Source: an uncultured Planctomycetia bacterium (lineage in GTDB: Bacteria; Omnitrophota; Gorgyraeia; JABMRG01). Taken from it: DNA of 45,410 nucleotides. A program made the position numbers and the translations under genes. How positions within the stretch are numbered: position 1 is the first letter of the stretch; every line of letters starts with the position of its first letter. The notes below the pieces were generated by a model. That model searched no databases, was not told where the DNA came from, and was given only the letters and a program-made list of their open reading frames with translations. Positions 1 to 45,410 of the stretch are shown here, in pieces. The stretch is from the NCBI GenBank assembly GCA_964523875.1, contig CAZGAS010000003.1, positions 1 to 45,410 of the forward strand. Direction: 5' to 3'.

Positions 1-76
1 TTTTTCAGGTAAATAATCCTTAAACTAGTTTTTTTGAATAAAAACTAGTCGCTGTCCCTAGTTTAATAAAGGTTTT

Positions 77-1720
77 ATGGAAAATATAGTAAAAAAATAT
101 AGATGGCCGCTGTATATTACAGCGGCCATCTTGCTTGGTGCCGTTTTATCAGGATGCGGGAGGGTTCTTCCTGCCATTGATTATACAGAGCCAGGGCAGC
201 CTGCGTACGGCGATACTATTATAGCAGGCTCTATTAGTGACGCGACAACATTTATTCCTATAGTAGCATCGGATTCCGCGTCACATAATATATGCGGCCT
301 TGTGTATAATGGACTTATAACGTATGACAAGGATTTGAATATTGTTGGTGAACTTGCTGATAGTTGGAGTATAGAAGAAGAGGGGCGTGTAATTGTTTTT
401 AACCTGCACAAGAATGTGAAATGGCATGATGGTGCCCCTTTTACAGCGGAGGATGTTAAATTTACCTATGAAAAGCTGATAGACCCTGATGTCAGGACCC
501 CATACGGGGGAGATTTCTTAAAGATAGAATCCTTAGAGGTTATGGATCCTTACACAGTAAAGGTTGTGTACGGGCAGCCTTTTTCACCTGCCCTTTCATC
601 CTGGGGGATGTGGATTATGCCAAGGCATATTCTTGAAAATGAAGATCTTAACAAAACAAAATATGGACGCAGCCCGATAGGTACAGGTCCTTATAAGTTT
701 GTACAATGGAAGAGTGGTCAACGTATAGATTTAGTAGCAAATGATGAATACTTTAAAGGCCGCCCTTATATTAATCGTTATATATATAAGATTATTCCTG
801 ATACCGCGACTATGTTTTTAGAGTTACAGGCCCAGGCCCTGGACACAATGGGCCTTACGCCTTTGCAATATCGCAGGCAGACAAGCGATGATTTTTTTAA
901 GGCTTATTATAACAAGTTCAGATACCCTTCGTTTGGTTATGCTTACCTTGGATACAACCTCCTTGATGATAAGTTTAAGGAGAAGAGAGTGCGCCAGGCA
1001 TTAAACTACGCTGTTAACAAAGAGGCGCTTATTTATGGTGTCTTAATGGGGCTTGGAAGGGTTTGTACAGGACCCTTTGTTCCTGAGTCATGGGCATATA
1101 ATAACCAGCTTAAGCCCGCTAAATATAATCCACAAAAAGCAAAAGAGATGCTTGCTGAAGCGGGCTGGGGGGACAGTGATGGAGACGGGCTTCTTGATAA
1201 GGATGGTGATATATTCGAGTTTACCATACTTACTAATCAGGGAAATGACTTGAGGAAGCGCGCGGCAGAGATTATACAGCATCAGTTGGGTGCTATTGGC
1301 ATAAGGGTAAAGATCAGGATTGTAGAGTGGAGTGTATTCCTGACAGAGTTTATAAACAAGAAGCGCTTTGAGGTTATACTAATGGGTTGGGGTCTGTCGC
1401 GTGATCCTGATTGCTATGATATCTGGCATTCGTCAAAGACTCGTGAAGGAGAGTTCAATTTTATAAGCTATAATAACCCCCAGGTAGATAGTTTACTTGG
1501 GCAGGGAAGGCGTATTTTTAATCAGGAAGAACGCGCGGGGATATATCATAGGATACAAGAAATACTCTACGACGAACAGCCTTATATGTTCTTGTGGGTA
1601 GCGGATAGCCTACCAATAGTTCATAAAAGGTTTAAAGCTGTTTCACCCGCACCGGCAGGTATAGGTTATAATTTTACCAAATGGTACGTACCGGAGGATC
1701 AGCAGAAATATAAACAGTAA
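77..1720 (+). CDS. Peptide/nickel ABC transporter substrate-binding lipoprotein (family 5, OppA/DppA/AppA-like)
   Basis: Lipobox LSGC after a hydrophobic stretch; family-5 motifs [36 protein letters not shown]; first gene of a five-gene ABC operon. Confidence 0.92.
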
Positions 1721-1755
1721 CACAATACACATCACGCAATACGCAATACGAAACT
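1721..1755 (+). repeat. Degenerate heptamer tandem array (CGCAATA family)
   Basis: CACAATA CACATCA CGCAATA CGCAATA CGAAACT fills the entire spacer between the stop at 1720 and the ATG at 1756. Confidence 0.85.
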
Positions 1756-2730
1756 ATGAAGCATTATATTATTAAAAGACTTATTAATATTGTCCCCATG
1801 TTGCTGGGCATATCGATTATATCATTTTGTGTGATACATCTCGCGCCAGGAAGCCCTGTTGATTCTGTAACAACACTAAATCCAAAGGTCTCGTTTGAGG
1901 CAAGAGAGAAACTGATCGCGCAATATGGATTGGATAAGCCGCTCGCTATACAGTATTTAAGCTGGCTAAGAAGGCTCGCGACATTCGATTTTGGAGTATC
2001 ATACAGTGATGGACAAAGGGTTATAAACAAGATTGTGGCTCGTGTACCAATAACATTTCTTATAAATATACTATCCTTATTTTTTATATTGTTGATAGCC
2101 ATACCAATAGGTATAACGAGCGCTGTAAGGGAAGGCTCTTTTTATGACCGCTCTATGACGATTTTTGTTTTTATAGGGTTTGCTATGCCGGGTTTCTGGC
2201 TCGCGCTTATGTTTATGTCATTCTTTGGCATAACCCTCGGCTGGCTTCCTGTGCAGGGCATCATCTCGCTTGGTTTTGACAGGTTATCGCTCCTTGGTAA
2301 GATTCTTGATATTGGAAAACATCTTATCCTGCCTGTTATTGTATCGTCTTTCGGCTCTCTCGCGGCTATGAGCAGATATATGCGGAATAATATGCTTGAG
2401 GTGCTGCATAAGGATTATATCCAGACAGCGCGCGCAAAGGGGCTTTCTGAGAATAGCGTTATATACAAGCATGCCTTAAAGAATGCCATCTTACCTATTA
2501 TTACCATACTTGGACTTTCTGTACCAGGGCTTATAGGCGGTAGTGTTATAGTCGAGTCTATATTCGGTATTCCTGGCATGGGAAGGCTTTTTTATGAATC
2601 AGTTATGGGAAGAGATTACCCCGTGATAATGGCAGTGCTTGTAATAGGCGCTCTATTAACATTGCTGGGAAACCTTTTAGCTGATATATCATACTCATTA
2701 GCAGATCCCAGGATAAGATATGAGAGATAG
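1756..2730 (+). CDS. Peptide ABC transporter permease (OppB/DppB-like)
   Basis: YIIKRL start, GLDKPL..QY, EAA-loop [20 protein letters not shown] end; several TM segments. Confidence 0.92.
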
Positions 2731-3568
2731 GTATAAATTATACTTATTATATTCTGTATTGTCTAAGAACAGGATAGTGGTCTTTGGCGGGGTATTGATA
2801 GGTGTCCTGACGCTTCTGGCTCTATTCGCGCCTTTAGTCGCCCCATTTGACCCCCTCGATATCAGCATAAAAGATGCCCTGCTTGCACCTTCAAGAACAC
2901 ATATCTTCGGTACAGACCACCTGGGCAGGGATCTATTTAGCAGAATTATCTTTGGGGCGAGAATATCTCTATCAATAGGTTTTGTCGCGGTAGGGGTATC
3001 AGTTTTGATAGGCTTGGTAGTGGGCTCTGTGGCAGGCTACTATGGCAGGAGAGTAGATACAGTACTTATGAGGCTTGTTGATATTATGTTATGTTTTCCA
3101 TCGTTCTTTCTTATCCTTGCGGTTGTCGCGATGCTTGAATCAAGTATAATAAATATCATGGTAGTAATCGGCATAACGAGCTGGATGGGTGTAGCCCGTT
3201 TAATAAGGGCGGAGATATTGAGTCTAAAGGAGAGAGAGTTTATCCTTGCCTCAAGGGCAGTAGGCGCAAGTGACTTTAGGATTATAGTAAGGCACCTTAT
3301 GCCTAACGCTATAGCGCCTGTCCTGGTAAGCGCTGTCCTGGGTGTAGCAGCTGCGGTATTGCTGGAATCGTCATTGAGTTTTTTAGGCTTAGGAGTCCAG
3401 CCACCGACACCGAGTTGGGGCAATATACTTATGGAAGGGAAGGCGTCTTTAGGAGTCTGTTGGTGGCTTATGTTTTTTCCGGGAGTATTTATACTGATGA
3501 CAGTTTTAGGCTATAACCTGTTAGGCGAGGGGTTAAGAGAATATTTTAATCCCAGAAAAAGAATATGA
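2720..3568 (+). CDS. Peptide ABC transporter permease (OppC/DppC-like)
   Basis: [40 protein letters not shown] motifs. Confidence 0.92.
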
Positions 3569-4404
3569 TAAATATAAATGATCTAACAGTAGAGTATTAT
3601 AGTGGCCAGTCAGTCCATGGCGTTACTCGGGATTCTTCAGTAATAAGTGATGAAACAGACACCGGAACTAAGGCTGTTGATAATGTGCGCCTGAAGATTC
3701 CGGAAGGTGCTATTTTTGCCTTGGTAGGAGAGTCCGGTTGCGGAAAAACTACGCTTGGACTTGCCATTACCAGGCTTATCAGCCAGAGAGACGGTAATAT
3801 TACATCAGGTTCTATCCTGCTTGATAATAAGAACATACTCAAGTTGTCACAGAAGGAGCTTGAGAACATCCGTGGAAGGCGGATTTCGTATATATTCCAG
3901 GAGCCTGCTTCATCTTTTAACCCTGTCTTTACTATCGGCCAACAGATAAATGAGGTATTGCTCGCGCATAAGATAACAACAAAAAAGAATGTAAAAGAGG
4001 TTACAATAGAATCGTTATTAAAGGCGCGGCTTGCTGACCCGGAACGCGTATATAAATTATACCCGTATCAGCTCTCAGGCGGTATGAAACAACGCGCAAT
4101 GATAGCTATGGCAATATCCACAAGGCCTAAGTTACTAATAGCGGATGAACCTACAACAGCCCTTGATACCGATACAGAGAATGAGATACTAAAGCTTCTT
4201 TTAGGGTTACGCAAAGAGCTAGCATTGTCTGTGCTTTTTATAACGCACAATATCCGTATTGTGCGGAAAATAGCGGACTGGATAGCTGTTATGCATCAGG
4301 GGAAGATAGTAGAAGTAGGCTTGGCAGAAAAGGTACTAAGGAATCCCAGACATGAATATACAAAACTCCTGCTTTTCTCAATGCCTGAAAAACTAAGGCT
4401 GTGA
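3565..4404 (+). CDS. Peptide ABC transporter ATP-binding protein (OppD/DppD-like)
   Basis: Walker A GESGCGKT, LSGGMKQR signature, Walker B LLIADEPTTALD, PRHEYTKLL. Confidence 0.92.
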   Translation: MININDLTVEYYSGQSVHGVTRDSSVISDETDTGTKAVDNVRLKIPEGAIFALVGESGCGKTTLGLAITRLISQRDGNITSGSILLDNKNILKLSQKELENIRGRRISYIFQEPASSFNPVFTIGQQINEVLLAHKITTKKNVKEVTIESLLKARLADPERVYKLYPYQLSGGMKQRAMIAMAISTRPKLLIADEPTTALDTDTENEILKLLLGLRKELALSVLFITHNIRIVRKIADWIAVMHQGKIVEVGLAEKVLRNPRHEYTKLLLFSMPEKLRL

Positions 4405-4429
4405 GGCATCTTTATTTGAGAGGATTGTA

Positions 4430-5077
4430 ATGATAGAAGTGGTCAATATTACAAAATATTTTGACAAGGAGAAAGTCCTTGATAATCTTAGCTTCAAGAT
4501 AGACTACGGCGAAAGTGTCGGTATAGTAGGAAAATCAGGGTGTGGAAAGACAACCCTTGCCAGAATAATCTGCCGTCTCACAGGCCCAACAGGCGGAAAG
4601 GTCTTATACCGGGGTGAGGATATCTACAGGCTGAAGAGGCGTGCTCTTAAGAAATTCAGGGAAAAAGTCCAGATAGTCTTCCAGGACCCCCTGGCCAGCT
4701 TAGACCCTAAAATGGTTATAAGGCAGACACTCCTTGAGCCCCTTGTTATTCACGAGCCCCATAAGAAGAGGTATCATTTAGAGCGTGTCAGGGCCCTTAT
4801 TAAGAAGGTGGCCCTTGATTATAAGATACTGAACAGGTTCCCGCACCAGCTCTCAGGCGGCCAACGCCAACGCGTAAATATCGCCAGGGCCTTAGCCACA
4901 CAACCGAAGCTTTTAATCTGCGATGAGCCTGTATCAAGCCTGGACCTGCCTATCCAGGCGCGCATCTTAAAGCTTCTCGCCAGATTAAGAAGGGAAGAGA
5001 ACCTGGCGCTTCTCTTTATCTCTCATGACCCTTTTGTTATAAAGGCAATATCAGACAGGGTTATCAACCTGGATTAA
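4430..5077 (+). CDS. Peptide ABC transporter ATP-binding protein (OppF/DppF-like, short C-terminus)
   Basis: GKSGCGKT, QIVFQDP, LSGGQRQR, ICDEPVSSLD; ends soon after the H-loop. Confidence 0.9.
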   Translation: MIEVVNITKYFDKEKVLDNLSFKIDYGESVGIVGKSGCGKTTLARIICRLTGPTGGKVLYRGEDIYRLKRRALKKFREKVQIVFQDPLASLDPKMVIRQTLLEPLVIHEPHKKRYHLERVRALIKKVALDYKILNRFPHQLSGGQRQRVNIARALATQPKLLICDEPVSSLDLPIQARILKLLARLRREENLALLFISHDPFVIKAISDRVINLD

Positions 5078-5092
5078 TTATTCAATTTTTGT

Positions 5093-5121
5093 TTGCACAA
5101 TTCCGCCATTTATTATATAAT
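5093..5121 (+). promoter_or_regulatory. Sigma70-type promoter for argA-leuCDB-asd-truA
   Basis: TTGCAC (5093-5098), 17-nt spacer, TATAAT (5116-5121); SD AAGGAG before the TTG at 5171. Confidence 0.65.
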
Positions 5122-5170
5122 ACAACGATTCTACTTGAGAACCGTTCTTGAAAGACCTAAAGGAGTTTAA

Positions 5171-5662
5171 TTGAAGACTATTATTAGAAAAGCGGATATC
5201 AAAGATGTGCCTAAGATGCAGGGCCTTATAGCAGGGTTCGCGAAGAAGGATCTTATGCTGGCACGTTCCTTAATAGACCTTTACGAGAATATCAGGGATT
5301 ATTTTGTCGCGGAACAGGAAAAGGTTGTTATCGGCTGCTGCGCGCTTCATATCTGCTGGAAAGACTTAGCTGAGGTAAAGGCATTAGCTGTTGATGAAGA
5401 TATCCATGGTAATGGGGTTGGTAGGCGATTAGTCAAGGAAGCACTGAAGGATGCGAAGGCCTTAAGCATAAAAAAAATATTTTGCCTTACCTATGTACCT
5501 GGTTTTTTTAAGGCATTTGGTTTTAAAAAAATAGATAGAAAACTACTTCCTCATAAGATATGGACAGAATGCCTGCAGTGCCCTAAATTTCCGGATTGCG
5601 ATGAACAGGCTATGATGCTCGTATCGCGTACGATGCAATACGAGAGACGAGAGACGAGATAA
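5171..5662 (+). CDS. argA: GNAT N-acetyltransferase, short ArgA-like (N-acetylglutamate synthase)
   Basis: LYENIRDYFV, LAEVKALAV, GNGVG acetyl-CoA loop, LPHKIWTECLQCPKFPDCDE motif typical of short ArgA; TTG start with SD. Confidence 0.75.
   Translation: MKTIIRKADIKDVPKMQGLIAGFAKKDLMLARSLIDLYENIRDYFVAEQEKVVIGCCALHICWKDLAEVKALAVDEDIHGNGVGRRLVKEALKDAKALSIKKIFCLTYVPGFFKAFGFKKIDRKLLPHKIWTECLQCPKFPDCDEQAMMLVSRTMQYERRETR
5618..5661. repeat. Heptamer array (short inverted arm plus CGAGAGA arm) inside the argA 3' end
   Basis: CTCGTAT CGCGTA ... TGCAATA CGAGAGA CGAGAGA CGAGATA followed directly by the leuC ATG. Confidence 0.75.
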
Positions 5663-6942
5663 TGAAACAGACTATAACGCAGAAGATTCTAGCAAGTCAT
5701 TGTAACAAAAGAGAAGTCGCACCGGGTGATTTTATAAACGCGAGAGTGGACTTCTGTCTTGGTAATGATGTTACAGCGCCTTTATCAATACATGAGCTGG
5801 AAAAAGCCGGGATAAAGAAGGTATGGAACAAGGATAAGGTTGCGCTTATACCGGACCACTTTACACCGAATAAAGACGCCCTCAGCGCTAATCATTGTAA
5901 GATATTACAAGAGTTCTCTAAAAAACATAAGATAAAACATTATTTTGAACAGGGCCGTGTCGGGGTTGAGCATGTGCTCTTACCTGAAAAGGGGCTTGTC
6001 GGTCCCGGTGATCTCGTGATAGGAGCAGATTCACATACCTGCACCTACGGAGCCTTAGGCGCGTTTTCAACAGGTGTCGGTTCAACAGACTTAGCGGCTG
6101 TTATGGCGACAGGGCTCTGCTGGTTTAATGTTCCTGAATCTATAAAATTTATATATAAAGGAAGGCTTCCAAGGTGGACAGGTGGTAAAGATGTAGCACT
6201 CTTTACGATTGGTCATATTGGTGTTGATGGCGCGCATTACAAGGCAATGGAATTTACAGGCCCTGTTATAGAAAAGCTACCGATTGATGATAGATTCGCT
6301 ATGTGCAATATGGCTATTGAGGCAGGCGGTAAGAACGGTATTATAGCGCCTGATAAGATAACGCTTGATTATATTAAAACAACAACAGGTAAACGCTACG
6401 CACGGTACGCGAAATCTTCTAAACTTCTAACCTCTGACAAGGGCGCGGAATATGTTGATATACATGAATGGGATATCTCAAAGATAGAGCCTCAAGTTGC
6501 GTGCCCACACCTGCCAAGTAACGTGAAAGGTGTAAGTGCCTTAAACAAGGTTTCTATAGATCAGTCTGTGATAGGTTCTTGTACAAATGGCAGGATATCT
6601 GACTTTCGCGTCGCTGCTAAGATATTGAAAAATAGAGCGGTTAATTCGCGCGTGCGGCTTATTGTGATACCCGCCACCCAGAAGATATATCTCCAGGCCT
6701 TAAAAGAAGGGCTGCTGGAGATATTTACAAAAGCAGGCGCTGCTGTTGAGACACCGACATGCGGACCGTGCTTAGGTGGCCACGCGGGAATATTAGCGGA
6801 GGGTGAGGTCGCGATAGCGACAACAAATAGAAACTTTGTCGGAAGGATGGGGCACCCTAAGTCTTTTGTCTATCTTTCAAACCCCGCGGTAGCGGCAGCA
6901 AGCGCTATAAAAGGCAGGATAACGAGCCCCGAAGAGATATAA
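5662..6942 (+). CDS. leuC: 3-isopropylmalate dehydratase large subunit
   Basis: Aconitase-family motifs GADSHTCTYG, IGSCTNGR, CGPCLG, TNRNF; adjacent to leuD and leuB. Confidence 0.9.
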   Translation: MKQTITQKILASHCNKREVAPGDFINARVDFCLGNDVTAPLSIHELEKAGIKKVWNKDKVALIPDHFTPNKDALSANHCKILQEFSKKHKIKHYFEQGRVGVEHVLLPEKGLVGPGDLVIGADSHTCTYGALGAFSTGVGSTDLAAVMATGLCWFNVPESIKFIYKGRLPRWTGGKDVALFTIGHIGVDGAHYKAMEFTGPVIEKLPIDDRFAMCNMAIEAGGKNGIIAPDKITLDYIKTTTGKRYARYAKSSKLLTSDKGAEYVDIHEWDISKIEPQVACPHLPSNVKGVSALNKVSIDQSVIGSCTNGRISDFRVAAKILKNRAVNSRVRLIVIPATQKIYLQALKEGLLEIFTKAGAAVETPTCGPCLGGHAGILAEGEVAIATTNRNFVGRMGHPKSFVYLSNPAVAAASAIKGRITSPEEI

Positions 6943-6985
6943 AACATTGCTATTATAAAAACAGTGATAAGGCAGGGATAAAATT

Positions 6986-7474
6986 ATGAGGTTAAAGGGA
7001 AGAGTATTTAAATTCGGTGATAATATCAATACGGATGAGATTATTCCCGCGCGCTACCTTAATACCATAGACCCGCGTATACTCGGAAACCATTGTATGG
7101 AGGATGCGGATCCGGAATTCGCGAAAAAGGTAAAAAAAGGGGATATTATCGTAGCAGGCAGAAACTTTGGCTGCGGCTCTTCCAGGGAGCATGCGCCTAT
7201 ATCAATCAAGGCCTGCGGTATCTCGTGTGTTATCGCAGAAAGTTTCGCCAGGATATTTTATCGTAACGCGATAAATATAGGCCTGCCGATATTAGAGCAC
7301 AAGGAGTTATCAAAGGATGTGGAAGATGGGGATGCAATAGAGGTGGACCTCTCTAAAGGAAAGATTCATGATAATACAAGGGGTAATGAGTACCGCACGC
7401 AGGCGTTTCCTGAGTTTATGCAGAGGATAGTTAAGGCAGGTGGGCTGATGAAGTACATAAAAAAGGTTAAATAG
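6986..7474 (+). CDS. leuD: 3-isopropylmalate dehydratase small subunit
   Basis: [34 protein letters not shown]. Confidence 0.92.
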
Positions 7475-7478
7475 GTAT

Positions 7479-7522
7479 TTAACGCAAAAGGCCTCTTTGC
7501 CGGCGTTAATATAGCGGGCAGG
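7479..7522. repeat. REP-like hairpin ending in GCGGGCAGG
   Basis: Stem TTAACGC (7479-7485)/GCGTTAA (7503-7509) with inner CAAAAG/CTTTG; ends in GGCAGG like the hairpins at 13996-14115. Confidence 0.55.
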
Positions 7523-7547
7523 TATGACACGAAAGGATTGTACTAAA

Positions 7548-8597
7548 ATGTATAAGATAGCTGTAATACCCGGTGATGGAACAGGCCCTGAGGTAGTAAA
7601 CGAGGGATTAAAGGTTTTAAAGGCCGCGTCAGAAAAGTTCAATTTTCAATACGAGACAAAGAGTTTTGACTGGGGCGGCAGGAGATACCTAAAGACAGGC
7701 GAGACTATACCGGAGGGCGGGATTGACGAGCTTAAGGGATTCGACGCTATATTTTTAGGCGCTATAGGAGACCCTGATGTCAAGCCCGGTATCCTGGAGA
7801 AAGGTATATTGCTACAGACGAGATTCGATCTTGAGCAATATATCAACCTGCGCCCTGTAAAGCTTTATCCCGGAGTAGAGACGCCTATAAAAGGTAAGGG
7901 GCCTGATGACATAGATTTTGTTGTTGTTCGTGAAAACACCGAAGGCCTTTATAAAGGAATGGGTGAGTTTCAAAACAAGGGTACAAAAGATGAAGTCGCT
8001 ATACAGATTTCATATAATACGCGTAAAGGTGTCGAGCGTTGTATAAGGTACGCGTTTGAATTTACAAAGAAACGTAATAAGAGAAAAACGCTTACACTAT
8101 GCGGAAAGACCAATGTATTGACATATGCGTGGAGCCTCTGGGAAAGAACATTTTACGAGGTTGCGAAAGAATATCCTGATATAAAGACAGAGTACGCTCA
8201 TGTTGACGCGACATGCATGTGGTTTATAAAGAACCCCGAGTGGTTTGATGTTATTGTAACAGATAATATATTCGGAGATATAATAACGGATCTGGGAGCT
8301 ATGATACAAGGTGGAATGGGAATCGCCGCGGGTGGCAATATAAATCCTGAAGGGGTATCAATGTTTGAACCTATAGGCGGATCCGCGCCAAAGTATACAG
8401 GCAAGAATGTTATAAATCCGCTGGCGGCAATCGGAGCTGTACAGATGCTGCTTAGCCAGATAGGCCAGAGCCAGGCATCGGAGGCTGTTGAAAAGGCTAT
8501 AATGTATGTGACAGCAAACAAGGTAAAGACACTTTCAGCGGGAAAGATGGGTTACTCAACATCAGAGGTTGGTGACCTGGTAGTTGAAAATCTATAA
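7548..8597 (+). CDS. leuB: 3-isopropylmalate dehydrogenase
   Basis: IAVIPGDGTGPEV, NLRP, VRENTEG, DNIFGDIITD, FEPIGGSAP; start moved to ATG 7548 (AAGGA upstream). Confidence 0.88.
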   Translation: MYKIAVIPGDGTGPEVVNEGLKVLKAASEKFNFQYETKSFDWGGRRYLKTGETIPEGGIDELKGFDAIFLGAIGDPDVKPGILEKGILLQTRFDLEQYINLRPVKLYPGVETPIKGKGPDDIDFVVVRENTEGLYKGMGEFQNKGTKDEVAIQISYNTRKGVERCIRYAFEFTKKRNKRKTLTLCGKTNVLTYAWSLWERTFYEVAKEYPDIKTEYAHVDATCMWFIKNPEWFDVIVTDNIFGDIITDLGAMIQGGMGIAAGGNINPEGVSMFEPIGGSAPKYTGKNVINPLAAIGAVQMLLSQIGQSQASEAVEKAIMYVTANKVKTLSAGKMGYSTSEVGDLVVENL

Positions 8598-8600
8598 TAT

Positions 8601-8624
8601 AGGTAAAGGTAGAGGTAAAGGTGG
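8601..8624 (+). repeat. Hexamer tandem array (AGGTAR)
   Basis: AGGTAA AGGTAG AGGTAA AGGTGG; same unit as 21167-21196. Confidence 0.75.
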
Positions 8625-8630
8625 AGTGCT

Positions 8631-9656
8631 ATGAAAAGATATAATGTCGCGGTAGTCGGTGCTACAGGTGTTGTTGGTACCCGGATGCTTGATACCCTCG
8701 CAAAGAGGGGATTTCCTGTTAAGGAGGTGCGCCCTCTTGCGTCGAAAAGATCTATAGGAAAGCAGGTAAGCTTTAAGGGCAAAAAACTAAGGGTAAAGCT
8801 TCTTACAGAGAATGCTTTTTCAGGTATCGATATAGTATTATCAAGCGCTGGAGCGTCTATAAGCAAAAGATTTTTGCCATCTGCTGTTAAGGCAGGGGCG
8901 GTATGCATAGATAATACATCCGCGTACAGAATGGATGCTAAGGTACCCTTGGTCGTGCCTGAGGTAAATCCGGAAGATGTCTTTCGTCATAACGGTATCA
9001 TCGCGAATCCGAATTGTTCTACTATACAGATGGTTCTAGCCCTAAAACCATTACACGATTACGCGCGAATAAAGAGGATAGTCGTATCTACCTATCAGGC
9101 GGTATCCGGTGCTGGCAATCCCGCGCTTTCACAATTGGAAAAAGAGCTGGCTCTTATTGGTTCAAAGCGCAGCGGCAGGCTATCCAAGAGATATAAGCCG
9201 GAAAAGTTTCCTTACCAGATAGCGCGTAACCTTATACCGCAGATAGATGTATTTCTTGATAACGGTTATACAAAGGAAGAGATGAAGATGGTCAATGAGA
9301 CCAGAAAGATTTTACATGATAAGTCTATTGGTATAACCGCTACATGTGTCAGGGTTCCTGTATTTGTCGCGCATTCAGAGGCTGTTAATATAGAGACAAA
9401 AAGGCCCCTTACCCCCACAAAGGCAAGGCAGCTTCTTAAGACAAGTCCCGGAATTAAGATAATAGATAATTTTGCGAAGCTGGAATATCCTATGCCTGTA
9501 GACGCGGCCGGCATGTATGATACATATGTAGGCAGGATACGTAAGGACGAAAGCGTAAAGAATGGTTTAAATCTATGGATTGTTTCGGATAATCTTTTAA
9601 AAGGCGCGGCATTGAACGCGGTACAGATAGCTGAACTGCTTATTAAGAAAATCTAA
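8631..9656 (+). CDS. asd: Aspartate-semialdehyde dehydrogenase
   Basis: VGATGVVG, IIANPNCST catalytic Cys, STYQAVSGAG, CVRVPVF..HSE, DNLLKGAALN. Confidence 0.96.
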   Translation: MKRYNVAVVGATGVVGTRMLDTLAKRGFPVKEVRPLASKRSIGKQVSFKGKKLRVKLLTENAFSGIDIVLSSAGASISKRFLPSAVKAGAVCIDNTSAYRMDAKVPLVVPEVNPEDVFRHNGIIANPNCSTIQMVLALKPLHDYARIKRIVVSTYQAVSGAGNPALSQLEKELALIGSKRSGRLSKRYKPEKFPYQIARNLIPQIDVFLDNGYTKEEMKMVNETRKILHDKSIGITATCVRVPVFVAHSEAVNIETKRPLTPTKARQLLKTSPGIKIIDNFAKLEYPMPVDAAGMYDTYVGRIRKDESVKNGLNLWIVSDNLLKGAALNAVQIAELLIKKI

Positions 9657-9685
9657 TATGTGATATCAAAAAATAACAGGTTCCC

Positions 9686-10456
9686 ATGAAAAACATAAAG
9701 ATTGAGATAGAATACGACGGAACCAATTATCATGGTTGGCAGATTCAACATAGAAAATCTGAGAGTATCAGAACAGAGAAGACGATACAGGGTGTAATTG
9801 AAAGAGTCTTAAGCGGTATATTACAGGAAGAGATAAAGGTAAGTGGTTCAGGTAGGACTGATAGTGGCGTTCATGCCGTAGGACAGGTTGCGAATTTCAA
9901 GACAAAATCTAAGATGCCCATGGCTGTTATGCAAAGGGCGCTTAACTCACTCCTGCCAAAAGATATAGTTATTGTTGATATCGAGGAAGCGAATTTAAAT
10001 TTTCATGCCCGGTTTGACGCCCTTTCAAAGACCTACCGTTACCAGATACTTAATCGCGCTTATTCTACGTCATTTGATAGGTTATACCAGCTTCACGTCT
10101 CTTATAAGCTTGACGCGAAACTTATGGCCCGCGAAGCACGCGCGTTAATAGGCAGAAAAGATTTTAAATCTTTCCAGGCGGCAGATAAGAAAGAACGCAA
10201 CTCTATAAGAAATATCAAGAGGTTATCTGTGTGCAAAGACGGCACGATAATAAATATTGATATAGAGGCTAATGGTTTTTTGTATAATATGATACGCAAT
10301 ATTGTTGGCACGCTTATTGGGATAGGCAGGGGAAAACTCCCCCCTGGAAGCATGCGGAAGATATTATTGGCAAAGGACAGGGCCAAGGCAGGCTCAACAG
10401 CTCCGGCTAAGGGTCTTTCACTTATGCGTGTAAAGTACAGAAGCATTAAGCATTAA
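9686..10456 (+). CDS. truA: tRNA pseudouridine(38-40) synthase
   Basis: YDGTNYHGWQ, GRTDSGVHA catalytic Asp, FHARF, GFLYNMIRNIVG. Confidence 0.96.
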   Translation: MKNIKIEIEYDGTNYHGWQIQHRKSESIRTEKTIQGVIERVLSGILQEEIKVSGSGRTDSGVHAVGQVANFKTKSKMPMAVMQRALNSLLPKDIVIVDIEEANLNFHARFDALSKTYRYQILNRAYSTSFDRLYQLHVSYKLDAKLMAREARALIGRKDFKSFQAADKKERNSIRNIKRLSVCKDGTIINIDIEANGFLYNMIRNIVGTLIGIGRGKLPPGSMRKILLAKDRAKAGSTAPAKGLSLMRVKYRSIKH

Positions 10457-10620
10457 GTTTCTTTCCTGGGGCTTTATTATTGCCCTTGGCGTATTTTGTT
10501 ACAACAGGATATTTAGGCAATAAGAGCGTTAGTTGAGGAATTCGATATTTACTAGGGTCCTTTAGATGATCCCGATTGGTTGCATCTTCAGGTCGCTTTG
10601 CTCGGGTACAGGGTTAATTC

Positions 10621-10667
10621 GCACTTATGAGTTATGTCGTTTTTGCAAAACTCCATAACTCATGTGC
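10621..10667. repeat. Long imperfect palindrome (REP-like or terminator-like)
   Basis: GCAC-tt-ATGAGTTATG-tc-GTTTT-tgc-AAAAC-tc-CATAACTCAT-GTGC. Confidence 0.7.
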
Positions 10668-10682
10668 TCATTAAAAAAGCAC

Positions 10683-10712
10683 TTGACAACCTGCGGGTAT
10701 TTGTGCTAAAAT
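10683..10712 (+). promoter_or_regulatory. Sigma70 promoter of rplM-rpsI
   Basis: TTGACA, 18-nt spacer, TAAAAT with extended -10 TG; SD AAGGAG before GTG 10740. Confidence 0.75.
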
Positions 10713-10739
10713 TCACGTTCTTTAAGGAGAAATATTATT

Positions 10740-11168
10740 GTGAAGACATATATGGCGAATAATAAGGATATAAACCAGAAATGGTTCTTAGTTGATGCCA
10801 AAGACAGGGTTCTTGGAAGGCTCGCGACTCGTATAGCTATTCTTCTGCGCGGAAAACACAAACCAGAGTATACCCCGCACGTAGATTGCGGTGATGGAGT
10901 TATTGTTATAAACGCAAGCAAGATAAGGGTTACCGGCAAGAAGATGCAGGATAAAGAGTATGTTACATATTCAGGATATCCTGGAGGCCGCCGTGTAAAG
11001 ACTATGGATTATATGATGAAGCGTTATCCTGATAAGGTAATAAGACAGGCAGTTAAAAGAATGATACCCGACACATCCCTGGGAAGGCAGATGTTAAAGA
11101 AATTGAAGGTATATGCTGACGCGGAGCATTCACATAAGGCACAGAAACCACAGGAACTAAACGTATAA
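10740..11168 (+). CDS. rplM: 50S ribosomal protein L13
   Basis: WFLVDA..VLGRLA, LRGKHKPEYTPHVDCGD, SGYPGG; GTG start. Confidence 0.98.
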   Translation: MKTYMANNKDINQKWFLVDAKDRVLGRLATRIAILLRGKHKPEYTPHVDCGDGVIVINASKIRVTGKKMQDKEYVTYSGYPGGRRVKTMDYMMKRYPDKVIRQAVKRMIPDTSLGRQMLKKLKVYADAEHSHKAQKPQELNV

Positions 11169-11187
11169 TCAGAGGGGAATAAATTAG

Positions 11188-11583
11188 ATGGTAGATGAGG
11201 CTATATATAAGGCAACAGGCCGCCGTAAAGAGGCAGCAGCTCGTGTGGTAATGAAACCGGGGAGTGGTACCTTTACGGTTAATAAAAGATCTTTAGAGGA
11301 TTACTTTCCAAGAGAGACACTAAGGATGATTATACAGCAGCCGTTCGAGGTTTGTGAGCTTGTTGGAAAATATGATATAAGTGTATTAGTTAACGGTGGC
11401 GGCACATCCGCGCAGGCGGGCGCTGTTCGTCATGGTATTTCAAGGGCACTTGTTGAACTTGATGAGAACCTTAAATCCAAACTCAAGAAGGCAGGTTTTA
11501 TGACAAGGGACCCCCGCATGAAAGAGCGTAAAAAGTATGGCCAGAAAGGTGCCAGGAGGAGGTTCCAGTTCTCTAAGCGTTAA
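11188..11583 (+). CDS. rpsI: 30S ribosomal protein S9
   Basis: [43 protein letters not shown]. Confidence 0.98.
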
Positions 11584-11600
11584 TATAATTTATTGGATTT

Positions 11601-11669
11601 TTTTTGGTGCTCGGTTTTAGGTTATTGGTTATTGCCGAAAACCAGATAACGAAAACCGAATACCGAAAT
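11601..11669. repeat. Inverted pair of heptamer arrays (TTWTYGG / CCGAAWA)
   Basis: TTTTTGG TGCTCGG TTTTAGG TTATTGG TTATTG followed by CCGAAAA CCAGATA ACGAAAA CCGAATA CCGAAAT. Confidence 0.8.
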
Positions 11670-11680
11670 TAGCGCGAAGT

Positions 11681-11714
11681 GCCTATTTTATCGATTGACA
11701 AGATAGGCTTTTTT
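11681..11714 (+). terminator. Intrinsic terminator of rplM-rpsI
   Basis: Imperfect stem GCCTATTTTATC/GACAAGATAGGC (one G-U pair, one mismatch) followed by TTTTTT. Confidence 0.75.
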
Positions 11715-11724
11715 GTTTTATAAT
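11695..11724 (+). promoter_or_regulatory. Sigma70 promoter of the arg/lys/pan/nad cluster
   Basis: Consensus TTGACA (11695-11700), 18-nt spacer, TATAAT (11719-11724). Confidence 0.75.
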
Positions 11725-11764
11725 TATAAAACTATATACTATAAATAAGTACTGGGAGTCAGAT

Positions 11765-12790
11765 ATGATAAATATAGCGGTCTGTGGAGCAACCGGTTAT
11801 ACGGGTTATGAGATAATCAAGATATTGTTAAGGCACCCAAAGGCGCATATCAAGGTCCTGACAGCAAAGCTTGATAAGCCTACGAAGATATCAGAGGAAT
11901 TTCCCGAGCTTAAGGGTAAGATCGACCTTGCATGCGAAGAGCTTGTAGTCAATCATGTCCTTAAGAAGAAGGTAGATCTTGTCTTTTTAGCGCTTCCCCA
12001 TAGAGTATCTATGGAATACGCGTCCAGATTTATTGATAAAGGTAAGATAGTTATTGATTTGAGCGCGGATTTTAGAATCAAAGATGTGAAAGTCTATGAA
12101 AAGTATTATGGGCAGAAGCATATATATAAGGATTATATAACTCGGTGTGTTTATGGACTCCCGGAATTATATAAGAATCGCATACAGAGAACAAGGTTTG
12201 TGGCGAACCCGGGATGTTATCCAACAGGTTCTATACTCGCCGTAGCTCCGTTAATTGCGAAAAAGATAGCGGCTAAGGATACTATTATTCTGGACGCGAA
12301 AAGTGGAGCAACCGGTGCCGGCAGAAAAGCGGCGCTTGGACTTATCTTCGGAGAGGTCGCGGAGAACCTTATGGCGTATAAGGTGGGTGTCCATCAACAC
12401 TCGCCGGAGATAACACAGGAGCTTAGCACCTTAGCGGGCAAAGAGGTAGATATACTCTTTACGCCGCATCTGGTGCCTATCAGAAGGGGGATATTAACGA
12501 CAGCGTATGTCTCATTGAATAAAAAGGCTGATCTTTCATCATTGCTTAGGCTCTATAGGTCATTTTATAAAAACGCGCCATTTGTTAAGATATATGATGA
12601 AGGCCTGCTCCCACAGATACACGATATAGTCAATACCAATTATTGCGGTATTGGCCTCGCGCTTTCTCTTGATAAGAAAAAAGTTATTATAGTCAGCGCT
12701 ATAGACAACCTCTTAAAAGGGGCGAGCGGACAGGCTGTGCAGAATATGAATCTTGCCTGCGGCTTTCCTGAAACAATGGGTTTGGAATAG
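11765..12790 (+). CDS. argC: N-acetyl-gamma-glutamyl-phosphate reductase
   Basis: GATGYTG, IDLSADFR, VANPGCYPT, HQHSPEI, DNLLKGASGQAVQNMN. Confidence 0.96.
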   Translation: MINIAVCGATGYTGYEIIKILLRHPKAHIKVLTAKLDKPTKISEEFPELKGKIDLACEELVVNHVLKKKVDLVFLALPHRVSMEYASRFIDKGKIVIDLSADFRIKDVKVYEKYYGQKHIYKDYITRCVYGLPELYKNRIQRTRFVANPGCYPTGSILAVAPLIAKKIAAKDTIILDAKSGATGAGRKAALGLIFGEVAENLMAYKVGVHQHSPEITQELSTLAGKEVDILFTPHLVPIRRGILTTAYVSLNKKADLSSLLRLYRSFYKNAPFVKIYDEGLLPQIHDIVNTNYCGIGLALSLDKKKVIIVSAIDNLLKGASGQAVQNMNLACGFPETMGLE

Positions 12791-13978
12791 ATGAAAAGTA
12801 TAAGAGGCGGTATTACAGCGCCGAGAGGTTTTTTTCAGGCAGGTATATATTGCGGAATAAAAAAGAAGGCCCTGGATCTCGCGCTTATTCTATCTGAAGT
12901 ACCGGCAGCGGCATGCGGCTTGTTTACATCGAATAGTTTTAAAGCAGCCCCTGTAGTGTTAAGCAAGAAGTACCTGGATAAGAAGAAGCACAGGGCTGTT
13001 ATTATAAATTCAGGAAACGCGAATTGTCTCACTGGTAAGCCTGGTATTGCTGACGCTATTGCAATTTCCGACCAGCTCAGTTCTTTGATAGGATGTAGCA
13101 AGGAAGAGGTCTTGGCCTGCTCAACAGGGATTATCGGAAAGAGGCTCCCAATCAGCAGGATTAAGAGATCTCTGCCAACACTTATATCTTCGCTCCATAG
13201 AGCGCCTTCTAAAAGCGCGGCACAGGCTATAATAACAACAGACACATTTTTAAAGGAGGCCGCGTATAGTGTACAGGTAGGCCAAAGCAGTATATGCCTG
13301 GCAGGTATTGCCAAAGGCGCCGGGATGATAGCGCCTAATATGGCTACAATGCTCGCGATTCTAACAACAGACGCCAGGTTAGAAAAAAGAGTACTCAGGA
13401 AGGCCCTCAAGGAAGCTGTTGACGCGTCTTTTAATTCTATAACCATAGATGGAGATATGAGTACCAATGATACGGTTATTCTTCTGGCAAATGGTTTATC
13501 AGGAGTGGAGATATCCGAATCCAGCAGGACTTACAAAAAATTCGTAGAGGCGCTTAAAGCTCTATGCCTTGACCTGGCAAAGATGATTATAAGAGATGGA
13601 GAAGGCGCGACAAAGTTTATAGAAGTAGAGGTTGTTCACGCTAAAAACACCTGCCTGGCCAGGGAAATGGGCTTAAAGGTAGCGAATTCCCCCCTCTTTA
13701 AAACCATGTGTTATGGAAATAATCCAAACTTTGGAAGGATAGCTGCCGCGTGTGGGGCTATAAGCAGGCCTGTAGATCCGGCCAAGGTGGATATATATCT
13801 TAATGGAAGAAAAGCAGTGGATAAGGGTGTTGCTGTTACTGACAAGCTGCCAAGCGCTATCTTCAAGAGTAAAGAGATAAAGATTACTATTGACCTGAAT
13901 TCAGGCAAGGCGCGCGCAAAGCTATATACATCTGATCTTAGCCCCGAGTATATAAAGATTAACGCTGCCTATTGTTAA
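12791..13978 (+). CDS. argJ: Glutamate N-acetyltransferase / ornithine acetyltransferase
   Basis: NSGNANC, STGIIG, KGAGMIAPNMATML autocleavage site, DMSTND, DGEGATK. Confidence 0.96.
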   Translation: MKSIRGGITAPRGFFQAGIYCGIKKKALDLALILSEVPAAACGLFTSNSFKAAPVVLSKKYLDKKKHRAVIINSGNANCLTGKPGIADAIAISDQLSSLIGCSKEEVLACSTGIIGKRLPISRIKRSLPTLISSLHRAPSKSAAQAIITTDTFLKEAAYSVQVGQSSICLAGIAKGAGMIAPNMATMLAILTTDARLEKRVLRKALKEAVDASFNSITIDGDMSTNDTVILLANGLSGVEISESSRTYKKFVEALKALCLDLAKMIIRDGEGATKFIEVEVVHAKNTCLAREMGLKVANSPLFKTMCYGNNPNFGRIAAACGAISRPVDPAKVDIYLNGRKAVDKGVAVTDKLPSAIFKSKEIKITIDLNSGKARAKLYTSDLSPEYIKINAAYC

Positions 13979-13980
13979 TT

Positions 13981-14136
13981 GTCACGCGTTATGCGCCTGC
14001 CTGCTGGTAGGCAGGTATCGCGTAAAATATTTAAACGCACAACCCCGTAAAGCTCCTTCGGAGCAACGGGGCAGGCGCACAACCCCGTAAAGCTCCTTCG
14101 GAGCAACGGGGCAGGCGCACAACGCAATACGAGATA
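13981..14136. repeat. Inverted heptamer arrays interrupted by three GGCAGG-ended hairpins, including an exact 40-bp tandem duplication
   Basis: GTCACGC GTTATGC G[CCTGCCTGCTGGTAGGCAGG]TATCGC ... (CGCACAA-CCCCGTAAAGCTCCTTCGGAGCAACGGGGCAGG)x2 at 14036-14115, then CGCACAA CGCAATA CGAGATA. Confidence 0.9.
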
Positions 14137-14975
14137 TGAGAGAGCAGATACTAAAAGATTCGCAAAAATATATAGAGCAGTTTAAGGAAAAGGTCTTTGT
14201 TATCAAGTATGGCGGTAGCATGTTGGATGATAAGGTGCTTTCGGATTCCGTTCTTGATGATATAACATCTTTTCATAATTACGCGATAAAGATAGTCTTT
14301 GTTCATGGAGGTGGCGGCGCGATAAGCAGATTAATGCAGCAGAAAGGTAAAGAGTCCAGATTTGTTGATGGTTTAAGAATTACTGATAGAGAGACAGTAA
14401 AGATAGTAGATGAAGCGCTTACATCTGTTAATGAGGGTTTTGTCCAGAGGATAGGCTCAAGGGGAGTTCTGGCGGAGCCCATATTAAGCAGCAGGAGCCT
14501 TACGATAAAGGCAAAGAAGAGGCCAGGTACTATCTCTGAAGATTTTTTAGGAGATATAGATTCAATAGCCACTAGTTATATAGAGGATGCGTTATCAAGG
14601 AAGGCTATTCCTGTTATATCGCCTGTCGCACAAGGCAGTGATAATATGCCTTATAATATAAATGCTGATATCGCGGCAGCAGCGATTGCCTCAAAGCTAT
14701 GCGCGGAAAAATTGATATTATTAACAAATGTGAAAGGCGTTATGAGGGATAAGCTTGATGAAGGCAGCCTTATTTCACATATTAGTGAAGTAGAAGCGCT
14801 TGAACTTATTCAGAACAATATTATAGAAGGCGGCATGATACCAAAGGTAAGAGCAGGTATAGACGCGTTGAATAAAGGTGTAAAAAAGGTTCATATAATA
14901 AGCGGAAAGATACCCCATTCACTCTTGTTAGAGGTCTTTACTAATGAAGGTATCGGAACTGAGATTGTGAGGTAG
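14136..14975 (+). CDS. argB: Acetylglutamate kinase
   Basis: VIKYGG, VHGGG, GLRITD, NINAD, GGMIPKV, HSLLLEVFT.EGIGT. Confidence 0.95.
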   Translation: MREQILKDSQKYIEQFKEKVFVIKYGGSMLDDKVLSDSVLDDITSFHNYAIKIVFVHGGGGAISRLMQQKGKESRFVDGLRITDRETVKIVDEALTSVNEGFVQRIGSRGVLAEPILSSRSLTIKAKKRPGTISEDFLGDIDSIATSYIEDALSRKAIPVISPVAQGSDNMPYNINADIAAAAIASKLCAEKLILLTNVKGVMRDKLDEGSLISHISEVEALELIQNNIIEGGMIPKVRAGIDALNKGVKKVHIISGKIPHSLLLEVFTNEGIGTEIVR

Positions 14976-14982
14976 TTTAATT

Positions 14983-16167
14983 ATGGAAAATACGCAGGAG
15001 ATAATCAATCTTTGTAATACATATGTATTGAATACCTATACAAGAACACCGATTGTTTTTGTAAAAGGTAAGGGGTCTTATCTATGGGACGAAGAAGGTA
15101 AGAGATACCTGGATTTTTTTCCGGGATGGGCTGTAAGCGGATTGGGCCATTGTCATAAAAGGGTTGTAAGCGCGGTTAGCAGGCAGCTAAAAGAGATTAT
15201 CCATGTATCGAATAACTATTATAGCAAGCCGCAGGCACAGCTTGCTGAAAGGCTTTCAAGCAGCTCTTTTGGCGGCAGGGTATTTTTCTGTAACAGCGGC
15301 GCTGAAGCAAATGAGGCAGCTATAAAGCTCGCGCGCGCCTATGGTGCCGCGGAGGGAAGATATAAGATAATAACCATGGAAAAGTCCTTCCACGGAAGGA
15401 CCTTGGCAACCCTTACCGCGACAGGGCAGGAAAAAGTAAAGAAAGGTTTTGCCCCATTACCGGAAGGATTTGTTCATGTGCCCTTTAATGATATTAACGC
15501 CCTCAAGGAAGCTATCGATGATATTACTGTCGCGGTCATGATAGAGCCTATTCAGGGTGAAGGCGGGATAAATATCGCTGATGATGACTATATCAGAGAG
15601 CTTCGGGTTCTTTGCAACGCGAAGGACCTCCTGCTTATTTTTGATGAAGTCCAGAGCGGTATGGGCAGGTCCGGTAAGCTTTTCGCGTACCAGCATTATA
15701 ATATTCTGCCTGATGCGATGACTCTCGCCAAGAGCTTAGGAGGGGGGCTTCCTATAGGCGCTATGGTGGTAGCTGATAAATTTGTTGACTGCTTAAAGCC
15801 AGGAATGCATGCCTCAACATTTGGAGGCAGCCCTATAGTCTCCGCTGCCGCGAACGCGGTGCTTGACGCGATTGAGAAAGATAGGCTTCTTGATAACGCT
15901 AATAAGATGGGTGAATACCTTTTTAAGCAGCTCAGCAGGCTAAAGAGGAGATATCCTAAGATAATAAATAATATAAGGCATAAGGCGCTTATGGTAGGTG
16001 TTGAGCTTAATATAGACGGCAACGCGATAGTAGAAAAGTGTGTTAATAAAAGATTGCTTATTAATTGTACTCAAGGCAATATTCTAAGAATTATGCCATC
16101 TATTACCGTAAACAAAGGTGAGATTAATAAGGCCATTAGGATCTTATCTGAGGTAATCGCGAAATGA
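14983..16167 (+). CDS. argD: Acetylornithine aminotransferase (class III PLP)
   Basis: NSGAEANEAAIK, SFHGRT, EPIQGEGG, DEVQSGMGR, AKSLGGG, STFGG. Confidence 0.92.
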   Translation: MENTQEIINLCNTYVLNTYTRTPIVFVKGKGSYLWDEEGKRYLDFFPGWAVSGLGHCHKRVVSAVSRQLKEIIHVSNNYYSKPQAQLAERLSSSSFGGRVFFCNSGAEANEAAIKLARAYGAAEGRYKIITMEKSFHGRTLATLTATGQEKVKKGFAPLPEGFVHVPFNDINALKEAIDDITVAVMIEPIQGEGGINIADDDYIRELRVLCNAKDLLLIFDEVQSGMGRSGKLFAYQHYNILPDAMTLAKSLGGGLPIGAMVVADKFVDCLKPGMHASTFGGSPIVSAAANAVLDAIEKDRLLDNANKMGEYLFKQLSRLKRRYPKIINNIRHKALMVGVELNIDGNAIVEKCVNKRLLINCTQGNILRIMPSITVNKGEINKAIRILSEVIAK

Positions 16168-17084
16168 AGAAAGATCTTATATCAATAAAAGACCTGTCAA
16201 TAGATGAGATTAATAATATTCTTGAGCTTGCTCAAGTGTTAAAATCAGACCCATCCGCTTATTATGAAAAATTAAACGGACAGTCTCTTGGTCTTATATT
16301 TCAGAAACCGTCTAACAGGACAAGGGTATCTTTTGATGTCGGCATGTATCAGCTAGGTGGACATACTGTTTATCTCGGGTCTGATGATATAAAACTTGGC
16401 GTAAGGGAGGCAACAAAGGATATCGCGCATACATTATCAAGATACCTTGATATTATTGTTGCCAGAACTTTTTTTCATAAGGAGGTGCTTGATCTTGCTG
16501 ATAATGCTACTATACCGGTCATAAATGGCTTAAGTGACCTGTTGCACCCGTGCCAGGGGTTAGCGGATCTCTTTACTATAAAAGAGAAATTTTCTAAACT
16601 GGATGGCCTCACATTAGCGTTTATTGGGGATGGGAATAATGTTCTCCACTCACTCTTATACGCTACCTCAAAAACAGGAATCAATATTAGGATAGCCTCA
16701 CCAAAAGGCTATGAGCCTGATAAGAATATACTTGCCCAGGCAAAAGAGATTGCTAAAGATGTTGGTTCAACTGTAGAGGTTGTTGACGGCAAAGATGAGG
16801 CAGCAACTGGCGCTGATATATTATACACAGATGTATGGGTATCGATGGGGCAGGAATCTGACAGGAAGAAAAGATTAGAGGATTTTCATGACTTTAGGCT
16901 TGATGCAGAGCTTCTTGCTAAGGCAAGGCCTGAGTCTGTTGTAATGCATTGCCTGCCTGCCCACAGGGGCGAAGAGGTAACAGGCGAGGTAATAGATGGG
17001 CCTCATTCTATAGTATTTGACCAGGCTGAAAACAGGCTCCATATCCAAAAAGCAATATTACTTAGATTACTAAAAAAGGATTAA
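16164..17084 (+). CDS. argF: Ornithine carbamoyltransferase
   Basis: KPSNRTR (STRTR variant), HPCQ, GDGNN, TDVWVSMG, HCLP, QAENR. Confidence 0.95.
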   Translation: MKKDLISIKDLSIDEINNILELAQVLKSDPSAYYEKLNGQSLGLIFQKPSNRTRVSFDVGMYQLGGHTVYLGSDDIKLGVREATKDIAHTLSRYLDIIVARTFFHKEVLDLADNATIPVINGLSDLLHPCQGLADLFTIKEKFSKLDGLTLAFIGDGNNVLHSLLYATSKTGINIRIASPKGYEPDKNILAQAKEIAKDVGSTVEVVDGKDEAATGADILYTDVWVSMGQESDRKKRLEDFHDFRLDAELLAKARPESVVMHCLPAHRGEEVTGEVIDGPHSIVFDQAENRLHIQKAILLRLLKKD

Positions 17085-17172
17085 GGATTAAGTTTTAAGT
17101 ATTAAGCTCTTAATCCTTAGAGCTCGCTTTGATGCAAATAGATGGCGAGCGTCTTAATTCTTAATACTAAAT
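17081..17172. repeat. Inverted heptamer arrays (TTAAGTA family) with an inserted GCTCGC hairpin
   Basis: TTAAGGA TTAAGTT TTAAGTA TTAAGC / TCTTAAT CCTTAGA [GCTCGC...GCGAGC G, 17122-17151] TCTTAAT TCTTAAT ACTAAAT. Confidence 0.85.
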
Positions 17173-17185
17173 AAGGGAGTTTTAG

Positions 17186-18361
17186 ATGACTAAAAAGATA
17201 GTATTAGCATATTCAGGAGGGCTTGATACCTCTGTCGCTATAAGGTGGCTTAAAGAAAAAGGCTTTGATGTTATAGCCTGCCTTGTGGATGTTGGGCAAA
17301 AGGCGGATTTTCAAAAAGCAAAGGTAAAAGCCAGAAAGATAGGGGCATCCAATGTATATGTTATTGATGCTAAGAATAATCTTATTAATGATTTTATCTT
17401 TCCCGCGTTGAAGGCAAATGCTGTATATGAGGGTAAGTATTTCTTAGCGACCGCGCTTTCAAGGCCATTAATAGCAAAGGTGCTGGCAGAGGTCGCGAAA
17501 AAAGAGAAGGCAAAGTTTGTCGGACATGGCTGTACAGGTAAGGGAAATGATCAGGTAAGGATAGAGGTCTCGCTTTCCGCGCTTGCGAAAGGGCTAAAGG
17601 TTATCGCCCCTGTAAGGGTCTGGGATTTCGCGTCAAGAGAAGCGCAGATAAGGTACGCTAAGACTCATAACATTTCGGTTACCGCGACAAAGAAGAGCCC
17701 GTATAGCTTTGATGAGAATCTATGGGGAATAAGTATAGAATGCGGCGTACTTGAGAATCCTGATACAGAACCGCCTGAAGATGCTTACCAGATAACAACA
17801 GACCCTGTTAAGGCTCCAAAGAAGCCTGTATATGTAACGATTGGTCTTGAAAAAGGAGAGCCTTATAGTATAAATGGCAAGAGGCTTACCCCCATCGCGC
17901 TTATAAACAGGCTGAATATTATAGGCGCTTTACATGGTATAGGCAGAAGTGATATGGTAGAGAATAGGCTTGTTGGCATAAAATCACGAGAGATATATGA
18001 AGCCCCGGCGGCATACATACTCCATACCGCGCATAAAGAGCTCGAGGCATTGGTTCTGGACAGGGAACTCCTGCATTTTAAGGATATAGTGGCTTTAAAA
18101 TATTCAGAGCTAATATATAATGGACTCTGGTACAGTAGGTTAAGAGAAGCGCTTGATAAGTTTATTGGAGACACACAAAAAAACGTTACTGGTGATGTCA
18201 GACTTAAATTGTACAAAGGTACGTGTAGTGTTGTAGGGCGAAGTTCAAAGTTTTCTCTTTACAATGAGAAGTTAGCGACATACACTGAAGAGGATAAGTT
18301 TGACCATACGGCAGCGGAAGGCTTTATAAAAGTCTGGGGCCTTCCTTACGAAAAACGGTAA
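17186..18361 (+). CDS. argG: Argininosuccinate synthase
   Basis: LAYSGGLDTS, HGCTGKGNDQVR, ENRLVGIKSREIYE. Confidence 0.97.
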   Translation: MTKKIVLAYSGGLDTSVAIRWLKEKGFDVIACLVDVGQKADFQKAKVKARKIGASNVYVIDAKNNLINDFIFPALKANAVYEGKYFLATALSRPLIAKVLAEVAKKEKAKFVGHGCTGKGNDQVRIEVSLSALAKGLKVIAPVRVWDFASREAQIRYAKTHNISVTATKKSPYSFDENLWGISIECGVLENPDTEPPEDAYQITTDPVKAPKKPVYVTIGLEKGEPYSINGKRLTPIALINRLNIIGALHGIGRSDMVENRLVGIKSREIYEAPAAYILHTAHKELEALVLDRELLHFKDIVALKYSELIYNGLWYSRLREALDKFIGDTQKNVTGDVRLKLYKGTCSVVGRSSKFSLYNEKLATYTEEDKFDHTAAEGFIKVWGLPYEKR

Positions 18362-18399
18362 TTAGAGCAATAGGCATTCTAAAATAGGTGAACATACCA

Positions 18400-18510
18400 G
18401 TATTGCGTATTGCGTGGTGCGTATCGCGCATAATGAAAATAATATATCTATTAATACAGCTCAAGGCAAATAACGCAATACGATATATACAATACGACAT
18501 ACAAAATACG
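18400..18510. repeat. Inverted heptamer arrays (GTATTGC / ACGCAAT) around a ~45-nt AT-rich spacer
   Basis: GTATTGC GTATTGC GTGGTGC GTATCGC (18400-18427) ... ACGCAAT ACGATAT ATACAAT ACGACAT ACAAAAT ACG (18473-18510). Confidence 0.85.
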
Positions 18511-18520
18511 GAGCATACTT

Positions 18521-19903
18521 ATGAAAAAGATGTGGGGCGGAAGGTTTAAACACGGACAGGACCCTCTATTTTGGAAGTTTCAAAGCTCTATAGATTATGA
18601 TAAAGAGCTGGCTACGTATGATATAAAGGGTAGCATAGCACATGTAAAGATGCTTGGAAAGGCAAGGATTATCCCTGCCAAGGCTGCTCAATCTATTGCC
18701 AGTAATCTTGCGAAGATATTAAAGGAGCTGGAAAATAATGCCTTTAAGATAGACCCATCAGCAGAGGATATCCACAGCGCTATTTACATAGACCTTAAAA
18801 AGAAGATAGGAGATGCCGCGGATTATCTTCATACAGCAAGGTCCAGAAATGATCAGATCGTACTTGATCTAAGGATGTATGCTAAGGATAAGATATCTAT
18901 TCTGGTAGGCCTTATCAGAAAGCTCCAGTCCGCGTTGCTTGACCTCTCGAAAGAGAACGCTGATGTTATTATACCAGGTCTTACCCATACCCAGCATGCT
19001 GTGCCTATTTTATTATCACATCAACTGTTAGCGTATGTTGAGATGCTTGAAAGAGATAGGAAAAGACTCTTGCAGGCGAGGGAGAGGTCTGACGAGATGC
19101 CGCTTGGCGCGTGTGCCATGGCAGGTACTTCGTTTGCCATAGACAGAAAATATGTCGCAAAGCTCCTAGGCTTTAAAAAGGTATGTCAGAATAGCATAGA
19201 CGCGGTTAGTGACAGGGATTTTGTTATAGATATATTATCCGCTATAGCAGTGCTTTTCATGCATCTGTCAAGATTTTGTGAAGACATGATAATTTTTTCA
19301 ACACCCGAGTTTAATATAGTTGAGATAGGAGAGGCCTTTTGCACGGGTTCTTCCATAATGCCCCAGAAGAAGAATCCCGATGCCCTGGAACTTATAAGAG
19401 GAACAAGCGCAAGGGCATACGCCAACTTAAACTCAGTAATGATTATGATGAAAGGTTTGCCCCTTTCATATAACAGGGATATGCAGCTTGACAAGGAGGA
19501 GCTTTTTGATTCTGTCAGTATGACGGAGGATGTCCTTAAGATAATGTCGGGCCTTGTCAGAAGCATAAGGACAAATAAGTCTAATAGGCTAAAGGCCTTT
19601 GAAGACGATGAATCTCTATTTGCTCTTGATATGGCAGATTATCTTGTTAGAAAGGGCTTGACATTTACAAAGGCACATACTATCGCGGGAAAGATTATCA
19701 CTCATTGTATTGATAACAGATTAAAGGTATCAGCGTTGCCAATGCATGAGCTCAAGAGGTTCTCGGATAAGTTTAGCACCTGTTTTTATGAGGAGCTTGA
19801 TGCGGGTAGGTCCGTAGCGAGGAAGAGTTCTGTTGGAAGTACTAATCCCTTTCTTGTTAGGCAGCAGATTAACAAGTGGATAAAAAAGATTAAGGGAAGA
19901 TAG
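18521..19903 (+). CDS. argH: Argininosuccinate lyase
   Basis: MWGGRF, HTARSRNDQ, GSSIMPQKKNPD, YNRDMQ. Confidence 0.97.
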   Translation: MKKMWGGRFKHGQDPLFWKFQSSIDYDKELATYDIKGSIAHVKMLGKARIIPAKAAQSIASNLAKILKELENNAFKIDPSAEDIHSAIYIDLKKKIGDAADYLHTARSRNDQIVLDLRMYAKDKISILVGLIRKLQSALLDLSKENADVIIPGLTHTQHAVPILLSHQLLAYVEMLERDRKRLLQARERSDEMPLGACAMAGTSFAIDRKYVAKLLGFKKVCQNSIDAVSDRDFVIDILSAIAVLFMHLSRFCEDMIIFSTPEFNIVEIGEAFCTGSSIMPQKKNPDALELIRGTSARAYANLNSVMIMMKGLPLSYNRDMQLDKEELFDSVSMTEDVLKIMSGLVRSIRTNKSNRLKAFEDDESLFALDMADYLVRKGLTFTKAHTIAGKIITHCIDNRLKVSALPMHELKRFSDKFSTCFYEELDAGRSVARKSSVGSTNPFLVRQQINKWIKKIKGR

Positions 19904-21172
19904 ATGCATTATTTTAAATATAAAAAGAGCAAGTTATATTGCGAATCAGTCAGTATAGAAGAGATTGCCAAGGATGTAGGCACGCCATTTTATCTGTATA
20001 GTTATAAGACACTTATAAGCCATTACATGAAGATAAAAGAAGCGTTTAAGAGCTTGAAGCCTATTATCTGTTTTTCTATGAAATCTAATTCTAATCTTTC
20101 CGTGTGCAGTGCGCTGCTTAAGGCCGGTGCCGGGCTTGATATCGTTTCGGGCGGAGAGCTCTTCAAGGCGCAAAAAATAGGCGCGTCCCCTAAGAAGATT
20201 GTTTACGCGAGTGTTGGCAAGACTGCTGTTGAGATAAGTAATGCGCTTAAGGCAGGTATCCTGCTCTTTAATGTAGAAAGCATACCGGAGCTTATCCTAA
20301 TAGATAAGCTCTGTGCGCGTATGGGCAAAAGGGGAAAGATCGCGATAAGGGTAAACCCCGGTGTAAAGGCAAAGACGCATAGGTATATTACAACCGGCAC
20401 AAAGGATAATAAGTTTGGTATAGATGAAGACACTACCCTGCGTATTTTTCATGATAGTGCAGGATTTCAACATATCGATATAGTCGGTATACATATTCAT
20501 ATTGGTTCACAGATTACCCAGGCTGACCCATTTCTAAAAGCCATAAAAAAGGTCTCTACCCTGATAGAGGCTATACGTAAGGCAGGACATTGCATAGATT
20601 ATCTTAATATTGGTGGAGGGCTTGGTATTATATATAATGATGAAAAGCCGCAAACAGCAAAGGACTTCGCGAGGGCTGTGACACCTATGCTGAGCAAGCT
20701 TGATGTAAAAATAATACTTGAACCAGGCAGATTTATATCAGGCAATAGCGGTGTATTGGTTACAAGGGTACTCTATATCAAAAATAGCCTAAGTAAGAAT
20801 TTTATGATAGTAGATGCCGGAATGAATGATATTATGCGCCCAAGCCTTTATGGCGCTTTTCACGAGATACTTCCTGTTTCCCGCGGCCTATCCAAGGCAG
20901 AAACGAAGAAATTTGATGTGGTGGGGCCTATATGCGAAAGCGGAGATTTTCTTGCCAAAGGCAGAGAGCTTATAATTCCAGAAGAAGGTGACCTCTTAGC
21001 CGTGATGAGCGCTGGTGCTTATGGATTCTCTATGTCGAGTAATTATAATGCCCGTCCACGTGTAGCGGAGGTTATGGTTATAAACGGAAAATATTATATT
21101 ATACGAAAGAGAGAGTCCTATCGGGACCTTGTAAGGGGAGAAGTTGTTCCGAAGGCGTTGAAGAATAGGTAA
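19904..21172 (+). CDS. lysA: Diaminopimelate decarboxylase
   Basis: FSMKSN PLP Lys, HIHIGSQ, EPGR, GPICESGD, GAYG, SNYN. Confidence 0.96.
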   Translation: MHYFKYKKSKLYCESVSIEEIAKDVGTPFYLYSYKTLISHYMKIKEAFKSLKPIICFSMKSNSNLSVCSALLKAGAGLDIVSGGELFKAQKIGASPKKIVYASVGKTAVEISNALKAGILLFNVESIPELILIDKLCARMGKRGKIAIRVNPGVKAKTHRYITTGTKDNKFGIDEDTTLRIFHDSAGFQHIDIVGIHIHIGSQITQADPFLKAIKKVSTLIEAIRKAGHCIDYLNIGGGLGIIYNDEKPQTAKDFARAVTPMLSKLDVKIILEPGRFISGNSGVLVTRVLYIKNSLSKNFMIVDAGMNDIMRPSLYGAFHEILPVSRGLSKAETKKFDVVGPICESGDFLAKGRELIIPEEGDLLAVMSAGAYGFSMSSNYNARPRVAEVMVINGKYYIIRKRESYRDLVRGEVVPKALKNR

Positions 21173-21251
21173 AGGAAAAGGTGAAGGCGAAGGAAATATA
21201 TATTATAAGGATATAAAATTTAATTCTTTACCTTTACCTCTATCTTTACCT
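21167..21251. repeat. Inverted hexamer arrays (AGGTAA / TTACCT)
   Basis: AGGTAA AGGAAA AGGTGA AGGCGA AGGAAA ... TTACCT TTACCT CTATCT TTACCT. Confidence 0.85.
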
Positions 21252-21270
21252 AAAACTAAGCGAGTTTTAC

Positions 21271-22077
21271 ATGAGAGTTATAAAATTTAGCAAGATGGAA
21301 GCTACGGGCAATGATTTCGTGACATTTGATAACCGAAAAAAGATAATTAGGAATCGTGTATCAGACTTTGCCCGAAAACTCTGTGATAGAAAGCTTGGTA
21401 TCGGCGCTGATGGGCTATTGCTTGTAGAAAACTCCAGAATAGCGGATTTTAAGATGCGCATCTTTAATCCTGATGGTTCAGAGCCTGATATGTGTGGTAA
21501 TGGCGCGCGTTGCGCGGCATTATATGCTAAACTTAATAAGATAGCCCCATATTCTATGCGGATAGATACAAGGGCGGGCTTATTAAGCGCTAAGGTAGGT
21601 AGCGCGAGCGTTAAGATAAATATGACAGAACCTAAGGAGATTCAATTGGGGATAGGCCTTAATCTCATGAATAAGGCCTATAAACTTCATTATATTAACA
21701 CAGGTGTCCCGCATGTAGTCTGTTTTGTTAAGGATGTAGATAGGGTGGATCTTATAGCTATTGGCAGGGCTATAAGGTACCATAGATTGTTTATGCCCGC
21801 GGGGACGAATGCAAATATTGTATCTCTTAAAGGTAGAGCGTCAATCCTGGCAAGAACCTATGAAAGAGGCGTTGAAGATGAAACATTGGCCTGCGGTACA
21901 GGTTCTGTCGCGTCAGCTGTCATATCCGGTATTGTTAAGGGCCTCAAGTCTCCTGTAACGGTACATACCAGGGGAGGGAATTTGAAAATATATTTTACAT
22001 TAAAGAACAATAGTGTTGGTAATGTATTTCTTGAAGGCAAGGCAAGAGAGGTTTTTAAGGGCCAAATAAAAGTTTAA
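21271..22077 (+). CDS. dapF: Diaminopimelate epimerase
   Basis: GNDF, GIGADG, NPDGS..MCGNG, GVPH, ERGVEDETLACGTG. Confidence 0.96.
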   Translation: MRVIKFSKMEATGNDFVTFDNRKKIIRNRVSDFARKLCDRKLGIGADGLLLVENSRIADFKMRIFNPDGSEPDMCGNGARCAALYAKLNKIAPYSMRIDTRAGLLSAKVGSASVKINMTEPKEIQLGIGLNLMNKAYKLHYINTGVPHVVCFVKDVDRVDLIAIGRAIRYHRLFMPAGTNANIVSLKGRASILARTYERGVEDETLACGTGSVASAVISGIVKGLKSPVTVHTRGGNLKIYFTLKNNSVGNVFLEGKAREVFKGQIKV

Positions 22078-22097
22078 TAAACCTAAAGGAGTTCACT

Positions 22098-22976
22098 ATG
22101 TTTAAAGGTTCAATGGTCGCTATAGTAACCCCGTTTAAAAATAATGGTACAGAGCTAGATGAAGGGAAGCTTAAAGATCTTGTGGATTTTCAGATAAGCA
22201 ATAATACCTTTGTTATTGTGCCATGCGGCACAACTGGAGAATCAGCGACTTTATCAATAGAAGAACATGAGAAGGTAATAGATATTGTGATACGAACAGC
22301 CAAAGGCAAGGCCAAAGTAATGGCAGGCACAGGCTCTAACAATACCGGTGAAGCTATAGAACTTACAAGGCACGCTAAAGAGGCTGGAGCGGACGGGGCC
22401 TTAATAATAACCCCGTATTATAATAAGCCTACGCAAGAGGGCATATATCGTCACTTTAAAGCGCTCTCTGATTCAGTAGATATCCCGCTTATAGCATATA
22501 ACATAGCCTCACGCACAGGAACAAATATCACGCCTGAAACTATGCGCAGGCTCTCAACATTAAAGAATGTGGTAGCGGTTAAAGAGGCGAGCGGTGACTT
22601 AAACCAGATGGCTGAAATAAGGTACATGTGCGGTGATGATTTCGGTCTTATATCAGGGGATGATTTACTTACATTTCCTATCCTTGCTATCGGTGGATGC
22701 GGCGTAATATCAGTAATAGCTAATATAATACCAAGGGATGTCTCTGATATGGTAAGCGCTTTTATGAATGGTGATATCGAGAAAGCAAGAGAGCGTTATT
22801 TTAAGATGCTTCCGCTTGTTAAGGCTATATTTATAGAGACAAATCCGATTCCTATCAAGACTGCTATGAGCATACTGGGTATGATAGAACCGGATACGAG
22901 ATTACCAATGTGTAATATATCAGAAGCGAATAAAGATAAACTGAAAATAGCTTTAAGCGAATACGGTTTGATATAA
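22098..22976 (+). CDS. dapA: 4-hydroxy-tetrahydrodipicolinate synthase
   Basis: GTTGES, PYYNKP, YNIASRT, AVKEASG, ETNPIP. Confidence 0.96.
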   Translation: MFKGSMVAIVTPFKNNGTELDEGKLKDLVDFQISNNTFVIVPCGTTGESATLSIEEHEKVIDIVIRTAKGKAKVMAGTGSNNTGEAIELTRHAKEAGADGALIITPYYNKPTQEGIYRHFKALSDSVDIPLIAYNIASRTGTNITPETMRRLSTLKNVVAVKEASGDLNQMAEIRYMCGDDFGLISGDDLLTFPILAIGGCGVISVIANIIPRDVSDMVSAFMNGDIEKARERYFKMLPLVKAIFIETNPIPIKTAMSILGMIEPDTRLPMCNISEANKDKLKIALSEYGLI

Positions 22977-23006
22977 GAACACTACTATCAAAGTAAGGGA
23001 GTCACA

Positions 23007-23813
23007 ATGGTTACACGAATAGCTATCACAGGTTGCTGCGGCAGGATGGGCATGCGTATTGCTTCTTTTGCTTTCGCGGATAAAGATTTTGAAATAGTTG
23101 GAGCTACAGAGATAAGGTCTCATCCGAAGATAGGTTCAAACCTCGGCAGTTTTATAGGAGAAGACGCGCTGGATATACAGGTAACTAGTGATTTGAGCCT
23201 TGCTGTGAAGAACGCGGATGTTATCATAGATTTTACAACACCGGTTATGACACTCTCCAATCTAATGATTGCCAGGAACGCGAAAATACCGATAGTTATA
23301 GGTACTACAGGGCTTATGGATGAAGAGCAAAGGGGCATAGAGGCCAGTGCCAAGGTAATCCCTGTTTTTGCCTCTTCTAACATGTCTATTGGCGTAAACC
23401 TGCTCTTTCGTTTGGTACCTGAATTAGCAAGCGCGTTAGGTGAGGATTATGACATAGAAATAATCGAGATGCACCATAATAAGAAGAAGGATGCCCCGAG
23501 TGGAACTGCCAGGATTTTGGCTCAAAAAATAGCGGAGGCGAAGGGGAAGAGAATAAAAGATATCGGGATATATGGCAGAGAAGGTAACGTGGGCCAAAGG
23601 GGTAAGAACGAGATAGGCATACACGCGGTACGTGCTGGTGATATTGTAGGCGAACATACTGTTATATTCGCGGGTAAACATGAGAGAATCGAGATAACTC
23701 ATCGCGCTAATTCCCGTGACATTTTTGCCAGGGGCGCTTTATCTGCCGCGAAGTATATCGCGGATAGATCACCGGGACTATATAATATGCAAGACGTTAT
23801 AGAAGGAGTTTAG
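23007..23813 (+). CDS. dapB: 4-hydroxy-tetrahydrodipicolinate reductase
   Basis: GCCGRMG, IDFT, GTTG, EMHHNKKKDAPSGTA, GEHTV. Confidence 0.96.
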   Translation: MVTRIAITGCCGRMGMRIASFAFADKDFEIVGATEIRSHPKIGSNLGSFIGEDALDIQVTSDLSLAVKNADVIIDFTTPVMTLSNLMIARNAKIPIVIGTTGLMDEEQRGIEASAKVIPVFASSNMSIGVNLLFRLVPELASALGEDYDIEIIEMHHNKKKDAPSGTARILAQKIAEAKGKRIKDIGIYGREGNVGQRGKNEIGIHAVRAGDIVGEHTVIFAGKHERIEITHRANSRDIFARGALSAAKYIADRSPGLYNMQDVIEGV

Positions 23814-23816
23814 GTT

Positions 23817-24986
23817 ATGATGAATATTGATACATCCAGCAGGCTTAAGAAATTACCACCGTATCTTTTCGCGGAGATAGATAGGATAAAAAAGCAGGCT
23901 ATTAGTGAAGGTAAGGATATAATAGATTTAGGCGTAGGGGACCCTGATAGGCCCACGCCTATGCATATAATAGAGAAGCTTTATGAAGCTGCCCGGGATC
24001 CAAGGAACCATCATTACGCGATGGAGATGGGGCTTTTAAGGCTGCGCGAAGCGATAGCAGCCTGGTATAAACGGCGTTTCAATGTAGAGCTGGATCCTGA
24101 GTCAGAGGTTCTTCCTTTAATTGGCTCCAAGGAAGGAATAGCGCATATACCACTTGCTTATGTAAACCATGGGGATGAGGTATTAATTCCCGATCCTTGT
24201 TATCCTCCGTATAAGTCAGGTACTATATTCGCGGGCGGGGTTCCTTATCTTATGCCGCTTCTTCCTGAAAATGACTTCCTGCCGGATCTTGCCGCGATTG
24301 ATTATCAGGTTGCCAAGCGCGCGAAGATTATGTTCTTAAACTACCCTAATAATCCTACATCAGCAGTAGCGACAGAGGCCTTTTTTAAGAAAGCGATAGA
24401 TTACGCGAATGAGCATGATATCATTGTTTGCCACGATGCCGCTTATTCTGAGATGGCATATGATGATTATAAACCCCAGAGCTTTCTTGAATGCGCCGGC
24501 GCGAAAGAAACGGGTGTCGAGTTTCATTCTCTATCAAAGACTTATAATATGACAGGGTGGAGACTCGGTTTTGCCTGTGGCAACGCGGATGTGATATCAG
24601 CATTAAGAAAAGTAAAATCGAATATTGATTCAGGTATATTTCAGCCTGTGCAATTCGCGGGTATCATAGCCCTTGAGAGTGATCAGTCATATATAGATAA
24701 ACTTAATGCTGTATATCAGCGAAGAAGAGATGTCCTGGTAGATGGCTTAAATTCTCTTGGCTGGAAAGTCGCCAAGCCTAAGGCTACTTTTTATGTTTGG
24801 GTACCTGTGCCACCGGGATACACCTCAAATGAGCTTACAAAATCTTTGCTTGAAAAGGCCGATATCGTTACGACCCCGGGTGTTGGTTTTGGTCCCAATG
24901 GCGAAGGCTATATAAGAATAACATTGACAGTGCCTGAAGAGAGGTTGCAAGAAGCTGTAGACAGGATAAAGAGGCTGCATCAATGA
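23817..24986 (+). CDS. dapL: LL-diaminopimelate aminotransferase (class I PLP)
   Basis: LPPYLFAEID, LGVGDPD, GSKEGI, NYPNNPT, HDAAY, SLSKTYNMTGWRLG; lies within the dap cluster. Confidence 0.85.
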   Translation: MMNIDTSSRLKKLPPYLFAEIDRIKKQAISEGKDIIDLGVGDPDRPTPMHIIEKLYEAARDPRNHHYAMEMGLLRLREAIAAWYKRRFNVELDPESEVLPLIGSKEGIAHIPLAYVNHGDEVLIPDPCYPPYKSGTIFAGGVPYLMPLLPENDFLPDLAAIDYQVAKRAKIMFLNYPNNPTSAVATEAFFKKAIDYANEHDIIVCHDAAYSEMAYDDYKPQSFLECAGAKETGVEFHSLSKTYNMTGWRLGFACGNADVISALRKVKSNIDSGIFQPVQFAGIIALESDQSYIDKLNAVYQRRRDVLVDGLNSLGWKVAKPKATFYVWVPVPPGYTSNELTKSLLEKADIVTTPGVGFGPNGEGYIRITLTVPEERLQEAVDRIKRLHQ

Positions 24987-25741
24987 GTAAGGTGTATGTA
25001 GGCATAGGCTCAAATCTTGGCGACAGGCAGTTGAATATAGATAAGGCATTAGAAAAACTAAAGACAAGAAAAAATATCCAATTTAGCGAAGTCTCAGCTA
25101 TTATAGAGACAGACCCTGTTGGCAATGTCAACCAGCCTAAATTTTTAAACGCCTGCTGTAGAATAGATACAACCCTTTATCCCGATGAGCTTTTAAGCGT
25201 CCTGAAGTCTATTGAGCGTGAAATGGGAAGGGGTAGAGATTCTGCTCCAAAGAGGCTTAATCATGAAGAGCAGTTAAAAGCGCTTGAAGAGGGCAGGAAC
25301 GTGGAGGATATGTCAAGAGGTAAACAATCTCTCGCGCGTAACCCGGAAGATGATGATAAATGGGACCCGCGTATAATTGATCTTGATATACTTTTATATG
25401 ATGATATTATAATGAGAGGAAACAACCTTATTATACCACACAAGCTATTGCATGAGAGAATCTTTGTGTTAGAACCACTTTCCCAGATAGCATCAGAGCT
25501 TATTCACCCTGTGTTTAAAAAATCTATAAGAGATCTCTTAATAGAGTGCAAAGCGCATAATAATACTTCTACTCAAAAGCAGGAGTTACTTGTTAAAGAG
25601 TTCAATGAAAATGCTACGGTACCGGTGCTTGCGCATCCGCAACCCAGTAGCCCAAAGACATTTCTTGGATTAATTTGCAAGTTGCTTAGAATACCATATC
25701 CTAAATTAACACAGACAGGTACCAGGGATGAGGCTCATTAG
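24983..25741 (+). CDS. folK: 2-amino-4-hydroxy-6-hydroxymethyldihydropteridine diphosphokinase, with an internal insertion and C-terminal extension
   Basis: GIGSNLGD, FLNA, PRIIDLDIL, IPH..HERIFVLEPL. Confidence 0.88.
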   Translation: MSKVYVGIGSNLGDRQLNIDKALEKLKTRKNIQFSEVSAIIETDPVGNVNQPKFLNACCRIDTTLYPDELLSVLKSIEREMGRGRDSAPKRLNHEEQLKALEEGRNVEDMSRGKQSLARNPEDDDKWDPRIIDLDILLYDDIIMRGNNLIIPHKLLHERIFVLEPLSQIASELIHPVFKKSIRDLLIECKAHNNTSTQKQELLVKEFNENATVPVLAHPQPSSPKTFLGLICKLLRIPYPKLTQTGTRDEAH

Positions 25742-26576
25742 AAGTTTAAGCGCGATCACTTCCGCTGTAAAGGTGTTTCGAAAGAGTAAAAATAAGATAG
25801 GCTTTGTTCCTACGATGGGAGCTTTCCATGAAGGCCACATTTCGCTTATCAGAAGAGCTAAGAAAGAAAACAACAAAGTAGTAGTGAGCGTATTTGTAAA
25901 TCCTATACAGTTTGGGCCCAATGAGGATTATAGGAAATATCCCAGAGATATCAGCAGGGATAAAGAGCTGGCAGAGAAGGCTGGCTGCGATATTTTATTT
26001 TATCCATCCGCGGGGTCAATGTATCCTAAAGGTTTTAATACCCATGTTGAACCTGAAGGCCTCTCAGCTCTTATGTGCGGCAAGTTACGGCCCGGCCATT
26101 TCAAGGGTGTCGCGACTATTTGCGCGAAATTGTTTAATATTGTAACTCCGGATACAGCGTATTTTGGCCAGAAAGATTACCAGCAGGCTCTTATTATAAA
26201 AAACATGGTTAAGGATCTTAATATGGATATCAGGATTAAGATACTGCCTATCGTCAGAGAGATATCCGGCCTTGCTTTGAGTTCACGCAATAGATATTTA
26301 ACTCCGGCGGAGAGAGAAGACGCAAGGCTGCTTTACAGGGTCTTAAAAAAAGCAAGAAGTATAATAAGGCAAGGAGAGCAGGATTCATCTAAGCTGCGGT
26401 CGATAATAGACAATATATTAAAGAAGCCCGGTATTAAGATAGAGTATATAAGTATAGTTGATCCTGATACCCTTGAGGAGAAGAAGATGATTGATTCAAG
26501 TTTCTTGGTGGCGTTGGCAGTCAAGATTGGCAGGACAAGGCTTATTGATAATATGATGATAAAGATCAAGAATTAA
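25728..26576 (+). CDS. panC: Pantoate--beta-alanine ligase
   Basis: VPTMGAFHEGH, FVNPIQF, RPGHFKGV, FGQKDYQQ, ALSSRN, RLIDN. Confidence 0.97.
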   Translation: MRLIRSLSAITSAVKVFRKSKNKIGFVPTMGAFHEGHISLIRRAKKENNKVVVSVFVNPIQFGPNEDYRKYPRDISRDKELAEKAGCDILFYPSAGSMYPKGFNTHVEPEGLSALMCGKLRPGHFKGVATICAKLFNIVTPDTAYFGQKDYQQALIIKNMVKDLNMDIRIKILPIVREISGLALSSRNRYLTPAEREDARLLYRVLKKARSIIRQGEQDSSKLRSIIDNILKKPGIKIEYISIVDPDTLEEKKMIDSSFLVALAVKIGRTRLIDNMMIKIKN

Positions 26577-26645
26577 GTATTAAGTTGTAAGTATTAAATT
26601 TTGTATTTTTTACTTAATCCTTAATACTTAATGCTTAATACTTTA
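26566..26645. repeat. Inverted heptamer arrays (TTAAGTA / TACTTAA)
   Basis: TCAAGAA TTAAGTA TTAAGTT GTAAGTA TTAAATT ... TACTTAA TCCTTAA TACTTAA TGCTTAA TACTTTA. Confidence 0.88.
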
Positions 26646-26675
26646 ATTAGAATAATCAAAAAAGGAGCAAAAAAT

Positions 26676-27029
26676 ATGTTAAGGATAATTTATAAATCCA
26701 AGATTCACAACGCGACAGTAACAGACGCTAACCTGGATTATTCAGGAAGTATTACAATAGATTCAGAATTGTTAAAGATCGCGGATATATTTCCCGGTGA
26801 GAAGGTCCAGGTTGTGAACCTTAATAATGGTACAAGGATCGAGACATATGTTATCGAAGGAGACGCTGGCAAAGGAACTATCTGCATGAACGGTGGTGCT
26901 GCCAGATGCGCGCAAAGGGGAGACAAACTAATTATAATATCCTATTGTCTGGTTGAGTCCAAGGAGGTGTCTACTTTTAACGCGAAGAGGGTGTTTCTTA
27001 ATGACAAAAATGGAGTAAAGAAATTATGA
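26676..27029 (+). CDS. panD: Aspartate 1-decarboxylase proenzyme
   Basis: KSKIHNATVT, YSG|SITID pyruvoyl cleavage site, ETY, NGGAAR; start ATG 26676 after AAGGAG. Confidence 0.95.
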   Translation: MLRIIYKSKIHNATVTDANLDYSGSITIDSELLKIADIFPGEKVQVVNLNNGTRIETYVIEGDAGKGTICMNGGAARCAQRGDKLIIISYCLVESKEVSTFNAKRVFLNDKNGVKKL

Positions 27030-28003
27030 TGGAAAAATATACAGAAGCGACTAATAGGCAGTATATAGAGAAGTTAAAAACCCGCATTGTTGAACTTAAG
27101 AAAAAGCGCAACGCTGTTATAATAGTTCATAATTACCAGAGAGATGAAATTCAGGAGATAGCTGATATTACAGGCGACTCCCTGGGGCTGAGCAAGGCAG
27201 CTATTAATATAAGGGCGGATGTTATTGTTTTTTGCGGGGTCCATTTTATGGCAGAGACAGCTTATATATTAAATCCAAAAAAGACGGTGCTGCTTCCGGT
27301 AAAAGAGGCCGGATGCCCTATGGCAGATATGATTACGCCTGAAGCGTTAAGAAAAAAGAAAAAGGAATATCCCGGTGTGCCCGTTGTATGCTATGTCAAT
27401 ACCGCCGCTGCGATTAAGGCAGAGAGCGATATATGCTGTACTTCGCGTAATGCCGTTGAGGTGGTAAACTCTCTTCGGGAGAAGAGAGTAATGCTTATCC
27501 CTGATAAAAATCTTGGTTCTTATGTCCAATCACAGTTGCCTGAAAAAGAGATAATATTATGGGAAGGGTTTTGCCCTACCCATATAAGGGTTTTGCCTGA
27601 CCAGATTTTAGAAACTAAAAATTTACATCCTGACGCGGAATTTATAGCTCATCCTGAATGTAATCCTGATATTCTTGCTCTGGCGGATAAGATTACATCA
27701 ACAGGCGGTATGCTTGAACATATAAAGAACTCAAAGAGGAGAGATTTTATTATCGGAACAGAGATGGGCATGTTGTACAGGCTAAGGCAAGATAATCCTG
27801 ATAAGAGGTTTTTTCTGCCTACAGATCATCTCTTATGCGCGAGTATGAAACTTACGACTCTTGGGTGGATAGTTAACTCGCTTGAGCTTATGGTTTACAA
27901 AATATCTGTTCCTGAAAATATAAGGATACGTGCGTACAAATCAGTGGAGAGAATGCTTGCTATCTCCGGTGAAAAGAAATGGGTATCTGTATCGGGTAAC
28001 TAG
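27026..28003 (+). CDS. nadA: Quinolinate synthase
   Basis: HNYQ, GDSL, CGVHFMAE, AGCPMA, YVNT, CPTH, HPEC, C.SMK. Confidence 0.96.
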   Translation: MMEKYTEATNRQYIEKLKTRIVELKKKRNAVIIVHNYQRDEIQEIADITGDSLGLSKAAINIRADVIVFCGVHFMAETAYILNPKKTVLLPVKEAGCPMADMITPEALRKKKKEYPGVPVVCYVNTAAAIKAESDICCTSRNAVEVVNSLREKRVMLIPDKNLGSYVQSQLPEKEIILWEGFCPTHIRVLPDQILETKNLHPDAEFIAHPECNPDILALADKITSTGGMLEHIKNSKRRDFIIGTEMGMLYRLRQDNPDKRFFLPTDHLLCASMKLTTLGWIVNSLELMVYKISVPENIRIRAYKSVERMLAISGEKKWVSVSGN

Positions 28004-28045
28004 AGAGATAAGCTTGGAAACAGTTTCAAGCACTAATGAGGGATT

Positions 28046-28861
28046 ATGTTAAAAAAAATAGGCATAGTAGGTTGTGGCACTATAGGTAGTTTTATCGCGA
28101 AAGCTGTGGATAATGAATTAAAATCTTTCGCGAAGATTGCCGGACTCTGTGATATAGATAACGAACGCGCTGTGGATCTTTGTAAAACGCTTTCACAAAA
28201 ACCACCGATAGTTTCAATTAGCAGGCTTATTGATAGCTCAGATATTGTAGTGGAGGCAGCATCAGGCAGGGCATCTTTTGATTTGACAAGGGAAGTTCTT
28301 TTGAATAAGAAAGATGTTTTGGTAATGAGCATTGGCGGGCTGCTTGGAAAGAGTGAGGAGTTGTTTGCGATAGCGAGAAAGAATAGAGCAAAGATAATTC
28401 TTCCCAGCGGCGCGATATGTGGATTAGATGGTATAAAATCCGCTGGTATAGGTTCAGTGACGAAGGTTACTCTTACAACACGAAAGCCTCCAAAGGGCCT
28501 TAGAGGTGCCCCTTATATAATTGAGAATGGGATAGACCTTGACGCTATAACCAATGAGTATGTTATATTTGAAGGTACCGCGCAGAAAGCGGTCCAGGCT
28601 TTTCCTAAGAACATTAATGTTTCCGCGCTCTTGTCCATCGCGGGTATAGGTGCGGAAAAAACAATAGTAAAGATTGTTACTTCCCCCGAGTATACAGTTA
28701 ACGTGCATGAGGTTGAAGTGGAAGGAGATTTTGGAAAGCTCCTTACCCGCACAGAGAATGTTCCTTCACCACAAAATCCAAAGACGAGTTTTTTGGCGCC
28801 GCTTTCCGCGGTATCCGCTTTAAGGCAATACCTTGATGATTCTGTCAAGATTGGTGCCTGA
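28046..28861 (+). CDS. nadX: L-aspartate dehydrogenase
   Basis: GIVGCGTIG, VVEAAS, PSGAICGLD, TRKPP, FPKNINV, NVHE, NPKTS; follows nadA. Confidence 0.92.
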   Translation: MLKKIGIVGCGTIGSFIAKAVDNELKSFAKIAGLCDIDNERAVDLCKTLSQKPPIVSISRLIDSSDIVVEAASGRASFDLTREVLLNKKDVLVMSIGGLLGKSEELFAIARKNRAKIILPSGAICGLDGIKSAGIGSVTKVTLTTRKPPKGLRGAPYIIENGIDLDAITNEYVIFEGTAQKAVQAFPKNINVSALLSIAGIGAEKTIVKIVTSPEYTVNVHEVEVEGDFGKLLTRTENVPSPQNPKTSFLAPLSAVSALRQYLDDSVKIGA

Positions 28862-28956
28862 GTCCGTGTGATACAAAATTCATTAAGAACTGTAAATACC
28901 CGGAGAGAATTTTAAAAATATTTTTTAAAATATTTTCTTAAAAAAGAAAAAAGTTC

Positions 28957-28985
28957 TTGCACCCCTCTTAAAAAAAGCGTAAAAT
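28957..28985 (+). promoter_or_regulatory. Sigma70 promoter with upstream A/T tracts, for the lysine-rich gene pair
   Basis: TTGCAC, 17-nt spacer, TAAAAT; very AT-rich 28908-28952; strong SD GGGAGGTG before ATG 29027. Confidence 0.65.
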
Positions 28986-29026
28986 AAAATTAATAAAATA
29001 TTTCTGAAGGGAGGTGAAAATATAAA

Positions 29027-29350
29027 ATGGCAACAAAAGTATTAAAATGTAAAATTAAAAGAGAAAAAGGTTTTCTTTATTATTTGGATAAAAAAGGAAA
29101 TGTTTCAAAGGCAACGATGGCTCGTGGTAAGAAGAAAGGCGGCAGCCCTAAGGTTGTTGTTAAAGCAGGTATTATTAGGGAAAAGGGGTATCTTTATTTT
29201 ATAGATAAGCAGGGTGATGTTGCAAAGGCAACGATGGCACGTGGTAAGAAAAAGAAGAAGGTCGCCAAGAAGAAGGTAGTAAAGAAAAAGGTAGCAAAGA
29301 AAAAAGCCAAGAAGAAGGTAACGAAGAAGAAAGCCAAGAAGAAGAAATAG
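29027..29350 (+). CDS. Highly basic protein: two tandem 39-aa repeats plus an H1-like KKKVA tail; putative nucleoid-associated protein
   Basis: REKGFLYYLDKKGNVSKATMARGKKK and REKGYLYFIDKQGDVAKATMARGKKK repeats; poly-Lys tail; strong SD. Confidence 0.8.
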   Translation: MATKVLKCKIKREKGFLYYLDKKGNVSKATMARGKKKGGSPKVVVKAGIIREKGYLYFIDKQGDVAKATMARGKKKKKVAKKKVVKKKVAKKKAKKKVTKKKAKKKK

Positions 29351-29390
29351 CATATAACGGCTAAACCTTTTACTAAAAAAGGAGGGAAAC

Positions 29391-29474
29391 ATGGCAGCAA
29401 AGAAAAAGGCAAAGAAAAAGGTAGCGAAGAAAAAGGTAGCGAAGAAAAAGGTAGCAAAGAAAAAGAAGAAATAA
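29391..29474 (+). CDS. 27-aa lysine-rich microprotein MAAKKKAKKKVAKKKVAKKKVAKKKKK (not in the ORF track)
   Basis: SD GGAGG 5 nt before ATG 29391; TAA at 29472-29474; same VAKKK unit as the tail of the upstream gene. Confidence 0.72.
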   Translation: MAAKKKAKKKVAKKKVAKKKVAKKKKK

Positions 29475-29500
29475 GTATTAATATATATAAAGTAATCTGA

Positions 29501-29561
29501 AACAGACAGCCCCTTTTAGCAGAATGCTTAAAAAGCTTATTGCGAGAAGGGGCTTCCTGTT
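29501..29561 (+). terminator. Long hairpin after the lysine-rich pair (probable terminator or RNA stabiliser)
   Basis: AACAG..AGCCCCTTTTAGCA / TGCGAGAAGGGGCT..CTGTT; U-tract weak. Confidence 0.6.
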
Positions 29562-29573
29562 ATGTAAATAAAT

Positions 29574-32396
29574 ATGAATAATAAATACATTACAATAAAA
29601 GGCGCAAGAGAGCATAACCTGAAATCTATCAATCTGAAGCTTCCGCGTAATGAACTTACGGTAATTACCGGTTTGTCAGGTTCGGGAAAGTCTTCACTTG
29701 CCTTTGATACTATATACGCTGAAGGCCAGCGTAAATATGTTGAGAGTCTTTCCGCGTACGCGCGTCAATTTTTAGAACAGATGCAGAAACCAGATGTTGA
29801 CCATATAGAAGGACTTTCGCCGAGCATAGCTATACAGCAGAGAAGGGCTGGTTCAAACCCCCGCTCTACAGTTGCGACTGTTACCGAGATACATGATTAT
29901 TTAAGGTTGCTTTTTTCAAGAATAGGCAATATCTATTGCTATAAGTGCTCTAAATTAATAACCCACCAGTCCGCGCAGCAGATTATAGACAAGATAAACC
30001 AGTACATTATTAATACGCCTGTTGTAATATTAGCGCCGGTTATACGTGGTAAAAAGGGTGAGCACAACGATCTTTTCAATAATATAAAAAAGAACGGGTT
30101 TATACGCTGCAGGATAGACGGGAAAATATATGACCTTGCTGAAGATATTAAGCTCAATAAAAACAAAAAACATAATATCGAGGTTGTGGTAGATAGATTA
30201 GTGATAAAGCCTAGCACGCGTAAACGCCTAGCTGATTCTATTGAAACCGCTTTAGGCCTTGGCAGTGGATTAATTATTGTCTCTATACAGCCTCTTGCGC
30301 AGACAGAAAACCAAACACCTAAAACTGAAACACTATACAGCTCTCAAAATGCCTGTGTCGATTGCGGGATAAATTATGAGACACTTGAACCTCGCGTGTT
30401 TTCTTTTAACTCTCCATACGGGGCCTGCCCGGCTTGTAATGGATTAGGCCACAGTACGGAGATAGATCCCGATCTTGTTATACCGGATAAATCCAAATCC
30501 ATTAGAGGCGGCGCTATAGATCCATGGCGAAAAGGCGGAAAGTCTTTGCTTTTATATTATTATAAGCTTCTTAGCGGGTTTGCTGATGATTATCATCTTA
30601 GCCTTGATAAACCGTTTAAGGGCCTTAGTAAAAGAACGCAGGATATTGTTTTATATGGAAGCAGGGACAAGGCGAGAGAAGGGGTATATTTTGAAGGGGT
30701 TATCCCTAACCTGGAACGCCGTTTTAAAGAGACTGATAGTGAATATATGCGTAATGTTATCCATGAGTACATGTCAGTGCAGCCCTGCACTCGCTGTAAA
30801 GGCAGAAGGCTTAAGGAAGAGTCTCTGTCAGTAAAGATTGCACAAAAGAGTATCGCGGATATATGTAGTTTCTCCATAACTCAGGCCTTTGATTTTTTTA
30901 GTAACCTAAAGCTTAACGCCAAAAGTAAGCAGATAGCAAGGCAGATACTAAAAGAACTTAATAGCAGGCTCAAGTTTTTGTTAAATGTAGGCTTGGGTTA
31001 TCTTACCTTGGATCGTATCAGCTCTACGCTTTCAGGCGGGGAGGCGCAGCGCATCAGGCTTGCTACCCAGATAGGAGCCGGATTAGTAGGTGTTCTCTAT
31101 GTACTGGATGAGCCAAGTATAGGCCTTCACCAGAAGGATAATTCCAAGCTTCTTTCCACGCTTCAGGCCCTACGCGATATTGGTAATACTATTGTTGTTG
31201 TAGAGCATGATGAGGCTATGATAAGAAGCGCGGATTTTGTTGTGGATTTAGGCCCCGGTGCCGGCAAAGAAGGTGGAGAGTTGATATATAGCGGCCGCGT
31301 AAAAGGCCTTTTGAAGAACAAGGCTTCTCTGACCGCGAAGTATTTAAATGGTGGCCTGAGAGTAGCTCTGTCTGGTAATCCCAGAGATTACAAAAAAAGA
31401 AAAAAACTTGTTATCAAAGGGGCGAGCGAGCACAACTTAAAGGGGATTGACGTCTCTTTGCCCTTGGGTACATTTAATTGTGTAACAGGCGTGTCTGGTT
31501 CAGGAAAATCTACATTAGTAGATGAGATACTCTTCAGGGCGCTTGCGAAGAAATTCTATAATTCTACTCAAGCTCCGGGCAAGCATAAAAAAATATTCGG
31601 AAGTGAGCATATAGATAAAGTAATAGTTGTAGACCAGTCACCTATAGGACGCACGCCGCGTTCTAACCCCGCGACTTATACAGGCGCGTTTGGTTATATA
31701 AGAGAGCTATTTTGCAAGCTTCCTGAAGCGAAAATAAGAGGGTATAAAGCAGGCCGGTTCAGTTTTAATGTTAAAGGCGGCAGGTGTGAAATTTGTGAAG
31801 GGGACGGGGTAAAAAAGATAGAGATGCATTTTCTTCCTGATGTTTATATTCAATGTCAGGCTTGCAAGGGGAAGCGTTTTAATCATCAAACGCTTGAGGT
31901 CAAATACAAGGGCAAGTCCATATCAGATGTGCTTGAGATGGCTATTGATGATGCCCTGGAGTTGTTTGCTAATATCCCTCCTGTATATAAAAAGCTTAAG
32001 ACTCTCTCTGATGTTGGCTTAGGTTATATCGAACTCGGCCAATCCGCTACAACGCTTTCTGGTGGTGAAGCACAGAGAGTGAAACTTTCAACAGAGCTTT
32101 CAAAGCAAGCAACCGGCAGGACCCTCTATATTCTAGATGAGCCTACTACAGGGTTACATTTCGCGGATGTAAATAAGCTCTTATCAGTATTGAACAGGTT
32201 GGTTGTTCAAGGTAATACAGTACTGGTTATAGAACATAATCTTGATGTTATAAAATCCGCGGATTATATTGTAGATTTAGGCCCTGAAGGTGGGGAAAAA
32301 GGTGGTAATATAGTTGCCTCCGGTTCTCCTGCTGAGATTGCCAAAAATAGATATTCTCATACAGGACGTTACCTTAAGGGAGCATTTTCTTTTTGA
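29574..32396 (+). CDS. uvrA: Excinuclease ABC subunit A
   Basis: GAREHNLK, two Walker A motifs ([16 protein letters not shown]), two LSGGEAQR signatures, zinc-finger CxxC pairs. Confidence 0.98.
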
Positions 32397-32486
32397 GTAG
32401 TATAAATATTGCGGCAGTCTTTTGCCCTGTTGAGGGTATTATGTCAGCATAGGTATGAAATACTCCGCTAAACGCCTATTTTATTA

Positions 32487-32515
32487 TTGAATTAACTTTT
32501 ACTTAATGATATACT
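32487..32515 (+). promoter_or_regulatory. Sigma70 promoter of the TPR-exbB-exbD-tonB operon
   Basis: TTGAAT, 17-nt spacer, TATACT with extended TG; ATG lies 9 nt downstream. Confidence 0.55.
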
Positions 32516-32524
32516 TATTCTGCA

Positions 32525-34999
32525 ATGAAATCTATATACAATCCCCTTATCGTAATTATACTTGTTTGCTCTATCAGTGCGCCTGTTAGCCTCTATGCGG
32601 ATAATGAGCCAGCGGATGCCCAGCTACTATTTGCTAGAAAGACGTTTGAGGATGGCTTATATGACTTGACAATAGAGAAAGCAAACCAGTCTCTTGCTTA
32701 TTATCCAGCTGGCCAACAGGTTGGCGAGGCCCGTATGCTTATCGGGAAGTCCTATTTTTACAAAGGCGAGTACTCCAAGGCATTGAATCAGTTCGAGTCT
32801 GTATTGGGTATTGATGATTCAAAGTTTAAGGATGACGCGTTATACTGGTGCGGGGAAGTTAATTTCAAGGTTGCTGAGTATGATAGCGCTATATCATTTT
32901 ATCAACGCCTTATCGATAAGTACCCACTCTCTACATACGCTCCATACGCTTATTATTCACGCGGTTGGGCTTATTATAAAAAGAGTGATATGCAAAAGGC
33001 ATTAGAGGATTTTGAAAAGGTAATAGATGAATATCCAAAATCAAAGATTCTGCCATCAGCTGTTTACAAGACAGCGGAATGTTATTATGACCTTTCTGAA
33101 CTTAGCAAAGCAAAAAAGCAGGTAGAGTATTACCTGAAGCGGTTTCCATTGTCAAATGAAGCAAAGGACGCGCTATTTTTAAACGCGGAGATACTTTACC
33201 ATCTTGAGGATTATGAAGGCGCTATTGTTTTATACAAAGACGCTTTAGAGCTTTCAGGCGCTGAAAAGTGGATACCCCATGCCCGCCTTGCTATAGGTTG
33301 GTCATATTTTAAGATGTCAGAATATGATAAATCTGCTAAAGAATTTCAGTCTATTGCTGAGAATGATCTCTTCGATGGTTTGAAGGATAATGCTCTTTTT
33401 GGGTTAGGCCGTTCTTATAGTATGCAGGGCCAGAACAGCGACGCTATAATTGCTTATGAGTGCTTGCTGGATGTATACCCCGCAAGCAGGTATAGAGAGG
33501 AGGCTTATTTTCAGAAAGCGGAATCACTCTATAATATCGGCCACTACGCGAACGCGGTCACAGCATATGAAGAGTTTTTGAATAATTTTTCCAAAAGCAA
33601 ACTTTTGCCGGAAGTGCACTATAATCTTGCGTGGACTTTCCTACGTTTTGATAAGCCAAAGGAGGCAATACTGCAGTTCAAGCAGTCAAAAGAACTTTCT
33701 GATGACAATAATTTTAAGGCAAGTTCAATGTGTCGTATTGGTGATATCTATTTTGACATAGGTGATCATGAACAGGCCCAGCAATATTACGATAATGTAC
33801 TCAATGAATATCCAGATAATTATTACGCTGATTACGCTCAATATAGGCTTGGCGAGATCTTTGTCAGTATTAATGAACCTGCTAACGCGATAATTACGTT
33901 TAAGAGCTTTGTGACTAATTTTCCGAAGAGCAAACTTATGGATAAGGTGATATTCCAGTTAGGTGATATATATTATAAGCAGGCTAATTACGAATTTGCG
34001 ATAAAAGAATATAACAGGGTAATTGAAGAATTCTATAATAGCGCATTTAAGGATAAGGCACTATACCAGATAGGGAGTTGCCATTACAATACAGGCGATT
34101 ACGCATCCGCGGCAGAGATCTTTAAGGGTATAATAATCAAGGCTTCTGATAAGGAGCTAGAAAGGCTTTCGAGATACGAATTAGGTTGGTGCTATTACCG
34201 GATGGGGAAAGAAAAAGCCGCCATAAAGATATTTGATAATTACCTTATACACTATCCGGATAGCGATATAACCGCTGATATTATTTTCTGGTTTGCGCAG
34301 AGCTATTACAGCAAAGGCCGTTACCCCAGGGCAAAGATTAGCCTAAACAGGGTTATCGTAGGTTTTCCAAAGAGTGTGTTGGTAGATGACGCGAATTATC
34401 TTCTTGGATGGGCATTTTATCGTGAAGGCAGGCTCCAGCAGGCTCTTGACCAATTCGAGAGTGTTATAACCCGTTATCCGAATAGTGATTCAGCGTATAA
34501 TGCCGCGATAGCGCTTGGTGATATCCTGACAGAATCGGGAAAGTACGAGGAAGCGGTAGAGAGGCTTGAACGTCTTCTTATTCGTTATCAAGACCTGCAG
34601 TTTCAAAAGATAATGAATAAAAAGATAGGCCTTATATATCAGTCAAAAGGTTTTTATAGCAAGGCTACCAGGTATTATAGGAAAGCGCTTACATCAGATG
34701 ATAATGATTTTAACGCGGAACTGCAGTTTCGGATAGCTGAATGCATGGAAGATGAATCTCGTTTTGACAACGCGATTTCAGAATACCTTAAAGTCGGTTA
34801 TTCATACCCTAATAGCAGGTATTGGGCTATGCGCGCGCGCCTGCGAACCGCGCAGATATTCGAGGCTCAGGAAAGATGGGCTGACGCTCGAAAGATATAT
34901 GATGAGATAGCCCTGGAGAATGTCCAGGAGGCTAAGCATGCCCTTGAGAGGCTGCGTTGGATGGACAAACATAAAGAGGAGCTTGGAGAAAAGAGTTGA
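32525..34999 (+). CDS. Exported multi-TPR protein (BamD/CpoB-type 'YP.S' repeats)
   Basis: N-terminal signal peptide; many ~37-aa helical repeats of the form A.Y..G..Y....Y..A...F......YP.S. Confidence 0.85.
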   Translation: MKSIYNPLIVIILVCSISAPVSLYADNEPADAQLLFARKTFEDGLYDLTIEKANQSLAYYPAGQQVGEARMLIGKSYFYKGEYSKALNQFESVLGIDDSKFKDDALYWCGEVNFKVAEYDSAISFYQRLIDKYPLSTYAPYAYYSRGWAYYKKSDMQKALEDFEKVIDEYPKSKILPSAVYKTAECYYDLSELSKAKKQVEYYLKRFPLSNEAKDALFLNAEILYHLEDYEGAIVLYKDALELSGAEKWIPHARLAIGWSYFKMSEYDKSAKEFQSIAENDLFDGLKDNALFGLGRSYSMQGQNSDAIIAYECLLDVYPASRYREEAYFQKAESLYNIGHYANAVTAYEEFLNNFSKSKLLPEVHYNLAWTFLRFDKPKEAILQFKQSKELSDDNNFKASSMCRIGDIYFDIGDHEQAQQYYDNVLNEYPDNYYADYAQYRLGEIFVSINEPANAIITFKSFVTNFPKSKLMDKVIFQLGDIYYKQANYEFAIKEYNRVIEEFYNSAFKDKALYQIGSCHYNTGDYASAAEIFKGIIIKASDKELERLSRYELGWCYYRMGKEKAAIKIFDNYLIHYPDSDITADIIFWFAQSYYSKGRYPRAKISLNRVIVGFPKSVLVDDANYLLGWAFYREGRLQQALDQFESVITRYPNSDSAYNAAIALGDILTESGKYEEAVERLERLLIRYQDLQFQKIMNKKIGLIYQSKGFYSKATRYYRKALTSDDNDFNAELQFRIAECMEDESRFDNAISEYLKVGYSYPNSRYWAMRARLRTAQIFEAQERWADARKIYDEIALENVQEAKHALERLRWMDKHKEELGEKS

Positions 35000-35005
35000 G
35001 CACGC

Positions 35006-35085
35006 CCCCACTATCGCGTTTTGTGAAACAAGAATATGGGGATAATTCGTCCCTCTGCTTTCTTTAGGAAAGCAAGAATAGGGAC
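35006..35085. repeat. Two adjacent hairpins sharing CAAGAATA
   Basis: CCCCA..TTTTGT-gaa-ACAAGA..TGGGG (35006-35041) and GTCCCT-c-TGCTTTC..GAAAGCA..AGGGAC (35049-35085). Confidence 0.55.
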
Positions 35086-35104
35086 TCATTAAAGGAGGCA
35101 TTGT

Positions 35105-35737
35105 ATGTTTAGTCTGATTGTAAAAGGCGGGGCGGTAATGTACCCCATAATCTTATGTTCCATAATCGCTCTTGCTATTGCCATTGAAAAAATTTATCAC
35201 CTTCATAGGGCAAAGATAGATACGCGCAAATTTATGGATGATATCGCGAATATTCTGCGGCGTAATAAGATTATGGAGGCTATCGAGATGTGTGACAAGA
35301 CACCTGGCCCGATTGCGCACATTCTAAAGGCAGGTATCTTGAAGCATGATCGCCCAAAACCGGAGATAAAAGAAGCAATAGAAGAAGCGGGTTTGTATGA
35401 GGTTCCCAGAATGGAGAAGAATCTTACAGCTCTTGCGACTATCGCTCATATCTCACCACTATTAGGGCTTCTTGGTACAGTTGTTGGTATGGTAGGTTGC
35501 TTCCAGGTGATACAGCAGAAATCTACATCACTAAATCCTGTTTCACCGGGTGACCTGGCCGGAGGCATATGGGCAGCGCTTATTACTACAGTCGCGGGCC
35601 TTGCAGTCGCGATTCCCGTATATGTAGCATATAACTATCTGGTAAGCAGGGTTAACCGTCTTGTGCTTGATATGGAGAGAAGTTCTACGGACCTAACCAA
35701 CATACTCACGCAGAGAGGCAAAGACTATGAGGCTTAA
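35105..35737 (+). CDS. exbB: MotA/TolQ/ExbB proton channel protein
   Basis: GGAVMYPI, SPLLGLLGTV.GM, LAGGI..ALITT..GL.VAIP. Confidence 0.88.
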   Translation: MFSLIVKGGAVMYPIILCSIIALAIAIEKIYHLHRAKIDTRKFMDDIANILRRNKIMEAIEMCDKTPGPIAHILKAGILKHDRPKPEIKEAIEEAGLYEVPRMEKNLTALATIAHISPLLGLLGTVVGMVGCFQVIQQKSTSLNPVSPGDLAGGIWAALITTVAGLAVAIPVYVAYNYLVSRVNRLVLDMERSSTDLTNILTQRGKDYEA

Positions 35738-36134
35738 AAGACATCTAAAATTAGAAAGAACGCTTCGCACGATTGATATAGCACCATTGATAGATGTTGT
35801 TTTTTTACTCTTGATATTCTTTATGCTTACATCCAGTTTTATATTTCAACCTGGTATCAAGGTCAATCTGCCCCGTGCTATCACATCAGAGATGTTGAGT
35901 GAAGAGAATGCCGTTATTAGCATCACGGCGGAGAACCTGATATATTACAAGCAGAAGTTAGTTACTATTAAGGAGCTTTCATCTCTGTTAAAAGGCATAG
36001 CCTCTGCCAGGCTCCCTGTTCTTATCAAATCTGACAGAAAGGCGTCCCTGGGCCGCATTGTAGTAGTTTGGGATATTTGCAGACAGGAAGGCGTCCAGCA
36101 GGTTAATATCGCTACAACACAGACAACAGATTAG
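35727..36134 (+). CDS. exbD: Biopolymer transport protein ExbD/TolR
   Basis: IAPLIDVVFLLLIFFM, VNLP, LIKSD. Confidence 0.88.
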   Translation: MRLKRHLKLERTLRTIDIAPLIDVVFLLLIFFMLTSSFIFQPGIKVNLPRAITSEMLSEENAVISITAENLIYYKQKLVTIKELSSLLKGIASARLPVLIKSDRKASLGRIVVVWDICRQEGVQQVNIATTQTTD

Positions 36135-36146
36135 GCGAAAGCATAG

Positions 36147-36851
36147 ATGCAATTCAAGATTAATTTTAATCGCGCGCTTATAATATCTTTCATGTGGCAT
36201 CTACTATGTTTCTTTATGATTACGATTATTATAGTACCTGTGGGTGTAATGAAAAAGAGGCTTTCGGATATATATTTCCTTGGTTCCCTGCTTGACAAAA
36301 AGTCTTTTAAGCATGAGTTTAAGACGCTTGATACCTTTTTTAAAGGAAGAAGACGGGAAGGGGCTCAATTATCTTTAAATGACGAACAGATACTTCCTGT
36401 AGAACGTATTAATTTTAGCAGGGGAAAAGATTTGTTCTTGAAGAACTCACCAGAGATTATTGGCACAGATTCGATTATTGGCACAGAAAAGCTTTTTCCT
36501 GATATGATACAAAAGGAGCGTGTCTACTCGGAACCTGATAGCGCTGCCTCGGAGATTAGCGGTGAGGCAAAGAATAGGCTTGTCCTGTTTAAGCCGCCTT
36601 TTCCTGATTACAGGGTAGCTGTTTCGACGCATCATAAAGATAGTGTGCCTATTTCATATAATGTAAGATTAAGGCTTGTTATTGCCAAGGACGGTACAGT
36701 AAAGACGGCCGATACATTACAGACTTCAGGCTATCCTGATATAGACCTTATCGCTATAAGATATGTTAAGAAATGGAAGTTTATTTCTCTCAAGCCCGAC
36801 CAGACGCAGGAGGATCAGGAAGGTATCGTCCAGATAGCGTTCGGGCCCTAA
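36147..36851 (+). CDS. TonB/TolA-family energy transducer
   Basis: N-terminal TM containing S..WH; C-terminal TonB_C-like VRLRLVI..DGTV..TSGYPDID..A..VKKWKF; follows exbB-exbD. Confidence 0.7.
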   Translation: MQFKINFNRALIISFMWHLLCFFMITIIIVPVGVMKKRLSDIYFLGSLLDKKSFKHEFKTLDTFFKGRRREGAQLSLNDEQILPVERINFSRGKDLFLKNSPEIIGTDSIIGTEKLFPDMIQKERVYSEPDSAASEISGEAKNRLVLFKPPFPDYRVAVSTHHKDSVPISYNVRLRLVIAKDGTVKTADTLQTSGYPDIDLIAIRYVKKWKFISLKPDQTQEDQEGIVQIAFGP

Positions 36852-36880
36852 ACGTCTTTTAAAAGAAGTTGTATCAAACT

Positions 36881-37120
36881 ATGATTGAACTTGACATCGC
36901 TACGGCTGTTGCGTTATATTTGAGTTTAACAGTAATAACGCTGTTACTCCTAGAGCTCTTCTTTGATAGAGATACAAAGACTAAGCACTATGCCTCTGAG
37001 AAGAAATCGATATGGCAATGTGAAGTCTGTACATTTACCTATATAGACAGCCAACACGATGTTATATCTAAGTGTCCACAATGTGGAAGCTTTAATAAGC
37101 GAAAGGGGGATGCCCTATGA
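36881..37120 (+). CDS. Small membrane-anchored zinc-ribbon protein
   Basis: N-terminal TM; CEVC...CPQCGS; likely start ATG 36881. Confidence 0.7.
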   Translation: MIELDIATAVALYLSLTVITLLLLELFFDRDTKTKHYASEKKSIWQCEVCTFTYIDSQHDVISKCPQCGSFNKRKGDAL

Positions 37121-37326
37121 TAATACAGATAGGTATTATAGCAGGTGATATCTGGCATCATTTGGACACAAATGGTAAGGAAAAATTATCAAGGCTTATA
37201 CTAGTGGTTGGAAAATCACGGGATCTTGTTCTTATGAGTCTTGGGTGGCTTGCCAGGGAAGGCCATGTTATCTTAAAAGGCGATGGGGATTACGAGGTCT
37301 CATTAAGAAACAACGAGACTGCTTAA
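37117..37326 (+). CDS. Small winged helix-turn-helix protein (DUF2582-like)
   Basis: IG..AGDIWHHL..NG and LGWLAREG motifs. Confidence 0.8.
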   Translation: MIIQIGIIAGDIWHHLDTNGKEKLSRLILVVGKSRDLVLMSLGWLAREGHVILKGDGDYEVSLRNNETA

Positions 37327-37341
37327 AGACGGGTGTGTATT

Positions 37342-37665
37342 ATGTATATAGTAGTCTTTGTTACAGTACCATCAGATAATGATGCTGAAGAAATAGCAAA
37401 TGAACTTATAGACTCTAAGCTCGCTGCCTGCGTGAATATTATATCAAATATCAAATCTTTCTTTACGTGGAATGGCAAGAAGGAGGTTATTACTGAATCC
37501 CTCTTGGTGGTAAAGACAGAGAAAGAATATTTTAAAAGATTACAAGATAAGGTTAAGCAATTGCATAGTTATGATACGCCAGAGATAATAAGTATGCAAA
37601 TATCTGAAGGTAACCAAGGCTATCTTGACTGGATAAGCAAGACTCTATCCGGTTCTAATCCTTAG
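37342..37665 (+). CDS. cutA: Divalent-cation tolerance protein CutA
   Basis: KLAACVNI, SFFTWNG, HSYDTPEII, YLDWI; start probably ATG 37342. Confidence 0.92.
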   Translation: MYIVVFVTVPSDNDAEEIANELIDSKLAACVNIISNIKSFFTWNGKKEVITESLLVVKTEKEYFKRLQDKVKQLHSYDTPEIISMQISEGNQGYLDWISKTLSGSNP

Positions 37666-37883
37666 TATTAAATCTCACCTTTTAACATAGCTCCATATAT
37701 GATATAGAGTTATCACAATAAATTTATGCGTACAAGGTAAAATAACATTTTTTACCTCAATGCCTTGACTCGCTACGCATTATAAGGCATAGTTATTTTA
37801 AGGAGAAGCCTAATCACGGCCCTTTTTTATATATACTTACTATTTAGTTTTTAAAAGTATTTAAGAATAAGGAATTATTCCAC

Positions 37884-38588
37884 ATGTTCAGCCAATGCCA
37901 TAAAAAACGATGTATAGTATTAAACGCGATATGTGTAAGGGTTATTCTTGCCATTATCCTAAACGCTCTTTTTTCTTTTTCAACAGGTGACTGCGCGCTT
38001 TTAATAAATGACAGCCTTAATAGGGAGCAGTTTATAAATTACCAGGATCACAATAGAAGGATTAGGATGATTGTTGACCTTGTATTTCCTGATATGGAAG
38101 AGGCCCAAAAAAGGTCCTGGGCTATGTTACTTCTTGGAACAGCGGCGGCAGAGAGTAATTTTTTAGATCGATATTCAGGAATATCCAGGAATGGAAGCGG
38201 GCCTTACCAGATTATCAGCGAGACTGTATACGGAGTAATTCATAGATATGTAACATATCCTATTAAAGACAGTAAAAAAATAGCGAAGCGTGAAGAGCTT
38301 ATACCGCTTTTTGCAAAGGCTACTAAAGGCAGGCTTGCGTGGGAAGCTCTTTTTGAGATGAAGAGAGGCCAGCTTAGAAGCCTTTGCGCGGATGATTATG
38401 ATTTCGCAGCGCTTATCTCACTACTTATATATAAAGAGGTTTTTGAGCGTAAAGGGATATCTGTTGTGCCGACAAACCCCGGTGGCTTGGCAACGCTATG
38501 GAAACGTTATTATAATACATCACGTGGCGTAGGCACAGAGAAGCGTTTTATCCAGCGCTTTATGTCTGTGCACGCGTATTTTGCATGA
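37884..38588 (+). CDS. Exported hypothetical protein with lysozyme/lytic-transglycosylase-like motifs
   Basis: Hydrophobic N-terminus; helix-ending AAAES, GPYQI, WKRYYNT..G.GT. Confidence 0.55.
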   Translation: MFSQCHKKRCIVLNAICVRVILAIILNALFSFSTGDCALLINDSLNREQFINYQDHNRRIRMIVDLVFPDMEEAQKRSWAMLLLGTAAAESNFLDRYSGISRNGSGPYQIISETVYGVIHRYVTYPIKDSKKIAKREELIPLFAKATKGRLAWEALFEMKRGQLRSLCADDYDFAALISLLIYKEVFERKGISVVPTNPGGLATLWKRYYNTSRGVGTEKRFIQRFMSVHAYFA

Positions 38589-38630
38589 TATTACCTTAGG
38601 TGTTACCTTGCGCCAGCTTTTAAGTGATTA

Positions 38631-38945
38631 CGCAGAAACGCAAAATTTTGCTCCGTTTCCTTGCCCGCTCGCAAGAAAAAGGTTCTGCTCCACCACTCAA
38701 AAGTTGGCTTTCATGCAATATAGTTTTGCTGTGATTGAAACATGACCTTCTTGGCGTGAGTGAATATCAATACGGAGTGAAATTTTTACATGCTTTGAGG
38801 TGATTGGAGCAGGACCTCTTTGTTGCGAATGGCAAGGCTTTTCCACTTTATTTGGGCTAGATTGATGAGCAACAAAACGGAGTGAGGAAACCTCGCGGGG
38901 GTTTTCGAACGCTCCTGCGAAAATTGCCTCAAAGCATGTAGAAAT
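38631..38945 (+). ncRNA. Candidate structured non-coding element (ncRNA or MITE-like palindromic element)
   Basis: Three long-range complementarities of 15, ~40 and 24 bp, with G-U pairs favouring the + strand in two of them; no credible ORF. Confidence 0.45.
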
Positions 38946-39000
38946 CCAGCCTCCTGCATAAATTACTGTGAGACTATTTGACATTAGTAGATTTTTCTTT

Positions 39001-39030
39001 TTGAAAATCCTTATTGTAGTGATATAATAT
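39001..39030 (+). promoter_or_regulatory. Sigma70 promoter, probably leaderless, for amrS
   Basis: TTGAAA, 18-nt spacer, TATAAT; ATG 6 nt downstream; no SD. Confidence 0.6.
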
Positions 39031-39036
39031 ACAGCT

Positions 39037-40158
39037 ATGAAGAAAGTATATATACCCGCGTTAATTCTTGTCGCGATACTCTTGTCCTGCCAATCCTTGC
39101 CATATCTTAGCTCAAAAGTTTTAGCACAGAGATCAGAGCTGAAAGAAGCGCTCTATTACCAGCCATTGGATAATGAAGACGTGCAATGCCTTTTGTGCCC
39201 TCGCAAGTGTGTTATTGCCAATAACAAGAGAGGCTTCTGCCGGGTAAGGGAGAACAGGCTTGGGGTATTGTATAGCCTTGTATATTCAAGGCCCTGCGCT
39301 GTACATGTTGACCCTATTGAAAAGAAGCCCTTATTCCATGTTCTACCGGGTACAAGATCATTCTCTATAGCAACCGTGGGGTGCAACCTTCAGTGTAAGT
39401 TCTGCCAGAACTGGCAGATATCTCAGGCCTGGCCTGAAGATATCCCCTATGAAGATATGCCGCCTGAAAGAGTGGTTGGTCTCGCTGTCGCGAATAACTG
39501 TCCAAGCATCGCGTACACCTATACTGAACCGACAATATTTTATGAGTATATGCTTGATACCGCGAAATTGGCGCGGCAGGCAGGTGTAATGAATGTCATG
39601 CATTCAGCAGGTTTTATAAATGAAAAACCATTAAGGCAATTGTGCAGGTATATGGATGCCGCGAACATAGACCTTAAAGGTTCAGATAGATTTTATAATC
39701 AATTCTGCCTTGGCAACAGAGAGGATGTCCTGCGGACTTTGCGGATATTAAAAGAAGAAGGTGTATGGATTGAAATTACTTATCTTTTAATACCAACTAT
39801 TAATGACAATCCTGATTATATAAAGGCTGCATGCCTATGGATAATGGAAAATCTTGGGCCTGATACGCCTTTACATATATCACGTTTTAGGCCAATGTAT
39901 AAACTGAAGAATATCTCTTCTACTCCGGTATCTGTTTTAAAAGAGGCATATGATATAGCTGTATCCGCGGGCCTTAATTATGTTTATATTGGTAATGTAC
40001 CGGGGAATAAGGGCGAATCAACATATTGCGCTAACTGCAAAAGGTTATTAATAGAACGATTAGGATATAATATTGTAGTGAACAATATTGAAGATGGAAA
40101 ATGTAAATATTGCCAGGAGCCAATTGGGGGCATATGGAGTAAGAATGAATCTTTGTAA
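39037..40158 (+). CDS. amrS: AmmeMemoRadiSam system radical SAM enzyme with an N-terminal signal-like peptide
   Basis: C.LCPRKC..GFCRVREN, DPIEKKPLFH, CNLQCKFCQNW (CxxxCxxC), AYTYTEP, YVYIGNV, C-terminal CxxC pairs. Confidence 0.9.
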   Translation: MKKVYIPALILVAILLSCQSLPYLSSKVLAQRSELKEALYYQPLDNEDVQCLLCPRKCVIANNKRGFCRVRENRLGVLYSLVYSRPCAVHVDPIEKKPLFHVLPGTRSFSIATVGCNLQCKFCQNWQISQAWPEDIPYEDMPPERVVGLAVANNCPSIAYTYTEPTIFYEYMLDTAKLARQAGVMNVMHSAGFINEKPLRQLCRYMDAANIDLKGSDRFYNQFCLGNREDVLRTLRILKEEGVWIEITYLLIPTINDNPDYIKAACLWIMENLGPDTPLHISRFRPMYKLKNISSTPVSVLKEAYDIAVSAGLNYVYIGNVPGNKGESTYCANCKRLLIERLGYNIVVNNIEDGKCKYCQEPIGGIWSKNESL

Positions 40159-41704
40159 ACGTTCCTACATGTACAATAGTTTTTCTCTCTATTACGCGAT
40201 TCTTTTGGCAACCAGTATATTATTTATAATCCACCCCACATTATCCGCGCCAAGCGCGCTTGCGGAGAGCATACAGGAGCCGTCGCTCGCGGGTTCTTTT
40301 TATTCTAAGGACCCCGCGGTGCTTAAGAAGAGAGTAGAGGGTTTTATTGATAATGCGGAGCCTGGACCTATACCGGGTGATATATCGGCTATTATATCAC
40401 CGCACGCGGGTTTTCGATATTCTGGCAGAATCGCGGGTTATGGTTTCAAGGCTATTAAAGGTAAAGGGTTTAATACAGCAATTATTGTCGCTCCAAGCCA
40501 CCACCATTCCTTTGAAGGTATCGCAGTGCTTGATAAAGACTCTTATCTTACCCCGCTTGGCAGTGTGGCGATAGACAGAGATCTTACCAAGAGGTTTCTC
40601 TCCTTTGATAAAAATATCAACTATTATATCCGGCCATTTTTAAATGAGAATTCCGTAGAGACACAGATACCATTTGTGCAGGAGGCACTGCCCGGGGCGA
40701 GTATCGTTCTTGTCCTAACGGGTAATGGTTCGTATGATACATGCATGCTATTGCGTGACGTGCTTTACGCTGTTATAGGTGAGAGGAAAGATATTATTCT
40801 TATTGCCAGCACTGATATGTCCCATTATAATCCTGATAAGATAGCACGCATAATAGATTCCGCTGTTTTGGAAGAACTTGAGGAATTTAACCCTGAAGAA
40901 CTCTTTTTGAGGTTTTCCGGTATGCCAGCCAAGGAGAGGCCATGTGGGAGCACAGCTATAATCGGTGTTATGCTTGCTGCACGTAAGCTGGGCGCGGATA
41001 AGATTAGTATACTTAAATACGCGACATCAGCCGATGTAACAGGTGACGCCAGCGCTGTTGTGGGTTATGCCTCCGCGGCGGTCTATAAAAGAACAGGTGA
41101 TACCCGCGTGGCAGTTAAAAAACAGAGAATGGAGAAAGATATGGACAGGCTGCTGAATACCAAAGAGAAAACGCGCCTTCTTCAAATTGCGCGAGAGACC
41201 CTCAAGACATATCTGGACAATGGCAAGAAGTTGGAGATAAATGAGGATGACCCGGTTTTACGCAAAGAGATGGGGGCGTTTGTTACGTTACATAAAGATG
41301 GACAGTTGCGAGGATGTATAGGTAATATTATAGGCAAAGGCCCGTTGTACCAGACAGTTAGTGACATGGCTATACAGGCAGGTACGCAGGATCCGAGATT
41401 TCCCCCTGTAGTGGGCGGGGAGCTTGATGATATCGATATAGAGATATCTGTTCTCTCACCGCTTAAGAAGGTGGATACCCCCGACGAGATTATTATGGGT
41501 AAGCATGGTGTGTTGGTAAGGAGAGGGCCTAGAAGCGGTGTATATCTTCCACAGGTAGCTGTTGAGACAGGCTGGAATAGGCAAGAGTTTATGGACTCTC
41601 TATGCATGCACAAGGCAGGGATACCTCGAGATAGTTGGAAAGGTAGTGGCTGTGATATATATATATTCAGCGCTGAAGTCTTTGGTGAAAAAGAAGCAGG
41701 ATAA
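40145..41704 (+). CDS. AmmeMemoRadiSam protein B (Memo-like) fused to protein A (AMMECR1-like), with signal peptide
   Basis: Memo motifs AGSFY, PHAG..YSG, STDMSHY, PCG, VVGY; AMMECR1 motifs GAFVTL..LRGCIG, DPRF, LPQVA; ATG 40145 follows GGAG. Confidence 0.88.
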   Translation: MNLCKRSYMYNSFSLYYAILLATSILFIIHPTLSAPSALAESIQEPSLAGSFYSKDPAVLKKRVEGFIDNAEPGPIPGDISAIISPHAGFRYSGRIAGYGFKAIKGKGFNTAIIVAPSHHHSFEGIAVLDKDSYLTPLGSVAIDRDLTKRFLSFDKNINYYIRPFLNENSVETQIPFVQEALPGASIVLVLTGNGSYDTCMLLRDVLYAVIGERKDIILIASTDMSHYNPDKIARIIDSAVLEELEEFNPEELFLRFSGMPAKERPCGSTAIIGVMLAARKLGADKISILKYATSADVTGDASAVVGYASAAVYKRTGDTRVAVKKQRMEKDMDRLLNTKEKTRLLQIARETLKTYLDNGKKLEINEDDPVLRKEMGAFVTLHKDGQLRGCIGNIIGKGPLYQTVSDMAIQAGTQDPRFPPVVGGELDDIDIEISVLSPLKKVDTPDEIIMGKHGVLVRRGPRSGVYLPQVAVETGWNRQEFMDSLCMHKAGIPRDSWKGSGCDIYIFSAEVFGEKEAG

Positions 41705-43907
41705 GGCTTGCTGCGCAGAATATGGCGGCTATAAAGCAGCTAGTGAATATTCCAAGGATAGGGATTATGATAAGGCTGGTTATAAGTGTACCTATTGCTG
41801 CGCCAAGGAGATCATATCCCCATATAATTGACGCGGAACAGGCTGGCGAATGTTTTTTTTGCAGTAACGTGACAGCTACAGGAAACTGAGCTCCTGTAAG
41901 CATCCCGGATGTAAATATCATAATATAGAATATATATTCAGCGGTTTGCAATGGTGTTATGGCGCTAAGCTTGATAACAAAAGGCGCTGATATTATATAC
42001 AGGCATAACGTTGCCATCAACCACTGGAAGAGTTTGTATAGATTGTTGAATCTATGTAATTGCTGGTTAATGATATAACTCCCCGTCGCCAGCCCCATCA
42101 TAAAGAGAGCTATTAGAAATCCCGCCTTACTATAGACATATCCATAATTTATCTGGAAGGAGAGCAGTATTACTATCTCCAGGGTAATACCGGCTGCTCC
42201 ACTTGCGGCTATCGCGAAACGTATAATATAGGCAGAAGGATCTTCTTTAAATTTGACTAAAAAGAGCCCGTAGAACAAAAACAAAATTATTATACAGATT
42301 ACGCTAAGGGTGCTTATTTGTGTAACGGCGTTAAAGAGCCATGCTATATGTGGCTGGAATTTAATGTTCCAGAGCACCAGGCCATAGTAGAAGCAGATAG
42401 GATGAAAATCCGTGTTTATACCCGCGGTATTATATTCAGCCTTCAGCCTTTTTGTTAAGTAATTGAGTGTGTCAGGATAGTACCTGTCTCTTATATGGTG
42501 CTCTGTCAGGAAGTTCGTATTGATACCTCTTGCGTGAAATCTTTCTACTAAGATTTCAGGCCTTTTTGCCATAATAGCCGGGCTGTCAGAAGCGATGAAG
42601 ATAAGATTCTCGCCGGGTATATATTCGACATATCGGAATACGCTTTTAAGGGTACTAAAAGCGGACGCGTTATACCTGGCCAATTCATTGCTTATTATAG
42701 ATTCTTTTGATGAGATGCGCGTTGCGAGTATGCCGTTTGCCTTAAGGTGTAACCGCGCTATTTTGTAGAACTCTCTTGTGTAAAAACGATTGATGCTGAG
42801 CGTGACAGGGTCAGGCATATTGATTATTATCAGGTCAAACTTATCTTTTGTTCTCTTCAGAAAAAAACCCGCGTCCGCATGTACTATCTTAAGCCTGGGA
42901 TCCAGAAGAGTCTTCTTATCCTGGCTGGGCAGGAACTTTTTGCTTACCTGCAAAATCTCCGGATCGAGCTGTAGATATATCAAGGATTGGGGGTTATGTT
43001 TGAGGACCTGTCTTAGGATTCCACCTATGCCATTGCCCAAGAATAGTATATTTTTCGGAGAAGCGTGCTGAAGCATTATAAGATGCGCAAACCCCTCATT
43101 AAAGGCCTCATCCTGCGTAGTAAATAACAAGGTGTCGTTTTCATATATATTGAATGTATCAGCTGATTTTGTGACACTTATGTTTCCATACGGAGAGTTT
43201 TTGTAATAGGCCACCTCATAAGGGTGCCATCGCAGCCTCTCTGATATTTTTTGCAGGTATTCTGTAGCGCCTGATGAAAAAGCGATAACAAGAATCAGCG
43301 GTATGAGATATATGTATAACTTTTTTCCGCGGGTAATGCAGGAGGCAAATATAAGGTTTATAAGTATAAGGCCCGATGTTATCTGGAAATGATTAAAATA
43401 TCTTATTAATAAGAATGTGAAGATTACGCCGGCTGCGGTTGCTCCAAGCGCCTCCAGCACATAAGCGGTACCGGGGGTAGCCTCTTTTAGAGCATCAGTC
43501 TTTAACATTTTGCACGATAGTATAAAAGACAAGCTTAGCAAGGCGGAGAGAGGTAAGAGCAGTAGCGCGCATATTGACATTATCTGTAACGGACCAAGAG
43601 CCTCGTATACGGGTATTTGGAACACATATCTTACAATCCTGGATAGGAAGATGGTGATTGGAATTAGCGCGGATACTACTAGAAGCGTTATGGAGAAGGC
43701 ATGCGCGGGTATTGTTATTCTTTCAACAAGATAGCGCCCCAGGACAAGGCTGCCTATAGCCGCGCCAACAAGCCATGTGGCGATAATAATACCCATAGAG
43801 AGTTCATTGCCGGAAAAGTTTACTAGGAGTTCTCTTATGACCATCACCTGGCTTAATATGGCATTTATGCCCACGATACATGCGGCTATATACGGCAATC
43901 TTTTCAT
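41667..43907 (-). CDS. Membrane-fused spermidine-synthase-like protein (TM domain, aminopropyltransferase fold, TM domain)
   Basis: About 7 N-terminal and 6-7 C-terminal TM segments; SPYGNI, LFLGNGIGG, DPRLKIVHADA, DLIIINMPDP, FYTREFY. Confidence 0.82.
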   Translation of the reverse strand: MKRLPYIAACIVGINAILSQVMVIRELLVNFSGNELSMGIIIATWLVGAAIGSLVLGRYLVERITIPAHAFSITLLVVSALIPITIFLSRIVRYVFQIPVYEALGPLQIMSICALLLLPLSALLSLSFILSCKMLKTDALKEATPGTAYVLEALGATAAGVIFTFLLIRYFNHFQITSGLILINLIFASCITRGKKLYIYLIPLILVIAFSSGATEYLQKISERLRWHPYEVAYYKNSPYGNISVTKSADTFNIYENDTLLFTTQDEAFNEGFAHLIMLQHASPKNILFLGNGIGGILRQVLKHNPQSLIYLQLDPEILQVSKKFLPSQDKKTLLDPRLKIVHADAGFFLKRTKDKFDLIIINMPDPVTLSINRFYTREFYKIARLHLKANGILATRISSKESIISNELARYNASAFSTLKSVFRYVEYIPGENLIFIASDSPAIMAKRPEILVERFHARGINTNFLTEHHIRDRYYPDTLNYLTKRLKAEYNTAGINTDFHPICFYYGLVLWNIKFQPHIAWLFNAVTQISTLSVICIIILFLFYGLFLVKFKEDPSAYIIRFAIAASGAAGITLEIVILLSFQINYGYVYSKAGFLIALFMMGLATGSYIINQQLHRFNNLYKLFQWLMATLCLYIISAPFVIKLSAITPLQTAEYIFYIMIFTSGMLTGAQFPVAVTLLQKKHSPACSASIIWGYDLLGAAIGTLITSLIIIPILGIFTSCFIAAIFCAASLILLLFHQRLQR

Positions 43908-43937
43908 ATTTTTTAATAATACCCCTGTATAGGTGTA

Positions 43938-43980
43938 ATTCTACTATTTTTTTGACAAAACGTCAATTACATAGTAGTAT
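43938..43980. promoter_or_regulatory. Overlapping divergent sigma70 promoters
   Basis: + strand TTGACA (43952-43957), 17 nt, TAGTAT (43975-43980); - strand TTGACG (43966-43961), 17 nt, TAGAAT (43943-43938). Confidence 0.75.
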
Positions 43981-43986
43981 ATATAA

Positions 43987-44664
43987 ATGTTAAGGATATG
44001 CCTCAGCTTATTTGTAATGGGCCTGTTGATGGGTACAGGCCCCTGCTTAGCCAGCTGTGGTCCCGTGCTTATAAGCTATATCGCCGGTACCAAGAACTCG
44101 GCTATGCAAGGGCTAAAGAGTTGGTTTATATTCTCATTGAGCAGGTTTTTTGTTACTCTTTTTCTGGGGTTTATCGCCGGCATTACCGGCGCGGGATTAT
44201 TTAGCAGGTTCTACTGTGGGATATCAGGTTATATTATCTGGCTAGTAACAGGTGTATTTATATCTCTTTTAGGGATATTAATATTTTTTGCTATACATAC
44301 TAAGTTTAAGGTATGTGGCGCCTTAAACCAATCCTTGATACAGCATGATACAAAAAGCCTTGTAAGCCTTGGAATATTGATAGGAATCCTGCCATGCGTC
44401 CCGTTGATAGGGATTATTTCATATATAACAATGGTCTCTACACATTATACTCACGGCATTTTAATGGCTGCGGCTTTTGCCCTTGGCACAGCTATTTCAC
44501 CCCTTGTTTTACTGGCTATGGCAGCGGGCGCTATTCCGAAGCTTAAACTCCTGCGGCATCAAGGGGCCCTGGTTATATTTCAGAGGATATGTGGACTGAT
44601 ATTGGTCTTATTAGGCGTGCATGTAGCGGTAAACGCGTTAATGAAACTTACAGGTAAATTATGA
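43987..44664 (+). CDS. DsbD/CcdA-like (DsbD_2 / TauE-SafE-annotated) membrane protein
   Basis: About 6 TM segments; GPCLASCGP in TM1 and LPC.PL in TM4; F.LGT. Confidence 0.65.
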   Translation: MLRICLSLFVMGLLMGTGPCLASCGPVLISYIAGTKNSAMQGLKSWFIFSLSRFFVTLFLGFIAGITGAGLFSRFYCGISGYIIWLVTGVFISLLGILIFFAIHTKFKVCGALNQSLIQHDTKSLVSLGILIGILPCVPLIGIISYITMVSTHYTHGILMAAAFALGTAISPLVLLAMAAGAIPKLKLLRHQGALVIFQRICGLILVLLGVHVAVNALMKLTGKL

Positions 44665-45383
44665 GAAGATTTTATATTGATAAGTCCGCTATAAAGACCG
44701 GTAAGATTATTATAAGCGGTAAAGAGGCGCATCATATAAAGGATGTAATAAGATTAAAATCAGGAGACAGGTTTATCGGGCTTGATGGAGAGGGAAAGAG
44801 TTATACCCTGCGTATAATAGAGATAGGAGCCGGCGTAAAAGCAGAGATAGAAAAGATATCATCCCAGCATATCGATACGCCAAAGATACTACTGGCCTGC
44901 GCCTTGCCAAAGAAGAGCAAGATAGACTATATAATAGAGAAGACAACGGAACTTGGGGTTACGGATATTGTGCCTATGATAACAAGGCGTACTGTTGTAA
45001 AGATTGATAAAGTTTCCGCCCTAAATAAGCATAATAGGTGGGAAAAGGTTGCGATTGAGGCATCCAAGCAAAGCGGCAGAAATATTTTGCCGACTATACA
45101 CGGTATAACTGGTTTTAAAGATGCCCTGAAATTAATAGAGAAGTTGGGCTATAAGAACAGGCTAATACCCTATGTTTGCGAATCAGCTTTACATATTAAG
45201 GATGCTTTATCTAAAAAGCAGGATAGCATAGCAGTCTTTATAGGCCCGGAAGGTGATTTTAGTAAAGAAGAGATAGCACTGGCAGAGGATTATGGTTTTA
45301 AAACAGTCTCTTTAGGGGGGCTGGTCCTGAAAGTAGACACAGCAGCTATATTCGCGATCTCATTAATTCATGCAGCAGTTTAG
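44661..45383 (+). CDS. rsmE: 16S rRNA m3U1498 methyltransferase
   Basis: HIKDVIRL, EKTTELGV, EASKQSGR, FIGPEGDF, SLG..VLKVDTAA. Confidence 0.95.
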   Translation: MRRFYIDKSAIKTGKIIISGKEAHHIKDVIRLKSGDRFIGLDGEGKSYTLRIIEIGAGVKAEIEKISSQHIDTPKILLACALPKKSKIDYIIEKTTELGVTDIVPMITRRTVVKIDKVSALNKHNRWEKVAIEASKQSGRNILPTIHGITGFKDALKLIEKLGYKNRLIPYVCESALHIKDALSKKQDSIAVFIGPEGDFSKEEIALAEDYGFKTVSLGGLVLKVDTAAIFAISLIHAAV

Positions 45384-45410
45384 GCAAACGCTTAACACCG
45401 AAACAGTTTC

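Follow-up and report, generated by a model that had tools for sequence, protein, structure and literature searches.

Tandem arrays at operon junctions of a Candidatus Omnitrophota genome are probably gene-less forms of a hairpin cassette family

We analysed a 45,410-nucleotide stretch of a Candidatus Omnitrophota genome (the window) and conclude that the short tandem arrays between its genes probably form the arms of small hairpin cassettes of one family, of which the window holds only gene-less forms. In its full form, such a cassette would consist of a tandem 6-9-mer array of about four units, a four-helix-bundle (4HB) gene of ~120 codons (PF05635/TIGR02436) and the reverse-complement array. 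This would be the gene-in-a-stem design of the ORF-bearing intervening sequences (IVS) of 23S rRNA, placed in operon gaps between protein-coding genes. Paired arms around a short spacer would then be cassettes minus their gene, or copies of such remnants, and single arms would be scars that have decayed further. The data below show that arms and gene belong together, that the gene is lost in place and gene-less copies multiply, and that junctions gain, lose and swap unit families within one genus.

Results

Short-period arrays occupy nine junctions of a biosynthetic operon block

We located arrays in the window with TRF and by direct reading of the sequence, and named flanking genes by NCBIfam. 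Arrays of period 6, 7 or 8 occur at nine junctions of an operon block of biosynthesis genes (oppA/oppB, N-acetyltransferase/leuC, leuB/asd, rpsI/argC, argJ/argB, argF/argG, argG/argH, lysA/dapF and panC/panD), and an array was found at every position named in a sequence-only reading of this DNA. That reading had described most of them as inverted pairs, which is true of six of the nine; the other three are single arms. At the oppA-like/oppB-like junction, the arm is of CGCAATA type with right-arm polarity (1721..1755, plus strand; TRF array 1723-1750, period 7, 4 copies). At the N-acetyltransferase/leuC junction (5618..5662, plus strand), a short GTATCGC/GCAATAC hairpin, whose fold is not distinctive (z -1.7), is followed by ACGAGAG x2.9. 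The whole element supplies the codons for the final ~13 residues of the N-acetyltransferase ORF (the NCBIfam match stops at residue 150 of 163) and runs up to the start codon of leuC. Between leuB and asd lies AGGTAR x4 with left-arm polarity (8601..8626, plus strand), its terminal AGGTGGAG falling shortly before the ATG. There is also a minor AAGCATT x2.4 run of the TTAAGNA family at the 3' end of truA (10441..10457, plus strand).

The six inverted pairs carry no strand assignment. In the gap between rpsI and the arg promoter, a CGGTTTT/GGTTATT arm faces a CCGAAAA/CCAGATAA arm (11601..11668; RNA fold -25.7 kcal/mol, z -5.3). The argJ/argB junction holds a composite element with inverted arms around nested hairpins (13981..14131; z -6.9): a left arm GTCACGC GTTATGC (GTYAYGC type), a small GC hairpin, a 40-nt nested hairpin (2.2 copies at 14036-14123) and a right arm CGCACAA CGCAATA (CGCAMAA type). 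This nested hairpin occurs in 12 copies at 9 loci, located in right arms. The first unit of the argF/argG pair (17076..17172; TTAAGNA family with two small spacer hairpins; z -3.4) includes the argF stop codon, and the first unit of the panC/panD pair (26568..26645; TTAAGTA x4 / TACTTAA x5, ~11-nt spacer; z -5.8) likewise includes that of panC. The lysA/dapF pair is AGGTRA x5 / TTACCT x4 around a 30-nt AT spacer (21159..21251; z -6.4). Between argG and argH, GTATTGC x4 and GCAATAC x3-4 enclose a 45-nt AT-rich spacer (18400..18510), with ATGAAAATA at the spacer start and TAA at the right-arm end, as in the filled cassettes of the family. As an RNA fold, the argG/argH pair did not stand out from shuffles (z -1.7), whereas the other five pairs folded far more stably than theirs (z -3.4 to -6.9). 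No window site contains a PF05635/TIGR02436 ORF, the spacers measuring 0-90 nt; the three matches in the genome carrying the window (G000) lie on other contigs, which we number C1, C12, C36 and so on.

4HB genes lie between inverted arrays

All three of these 4HB genes lie between inverted arrays of unit families seen in the window: AGGTAA arms at C39:8671-9101, TTAAGTA arms around an internally deleted gene at C12:21035-21371, and period-8 GGTTATNG arms at C36:11290-11745. Their TIGR02436 matches score 115, 93 and 54 bits, and PF05635 also matches. The only solved structure matched by a G000 4HB protein was Xanthomonas campestris XCC0516 (2gsc; E 5e-11).

We then collected 74 4HB ORFs from 60 loci of relatives (20 related genomes) and the three G000 stretches, 21 genomes in total, and restricted a flank test to the 69 with at least 100 nt on both sides, calling flanks inverted at a score of at least 25. 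Inverted flanks were found at 51 of the 69 (20-27 related genomes), compared to 1 of 69 in the reversed control, which bears out the statement in the sequence-only reading that genes of TIGR02436 type often have such flanks. In filled cassettes period 7 is dominant and arms are about four units long, ending a median of 11-12 nt from the 4HB start and stop. Our literature search found no paper linking the arrays to the 4HB gene.

Gene and arms vary together

In a set of 45 cassettes, proteins are 0.18-0.20 more identical where the two units differ by at most 1 than in other pairs, a difference reached in 0 of 2000 permutations. The association also holds between genomes (19 of 945 pairs have units that close). 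On a maximum-likelihood protein tree, unit classes need 30 changes, compared to a mean of 37.2 after shuffling (minimum 35; 0 of 300 reach 30), and period-8 and period-9 cassettes each form clades. Proteins 50-68% identical from different genomes retain the same unit and period. Because arm unit and period follow the protein tree, we conclude that gene and arms are one unit; the association itself could be plain co-inheritance.

Gene-less copies are scars and also spread on their own

Gene-less copies exceed filled ones by ~10 to 1. They had been proposed to be empty sites or scars of cassettes, and for some of them this holds. At the site orthologous to the C36 cassette, the congener G001 has the left arm and TTGAAGATAATAAAAAG, corresponding to the first ~5 codons of the gene, followed directly by the downstream gene; as judged from the sequence, this is a direct deletion scar. 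Two decay intermediates remain in G000, the internally deleted gene on C12 and one arm with ~35 N-terminal codons at C39:11240-11378. Other copies do not fit the proposal: those at C1:65909, C40:8902 and C60:4157 have one common ~40-nt palindromic spacer between TTAAGTA arms. Gene-less forms are thus more than scars, since they have also multiplied in that state.

Such independent spread is also what would be expected if the arrays moved alone as hairpin repeats, with the 4HB gene a passenger landing in their loops and the window sites unoccupied targets. We consider this explanation unlikely. Arms can be targets, since a different 33-40-nt hairpin inserts into right arms, and arrays are present in two genomes in which no 4HB gene was detected, G002 and G013 (a single contig, 89% complete, with 17 arrays in 58.8 kb). 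For GTATTGC, which ranks second in abundance among the G000 families, there is no filled cassette in G000 (96% complete) or in the set fetched from G001. Some 80% of gene-less families are without a filled counterpart in their own genome; those with one (at most 1 mismatch) number 10 of 55, compared to 4.3 in permuted genomes, a figure of 10 being reached by 14 of 2000 permutations, although one of the ten matches is circular, its sampled region including the very cassette it matches. On the side of the cassette reading, arrays are denser in the sampled DNA of genomes with more 4HB genes (Spearman 0.53, p 0.0006, 39 genomes, uncorrected for kinship). Against passengers landing in loops, the retention of unit and period across genomes would need joint movement or cognate targeting. 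Moreover, arms adjoin start and stop codons, gene codons are still joined to the arm in the G001 scar, and the C39 remnant keeps its N-terminal codons beside one arm.

Junctions gain, lose and swap arrays between relatives

We compared six of the window junctions (rpsI/argC, argJ/argB, argF/argG, argG/argH, lysA/dapF and panC/panD) in 12 relatives. None of the six, argG-argH, lysA-dapF and panC-panD included, has a filled cassette or a gene between the arms in any of the 12. The filled/empty polymorphism predicted by the sequence-only reading is thus absent from these six junctions and present at the C36 site, filled in G000 and reduced in G001. For the window junctions themselves, we therefore infer a cassette origin rather than see it.

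Across the relatives, a given junction of the six may have its array, lack it or carry one from a different unit family. At argG/argH, G000 and G001 have a homologous GTATTGC element in common; G003 has 28 nt that include a two-unit remnant of another family and no GTATTGC array; G008, G007, G013 and G012 carry other families or copies; and G010, G009 and G005 have no array. G003 lacks nearly all window-type arrays in an otherwise unchanged operon, with only AGGTAAAGGTAAAG left at lysA/dapF.

These differences bear on the idea that the arrays are host regulatory hairpins, selected as sites of operon RNA processing, stability, attenuation or termination, with their likeness to cassette arms being secondary. 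The arrays do fold stably and lie in the intercistronic gaps of long co-directional operons, and the rpsI/argC array sits where relatives carry GC-rich terminator-like hairpins. However, both presence and unit family vary between congeners at a single junction, G003 does without nearly all arrays, and the 95 of 99 array loci between co-directional genes are near the genome base rate of 91%. In addition, none of the 18 terminator-like sites (GC-rich stem plus T run) in 11000-27200 coincides with an array, and no RNase III domain (TIGR02191, PF14622, PF00636) was found in G000 (96% complete) or in any of the 15 other genomes of its order. We therefore regard selection as regulatory sites as quite improbable.

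Within the class, only 7 of 41 genomes have matches to the RNase III models, and array density is 1.97 per 10 kb in genomes without a match and 0.48 in those with one, a trend. Since no RNase III domain was found, IVS-style RNase III excision appears unlikely in this lineage, and the sole processing step established for IVS elements is removed. The arrays are probably transcribed inside operon mRNAs, where they would form imperfect AT-rich hairpins of 25-40 bp. By analogy with REP sequences, these hairpins would most likely be neutral or mildly useful intercistronic structures (a 3'-exonuclease barrier or cistron uncoupler).

Arrays exceed chance expectation genome-wide

Using crude longest-ORF gene calls to define intergenic DNA throughout G000 (771 segments, 130 kb), we found 80 period-7 TRF arrays, compared to 4.2 in mononucleotide shuffles and 10.7 after dinucleotide-preserving swaps. 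Period-7 arrays are thus 7-19 times commoner than in shuffled intergenic DNA, the excess that the sequence-only reading had called for. Intergenic DNA, ~9% of the genome, contains 84 of the 137 period-7 rows. Twenty-seven of 322 merged arrays have an inverted partner (score at least 13, within 1.5 kb), compared to 2 in the reversed-only control. In all, G000 has ~100 array loci per 1.4 Mb, at about one junction in ten of this small genome.

Strict scans of G000 for runs of at least 3 units returned 15 for TTAAGTA, 16 for AGGTAA and 7 for CGCAATA, and a few unit families recur across the whole genome with fixed polarity. The earlier statement that the arrays are not one dispersed repeat thus needs one correction: each family is itself dispersed. 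An origin by simple slippage, as in microsatellites of AT-rich intergenic DNA, with chance producing the inverted pairs, echoed by a G002 array that resembles the end of its upstream gene, is very improbable and already contradicted by the shuffle excess, the inverted partners, the recurrence of few families with fixed polarity and the tie to one gene family.

Discussion

Relation to known elements

ORF-less IVS forms are known in 23S rRNA, as are ORF-bearing ones. The latter, in Coxiella burnetii and Leptospira, encode the same PF05635 family ('23S rRNA-intervening sequence protein') inside stem-forming terminal inverted repeats. The Coxiella IVS is described in PMC4990558 as 428 nt long, with a stem of 28 bp; it is cleaved by RNase III in vitro, and the paper calls it selfish. 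Whereas IVS lie in helix 25 or 45 of 23S rRNA, the elements described here lie between protein-coding genes, and their arms are tandem 6-9-mer arrays. Stem-capable terminal inverted repeats are present at six window sites, and a PF05635 ORF between arms only at C39, C36 and C12. The G000 assembly contains no 23S rRNA gene.

The GGGAATC heptamers of Xanthomonas and the STRR repeats of cyanobacteria are likewise intergenic tandem heptamers, many arranged as convergent inverted pairs. The STRR unit in Nostoc is GGGGAYT. Unlike such units, those described here are AT-rich and of many families (TTAAGTA, GTATTGC, AGGTAA, CGGTTTT), and the host is Candidatus Omnitrophota rather than a cyanobacterium. 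In Xanthomonas, 70-75 inverted GGGAATC pairs have been treated as G-quadruplex repeats, in a main text that uses 'four helix', 'S23' and 'intervening sequence' 0 times (PMC4692102).

Elements of the MITE kind have terminal inverted repeats and a target-site duplication, and derive from a transposase-encoding element. Here, inverted arms occur, as do gene-less copies that share a spacer; arm ends are fuzzy, no target-site duplication is evident between the occupied and unoccupied junctions compared, and no transposase is known for these elements.

REPIN elements (PMC3116915) and their RAYT genes are a further parallel. They too are short inverted repeats that form hairpins and are scattered through intergenic operon gaps. 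Their gene is single-copy and has repeats of its own type on either side, gene-less copies far outnumber it, and the repeat sequence differs with the gene lineage. In the elements described here, the gene product is a four-helix bundle with no known nuclease or transposase fold, and the arms consist of tandem arrays in place of unique palindromes. None of the five Y1-transposase (PF01797) genes in G000 has a period-6/7/8 array of the window families within 1.5 kb; they are flanked by palindromes of another kind, the GGGGACA type.

By the same parallel, each 4HB lineage might read its own repeat unit, gene and arrays being a cognate pair that acts in trans, a proposal that we hold to be doubtful. 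The Avd accessory proteins of diversity-generating retroelements are related to the PF05635 four-helix bundles; no PF00078 reverse transcriptase was found in G000, and there is no template/variable repeat pair. An Avd-like oligomer would bind about one unit per subunit, which would agree both with arms of ~4 units and with 2gsc having five chains. The protein would then maintain, mobilise or structure ~100 gene-less arrays in trans and, where no RNase III was found, might help handle double-stranded operon RNA. If so, the higher array density without RNase III would be a release from RNase III cleavage.

The orphan protein family of 23S rRNA IVS, the ORF-less and ORF-bearing IVS hairpins, and the excess of heptamers in bacterial intergenic DNA have been three separate puzzles. 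In one lineage, they come together as one element family with full and gene-less forms, one with rapid turnover at operon junctions and a gene-to-repeat specificity that is open to bench test. By rewriting the 3' ends of genes (the argF and panC stops, the acetyltransferase tail), arrays affect annotation and bear on the RNA biology of operons. With RNase III apparently lacking, one may also ask how this lineage processes the hairpins and its rRNA.

Finally, the unit of the G002 array (GATGCTG) x7 agrees at 6 of 7 positions with the last bases of its upstream gene (GATGCTC, then the stop TGA), which hints that a repeat unit can be seeded locally.

Tandem arrays at junctions of a biosynthetic block

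The source MAG (G000; 1.41 Mb in 110 contigs, with the window at C3:1-45410) has Candidatus Omnitrophota MAGs as its nearest named relatives. Within the window lies a biosynthetic block (opp, leuCDB, asd, truA, rplM-rpsI, argCJBDFGH, lysA, dapF ... panCD), and the genes surrounding the arrays are all on the + strand. A sequence-only reading had placed short-period arrays at nine or more junctions, most of them as inverted pairs. Using TRF and direct reading, we recovered arrays at all nine that it named; six were pairs, each an array and its reverse complement around a spacer (11601, 13981, 17076, 18400, 21159 and 26568), and three were single arms (1721, 5618 and 8601). A number of arrays run into gene ends. 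The stop codons of argF and panC come from the first array unit, and an array encodes about 13 C-terminal residues of an N-acetyltransferase ORF, for which the NCBIfam match stops at residue 150 of 163.

When the six paired sites were folded as RNA, five folded far better than shuffled sequences (z of -3.4 to -6.9), and the site at 18400 did not (z of -1.7). Searching the window against Rfam at the gathering threshold gave no match. Just downstream of one array and upstream of argC, positions 11695-11724 hold a perfect sigma-70 consensus (TTGACA, 18 nt, TATAAT) that is also kept in the rpsI|argC spacers of relatives.

Arrays are in excess across the genome

TRF over G000, run at a score of 30 that misses degenerate arms, returned 638 rows. 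Their periods peak at 7, with 137 rows, and 84 of these 137 fell in the approximately 9% of the genome that crude ORF calls leave uncovered. Gene calls were longest-ORF approximations, and the MAGs are incomplete, with contigs broken at repeats and N-masked stretches adjoining the cassette on C39 and at argG|argH of the relative G002. The arrays exceed what shuffled intergenic DNA contains: we observed 80 period-7 arrays in intergenic segments, compared with 4.2 after mononucleotide shuffles and 10.7 after dinucleotide-preserving swaps. The recurrent unit families were AAGTATT (19 rows), AATACGC (16) and AAAGGT (9), and families have a fixed polarity: (TTAAGTA)n...(TACTTAA)n, (GTATTGC)n...(GCAATAC)n and (AGGTAA)n...(TTACCT)n. 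An inverted partner scoring at least 13 within 1.5 kb was found for 27 of 322 merged arrays, versus 2 in a reversed-only control, and 28 of the 111 intergenic array loci were clearly paired. Neighboring genes were co-directional at 95 of 99 array loci; because the base rate in G000 is 91%, this context bias is uninformative.

Paired arrays flank four-helix-bundle genes

The gap between paired arms in G000 is mostly 6-60 nt, with three gaps of 270-390 nt. These three are exactly the genome's three matches to TIGR02436, and all three also contain PF05635. The suggestion that such four-helix-bundle (4HB) genes often have array flanks held for each 4HB gene in G000. Filled cassettes lie at C39:8671-9101, with AGGTAA arms, and at C36:11290-11745, with period-8 GGTTATNG arms; at C12:21035-21371, TTAAGTA arms enclose an internally deleted gene. 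A remnant at C39:11240-11378 retains one arm and about 35 N-terminal codons of a 4HB gene. The spacer ends at 18400 in the window resemble those of filled GTATTGC cassettes, with an ATG 3-5 nt after the arm and a TAA abutting the right arm, but the putative gene remnant, at 41 nt, is too short to be recognized as such.

A profile search found 96 TIGR02436 matches in 27 of the 41 genomes of the class. We collected 60 loci from 20 related genomes, together with three stretches of G000, yielding 74 4HB ORFs. Among the 69 with at least 100 nt on both flanks, 51 had inverted flanks scoring at least 25, compared to 1 of 69 in the control. The arms comprise about four units, predominantly of period 7 with periods 8 and 9 also present, and their median distance to the start and stop codons is 11-12 nt. 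Arm units are highly varied. They track the protein. Across 45 cassettes, a unit difference of at most 1 went with protein identity higher by 0.18-0.20, a difference reached in 0 of 2000 permutations and one that holds between genomes too. On the protein tree, unit classes required 30 changes versus a shuffled mean of 37.2 (0 of 300 shuffles reached 30), and period-8 and period-9 cassettes formed clades; such statistics over related genomes overstate independence. Because relatives share labels, this association shows gene and arms being passed on or moved as one unit, and is not proof of unit recognition by the protein.

Arrays turn over at orthologous junctions

Gene order between rpsI and panD is conserved in 12 relatives. 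The proposal that the window junctions are empty cassette sites held only in part: arrays there are highly polymorphic, but none of the six junctions compared, rpsI|argC to panC|panD, is filled in these 12 genomes. In G003, the nearest relative when judged by ArgH identity, argJ|argB and argG|argH measure 21 and 28 nt, and lysA|dapF is 11 nt, still reading AGGTAAAGGTAAAG. In G001, argJ|argB and argG|argH carry GTATTGC elements homologous to those of G000; G002 and G008 have another unit family at argJ|argB, and G007, G013 and G012 have other families or other copies at the compared junctions. The compared junctions of G010, G009, G005 and G004 had no arrays.

Scars of gene cassettes had also been suggested, and one occurs at the G001 ortholog of the C36 cassette site, where the left arm and ~5 leading codons of the gene remain, fused to the downstream gene. 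This remnant is a deletion scar. The same site has a single arm of a different family in G003; in G007 it holds a pair from a third family with no gene inside, and in G008 it has no array. The ortholog of the C12 site is empty in G003, where stop and start codons overlap; three families stand side by side in G001, and the family differs again in each of G002, G008 and G007. The G002 copy (locus L075, on G002:C18) is a single-arm (GATGCTG/A) x7 beginning directly after an upstream gene that ends GATGCTC, then stop TGA. The unit agrees at 6 of those 7 bases; it could have been seeded in situ or could match by coincidence.

A search for sequencing runs containing the stretch returned no RNA run. 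Four DNA runs were compared with the window, and contigs from other samples part from it exactly at array junctions. One contig in X3 skips 11587-11687, and loose ends after 18374 in X4 and X5 read another unit family, a CGATAACCG-type arm. Both offer a weak hint that arrays are replaced or absent at the strain level.

Gene-less forms multiply

Three TTAAGTA elements in G000 have in common a ~40-nt palindromic spacer; thus, gene-less forms multiply as such. Across 39 genomes, array density in sampled DNA correlated with 4HB gene number (Spearman 0.53, p = 0.0006, with no correction for kinship), and G013 and G002 have arrays and no detectable 4HB gene. A near-identical filled unit was present in the same genome for only 10 of 55 gene-less families, one of these 10 being circular, compared with 4.3 when genomes were permuted (14 of 2000 permutations reached 10).

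A selfish cassette family is the best reading

The established system nearest to the array cassettes is the intervening sequence (IVS) of 23S rRNA, in which RNase III cuts the stem (PMC4990558). No RNase III domain (TIGR02191, PF14622, PF00636) turned up in G000 or elsewhere among the 16 genomes of its order. Across the class, these models matched 7 of 41 genomes and none of the other 34, many of them 93-100% complete. IVS-style stem cleavage is therefore unlikely here. Array density per 10 kb was 1.97 in genomes without RNase III (n = 32) versus 0.48 in those with it (n = 7; one-sided p = 0.02, uncorrected). We found no reverse transcriptase in G000, leaving an Avd/RT-type route unsupported. 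Y1 transposases were considered as array partners and rejected, as none of the five genes in G000 is array-flanked. A terminator reading was rejected, the arrays not being terminator-like: within 11000-27200, the 18 sites that resemble terminators all lie off the arrays. Given the RNase III, reverse transcriptase, Y1 and terminator results, the arrays are best read as a selfish cassette family whose remnants would act at most as putative intercistronic hairpins.

The main text of PMC4692102 describes inverted heptamer pairs in Xanthomonas and makes no link to a 4HB gene, and PMC4679880 describes heptamer direct repeats in Beggiatoaceae and cyanobacteria. In the literature searched, we found no published link of arrays to PF05635/TIGR02436, though the supplementary neighbor-gene tables of these two papers might show 4HB genes between pairs; PF05635 appeared by name only in a DGR review. 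To this, the window adds gene-less copies that are in excess and spread independently, a direct scar at an orthologous site, array turnover at junctions within a genus, the association of protein with unit and period, and the missing RNase III.

Other repeats

At 29251-29465 in the window, lysine-rich (AAG/AAA) coding repeats of period 15/27 surround ORF 29027-29350 and have no relation to the junction arrays. A nested GC-rich hairpin of 33-40 nt (CCCCGTAAAGCTCC...GGAGCAACGGGGCAGG) is present in 12 copies at nine loci of G000 (14036-14123 in the window; C2:42417, C16:8205, C31:12357, C36:5532, C39:5998, C43:7288, C64:2872 and C87:225), nearly always within the right-hand arm of a CGCAATA or ACGTAGA array. 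One copy sits at argJ|argB of G008, within arms of another family. This element seems to be a second mobile hairpin of smaller size, with the arrays as its target. Very small mobile repeats were reportedly described in Nostoc by Elhai et al. in 2008 and may bear on this nested 40-nt hairpin.

The five Y1 genes of G000 (IS200/RAYT-like, PF01797; C103:1237-1914, C10:971-1453, C33:1221-2195, C61:4493-5605 and C71:4534-5202) have GGGGACA/TGTCCCC-type palindromes on their flanks, and similar palindromes occur at several junctions of G012. Together, these palindromes and Y1 genes probably constitute a separate, REP-like repeat system.

Follow-up and report, generated by a model that had tools for sequence, protein, structure and literature searches.

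Short repeats that sit inside other short repeats are reportedly known from cyanobacteria, where Elhai and colleagues are said to have described in 2008 small dispersed repeats (SDRs) nested in other short repeats and in heptamer (STRR) arrays; we know of no transposase for the SDRs. The Rickettsia palindromic elements (RPEs), which Ogata and colleagues reportedly presented in 2000, are said to be selfish sequences of about 100-150 bp that stand in frame in protein genes and are translated at tolerated positions. The mark of REP elements is a palindrome headed on its 5' side by a conserved tetranucleotide, GTAG or CGTC.

According to the accessible part of the study by Bertels and Rainey (2011, PMC3116915), REP and REPIN elements are mobilised by RAYT (Y1/HUH) transposases. 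The SDRs, with a length of 21-27 nt, are cited for Nostoc punctiforme and its relatives in sections of PMC3116915, PMC2884548 and PMC5861425. In excerpts of the work of MacGregor (2015, PMC4679880), TAACTGA intergenic heptamer direct repeats have been reported from Beggiatoaceae, Cyanobacteria and Bacteroidetes, with arrays placed just 5' of start codons that rarely have Shine-Dalgarno sites, and with some others inside ORFs. In the present study, we analysed a window of 45,410 nt (the whole stretch of DNA, contig C3:1-45410 of its genome), in which the spacer between argJ and argB holds GC hairpins within heptamer arrays.

Results

The source genome (G000) comprises 1,407,485 bases in 110 contigs with 41.0% G+C, and its completeness by marker genes is 95.85%. 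It was compared with three congeners (G001, G002 and G003), with a genome of another genus of the same family (G008) and with further genomes where stated. The working names H1 and H2 are used for a 20-nt near-palindrome and a 33-nt hairpin. The features of the argJ-argB region are given below, the heptamer units being read from the sequence and the loop from sequence and fold.

12791-13978, plus strand: argJ-like ORF from the ORF list, matching PF01960 (ArgJ, E 1.3e-138) and stopping just 5' of the spacer element
13981-13995, plus strand: opening section of the left arm with the antisense heptamers GTCACGC GTTATGC G (GTCACGCGTTATGCG), the reverse complement of CGCAATA-type units
13996-14015, no strand: H1, CCTGCC..GGCAGG (CCTGCCTGCTGGTAGGCAGG), inside the left arm at a G/TAT junction, which is the A/C junction of CGCAATA on the opposite strand
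14016-14035, plus strand: end of the left arm (TATCGC G), then the loop, whose AT-rich sequence is TAAAATATTTAAA
14036-14042, plus strand: right arm unit 1, CGCACAA
14043-14075, plus strand: H2 copy a, 33 nt, a hairpin with a bulge (CCCCGT..ACGGGG) and CAGG on its 3' side
14076-14082, plus strand: right arm unit 2, CGCACAA
14083-14115, plus strand: H2 copy b, identical to copy a
14116-14135, plus strand: right arm units 3-5, CGCACAA CGCAATA CGAGAT(A), reaching into the start codon
14136-14975, plus strand: argB-like ORF (amino-acid kinase), matching PF00696 (E 5e-42) and consistent with ArgB, with orthologs in 10 of the 12 genomes of the family

The spacer of 157 bp is a gene-less hairpin armed with heptamers, in which an antisense CGCAATA-type array (arm 13981-14029) and a sense array (arm 14036-14135) enclose an AT-rich loop; the letters between TATCGC and the first CGCACAA are GTAAAATATTTAAA. 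As the initial annotation had described, the 20-nt palindrome and the two identical 33-nt hairpins are present, and taking them out restores the heptamer arrays. The fold of the whole spacer has a free energy of -76.7 kcal/mol (z -6.7), and none of 200 shuffles was equally stable. Folded as single strands of DNA, H2 has a free energy of -8.5 kcal/mol (z -3.0) and H1 one of -7.0 (z -2.9). Tandem Repeats Finder reported 14036-14123 as 2.2 copies of period 40 with 100% matches and a score of 176. With up to 3 mismatches allowed, H2 occurs twice and the H1 20-mer once in the window, and neither was matched in 100 shuffles. No Rfam family was matched, the sole hit being a chance lncRNA at E 0.28. 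A Shine-Dalgarno-like GGAGG is absent 5' of the argB start in G000, G001, G002, G003 and G008, and at this start (window 14116-14138 and its orthologs) C/A-rich heptamers abut the ATG directly.

Further arrays were seen in the window at 18400-18428 with 18476-18510, at 26568-26597 with 26611-26643, at 17076-17106 with 17152-17173 and at 1723-1750. Several of them form inverted pairs (GTATTGC with CAATACG; AAGTATT with TACTTAA), and they are probably more gene-less elements of the arm-loop-arm kind. The overlapping tandem repeats of 12-42 nt at 29251-29465 are AAG/AAA-rich, probably represent a lysine-rich coding repeat and are unrelated to the hairpins.

Heptamer arrays of this type are widespread. 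Of 81 genomes of the class, 45 hold CGCAATA double units with at most 1 mismatch, the maximum being 106 matches in one genome, and the reversed control was at or near zero in most genomes, its highest count being 10 matches (G020). In the source genome, the one genome inspected for this feature, all three PF05635 (23S_rRNA_IVP) genes are flanked by inverted heptamer arrays, and hence we regard the argJ-argB spacer as a gene-less member of the same arm-loop-arm design. It is like the heptamer-armed hairpins of these genes in its inverted arms and loop, but it holds no IVP gene, and the GC hairpins inside its arms make a second tier. We found no literature linking IVP genes with heptamer arms, and a search of main texts with CGCAATA heptamer words returned no related work.

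A profile search for H2 (nhmmer, 11 seeds) gave 12 copies at nine loci of G000 at E values of 1.8e-7 or lower, the next match being at E 0.8. With up to 3 mismatches, H2 was present in four of 41 genomes (11 copies in G000, 4 in G001, 3 in G002 and 5 in G008) and the reversed control gave no match. The three carriers among the 40 genomes beyond G000 all belong to one family, being two of the three congeners and G008; at the same threshold H2 is absent from the congener G003 and from all 29 genomes of other families. An exact scan with a 23-nt H2 core found three other MAG species only among public genome contigs, and in metagenomes eight independent contigs with loci and structure as in G000/G002, including the murD-ftsW pairs. 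A full-length master element did not appear: every H2 5'-half in G000 was itself an H2 copy, and the scans of genome and metagenome contigs with the 23-nt core returned only loci of populations like G000, G001, G002 and G008.

All 25 distinct H2 copies that were collected lie between heptamer units, which bears out the proposal of a dispersed hairpin family tied to the arrays. The preceding base is A in 24 of the 25 and the next base is C in 23, mostly as CGC, the exceptions being one copy (C64) after G and two before T. The flanking units are CGCAATA, CGCACAA or CGCATCA-like, and in G008 of CACCGAA, CGCCGAA or TACCGAC type. The orientation of H2 is fixed relative to the array, and by reading of the loci it is sense with respect to the host or downstream gene at eight of the nine G000 loci, many copies being placed just 5' of start codons. 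Mean column identity over the 25 copies is 96%, the 33-mer is identical across two genera, and the CCTG/CAGG tag is found in all copies.

Among the 25 copies of H2, of which 18 are distinct, 91.9% of stem cells pair, a value also reached by 312 of 500 shuffles. The changes comprise one double change, ten single-side changes that are all wobble-compatible on this strand, and 16 unpaired cells out of 198; over the 25 copies no covariation beyond shuffles was detected, and an H2 structure under selection was rejected on this ground. The copies look like decaying copies of a master sequence and not like a conserved functional RNA.

In comparison of orthologous sites, we found the same arrays with and without hairpins. 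The argJ-argB spacer of G001 has the same inverted arrays without H1 and H2: its left arm consists of four antisense units without insert (GTCATGC GTCGTGC GTATTGA GCATCGC) and its right arm of five sense units (CGCATCA CGCATCA CGCAATA CGATATA CGAATT(A)), as against five sense units and two H2 in G000. An AT-rich centre as in the window was found at G001 loci as GTACAATCTTTAA, which is the argJ-argB centre, and GTAAAAAATTTAAA. In G002 the arrays of this spacer are built from a different heptamer type and are free of hairpins, in G008 they are of CCGAA type with one H2 (2 mismatches), and in G003 the spacer has only about 20 nt without arrays.

In the pyrK-like gene (PF10418), a loop of four heptamer units plus 2 nt is found in nine of 11 orthologs, with varying unit sequence; in G004 and G011 the loop is not visibly heptameric. 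Four units without a hairpin are present in G002, G003, G006, G009 and G010, while H2 follows unit 1 in G000 and unit 2 in G008, a 21-nt GGCAGG hairpin follows unit 1 in G001, and G005 has a longer insert. The phosphoglucomutase (PGM) of G008 reads CGCACAA CACACAA CGCACAA CGCAATA CGA without a hairpin, and that of G000 has the same four units with H2 after units 1 and 3. In NAD(P)H-hydrate dehydratase (Nnr), the four units are uninterrupted in G001, G003 and G005; an H2 after unit 3 is common to G000 and G002, and G008 carries a 21-nt H1-like hairpin after unit 1. Upstream of rplI, four sense units without H2 in G000 stand against four with H2 after unit 2 in G001.

The number of heptamer units is thus equal with and without the hairpin at all five sites (argJ-argB, pyrK-like, PGM, Nnr and rplI upstream), a constancy that is partly forced by the reading frame within genes, the two intergenic comparisons (argJ-argB and rplI upstream) being exempt. 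The insert hence comprises precisely 33 nt (or 21 nt), without duplication of a heptamer. The filled and empty states in sister genomes support the view of the initial annotation that the hairpins are secondary insertions, in constant phase, into pre-existing arrays. Its further suggestion, that CGCACAA is a target-site duplication of 7 nt, was rejected: besides the equal unit counts, the flanks differ at every copy outside the window pair, and a 40-bp tandem duplication alone would yield the identical flanking units of that pair. G000 has the sites at Nnr and murD in common with G002, and those at pyrK and argJ-argB in common with G008, a pattern that fits no single tree, so that several gains or losses are needed. 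In the radical-SAM-like gene at C3:46337, just past the window, G000 has the array only and G002 has H2 together with a 39-nt GGCAGG-ended insert; the unit counts differ there.

Within genes, the hairpins do not interrupt the reading frame. Five of the 12 H2 copies of G000 lie in four ORFs and are read through in frame (pyrK-like, PGM twice, an epimerase and Nnr), and two more lengthen the murD ORF at its 3' end. H2 reads as PVKLLRSNGAG or PRKAPSEQRGR according to the frame, the third frame having a TAA. The nested inserts seen within genes measure 33, 21 and 39 nt, all multiples of 3, as selection would require. Ten of 60 strict heptamer arrays have an ORF reading through them, and codon inspection shows CGCAATA to be stop-free in all six frames.

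In-frame arrays inside long ORFs were also seen in G000 at C3:46337-46372, C14:9828-9860, C39:12137-12168, C69:1861-1888 and C2:55707-55738, in hosts that by sequence reading are radical-SAM-like, RnfC-like, a DegT-like aminotransferase, a 903-aa protein and threonine-synthase-like. These arrays are of CGCAATA type except for one of CCGAAAA type, and their peptides are RNTQYAI-like. Across G000-G011, the loops of the pyrK-like gene, PGM and Nnr have four units in most genomes and differ in the unit (CGCAATA, ACCGAAC, AGCTACA, CAAGCCA or AACTAMC), which suggests a genome-wide concerted change of heptamer "dialects".

Other GGCAGG-ended hairpins occupy the same position. H1-type palindromes were found at the same unit boundary, on the opposite strand, in the window, at C1:57324 and C6:29480 of G000 and at G001 loci L004 and L008, and one G001 copy of H1 itself holds a further insert. 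The initial annotation had proposed to determine the genome-wide fraction of GGCAGG hairpins inside arrays; compact hairpins with this end have array-like flanks in 10 of 30 cases in G000, as against 5.1% of 200,000 random positions, under a crude flank criterion that misses two obvious members and admits one doubtful. A loose regular-expression scan for interrupted arrays gave 1340 matches, with 1342-1458 in shuffled genomes, and was discarded.

Other repeat families with different internal hairpins were seen in G000 at C51:5377 and 5940 (flanking a greA-like ORF), C51:957, C70:5360 and C61:5614. They have the 3' end GTACGGGGCAGGC in common with H2, which hints at a common terminal signature. 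In addition, H1-type palindromes were observed outside arrays at C3:51395-51414 (past the window), C18:5944-5963, C2:54691, C41:1454 and C63:935 of G000; two of these array-free palindromes stand in a common context, ..GTTTGCATTC[H1]TCTAAGTTG.., and may belong to another repeat family.

As a possible source of mobility, we considered the Y1 transposases. Eleven of the family's 12 genomes have matches to Y1_Tnp (PF01797), among them the H2-less G003. The 1.4-Mb G000 has five of them, at C103:1276-1602, C10:995-1339, C33:1827-2162, C61:4532-4861 and C71:4582-4899, and most stand between inverted palindromes of the GGGACAG type, as one would expect for RAYT genes accompanied by REPs of their own. 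The ORF with the C61 match, which is interrupted by a run of N, has an H2-like hairpin on its 3' side. Neither H1 nor H2 borders any of the 20 Y1 genes inspected (5 in G000 and 15 in G001, G002, G003 and G008); their flanks carry GGGACAG-type palindromes or nothing relevant. The initial annotation had proposed a search for a co-occurring nuclease or transposase. Y1/RAYT-like genes do occur, but with these other palindromes at their flanks and their presence in G003 they show no link to H1 and H2.

Discussion

In the present study, we observed H2 nested in heptamer arrays at a fixed junction and in one orientation, at orthologous sites that are filled in one genome and empty in another, with an unchanged number of units and independently of the heptamer type. 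We consider it likely, with a probability of about two in three, that the GGCAGG-ended hairpins are very small non-autonomous mobile repeats inserted in spacer arms at unit boundaries without heptamer duplication. Such mobile hairpins would range from H1 with 20 nt and H2 with 33 nt to relatives of 16-39 nt. A copy would be placed exactly at the unit boundary (...A/hairpin/CGC...), in one orientation with respect to the array, with no heptamer duplicated. By analogy with HUH/Y1 enzymes, we favour a mechanism in which the hairpin enters as a single strand, in a strand-specific and sequence-targeted manner and with no target-site duplication. The initial annotation took the family to be active; polymorphism inside a population was not observed, and current activity would be a conjecture. 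Since the arrays occupy tolerant places, namely operon spacers and surface loops of enzymes, they may act as safe landing pads, in which inserts of 21, 33 or 39 nt would survive in frame inside genes.

Spread without transposition would be possible if arrays exchanged sequence by homology, either by gene conversion or template switching through the flanking heptamers or by copying of whole composites of arms and hairpins. Repeated units flank every copy and could prime such events. Furthermore, the composite elements at the non-orthologous argJ-argB spacer of G000 and rplI upstream region of G001 align over arms, loop, H1 and H2, and some spread as a whole composite may therefore have taken place. 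The copies of a pair also have species-specific changes in common, as in concerted evolution (GGCAGA CGCACGA in both copies of G002; GGCAGG CACAC in both copies of murD-ftsW in G000). However, near-identical H2 copies stand in arrays of different heptamer types (G000/G001 versus G008), where only 2-5 of 7 flanking bases are alike, and the filled and empty sites of pyrK-like, PGM and Nnr differ by a clean 33 or 21 nt with neighbouring units that were not converted to the donor. Homology of 7-14 imperfect bases is short for RecA-type conversion. Conversion is a serious rival, but as the general explanation it is unlikely in our judgement. A functional role in cis, with H2 serving in RNA or DNA as a hairpin that a protein binds or a nuclease processes, and with selection rather than selfish spread maintaining it, appears very improbable. 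The identity of the 33-mer in two genera, the sense orientation at eight of nine G000 loci with many copies just upstream of start codons, and the wobble compatibility of ten out of ten single-side stem changes would agree with a function. Against it stand the lack of covariation beyond shuffles with 16 of 198 cells unpaired, the missing match to any Rfam family, the translation of H2 in two different frames inside enzymes, and its presence or absence at orthologous sites of close relatives, G003 having no H2 and an argJ-argB spacer of only about 20 nt.

The identical pair of the window was weighed separately. In this pair both H2 copies and all three flanking units are identical, and it probably arose by a recent slippage duplication of 40 bp between CGCACAA units, or otherwise by two insertions at adjacent junctions. 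The initial annotation had taken the identity of the copies as a sign of a recent event, which agrees with such a slippage, while two transposition events are not needed for the identical flanks. The public runs X1-X4 contain 83-97% of the words sampled from the locus. Contigs of all four public runs break in the repeat (stopping at 14063 and restarting at 14085 or 14102) and none spans both H2, as would be expected if the duplication were an assembly artefact and the real locus had one copy or another number. We give this explanation hardly any weight: a 52-nt unitig of run X1 covers 14054-14105, that is, the H2-CGCACAA-H2 junction, which is unique in the genome, with 0 differences, X1 being possibly the source sample and so a different assembler and not independent reads. 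The depth of this unitig, 11.7 as against 3.9 and 6.6 for its flanks, is a crude figure, and it would agree better with a copy number above two than below it. In addition, direct H2 pairs of period 40 whose copies have diverged recur at murD-ftsW (G000, G002 and four metagenome contigs) and at lspA-lgt (G008); PGM of G000 has a direct pair of period 47.

A bolder form of the mobile-repeat reading, which we put forward tentatively and hold to be rather doubtful, is that a dedicated putative enzyme would read the A/CGC boundary and the GGCAGG end and paste single-stranded hairpins of 16-39 nt without duplication. The arrays would then be IVP-type arms, widespread in the class, that serve as safe harbours in loops of essential enzymes, and IVP element, arrays and hairpins together would make up a parasitic system with three tiers. 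If this were true, the hairpins would be among the smallest site-specific mobile DNAs. The heptamer junction and the 33-mer provide a defined substrate for assays of candidate enzymes. Moreover, nested hairpins explain part of the variation in length among the housekeeping proteins of these bacteria, whose genomes are small.

In comparison with known systems, H2 shares with REP and REPIN elements an imperfect palindrome of 20-40 nt, a conserved tetranucleotide beside the stem (CAGG at the 3' side, CCTG on the opposite strand) and the absence of target-site duplication, and RAYT-like genes are present in G000. However, its tag is CCTG/CAGG and not GTAG/CGTC, its double loci are direct repeats of period 40 or 47 in four of four cases and not inverted doublets as in REPINs, no inspected Y1 gene is flanked by H1 or H2, and H2 is inserted in heptamer arrays and genes. 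H2 differs from MITEs, which derive from DDE transposases, in that it shows no target-site duplication, with an equal unit count at five of five sites. The absent duplication, the fixed junction and the sense orientation at eight of nine loci recall non-autonomous elements of the IS200/IS605 (HUH) type, but H2 is a single hairpin and does not have separate left and right ends, and no cognate TnpA emerged from the Y1 genes inspected. Like the RPEs, H2 is palindromic and occurs in frame within protein genes; we regard the likeness as no more than an analogy, since the H2-type inserts measure 21-39 nt and enter a pre-existing array of four units, whereas RPEs are not known to lie in tandem heptamers and come from a different phylum. 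The arrays resemble those of TAACTGA, of which the consulted sections of PMC4679880 describe tandem heptamers before start codons and some arrays in ORFs, but no nested hairpins or inverted arm-loop-arm elements. The TAACTGA heptamer contains forward-strand stop codons, in contrast to CGCAATA.

The closest likeness is to the SDR/STRR design: H2 is a dispersed hairpin repeat of 20-35 nt with near-identical copies at unrelated loci, and it has a fixed position in another short repeat. The likeness is one of description only, as the lineage is non-cyanobacterial, H2 was found in one MAG family only, and the GGCAGG-ended sequences are presumably unrelated; furthermore, five of the 12 H2 copies are translated in frame in housekeeping enzymes. 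Since the same two-tier design is reportedly found in cyanobacteria, the value of the present case is tempered. The movement of repeats of 20-35 nt is poorly understood; they are much too short to code for anything and lack terminal inverted repeats and target duplications. This lineage offers a well-defined case with one fixed landing junction, clean filled and empty sites, several hairpin types with one 3' end and translated copies in essential enzymes. By analogy with the cyanobacterial repeats, it is suggested that the hairpins in heptamer arrays represent a well-resolved case of an SDR-in-STRR-like design and not a wholly new kind of element.

Follow-up and report, generated by a model that had tools for sequence, protein, structure and literature searches.

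HU and IHF proteins (PF00216) are small, basic, and near-universal within their own lineages, and actinobacterial HU carries Lys-rich C-terminal extensions. In Crenarchaeota, Sul7d (Sso7d/Sac7d) and Cren7 are small basic beta-sheet chromatin proteins (PMC3592393, in the part available). Short-period Lys-rich repeats occur in chlamydial Hc1/Hc2 and in AlgP; the copy number of the Hc2 pentamers varies between relatives (PMC2848022, in the part available), and H1-like Lys/Ala tails such as that of AlgP can serve in polyphosphate granule organization (PMC9239181, also in part). Here, we report P0001, a basic protein with two copies of a 39-residue repeat and a polycationic tail, encoded in the window (the whole 45,410-nt stretch analyzed; contig CAZGAS010000003.1, assembly GCA_964523875.1, an uncultured Planctomycetia bacterium placed in the Omnitrophota by GTDB), together with its relatives in bacteria, archaea, and viruses. 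On balance, we think it fairly probable that P0001 binds DNA as a new nucleoid-associated protein and that its tail has a condensing role.

P0001 and its family share with HU/IHF their small size, basic character, and near-universal presence within their own lineages, but they belong to an unrelated fold class, and P0001 is not matched by the PF00216 model. With Sul7d/Cren7, they share a length of about 60 to 80 aa, an all-beta structure, a very basic composition, apparently high expression, a lineage-patchy distribution, and the lack of sequence-specific motifs; by analogy, Sul7d/Cren7 are probably the best functional guide to how P0001 acts. Whereas Sul7d/Cren7 have one SH3-like barrel, the family duplicates a three-strand unit internally, and its members come from bacteria, DPANN archaea, and viruses but not from Crenarchaeota. 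The Sul7d/Cren7 Pfam models matched neither P0001 at E ≤ 10 nor any of 58 members at E ≤ 0.1, and Sul7d/Cren7 were absent from the VIA-align rows (66 chains at Z ≥ 2 for the core) and from the Foldseek PDB searches, an absence from listings that does not exclude the fold.

As in Hc1/Hc2 and AlgP, the tail of P0001 and the product of the neighboring mini-gene P0002 consist of K/A/V short-period repeats encoded by tandem units of 12 to 15 nt, and the repeat copy number varies between relatives, as it does for the Hc2 pentamers (PMC2848022, in part). Unlike in those proteins, the repeat is appended to a folded conserved core and is encoded again as a free 27-residue peptide. The preliminary description had likened the tail to H1 and Hc2 in composition only, and this was accurate: P0001 has no HC2 profile match at E ≤ 10, and only a fused relative, P0276, matches that profile, below threshold (17 bits versus a cut-off of 40). 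The ~40-aa repeat also resembles the blades of LDL-receptor class B (YWTD) propellers, whose G-x-L-Y-(W/F)-x-D ... G aligns with G-Y-L-Y-F-I-D-K-x-G of the family; unlike those blades, the family is cytoplasmic, lacks a signal peptide, has one or two repeats of three strands each, and is strongly basic, and the per-repeat similarity is not significant.

The kind of protein, small, basic, and architectural with an H1-like tail, is already known. Literature searches found no paper on the family; within their reach, its fold, its spread across domains, its relation to HU, and its pairing with an oligolysine mini-gene are likewise unpublished. PF27482 may be a very recent Pfam entry under which part of the family, or its tail, already falls; PF27482.1 is attached to the relative P0117 (104 aa) in the protein collection, and the accession was not found in the literature searched.

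Gene, repeats, and expression signals

The window is ordinary housekeeping chromosome from a small genome (G000; 1.41 Mb, 95.85% complete), in which the P0001 gene is single copy. Features of the locus are listed in Table 1. The only large minus-strand open reading frame (ORF) of the window (41667-43904, −) encodes 745 aa, an unusual size for a polyamine synthase; its sole Pfam match is a spermine/spermidine synthase domain at residues 268 to 419.

Table 1. Features of the P0001-P0002 locus, in window coordinates
Feature	Position	Strand	Basis
Putative sigma-70-type promoter: TTGCAC (28957-28962), 17-nt spacer, TAAAAT (28980-28985), preceded by A/T tracts	28957..28985	+	Conservation; function inferred
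Shine-Dalgarno (SD) site of P0001, GGGAGGTGA, 9 nt before ATG	29009..29017	+	Sequence
Coding sequence of P0001, 107-aa basic protein (stop included)	29027..29350	+	ORF and translation
Repeat 1, residues 1-39: GFLYYLDKKG hairpin, MARG motif, 3 predicted strands	29027..29143	+	
Repeat 2, residues 40-78: GYLYFIDKQG hairpin, MARG motif, 3 predicted strands	29144..29260	+	
Polycationic tail, residues 74-107: K/V/A/T only, five-codon tandem array, predicted helical	29246..29347	+	
SD site of mini-gene, AAGGAGG, 5 nt before its ATG	29379..29385	+	Sequence; invariant in 4/4 genus genomes
Mini-gene P0002, 27-residue oligolysine peptide of K-K-K-V-A units, in a frame different from that of P0001	29391..29474	+	
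GC-rich terminator-like hairpin, ending 13 nt before the uvrA start	29501..29561	+	RNA fold and conservation

The P0001 gene is genuine and strongly conserved, and its product is tiny and highly positively charged. The preliminary description had placed two 39-aa repeats 117 nt apart in the ORF at 29027..29350, and the ORF, DNA, and protein self-alignments agree on this: the two 39-aa halves align with 23/33 identities (pairwise alignment, E = 3e-16, far above chance), and the DNA copies (29054-29136 versus 29171-29253) are 80% identical at a 117-nt offset. That the tail is made only of K, V, A, and T, as also described there, is true in translation for residues 74 to 107. These 34 residues are encoded by a 15-nt (five-codon) tandem array of 5.6 copies (29251-29331), and the length of the tail differs by whole codons among four genus members. 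The core is under purifying selection (pN/pS, 0.10 to 0.26 in 28 pairs from 8 genomes); a low-complexity artefact in place of a gene was rejected on homologue conservation and pN/pS.

The 3′ parts of the repeats (29108-29136 and 29225-29253) are identical at 27 of 29 nt, as read by eye, and both repeats in this genome carry an otherwise unusual K-A-T-M-A-R-G, with a K-to-T change absent from relatives; together, these suggest local gene conversion between the repeats. Across 172 proteins, residues 28 and 67 co-vary (R/R in 55, M/M in 35, C/C in 15) and are identical in 65%, versus 25% expected. Local gene conversion is one explanation of this co-variation; a contact across the pseudo-dyad is another.

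For the promoter, support comes from conservation across relatives rather than from a consensus match. CTTGC(A/G)C, the 17-nt spacer, TAAAAT, and the upstream A-tracts are kept in all five related genomes aligned, with hexamers and spacing invariant or nearly so, whereas a simple consensus promoter scan reported no site upstream of P0001, the −35 element matching TTGACA at 3/6 positions. The earlier proposal of a promoter of its own with AT-rich upstream tracts is thus borne out by conservation, although the consensus scan reported none. The very strong SD proposed alongside it is likewise present: GGAGGTGA (29010-29017) is an 8-nt match to the anti-SD complement, a length reached by only 8/962 long ORFs of the genome, a background kept crude by starting every ORF at its first ATG. 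Strong SDs also precede 12/12 single-repeat homologues, and an anti-SD match of at least 6 nt was found in 46/77 homologues elsewhere. Such strong expression signals suggest that P0001 may be highly abundant.

The P0002 ORF, which the preliminary description did not mention, starts 40 nt past the P0001 stop. Its SD is a 7-nt match (reached by 38/962 of the same crude ORFs); its ATG, SD, and frame are kept in 4/4 genus genomes, where indels occur only in multiples of three, and its 15-nt unit shows 97% regularity. In L044, a more distant Omnitrophota genome, the family gene is followed by a version of 19 codons. That the mini-ORF extends the tail, by read-through or a frameshift, was rejected on its other frame, its own SD and ATG, and its retention in 4/4 genus genomes. 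The long tail and the presumably co-transcribed mini-gene are additions of this genus and its close kin. In a genome-wide scan, P0002 was one of only two K-rich mini ORFs in the whole genome; the other K/R-rich mini ORF, outside the window (contig C8:2024-2119, +; 31 codons, AAGGAG SD), presumably resembles a bS22-type basic ribosomal microprotein.

Downstream, the hairpin folds at −29.6 kcal/mol (z, −5.4), with 0/200 shuffles folding equally well, and its stem bases are conserved in the genus alignment. It has no clean U-tract, and no terminator was reported there by a simple scan and no match by Rfam. Promoter, P0001, P0002, and hairpin can be read as one two-gene transcription unit with putative transcript ends. 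The following uvrA (ATG at 29574) is without a visible SD and has no space for a promoter of its own downstream of the hairpin, so it may depend on read-through of the hairpin.

Family distribution, architecture, and HU-family gene number

P0001 had 2,156 homologues at E ≤ 0.01 in a 90%-clustered protein collection (best E, 1e-38), most of them 74 to 84 aa long and labeled "hypothetical"; a profile search gave 1,255 clusters at 50% identity, and a pattern scan confirmed at least 576 loci in species-representative genomes. The best 80 loci came from Omnitrophota, Marinimicrobia/Neomarinimicrobiota/Fidelibacterota, Planctomycetia-labeled metagenome-assembled genomes (MAGs), Elusimicrobia/Endomicrobia, Myxococcota, Deltaproteobacteria, Nitrospirae, Halanaerobiales, and Clostridia among bacteria and from Woesearchaeota/Nanoarchaeota (DPANN) among archaea; nearly all were in MAGs, with no cultured strain among the record titles of these 80. 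The ESM Atlas matches all fell in unnamed clusters of this family, in which Elusimicrobiota, Nanobdellota, and Omnitrophota predominate; none of these clusters carries a common Pfam 38.1 family. Bacterial, archaeal, and viral members share 55 to 70% identity. In two alignments (A1, 43 sequences; A3, 58 sequences), G, L, Y, D, K, G, and M-x-R are invariant in both repeats, and the family signature was found throughout its length: K-V-x-K-x-G-I-K-R-E-x-G, the hairpin G-(Y/F)-L-Y-(Y/F)-x-D-K-x-G, M-A-R-G, and a basic C-terminal end.

The family is therefore widespread across bacteria, DPANN archaea, and viruses, yet patchy within phyla. In the window's phylum, it is present in 151/301 sampled genomes, as a single copy and all-or-none by taxonomic family (41/41 in f13, 0/17 in f4), and in a second phylum, that of genome G354, it is present in 75/151. 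At loci of the window's phylum, nadX precedes the family gene in 17/17 cases with upstream DNA and uvrA lies downstream in 11/19. In another bacterial lineage, uvrA is directly upstream on the same strand (L047, L048, and L062), a call made by checking one cluster representative against Pfam. On viral contigs, the homologue is encoded at 8/8 loci, and 6 of these (5 distinct, L027 and L028 being one element) are situated within ~3 kb of DNA-metabolism genes, namely, primase/helicase, dCMP deaminase, DNA methyltransferases, ParB-methylase, and exonuclease. A tblastn search against deposited phage genomes and plasmids gave no family match.

The architecture is modular: a single repeat stands alone at 12 loci (among L031-L043) in other taxonomic families of the same class, as proteins of 40 to 47 aa, or of 62 to 66 aa with a K/V/A/T tail; genes of 40 to 47 codons encode conserved stand-alone proteins and could easily be missed by gene callers. 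At 77 species-scan loci, the median length was 78 aa, and a tail of at least 20 residues was present in 8/77, from several phyla, with a composition that differs by lineage (R-rich in Myxococcota, K/A/V-rich in Endomicrobia and Clostridia). The long tail is thus lineage specific and was gained repeatedly on the same core, and polycationic tails occur on single-repeat forms as well. The domain-plus-tail architecture given in the preliminary description accordingly holds for the window's protein but not as the family norm, most members being 74 to 84 aa long with a short basic end. Core-only members have net charges of +5 to +26; mildly basic members occur in Marinimicrobia-type genomes (+5 to +8), and several viral copies have no basic end. 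The recurrence of K- and R-rich tails points to a polyanion as the partner.

Fusions of the family module are heterogeneous and all singleton clusters, and some may be gene-calling artefacts. In P0177, the double repeat stands at the C terminus of a ParB_N plus HTH_ParB protein; other fusions involve DoxX (P0236), a transmembrane (TM) segment with an OmpA/MotB-like domain (P0200), TIR, HEAT, GAF/zinc ribbons, and a sigma-54 activator. A PD-(D/E)xK nuclease in P0210, a by-eye impression, was dropped, as there was no Pfam match at E ≤ 0.05. Multi-repeat relatives were seen in metagenomes (P0124, 354 aa; P0123, 886 aa); P0124, likewise a singleton cluster, strings six repeats together with acidic Glu/Asp/Ser linkers, a charge pattern opposite to that of the small basic forms.

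Family carriers in two phyla have fewer HU-family genes than non-carriers do, HU-family genes being counted as PF00216 matches per genome and not as strict copy numbers. In the window's class, two or more PF00216 matches were found in 5/150 genomes with the family versus 28/43 without it (hand tally); the family-less genomes with two or more were 15/17 in f4, 2/3 in f9, 5/5 in f14, 5/5 in f24, 0/7 in f10, and 1/6 in others. In the second phylum, three or more matches were found in 5/75 genomes with the family versus 69/76 without it, and the control family CSD was not depleted (45/75 with versus 33/76 without). Fewer HU-family genes in family carriers suggest overlapping roles. The family-less lineages of the window's class span more than one order; f4 forms its own, with the family in 0/54 genomes. 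The relation is confounded by shared ancestry, relatives not being independent, and in the second phylum it may go back to a single deep split. The seven genomes of f10 are without the protein yet have one HU match each, the window's genome itself keeps one HU gene (sole PF00216 match, C10:25641-25907), and two HU matches persist in family-carrying genomes of the Marinimicrobia type and of Elusimicrobia.

Similarity searches and predicted fold

The family has no Pfam or NCBIfam model that passes and no solved relative. Searches of P0001 and relatives against Pfam, NCBIfam, and PHROGs gave nothing above any cut-off, and a PDB sequence search with P0001 alone gave PBP4 as its best hit (E = 0.57); the preliminary description had not recognized the protein as HU/IHF, H-NS, Dps, or a ribosomal protein, in keeping with the lack of any Pfam, NCBIfam, PHROGs, or PDB-sequence match that passes threshold. 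Sub-threshold profile matches (choline-binding repeats, DUF5050, DotY, FaeA, and Proteasome) were treated as noise or beta-hairpin likeness; the commonest in Pfam was the propeller-type DUF5050 (11/58 members). With the family profile against the PDB, the only matches below 0.01 were YWTD propellers of LRP6/LRP2 (E = 0.002 to 0.009; 12 distinct sequences), with no single stretch significant. The corresponding Pfam family, PF00058 (Ldl_recept_b), had no match to P0001 in the Pfam scan and none in 41 genomes at E ≤ 0.001, the window's own included, and control genomes were also without a match.

AlphaFold, run with the family alignment, predicted whole P0001 at pLDDT 88, with the tail as one long helix, and the core alone at pLDDT 90.6 and pTM 0.73 as an all-beta structure of six strands, 3 per repeat; the beta-rich module of the preliminary description agrees with this model. 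With the full-length and core models, Foldseek found no match at E ≤ 0.001 in PDB or BFVD, and wide VIA-align searches with both found no row at Z ≥ 5; the top weak VIA-align rows (Z, 2.1 to 3.0) were the LDLR, LRP4, and LRP6 propellers, lectin propellers, and engineered two-blade fragments. Taken with the LRP profile matches, these rows raise the possibility that the repeat is blade-like, a lead and not a finding. A homodimer prediction for a single-repeat relative scored 0.20 versus a mark of 0.42, which weighs neither for nor against a dimer.

Proposed role and alternatives

The unnamed P0001 family comprises small, basic, all-beta proteins that look abundant and most likely act as architectural DNA binders alongside HU, and we infer that P0001 itself binds and compacts DNA. 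This reading draws on charge, recurrent polycationic tails, translation signals, the inverse relation with HU, viral DNA-metabolism neighbors, uvrA adjacency, and rare fusions; moreover, since members occur in bacteria, archaea, and viruses, the partner has to be something that all three possess. Each 39-aa repeat would form a three-stranded beta-meander, and two repeats would pack as one pseudo-symmetric unit, as two chains may do in single-repeat relatives. The conserved Lys/Arg loops (G-I-K-R-E-K-G and M-A-R-G-K-K) and the tyrosines would face the DNA backbone or groove without sequence specificity. The genus-specific K-K-K-V-A tail and the free 27-residue oligolysine peptide, made from the same transcript, could then provide charge neutralization and bridging in the manner of H1-like tails. 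Against a DNA binder, no profile or fold ties the family to a known nucleic-acid-binding family, the best weak similarity is to beta-propeller blades, which are usually protein or ligand binders, some members are mildly basic, fusions are heterogeneous singletons, the HU relation is confounded, and the window's genome retains HU.

RNA could be the target instead of DNA, with P0001 serving as an RNA chaperone, a ribosome accessory, or a hibernation-type factor, although we judge this unlikely. P0001 is small and very basic and has a strong translation signal, like ribosomal microproteins, and the family is highly conserved across domains; exposed aromatics on beta-strands are typical of RNA and single-stranded DNA binders. 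N-terminal ribosomal protein chains appeared among the weak fold rows (Z, 2.4 to 2.8; rmsd, 7 to 9 Å; not significant), but no NCBIfam or Pfam ribosomal protein profile matched P0001. A core ribosomal protein would not be patchy within phyla (151/301 and 75/151), and the loci examined show no ribosomal or translation operon, their neighbors being nadX, uvrA, glycosyltransferases, plsY, and Omp85. Also against an RNA role, the inverse relation is with the DNA binder HU and not with the RNA chaperone family CSD, and the viral neighbors are DNA-metabolism genes.

Nor do we give much credence to a generic binder of polyanions or surfaces (polyphosphate, acidic membrane lipids) or a protein-protein adaptor, in which the basic tails would be accessory and DNA not the main target. 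H1-like Lys/Ala tails can organize polyphosphate granules (PMC9239181, in part), but no PP_kinase gene (PF02503, polyphosphate kinase 1) was found in the window's genome at 95.85% completeness. The fusions P0200 (TM and OmpA), P0236 (DoxX), and P0145 are membrane proteins whose double repeat lies on the cytoplasmic side, yet these fusions are singletons; some members are weakly charged, and there is a faint propeller-blade likeness in both sequence and fold. Such a binder leaves the relation with HU number and the viral replication-module context unexplained. The boldest reading, a free-standing beta-propeller-blade peptide whose chains assemble into a ring (e.g., of six blades from three double-repeat chains) that serves as a scaffold, whether or not nucleic acid takes part, is drawn from sub-significant similarity (LRP6/LRP2 YWTD profile matches at E = 0.002 to 0.009, propellers and two-blade fragments as top fold rows at Z = 2.1 to 3.0, sub-threshold DUF5050 in 11/58 members) and from the existence of stand-alone 40-aa single repeats, and it is highly improbable, given that no matched stretch is significant alone, all Z scores are below 5, PF00058 finds nothing in 41 genomes, and the model has 3 strands per repeat, not four, with AlphaFold confidently folding two repeats as a monomer.

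Returning to the architectural DNA binder, its widest form is one that we advance tentatively, as somewhat doubtful: the family might be a major, so far unrecognized class of chromatin protein, common to bacteria, DPANN archaea, and the viruses of both, in which a 39-aa blade-like beta unit, used as a dimer or an internal duplicate, takes on some of the work of HU/IHF paralogues and, in this genus, is joined by a protamine-like 27-residue peptide, so that an H1-tailed binder and the free peptide would form a two-component condensation system.

The stand-alone 40-aa single-repeat forms are relevant to repeat-protein evolution, and the independent, recurrent polycationic tails and the free oligolysine mini-gene form a natural series for the tuning of DNA compaction by cationic tails. 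Since members are short, easily synthesized, and confidently predicted, DNA packaging besides HU and histones in these organisms is testable in vitro. If P0001 and its relatives do bind DNA as proposed, a widespread family (at least 576 species-level genomes and 1,255 clusters) would have been overlooked as a basic component of chromosome organization in lineages known in these data only from uncultivated assemblies, namely, Omnitrophota, Marinimicrobia-type bacteria, Elusimicrobia, and DPANN archaea.

Follow-up and report, generated by a model that had tools for sequence, protein, structure and literature searches.

An oligolysine small open reading frame beside a conserved basic protein gene in one family of Omnitrophota

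Two short genes and their surroundings

The window considered here, the whole analyzed stretch of 45,410 nucleotides from an uncultured bacterium of the Omnitrophota, includes a compact set of features centered on two short genes (Table 1). The upstream gene (gene 1) specifies a small basic protein with a lysine-rich tail, while the downstream small open reading frame (sORF) specifies a peptide in which 17 of 27 residues are lysine and none is arginine. Besides lysine, this peptide contains only alanine and valine; its net charge is approximately +17, and neither a hydrophobic core nor a signal peptide nor any cysteine is present. The initial annotation had reported a GGAGG Shine-Dalgarno (SD) sequence, an ATG at position 29391, 17 lysines among 27 residues, a TAA stop, and then a large hairpin, all of which are borne out in the sequence. 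The share of AAG among the lysine codons of the sORF, 11 of 17, is unremarkable beside a genome-wide value of 0.52. A candidate antisense frame of 87 codons (29194-29457, minus strand) was rejected as a Phe/Leu-rich shadow of the lysine codons that overlaps the strongly conserved gene 1.

Table 1. Positions, strands, and descriptions of the features at the locus
Feature	Positions	Strand	Description
Conserved promoter-like element	28930..28985		A-tract, CTTGCR, 17 nt, GTAAAAT
Putative promoter of the two-gene operon	28957..28985	+	TTGCAC (28957-28962), 17-nt spacer, TAAAAT (28980-28985)
Gene 1	29027..29350	+	107-aa basic protein; two β repeats of ~35 aa and a 34-aa Lys-rich tail
15-bp (five-codon) repeat array encoding the gene 1 tail	29251..29331	+	Tandem Repeats Finder: 5.6 copies, 75% matches
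SD of the sORF	29381..29385	+	GGAGG, 5 nt before the ATG
sORF	29391..29474	+	27-aa oligolysine microprotein MAAKKKAKKKVAKKKVAKKKVAKKKKK; from the ORF list and its translation; TAA at 29472-29474
15-bp repeat array within the sORF	29412..29465	+	KKKVA unit, consensus AAGAAAAAGGTAGCG; Tandem Repeats Finder: 3.6 copies, 97% matches
GC-rich, terminator-like hairpin closing the operon	29502..29560	+	59 nt; weak U tail
uvrA (presumed), conserved downstream neighbor	29574..32396	+	940-aa ORF

The same 15-bp period runs through the gene 1 tail and the sORF, in keeping with the earlier proposal that the second is a free-standing copy of the first built from a 15-bp unit. Local alignment of the tail DNA with the sORF scores 44, compared with 32.2 ± 3.7 for codon-shuffled sORFs, of which 2 in 500 reach 44. 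Because the score exceeds that of the codon shuffles, the resemblance extends beyond shared composition, and construction of the sORF as a copy of the tail unit appears supported, though not overwhelmingly. Within the 1.41-Mb genome, the sORF is the sole repeat-built, Lys-rich small ORF; frames of 12-70 aa with at least 40% lysine number only five, the remainder being three TTG-initiated ORFs of 12-14 aa and, on contig C8, a polybasic ORF of 31 aa. Searches with the peptide returned no Pfam match at E ≤ 1 and no NCBIfam match, a 27-residue query having little power, and three longer peptides from relatives gave no Pfam match at E ≤ 10. By exact sequence, none of four peptides looked up, the present one included, is in a collection of 15 billion proteins, which says little because the exact gene 1 protein is equally missing there.

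The signals around the two genes are those expected of a single transcription unit. An A-tract precedes the putative promoter, and in an alignment of 13 genomes from two families (f1, to which this genome belongs, and f2) the segments CTTGC and GTA.AAT show no variation, and the upstream A-run is kept. A simple consensus promoter scan did not list this element before gene 1, because its -35 hexamer matches the consensus at only three of six positions. At the other end, a 111-nt stretch around the hairpin folds at -30.4 kcal/mol (z = -4.9), with none of 200 shuffled sequences folding as well. A hairpin of the form GCCCCTTT...AAAGGGGC lies 3' of the sORF in all 10 of the sORF-bearing genomes, and the same hairpin directly follows gene 1 in three genomes devoid of the sORF (G007, G012, and G013). 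A terminator scan did not list the hairpin, and Rfam contains no family matching 28800-29700 at E ≤ 1. Gene 1 and the sORF are separated here by 40 nt and lie in different frames. Given this short gap, a conserved promoter before gene 1 only, and a hairpin after the sORF only, the two are very probably co-transcribed, as the initial annotation had claimed.

Downstream lies an ORF that we take, from reading of the sequence by eye, to be uvrA; the uvrA N-terminus adjoins a gene of the gene 1 family in 21 of 34 loci examined, which come from several families. Its start is 14 nt past the hairpin, and no GGAGG-type ribosome-binding site is seen in 29561-29576. Two ordinary NAD biosynthesis genes lie directly upstream on the same strand (27026-28861): nadA, for a quinolinate synthase that matches Pfam NadA (E = 1e-119), and one for an aspartate dehydrogenase, which matches Asp_DH_C (E = 1.6e-32). 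Between them and the operon lies the AT-rich region of the promoter.

The gene 1 family, in which two repeats of the motif KREKGYLYY.DK.G.VS.A.MARG extend over about 80 residues and are followed by a basic C terminus, is both widespread and uncharacterized. All these features are found in the present protein. Relatives number 2134 at E ≤ 1e-3, every one of them labeled hypothetical; of the 301 Omnitrophota genomes sampled, 151 contain a member, and, judged by the source names of the homologues, which also place the window in the Omnitrophota, the family reaches other phyla. The protein is 64-88% identical to 43 aligned homologues, and 24 columns of the resulting 44-sequence alignment are invariant. 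An AlphaFold2 model computed with the alignment (pLDDT 88.6, pTM 0.60) predicts six strands arranged as two three-stranded units, then a helix for the tail at residues 74-106. Comparison of the sequence with those of the Protein Data Bank gave a best E value of 0.41, Foldseek found no PDB match to the model at E ≤ 0.001, and a wide structural comparison with VIA gave a best Z of 3.1, with none at 5 or above. The protein thus seems to have no detectable solved lookalike, which does not prove a new fold. Nor did it match histones, HU, Hc1/Hc2, or any Pfam or NCBIfam family, so that the label "histone-like," given to gene 1 in the initial annotation, reflects its composition alone.

Conservation and coding signature within one family

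The sample of family f1 comprises 12 genomes, 11 of them readable past gene 1; in the remaining one (G010), the copy of gene 1 runs into the end of its contig, and a search of the rest of that genome with a less strict repeat pattern gave no match. In 10 of the 11 readable genomes, representing 6 of the 7 readable genera, gene 1 is followed by an SD sequence and an ATG-initiated oligolysine ORF whose last residues before the stop are KKKKK. The peptides of these genomes (G000, G001, G002, G003, G004, G005, G006, G008, G009, and G011) are 27, 34, 31, 30, 19, 29, 28, 29, 21, and 19 residues long, respectively, and repeat copy number differs even among species of one genus (27, 34, 31, and 30 residues). 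That these changes in length stay in frame is weak evidence of coding, as slippage in units of 3 or 15 nt preserves the frame without selection. The exception is G007, in which the terminator and then uvrA directly follow gene 1; gene 1 there keeps a 30-residue tail, and the sORF is therefore dispensable in that genome.

Initiation signals are retained along with the peptide termini. Of the 12 genomes, 8 contain a single instance each of GGAGG-N4-10-MAAKKKAKK, always at this locus, and a reversed version of the pattern, used as a control, gave no match. AAGGAGG is kept in the eight genomes with the MAAKKK form; in G005 and G006, the SD region instead reads GGGGG and GGAGGAGG, and the N termini are variants as well (MVKKKK and MAKKKKK). 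The gap between gene 1 and the sORF ranges from 40 to 48 nt across relatives and takes all three values modulo 3. Together with the different frames of the two genes in the present genome, this led us to reject a fusion to gene 1, by readthrough or frameshifting, as a source of the peptide: no fixed fusion of this kind is compatible with a gap that varies modulo 3, and the sORF must initiate on its own.

The alignment of the sORFs is unambiguous for the first nine codons and for the last five codons plus the stop in eight genomes. All nine variable sites in these aligned ends are third codon positions, none of the 30 first and second positions varies, and in the same eight genomes the 24 bases leading up to the ATG include 17 variable ones. 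Intergenic identity among the sORF-bearing relatives ranges from 0.48 to 0.85. The peptides of G004 and G011 are identical, with seven synonymous and no non-synonymous changes in 19 codons, where synonymous changes make up 19% of the possible single-base changes (44 of 234). Across all 45 genome pairs, 327 synonymous and 80 non-synonymous changes were counted, although the pairs are not independent and the alignment favors identity. Variation confined to third positions, combined with the retention of the SD, ATG, termini, and stop, points to purifying selection on the peptide. The sORF thus behaves like a real protein-coding gene, its translation being deduced from this signature, and the initial claim of a genuine ORF with an SD and ATG of its own is sustained by the comparison. 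The same relatives, checked for loss of the SD or ATG and for frameshifts, keep SD, start, frame, and stop in all but one of the readable genomes.

Outside family f1, the sORF was found at none of 105 readable gene 1 loci. It is absent from 8 of 8 readable loci in a first batch, from 13 of 13 at a further set of class-level loci (1 of 14 unreadable), from 27 of 27 at loci from metagenomes (7 of 34 unreadable), and from 57 of 57 at further phylum-level loci (3 of 60 unreadable). The phylum-level comparison accepted any ORF of at most 60 aa with K+R of at least 45%, on the same strand and within 400 nt upstream or 450 nt downstream. Judged from these loci, the sORF is an invention of this one family, as no Lys/Arg-rich small ORF lies beside gene 1 elsewhere.

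What varies in the other lineages is the tail of gene 1 itself, which ranges from 4 to 102 lysine-rich residues at the phylum-level loci, with more long tails at the metagenome loci. Long tails occur, for example, at loci L239, L242, and L241, and single-repeat forms, which measure 40-66 residues and in several cases bear a long tail of the KKKVA type, at L163, L164, L258, L259, and L255-L257. Because of this range of tail lengths, the evolving quantity looks like a "polylysine dose," supplied as a tail or, in family f1, additionally as a free peptide. A decaying copy of gene 1 was observed as well: in G033, a degenerate, partial second copy lies ~170 nt past the intact gene (L018:1915-1986), its ORF ending ...ARGGKKKKKKR, with a stop-ridden match at G033:C38:20621-20845, from which it follows that tandem duplication and decay of the gene 1 family do occur.

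Look-alike sequences and known lysine-rich proteins

Oligolysine ORFs of similar appearance are by no means confined to the Omnitrophota. Scanning a single genome from each prokaryotic species with ATG-GCN-GCN-AAR-AAR-AAR-GCN-AAR-AA, encoding MAAKKKAKK, gave at least 120 loci (L029-L148), where about one match would be expected by chance at uniform base composition by our own estimate, and more in A-rich DNA. By their record titles, the matches listed span Acidobacteriota, Binatia, Nitrospirota, Alpha-, Beta-, and Gammaproteobacteria, Patescibacteria groups, Planctomycetota, and DPANN-type archaea. Among these listed matches, 103 of 120 ATGs open ORFs of 11-51 codons (median 21) with 59% lysine and 28% alanine; an SD-like tetramer lies at -18 to -4 in 67 of these 103 short ORFs, but in only 5 of them when a control position shifted upstream by another 40 nt is used. 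The present sORF has the features of this class, namely some 10-50 codons, nearly all for K, A, V, or T, and a ribosome-binding site of its own. Genes adjoining the listed ORFs differ between lineages, and such low-complexity sequence would fit shared descent or convergence alike. The top matches to the peptide in the ESM Atlas, scoring 0.95-0.97, are unnamed clusters of 30-39 residues; the recognition value of 1155 falls below the 2300 mark, making these weak leads.

Several of the individual cases have distinctive contexts. At six Patescibacteria-type loci (L035, L063, L088, L099, L103, and L108), an oligolysine sORF precedes, at a distance of 72-191 nt, a gene for a protein that starts with MS..K.FGD, which may be a SecA N-terminus; the sORFs of this type have A/T-rich leaders in place of an SD sequence. 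In the present genome (G000), the 31-aa polybasic ORF noted above is MPCGKKKKRTKMAKHKRNKRLRKMRHKKKKT, encoded with an SD at C8:2024-2119 (+). It has a sub-threshold Pfam match to COX24_C (E = 1.6; 9.1 bits against a cut-off of 23) and no NCBIfam match; we take COX24_C to be the family that holds the bS22-type ribosomal microproteins. In the full-text literature searched, which includes few subscription journals, neither genetically encoded oligolysine microproteins nor the gene 1 family turned up, and a paper on the small proteome (PMC10117765) likewise does not mention them under the terms tried.

The closest parallel among named proteins may be Hc2 (hctB; Pfam HC2, PF07382), a histone H1-like protein of chlamydiae, with Hc2-like proteins also in Bordetella and Burkholderia. 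Hc2 is reported to bind DNA, to consist of lysine-rich pentamers repeated a strain-dependent number of times, and to measure 165-237 residues with higher-order elements of 36 residues (PMC2848022). The sORF likewise has a five-residue unit, KKKVA, whose number varies between species, but its product is a free-standing peptide of 19-34 residues with one short array, encoded as the second cistron behind a folded partner protein. The HC2 profile matched neither the peptide, nor the three longer relatives, nor anything in the whole genome at E ≤ 1. The nearest named cluster in the ESM Atlas (score 0.84) has HC2 on 20% of its members, a lead only. By analogy, the sORF product may be a lysine-pentamer, nucleic-acid-binding kind of protein reduced to a free peptide and encoded beside its partner.

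Other comparisons illustrate the same combination of likeness and difference. Lysine-rich C-terminal tails form a class that includes the H1 C-terminal domain, AlgP, and the tail of mycobacterial HupB; these share the K, A, and V composition and a presumed role in charge neutralization, and the sORF mirrors the tail of its own partner, but theirs are fused to a folded domain while the sORF is a separate product. The tiny polybasic ribosomal proteins bS22 and bL37 are of the same size class (~20-35 residues), extremely basic, and frequently omitted from annotation; the sORF differs in having neither Arg nor His, in its pure repeat and variable length, and in its restriction to one family, and neither its peptide nor those of the relatives matched the Pfam or NCBIfam profiles of bS22/COX24_C and bL37. 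Eukaryotic protamines are arginine-rich. The sORF peptide is, like them, a short polycation that could neutralize DNA charge, but it has no arginine, and there is no sign of a developmental condensation stage; "protamine-like," as the initial annotation described it, thus holds for composition alone. For gene 1, a functional likeness to small, very basic, all-β chromatin proteins of the Sul7d/Cren7 type would be speculation only, since the structural searches described above returned no match.

Possible function and alternative explanations

On balance, we lean toward reading the sORF as the translated second cistron of a strongly promoted operon, whose product would diffuse as a polycation and attach to nucleic acid through its charge, with DNA the likeliest target. 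From the promoter, the operon would proceed through gene 1, with its two repeats and lysine tail, a 40-nt gap carrying an SD sequence, and the 27-aa peptide to the hairpin. The peptide, as a free-standing copy of the KKKVA tail of its partner, would provide polylysine in trans beside the gene 1 protein and act on nucleic acid through its charge, an end that other lineages may reach by a longer gene 1 tail. A nucleic-acid-binding polycation, with DNA as its likeliest target, is suggested by the match between the peptide and the tail of its partner, by the position of the operon before uvrA, and by the parallel with Hc2; it is the conservation of the operon directly before uvrA that makes DNA the more likely target. 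The genome carries an ordinary HU gene, so there is no gap in nucleoid proteins to be filled, and the results would also fit rRNA or other RNA, polyphosphate, or the membrane as the target. Any compaction, including the chromatin condensation proposed in the initial annotation, is, like the binding of nucleic acid and like co-transcription and translation, a reading of the sequence.

The most substantial competing explanation places the peptide on the ribosome or another RNA instead of in the nucleoid, as this lineage's own polybasic equivalent of the bS22- and bL37-type proteins that fill grooves in rRNA. Tiny, very basic peptides with strong SD sequences typify such ribosomal proteins, the strong promoter and the conservation of gene 1 over its 43 homologues would suit a ribosome-linked pair, and the second polybasic sORF on contig C8, with its sub-threshold COX24_C match, indicates that this organism does encode such peptides. 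Known members of that type, however, mix Arg, Lys, and His at a fixed length, whereas the sORF is a pure K/A/V pentamer repeat; a length that varies from 19 to 34 residues in close relatives, and outright absence from G007, would be unexpected of a structural component of the ribosome. With no profile match and with uvrA rather than translation genes as its neighbor, this explanation is rather unlikely, if still a serious one. Less likely again is that the sORF is a by-product of repeat duplication without function, in which a piece of tail-coding DNA was copied downstream, carries a start by chance, and is perhaps translated with little cost or benefit. The unstable 15-bp unit shared with the gene 1 tail, the shifts in copy number within one genus, the restriction to one family with loss or lack of gain in G007, and the degenerate partial copy that lies downstream of an intact gene in G033 all speak for such an origin. 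Against it stand the retention of SD, ATG, MAAKKKAKK, C-terminal KKKKK, and stop across six genera amid diverging intergenic DNA and the confinement of variable sites in the aligned ends to third positions, and it is judged improbable.

Two further explanations were considered. As a regulatory upstream ORF or leader peptide, its translation through lysine codons could control the hairpin and hence read-through into uvrA; a short ORF rich in one residue, followed by a hairpin and, 14 nt on, by a gene, fits this in outline. The hairpin, however, begins 28 nt past the stop, out of reach of a terminating ribosome, the fold is a single hairpin in which no alternative anti-terminator pairing is seen, and the sequence of hairpin then uvrA persists without the sORF in G007, G012, and G013. 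Since, moreover, uvrA is unconnected to lysine supply, the peptide sequence is conserved beyond its codons alone, and no Rfam element was found, attenuation is very improbable. Still more doubtful, to the point of being barely credible, is the idea of a secreted cationic peptide, antimicrobial or cell-penetrating, aimed at other cells, for which the high positive charge can be cited along with a proposed host dependence of some Omnitrophota. The peptide lacks a signal peptide and any face that is hydrophobic or amphipathic, its neighbors include no gene for transport, immunity, or modification, and it is paired with a basic protein of cytoplasmic appearance.

A broader and more tentative extension can be entertained. 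It is possible, though we would not call it probable, that Omnitrophota of this family also make the polylysine "tail" as a separate, independently translated peptide that serves as a bacterial analogue in trans of protamines or of linker-histone tails, and that this peptide is one member of a pan-prokaryotic, almost entirely unannotated class of genetically encoded oligolysines acting as tunable macromolecular counter-ions for the nucleoid or for RNA and partly replacing polyamines.

Polylysine peptides of 20-30 residues escape gene finders and trypsin-based proteomics alike, and a whole class of abundant polycations could therefore be missing from bacterial inventories. The case described here is unusually clean, with an SD sequence of its own, variation at third positions only, and conservation in six genera. 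It also has an obvious partner in a very conserved, structurally unmatched basic protein that is found in half of the sampled Omnitrophota. Gene 1 and the sORF thus form a testable pair for the organization or protection of DNA in uncultivated bacteria with small genomes, one that allows the question of whether tail length, as opposed to free peptide, tunes the dose of polycation.
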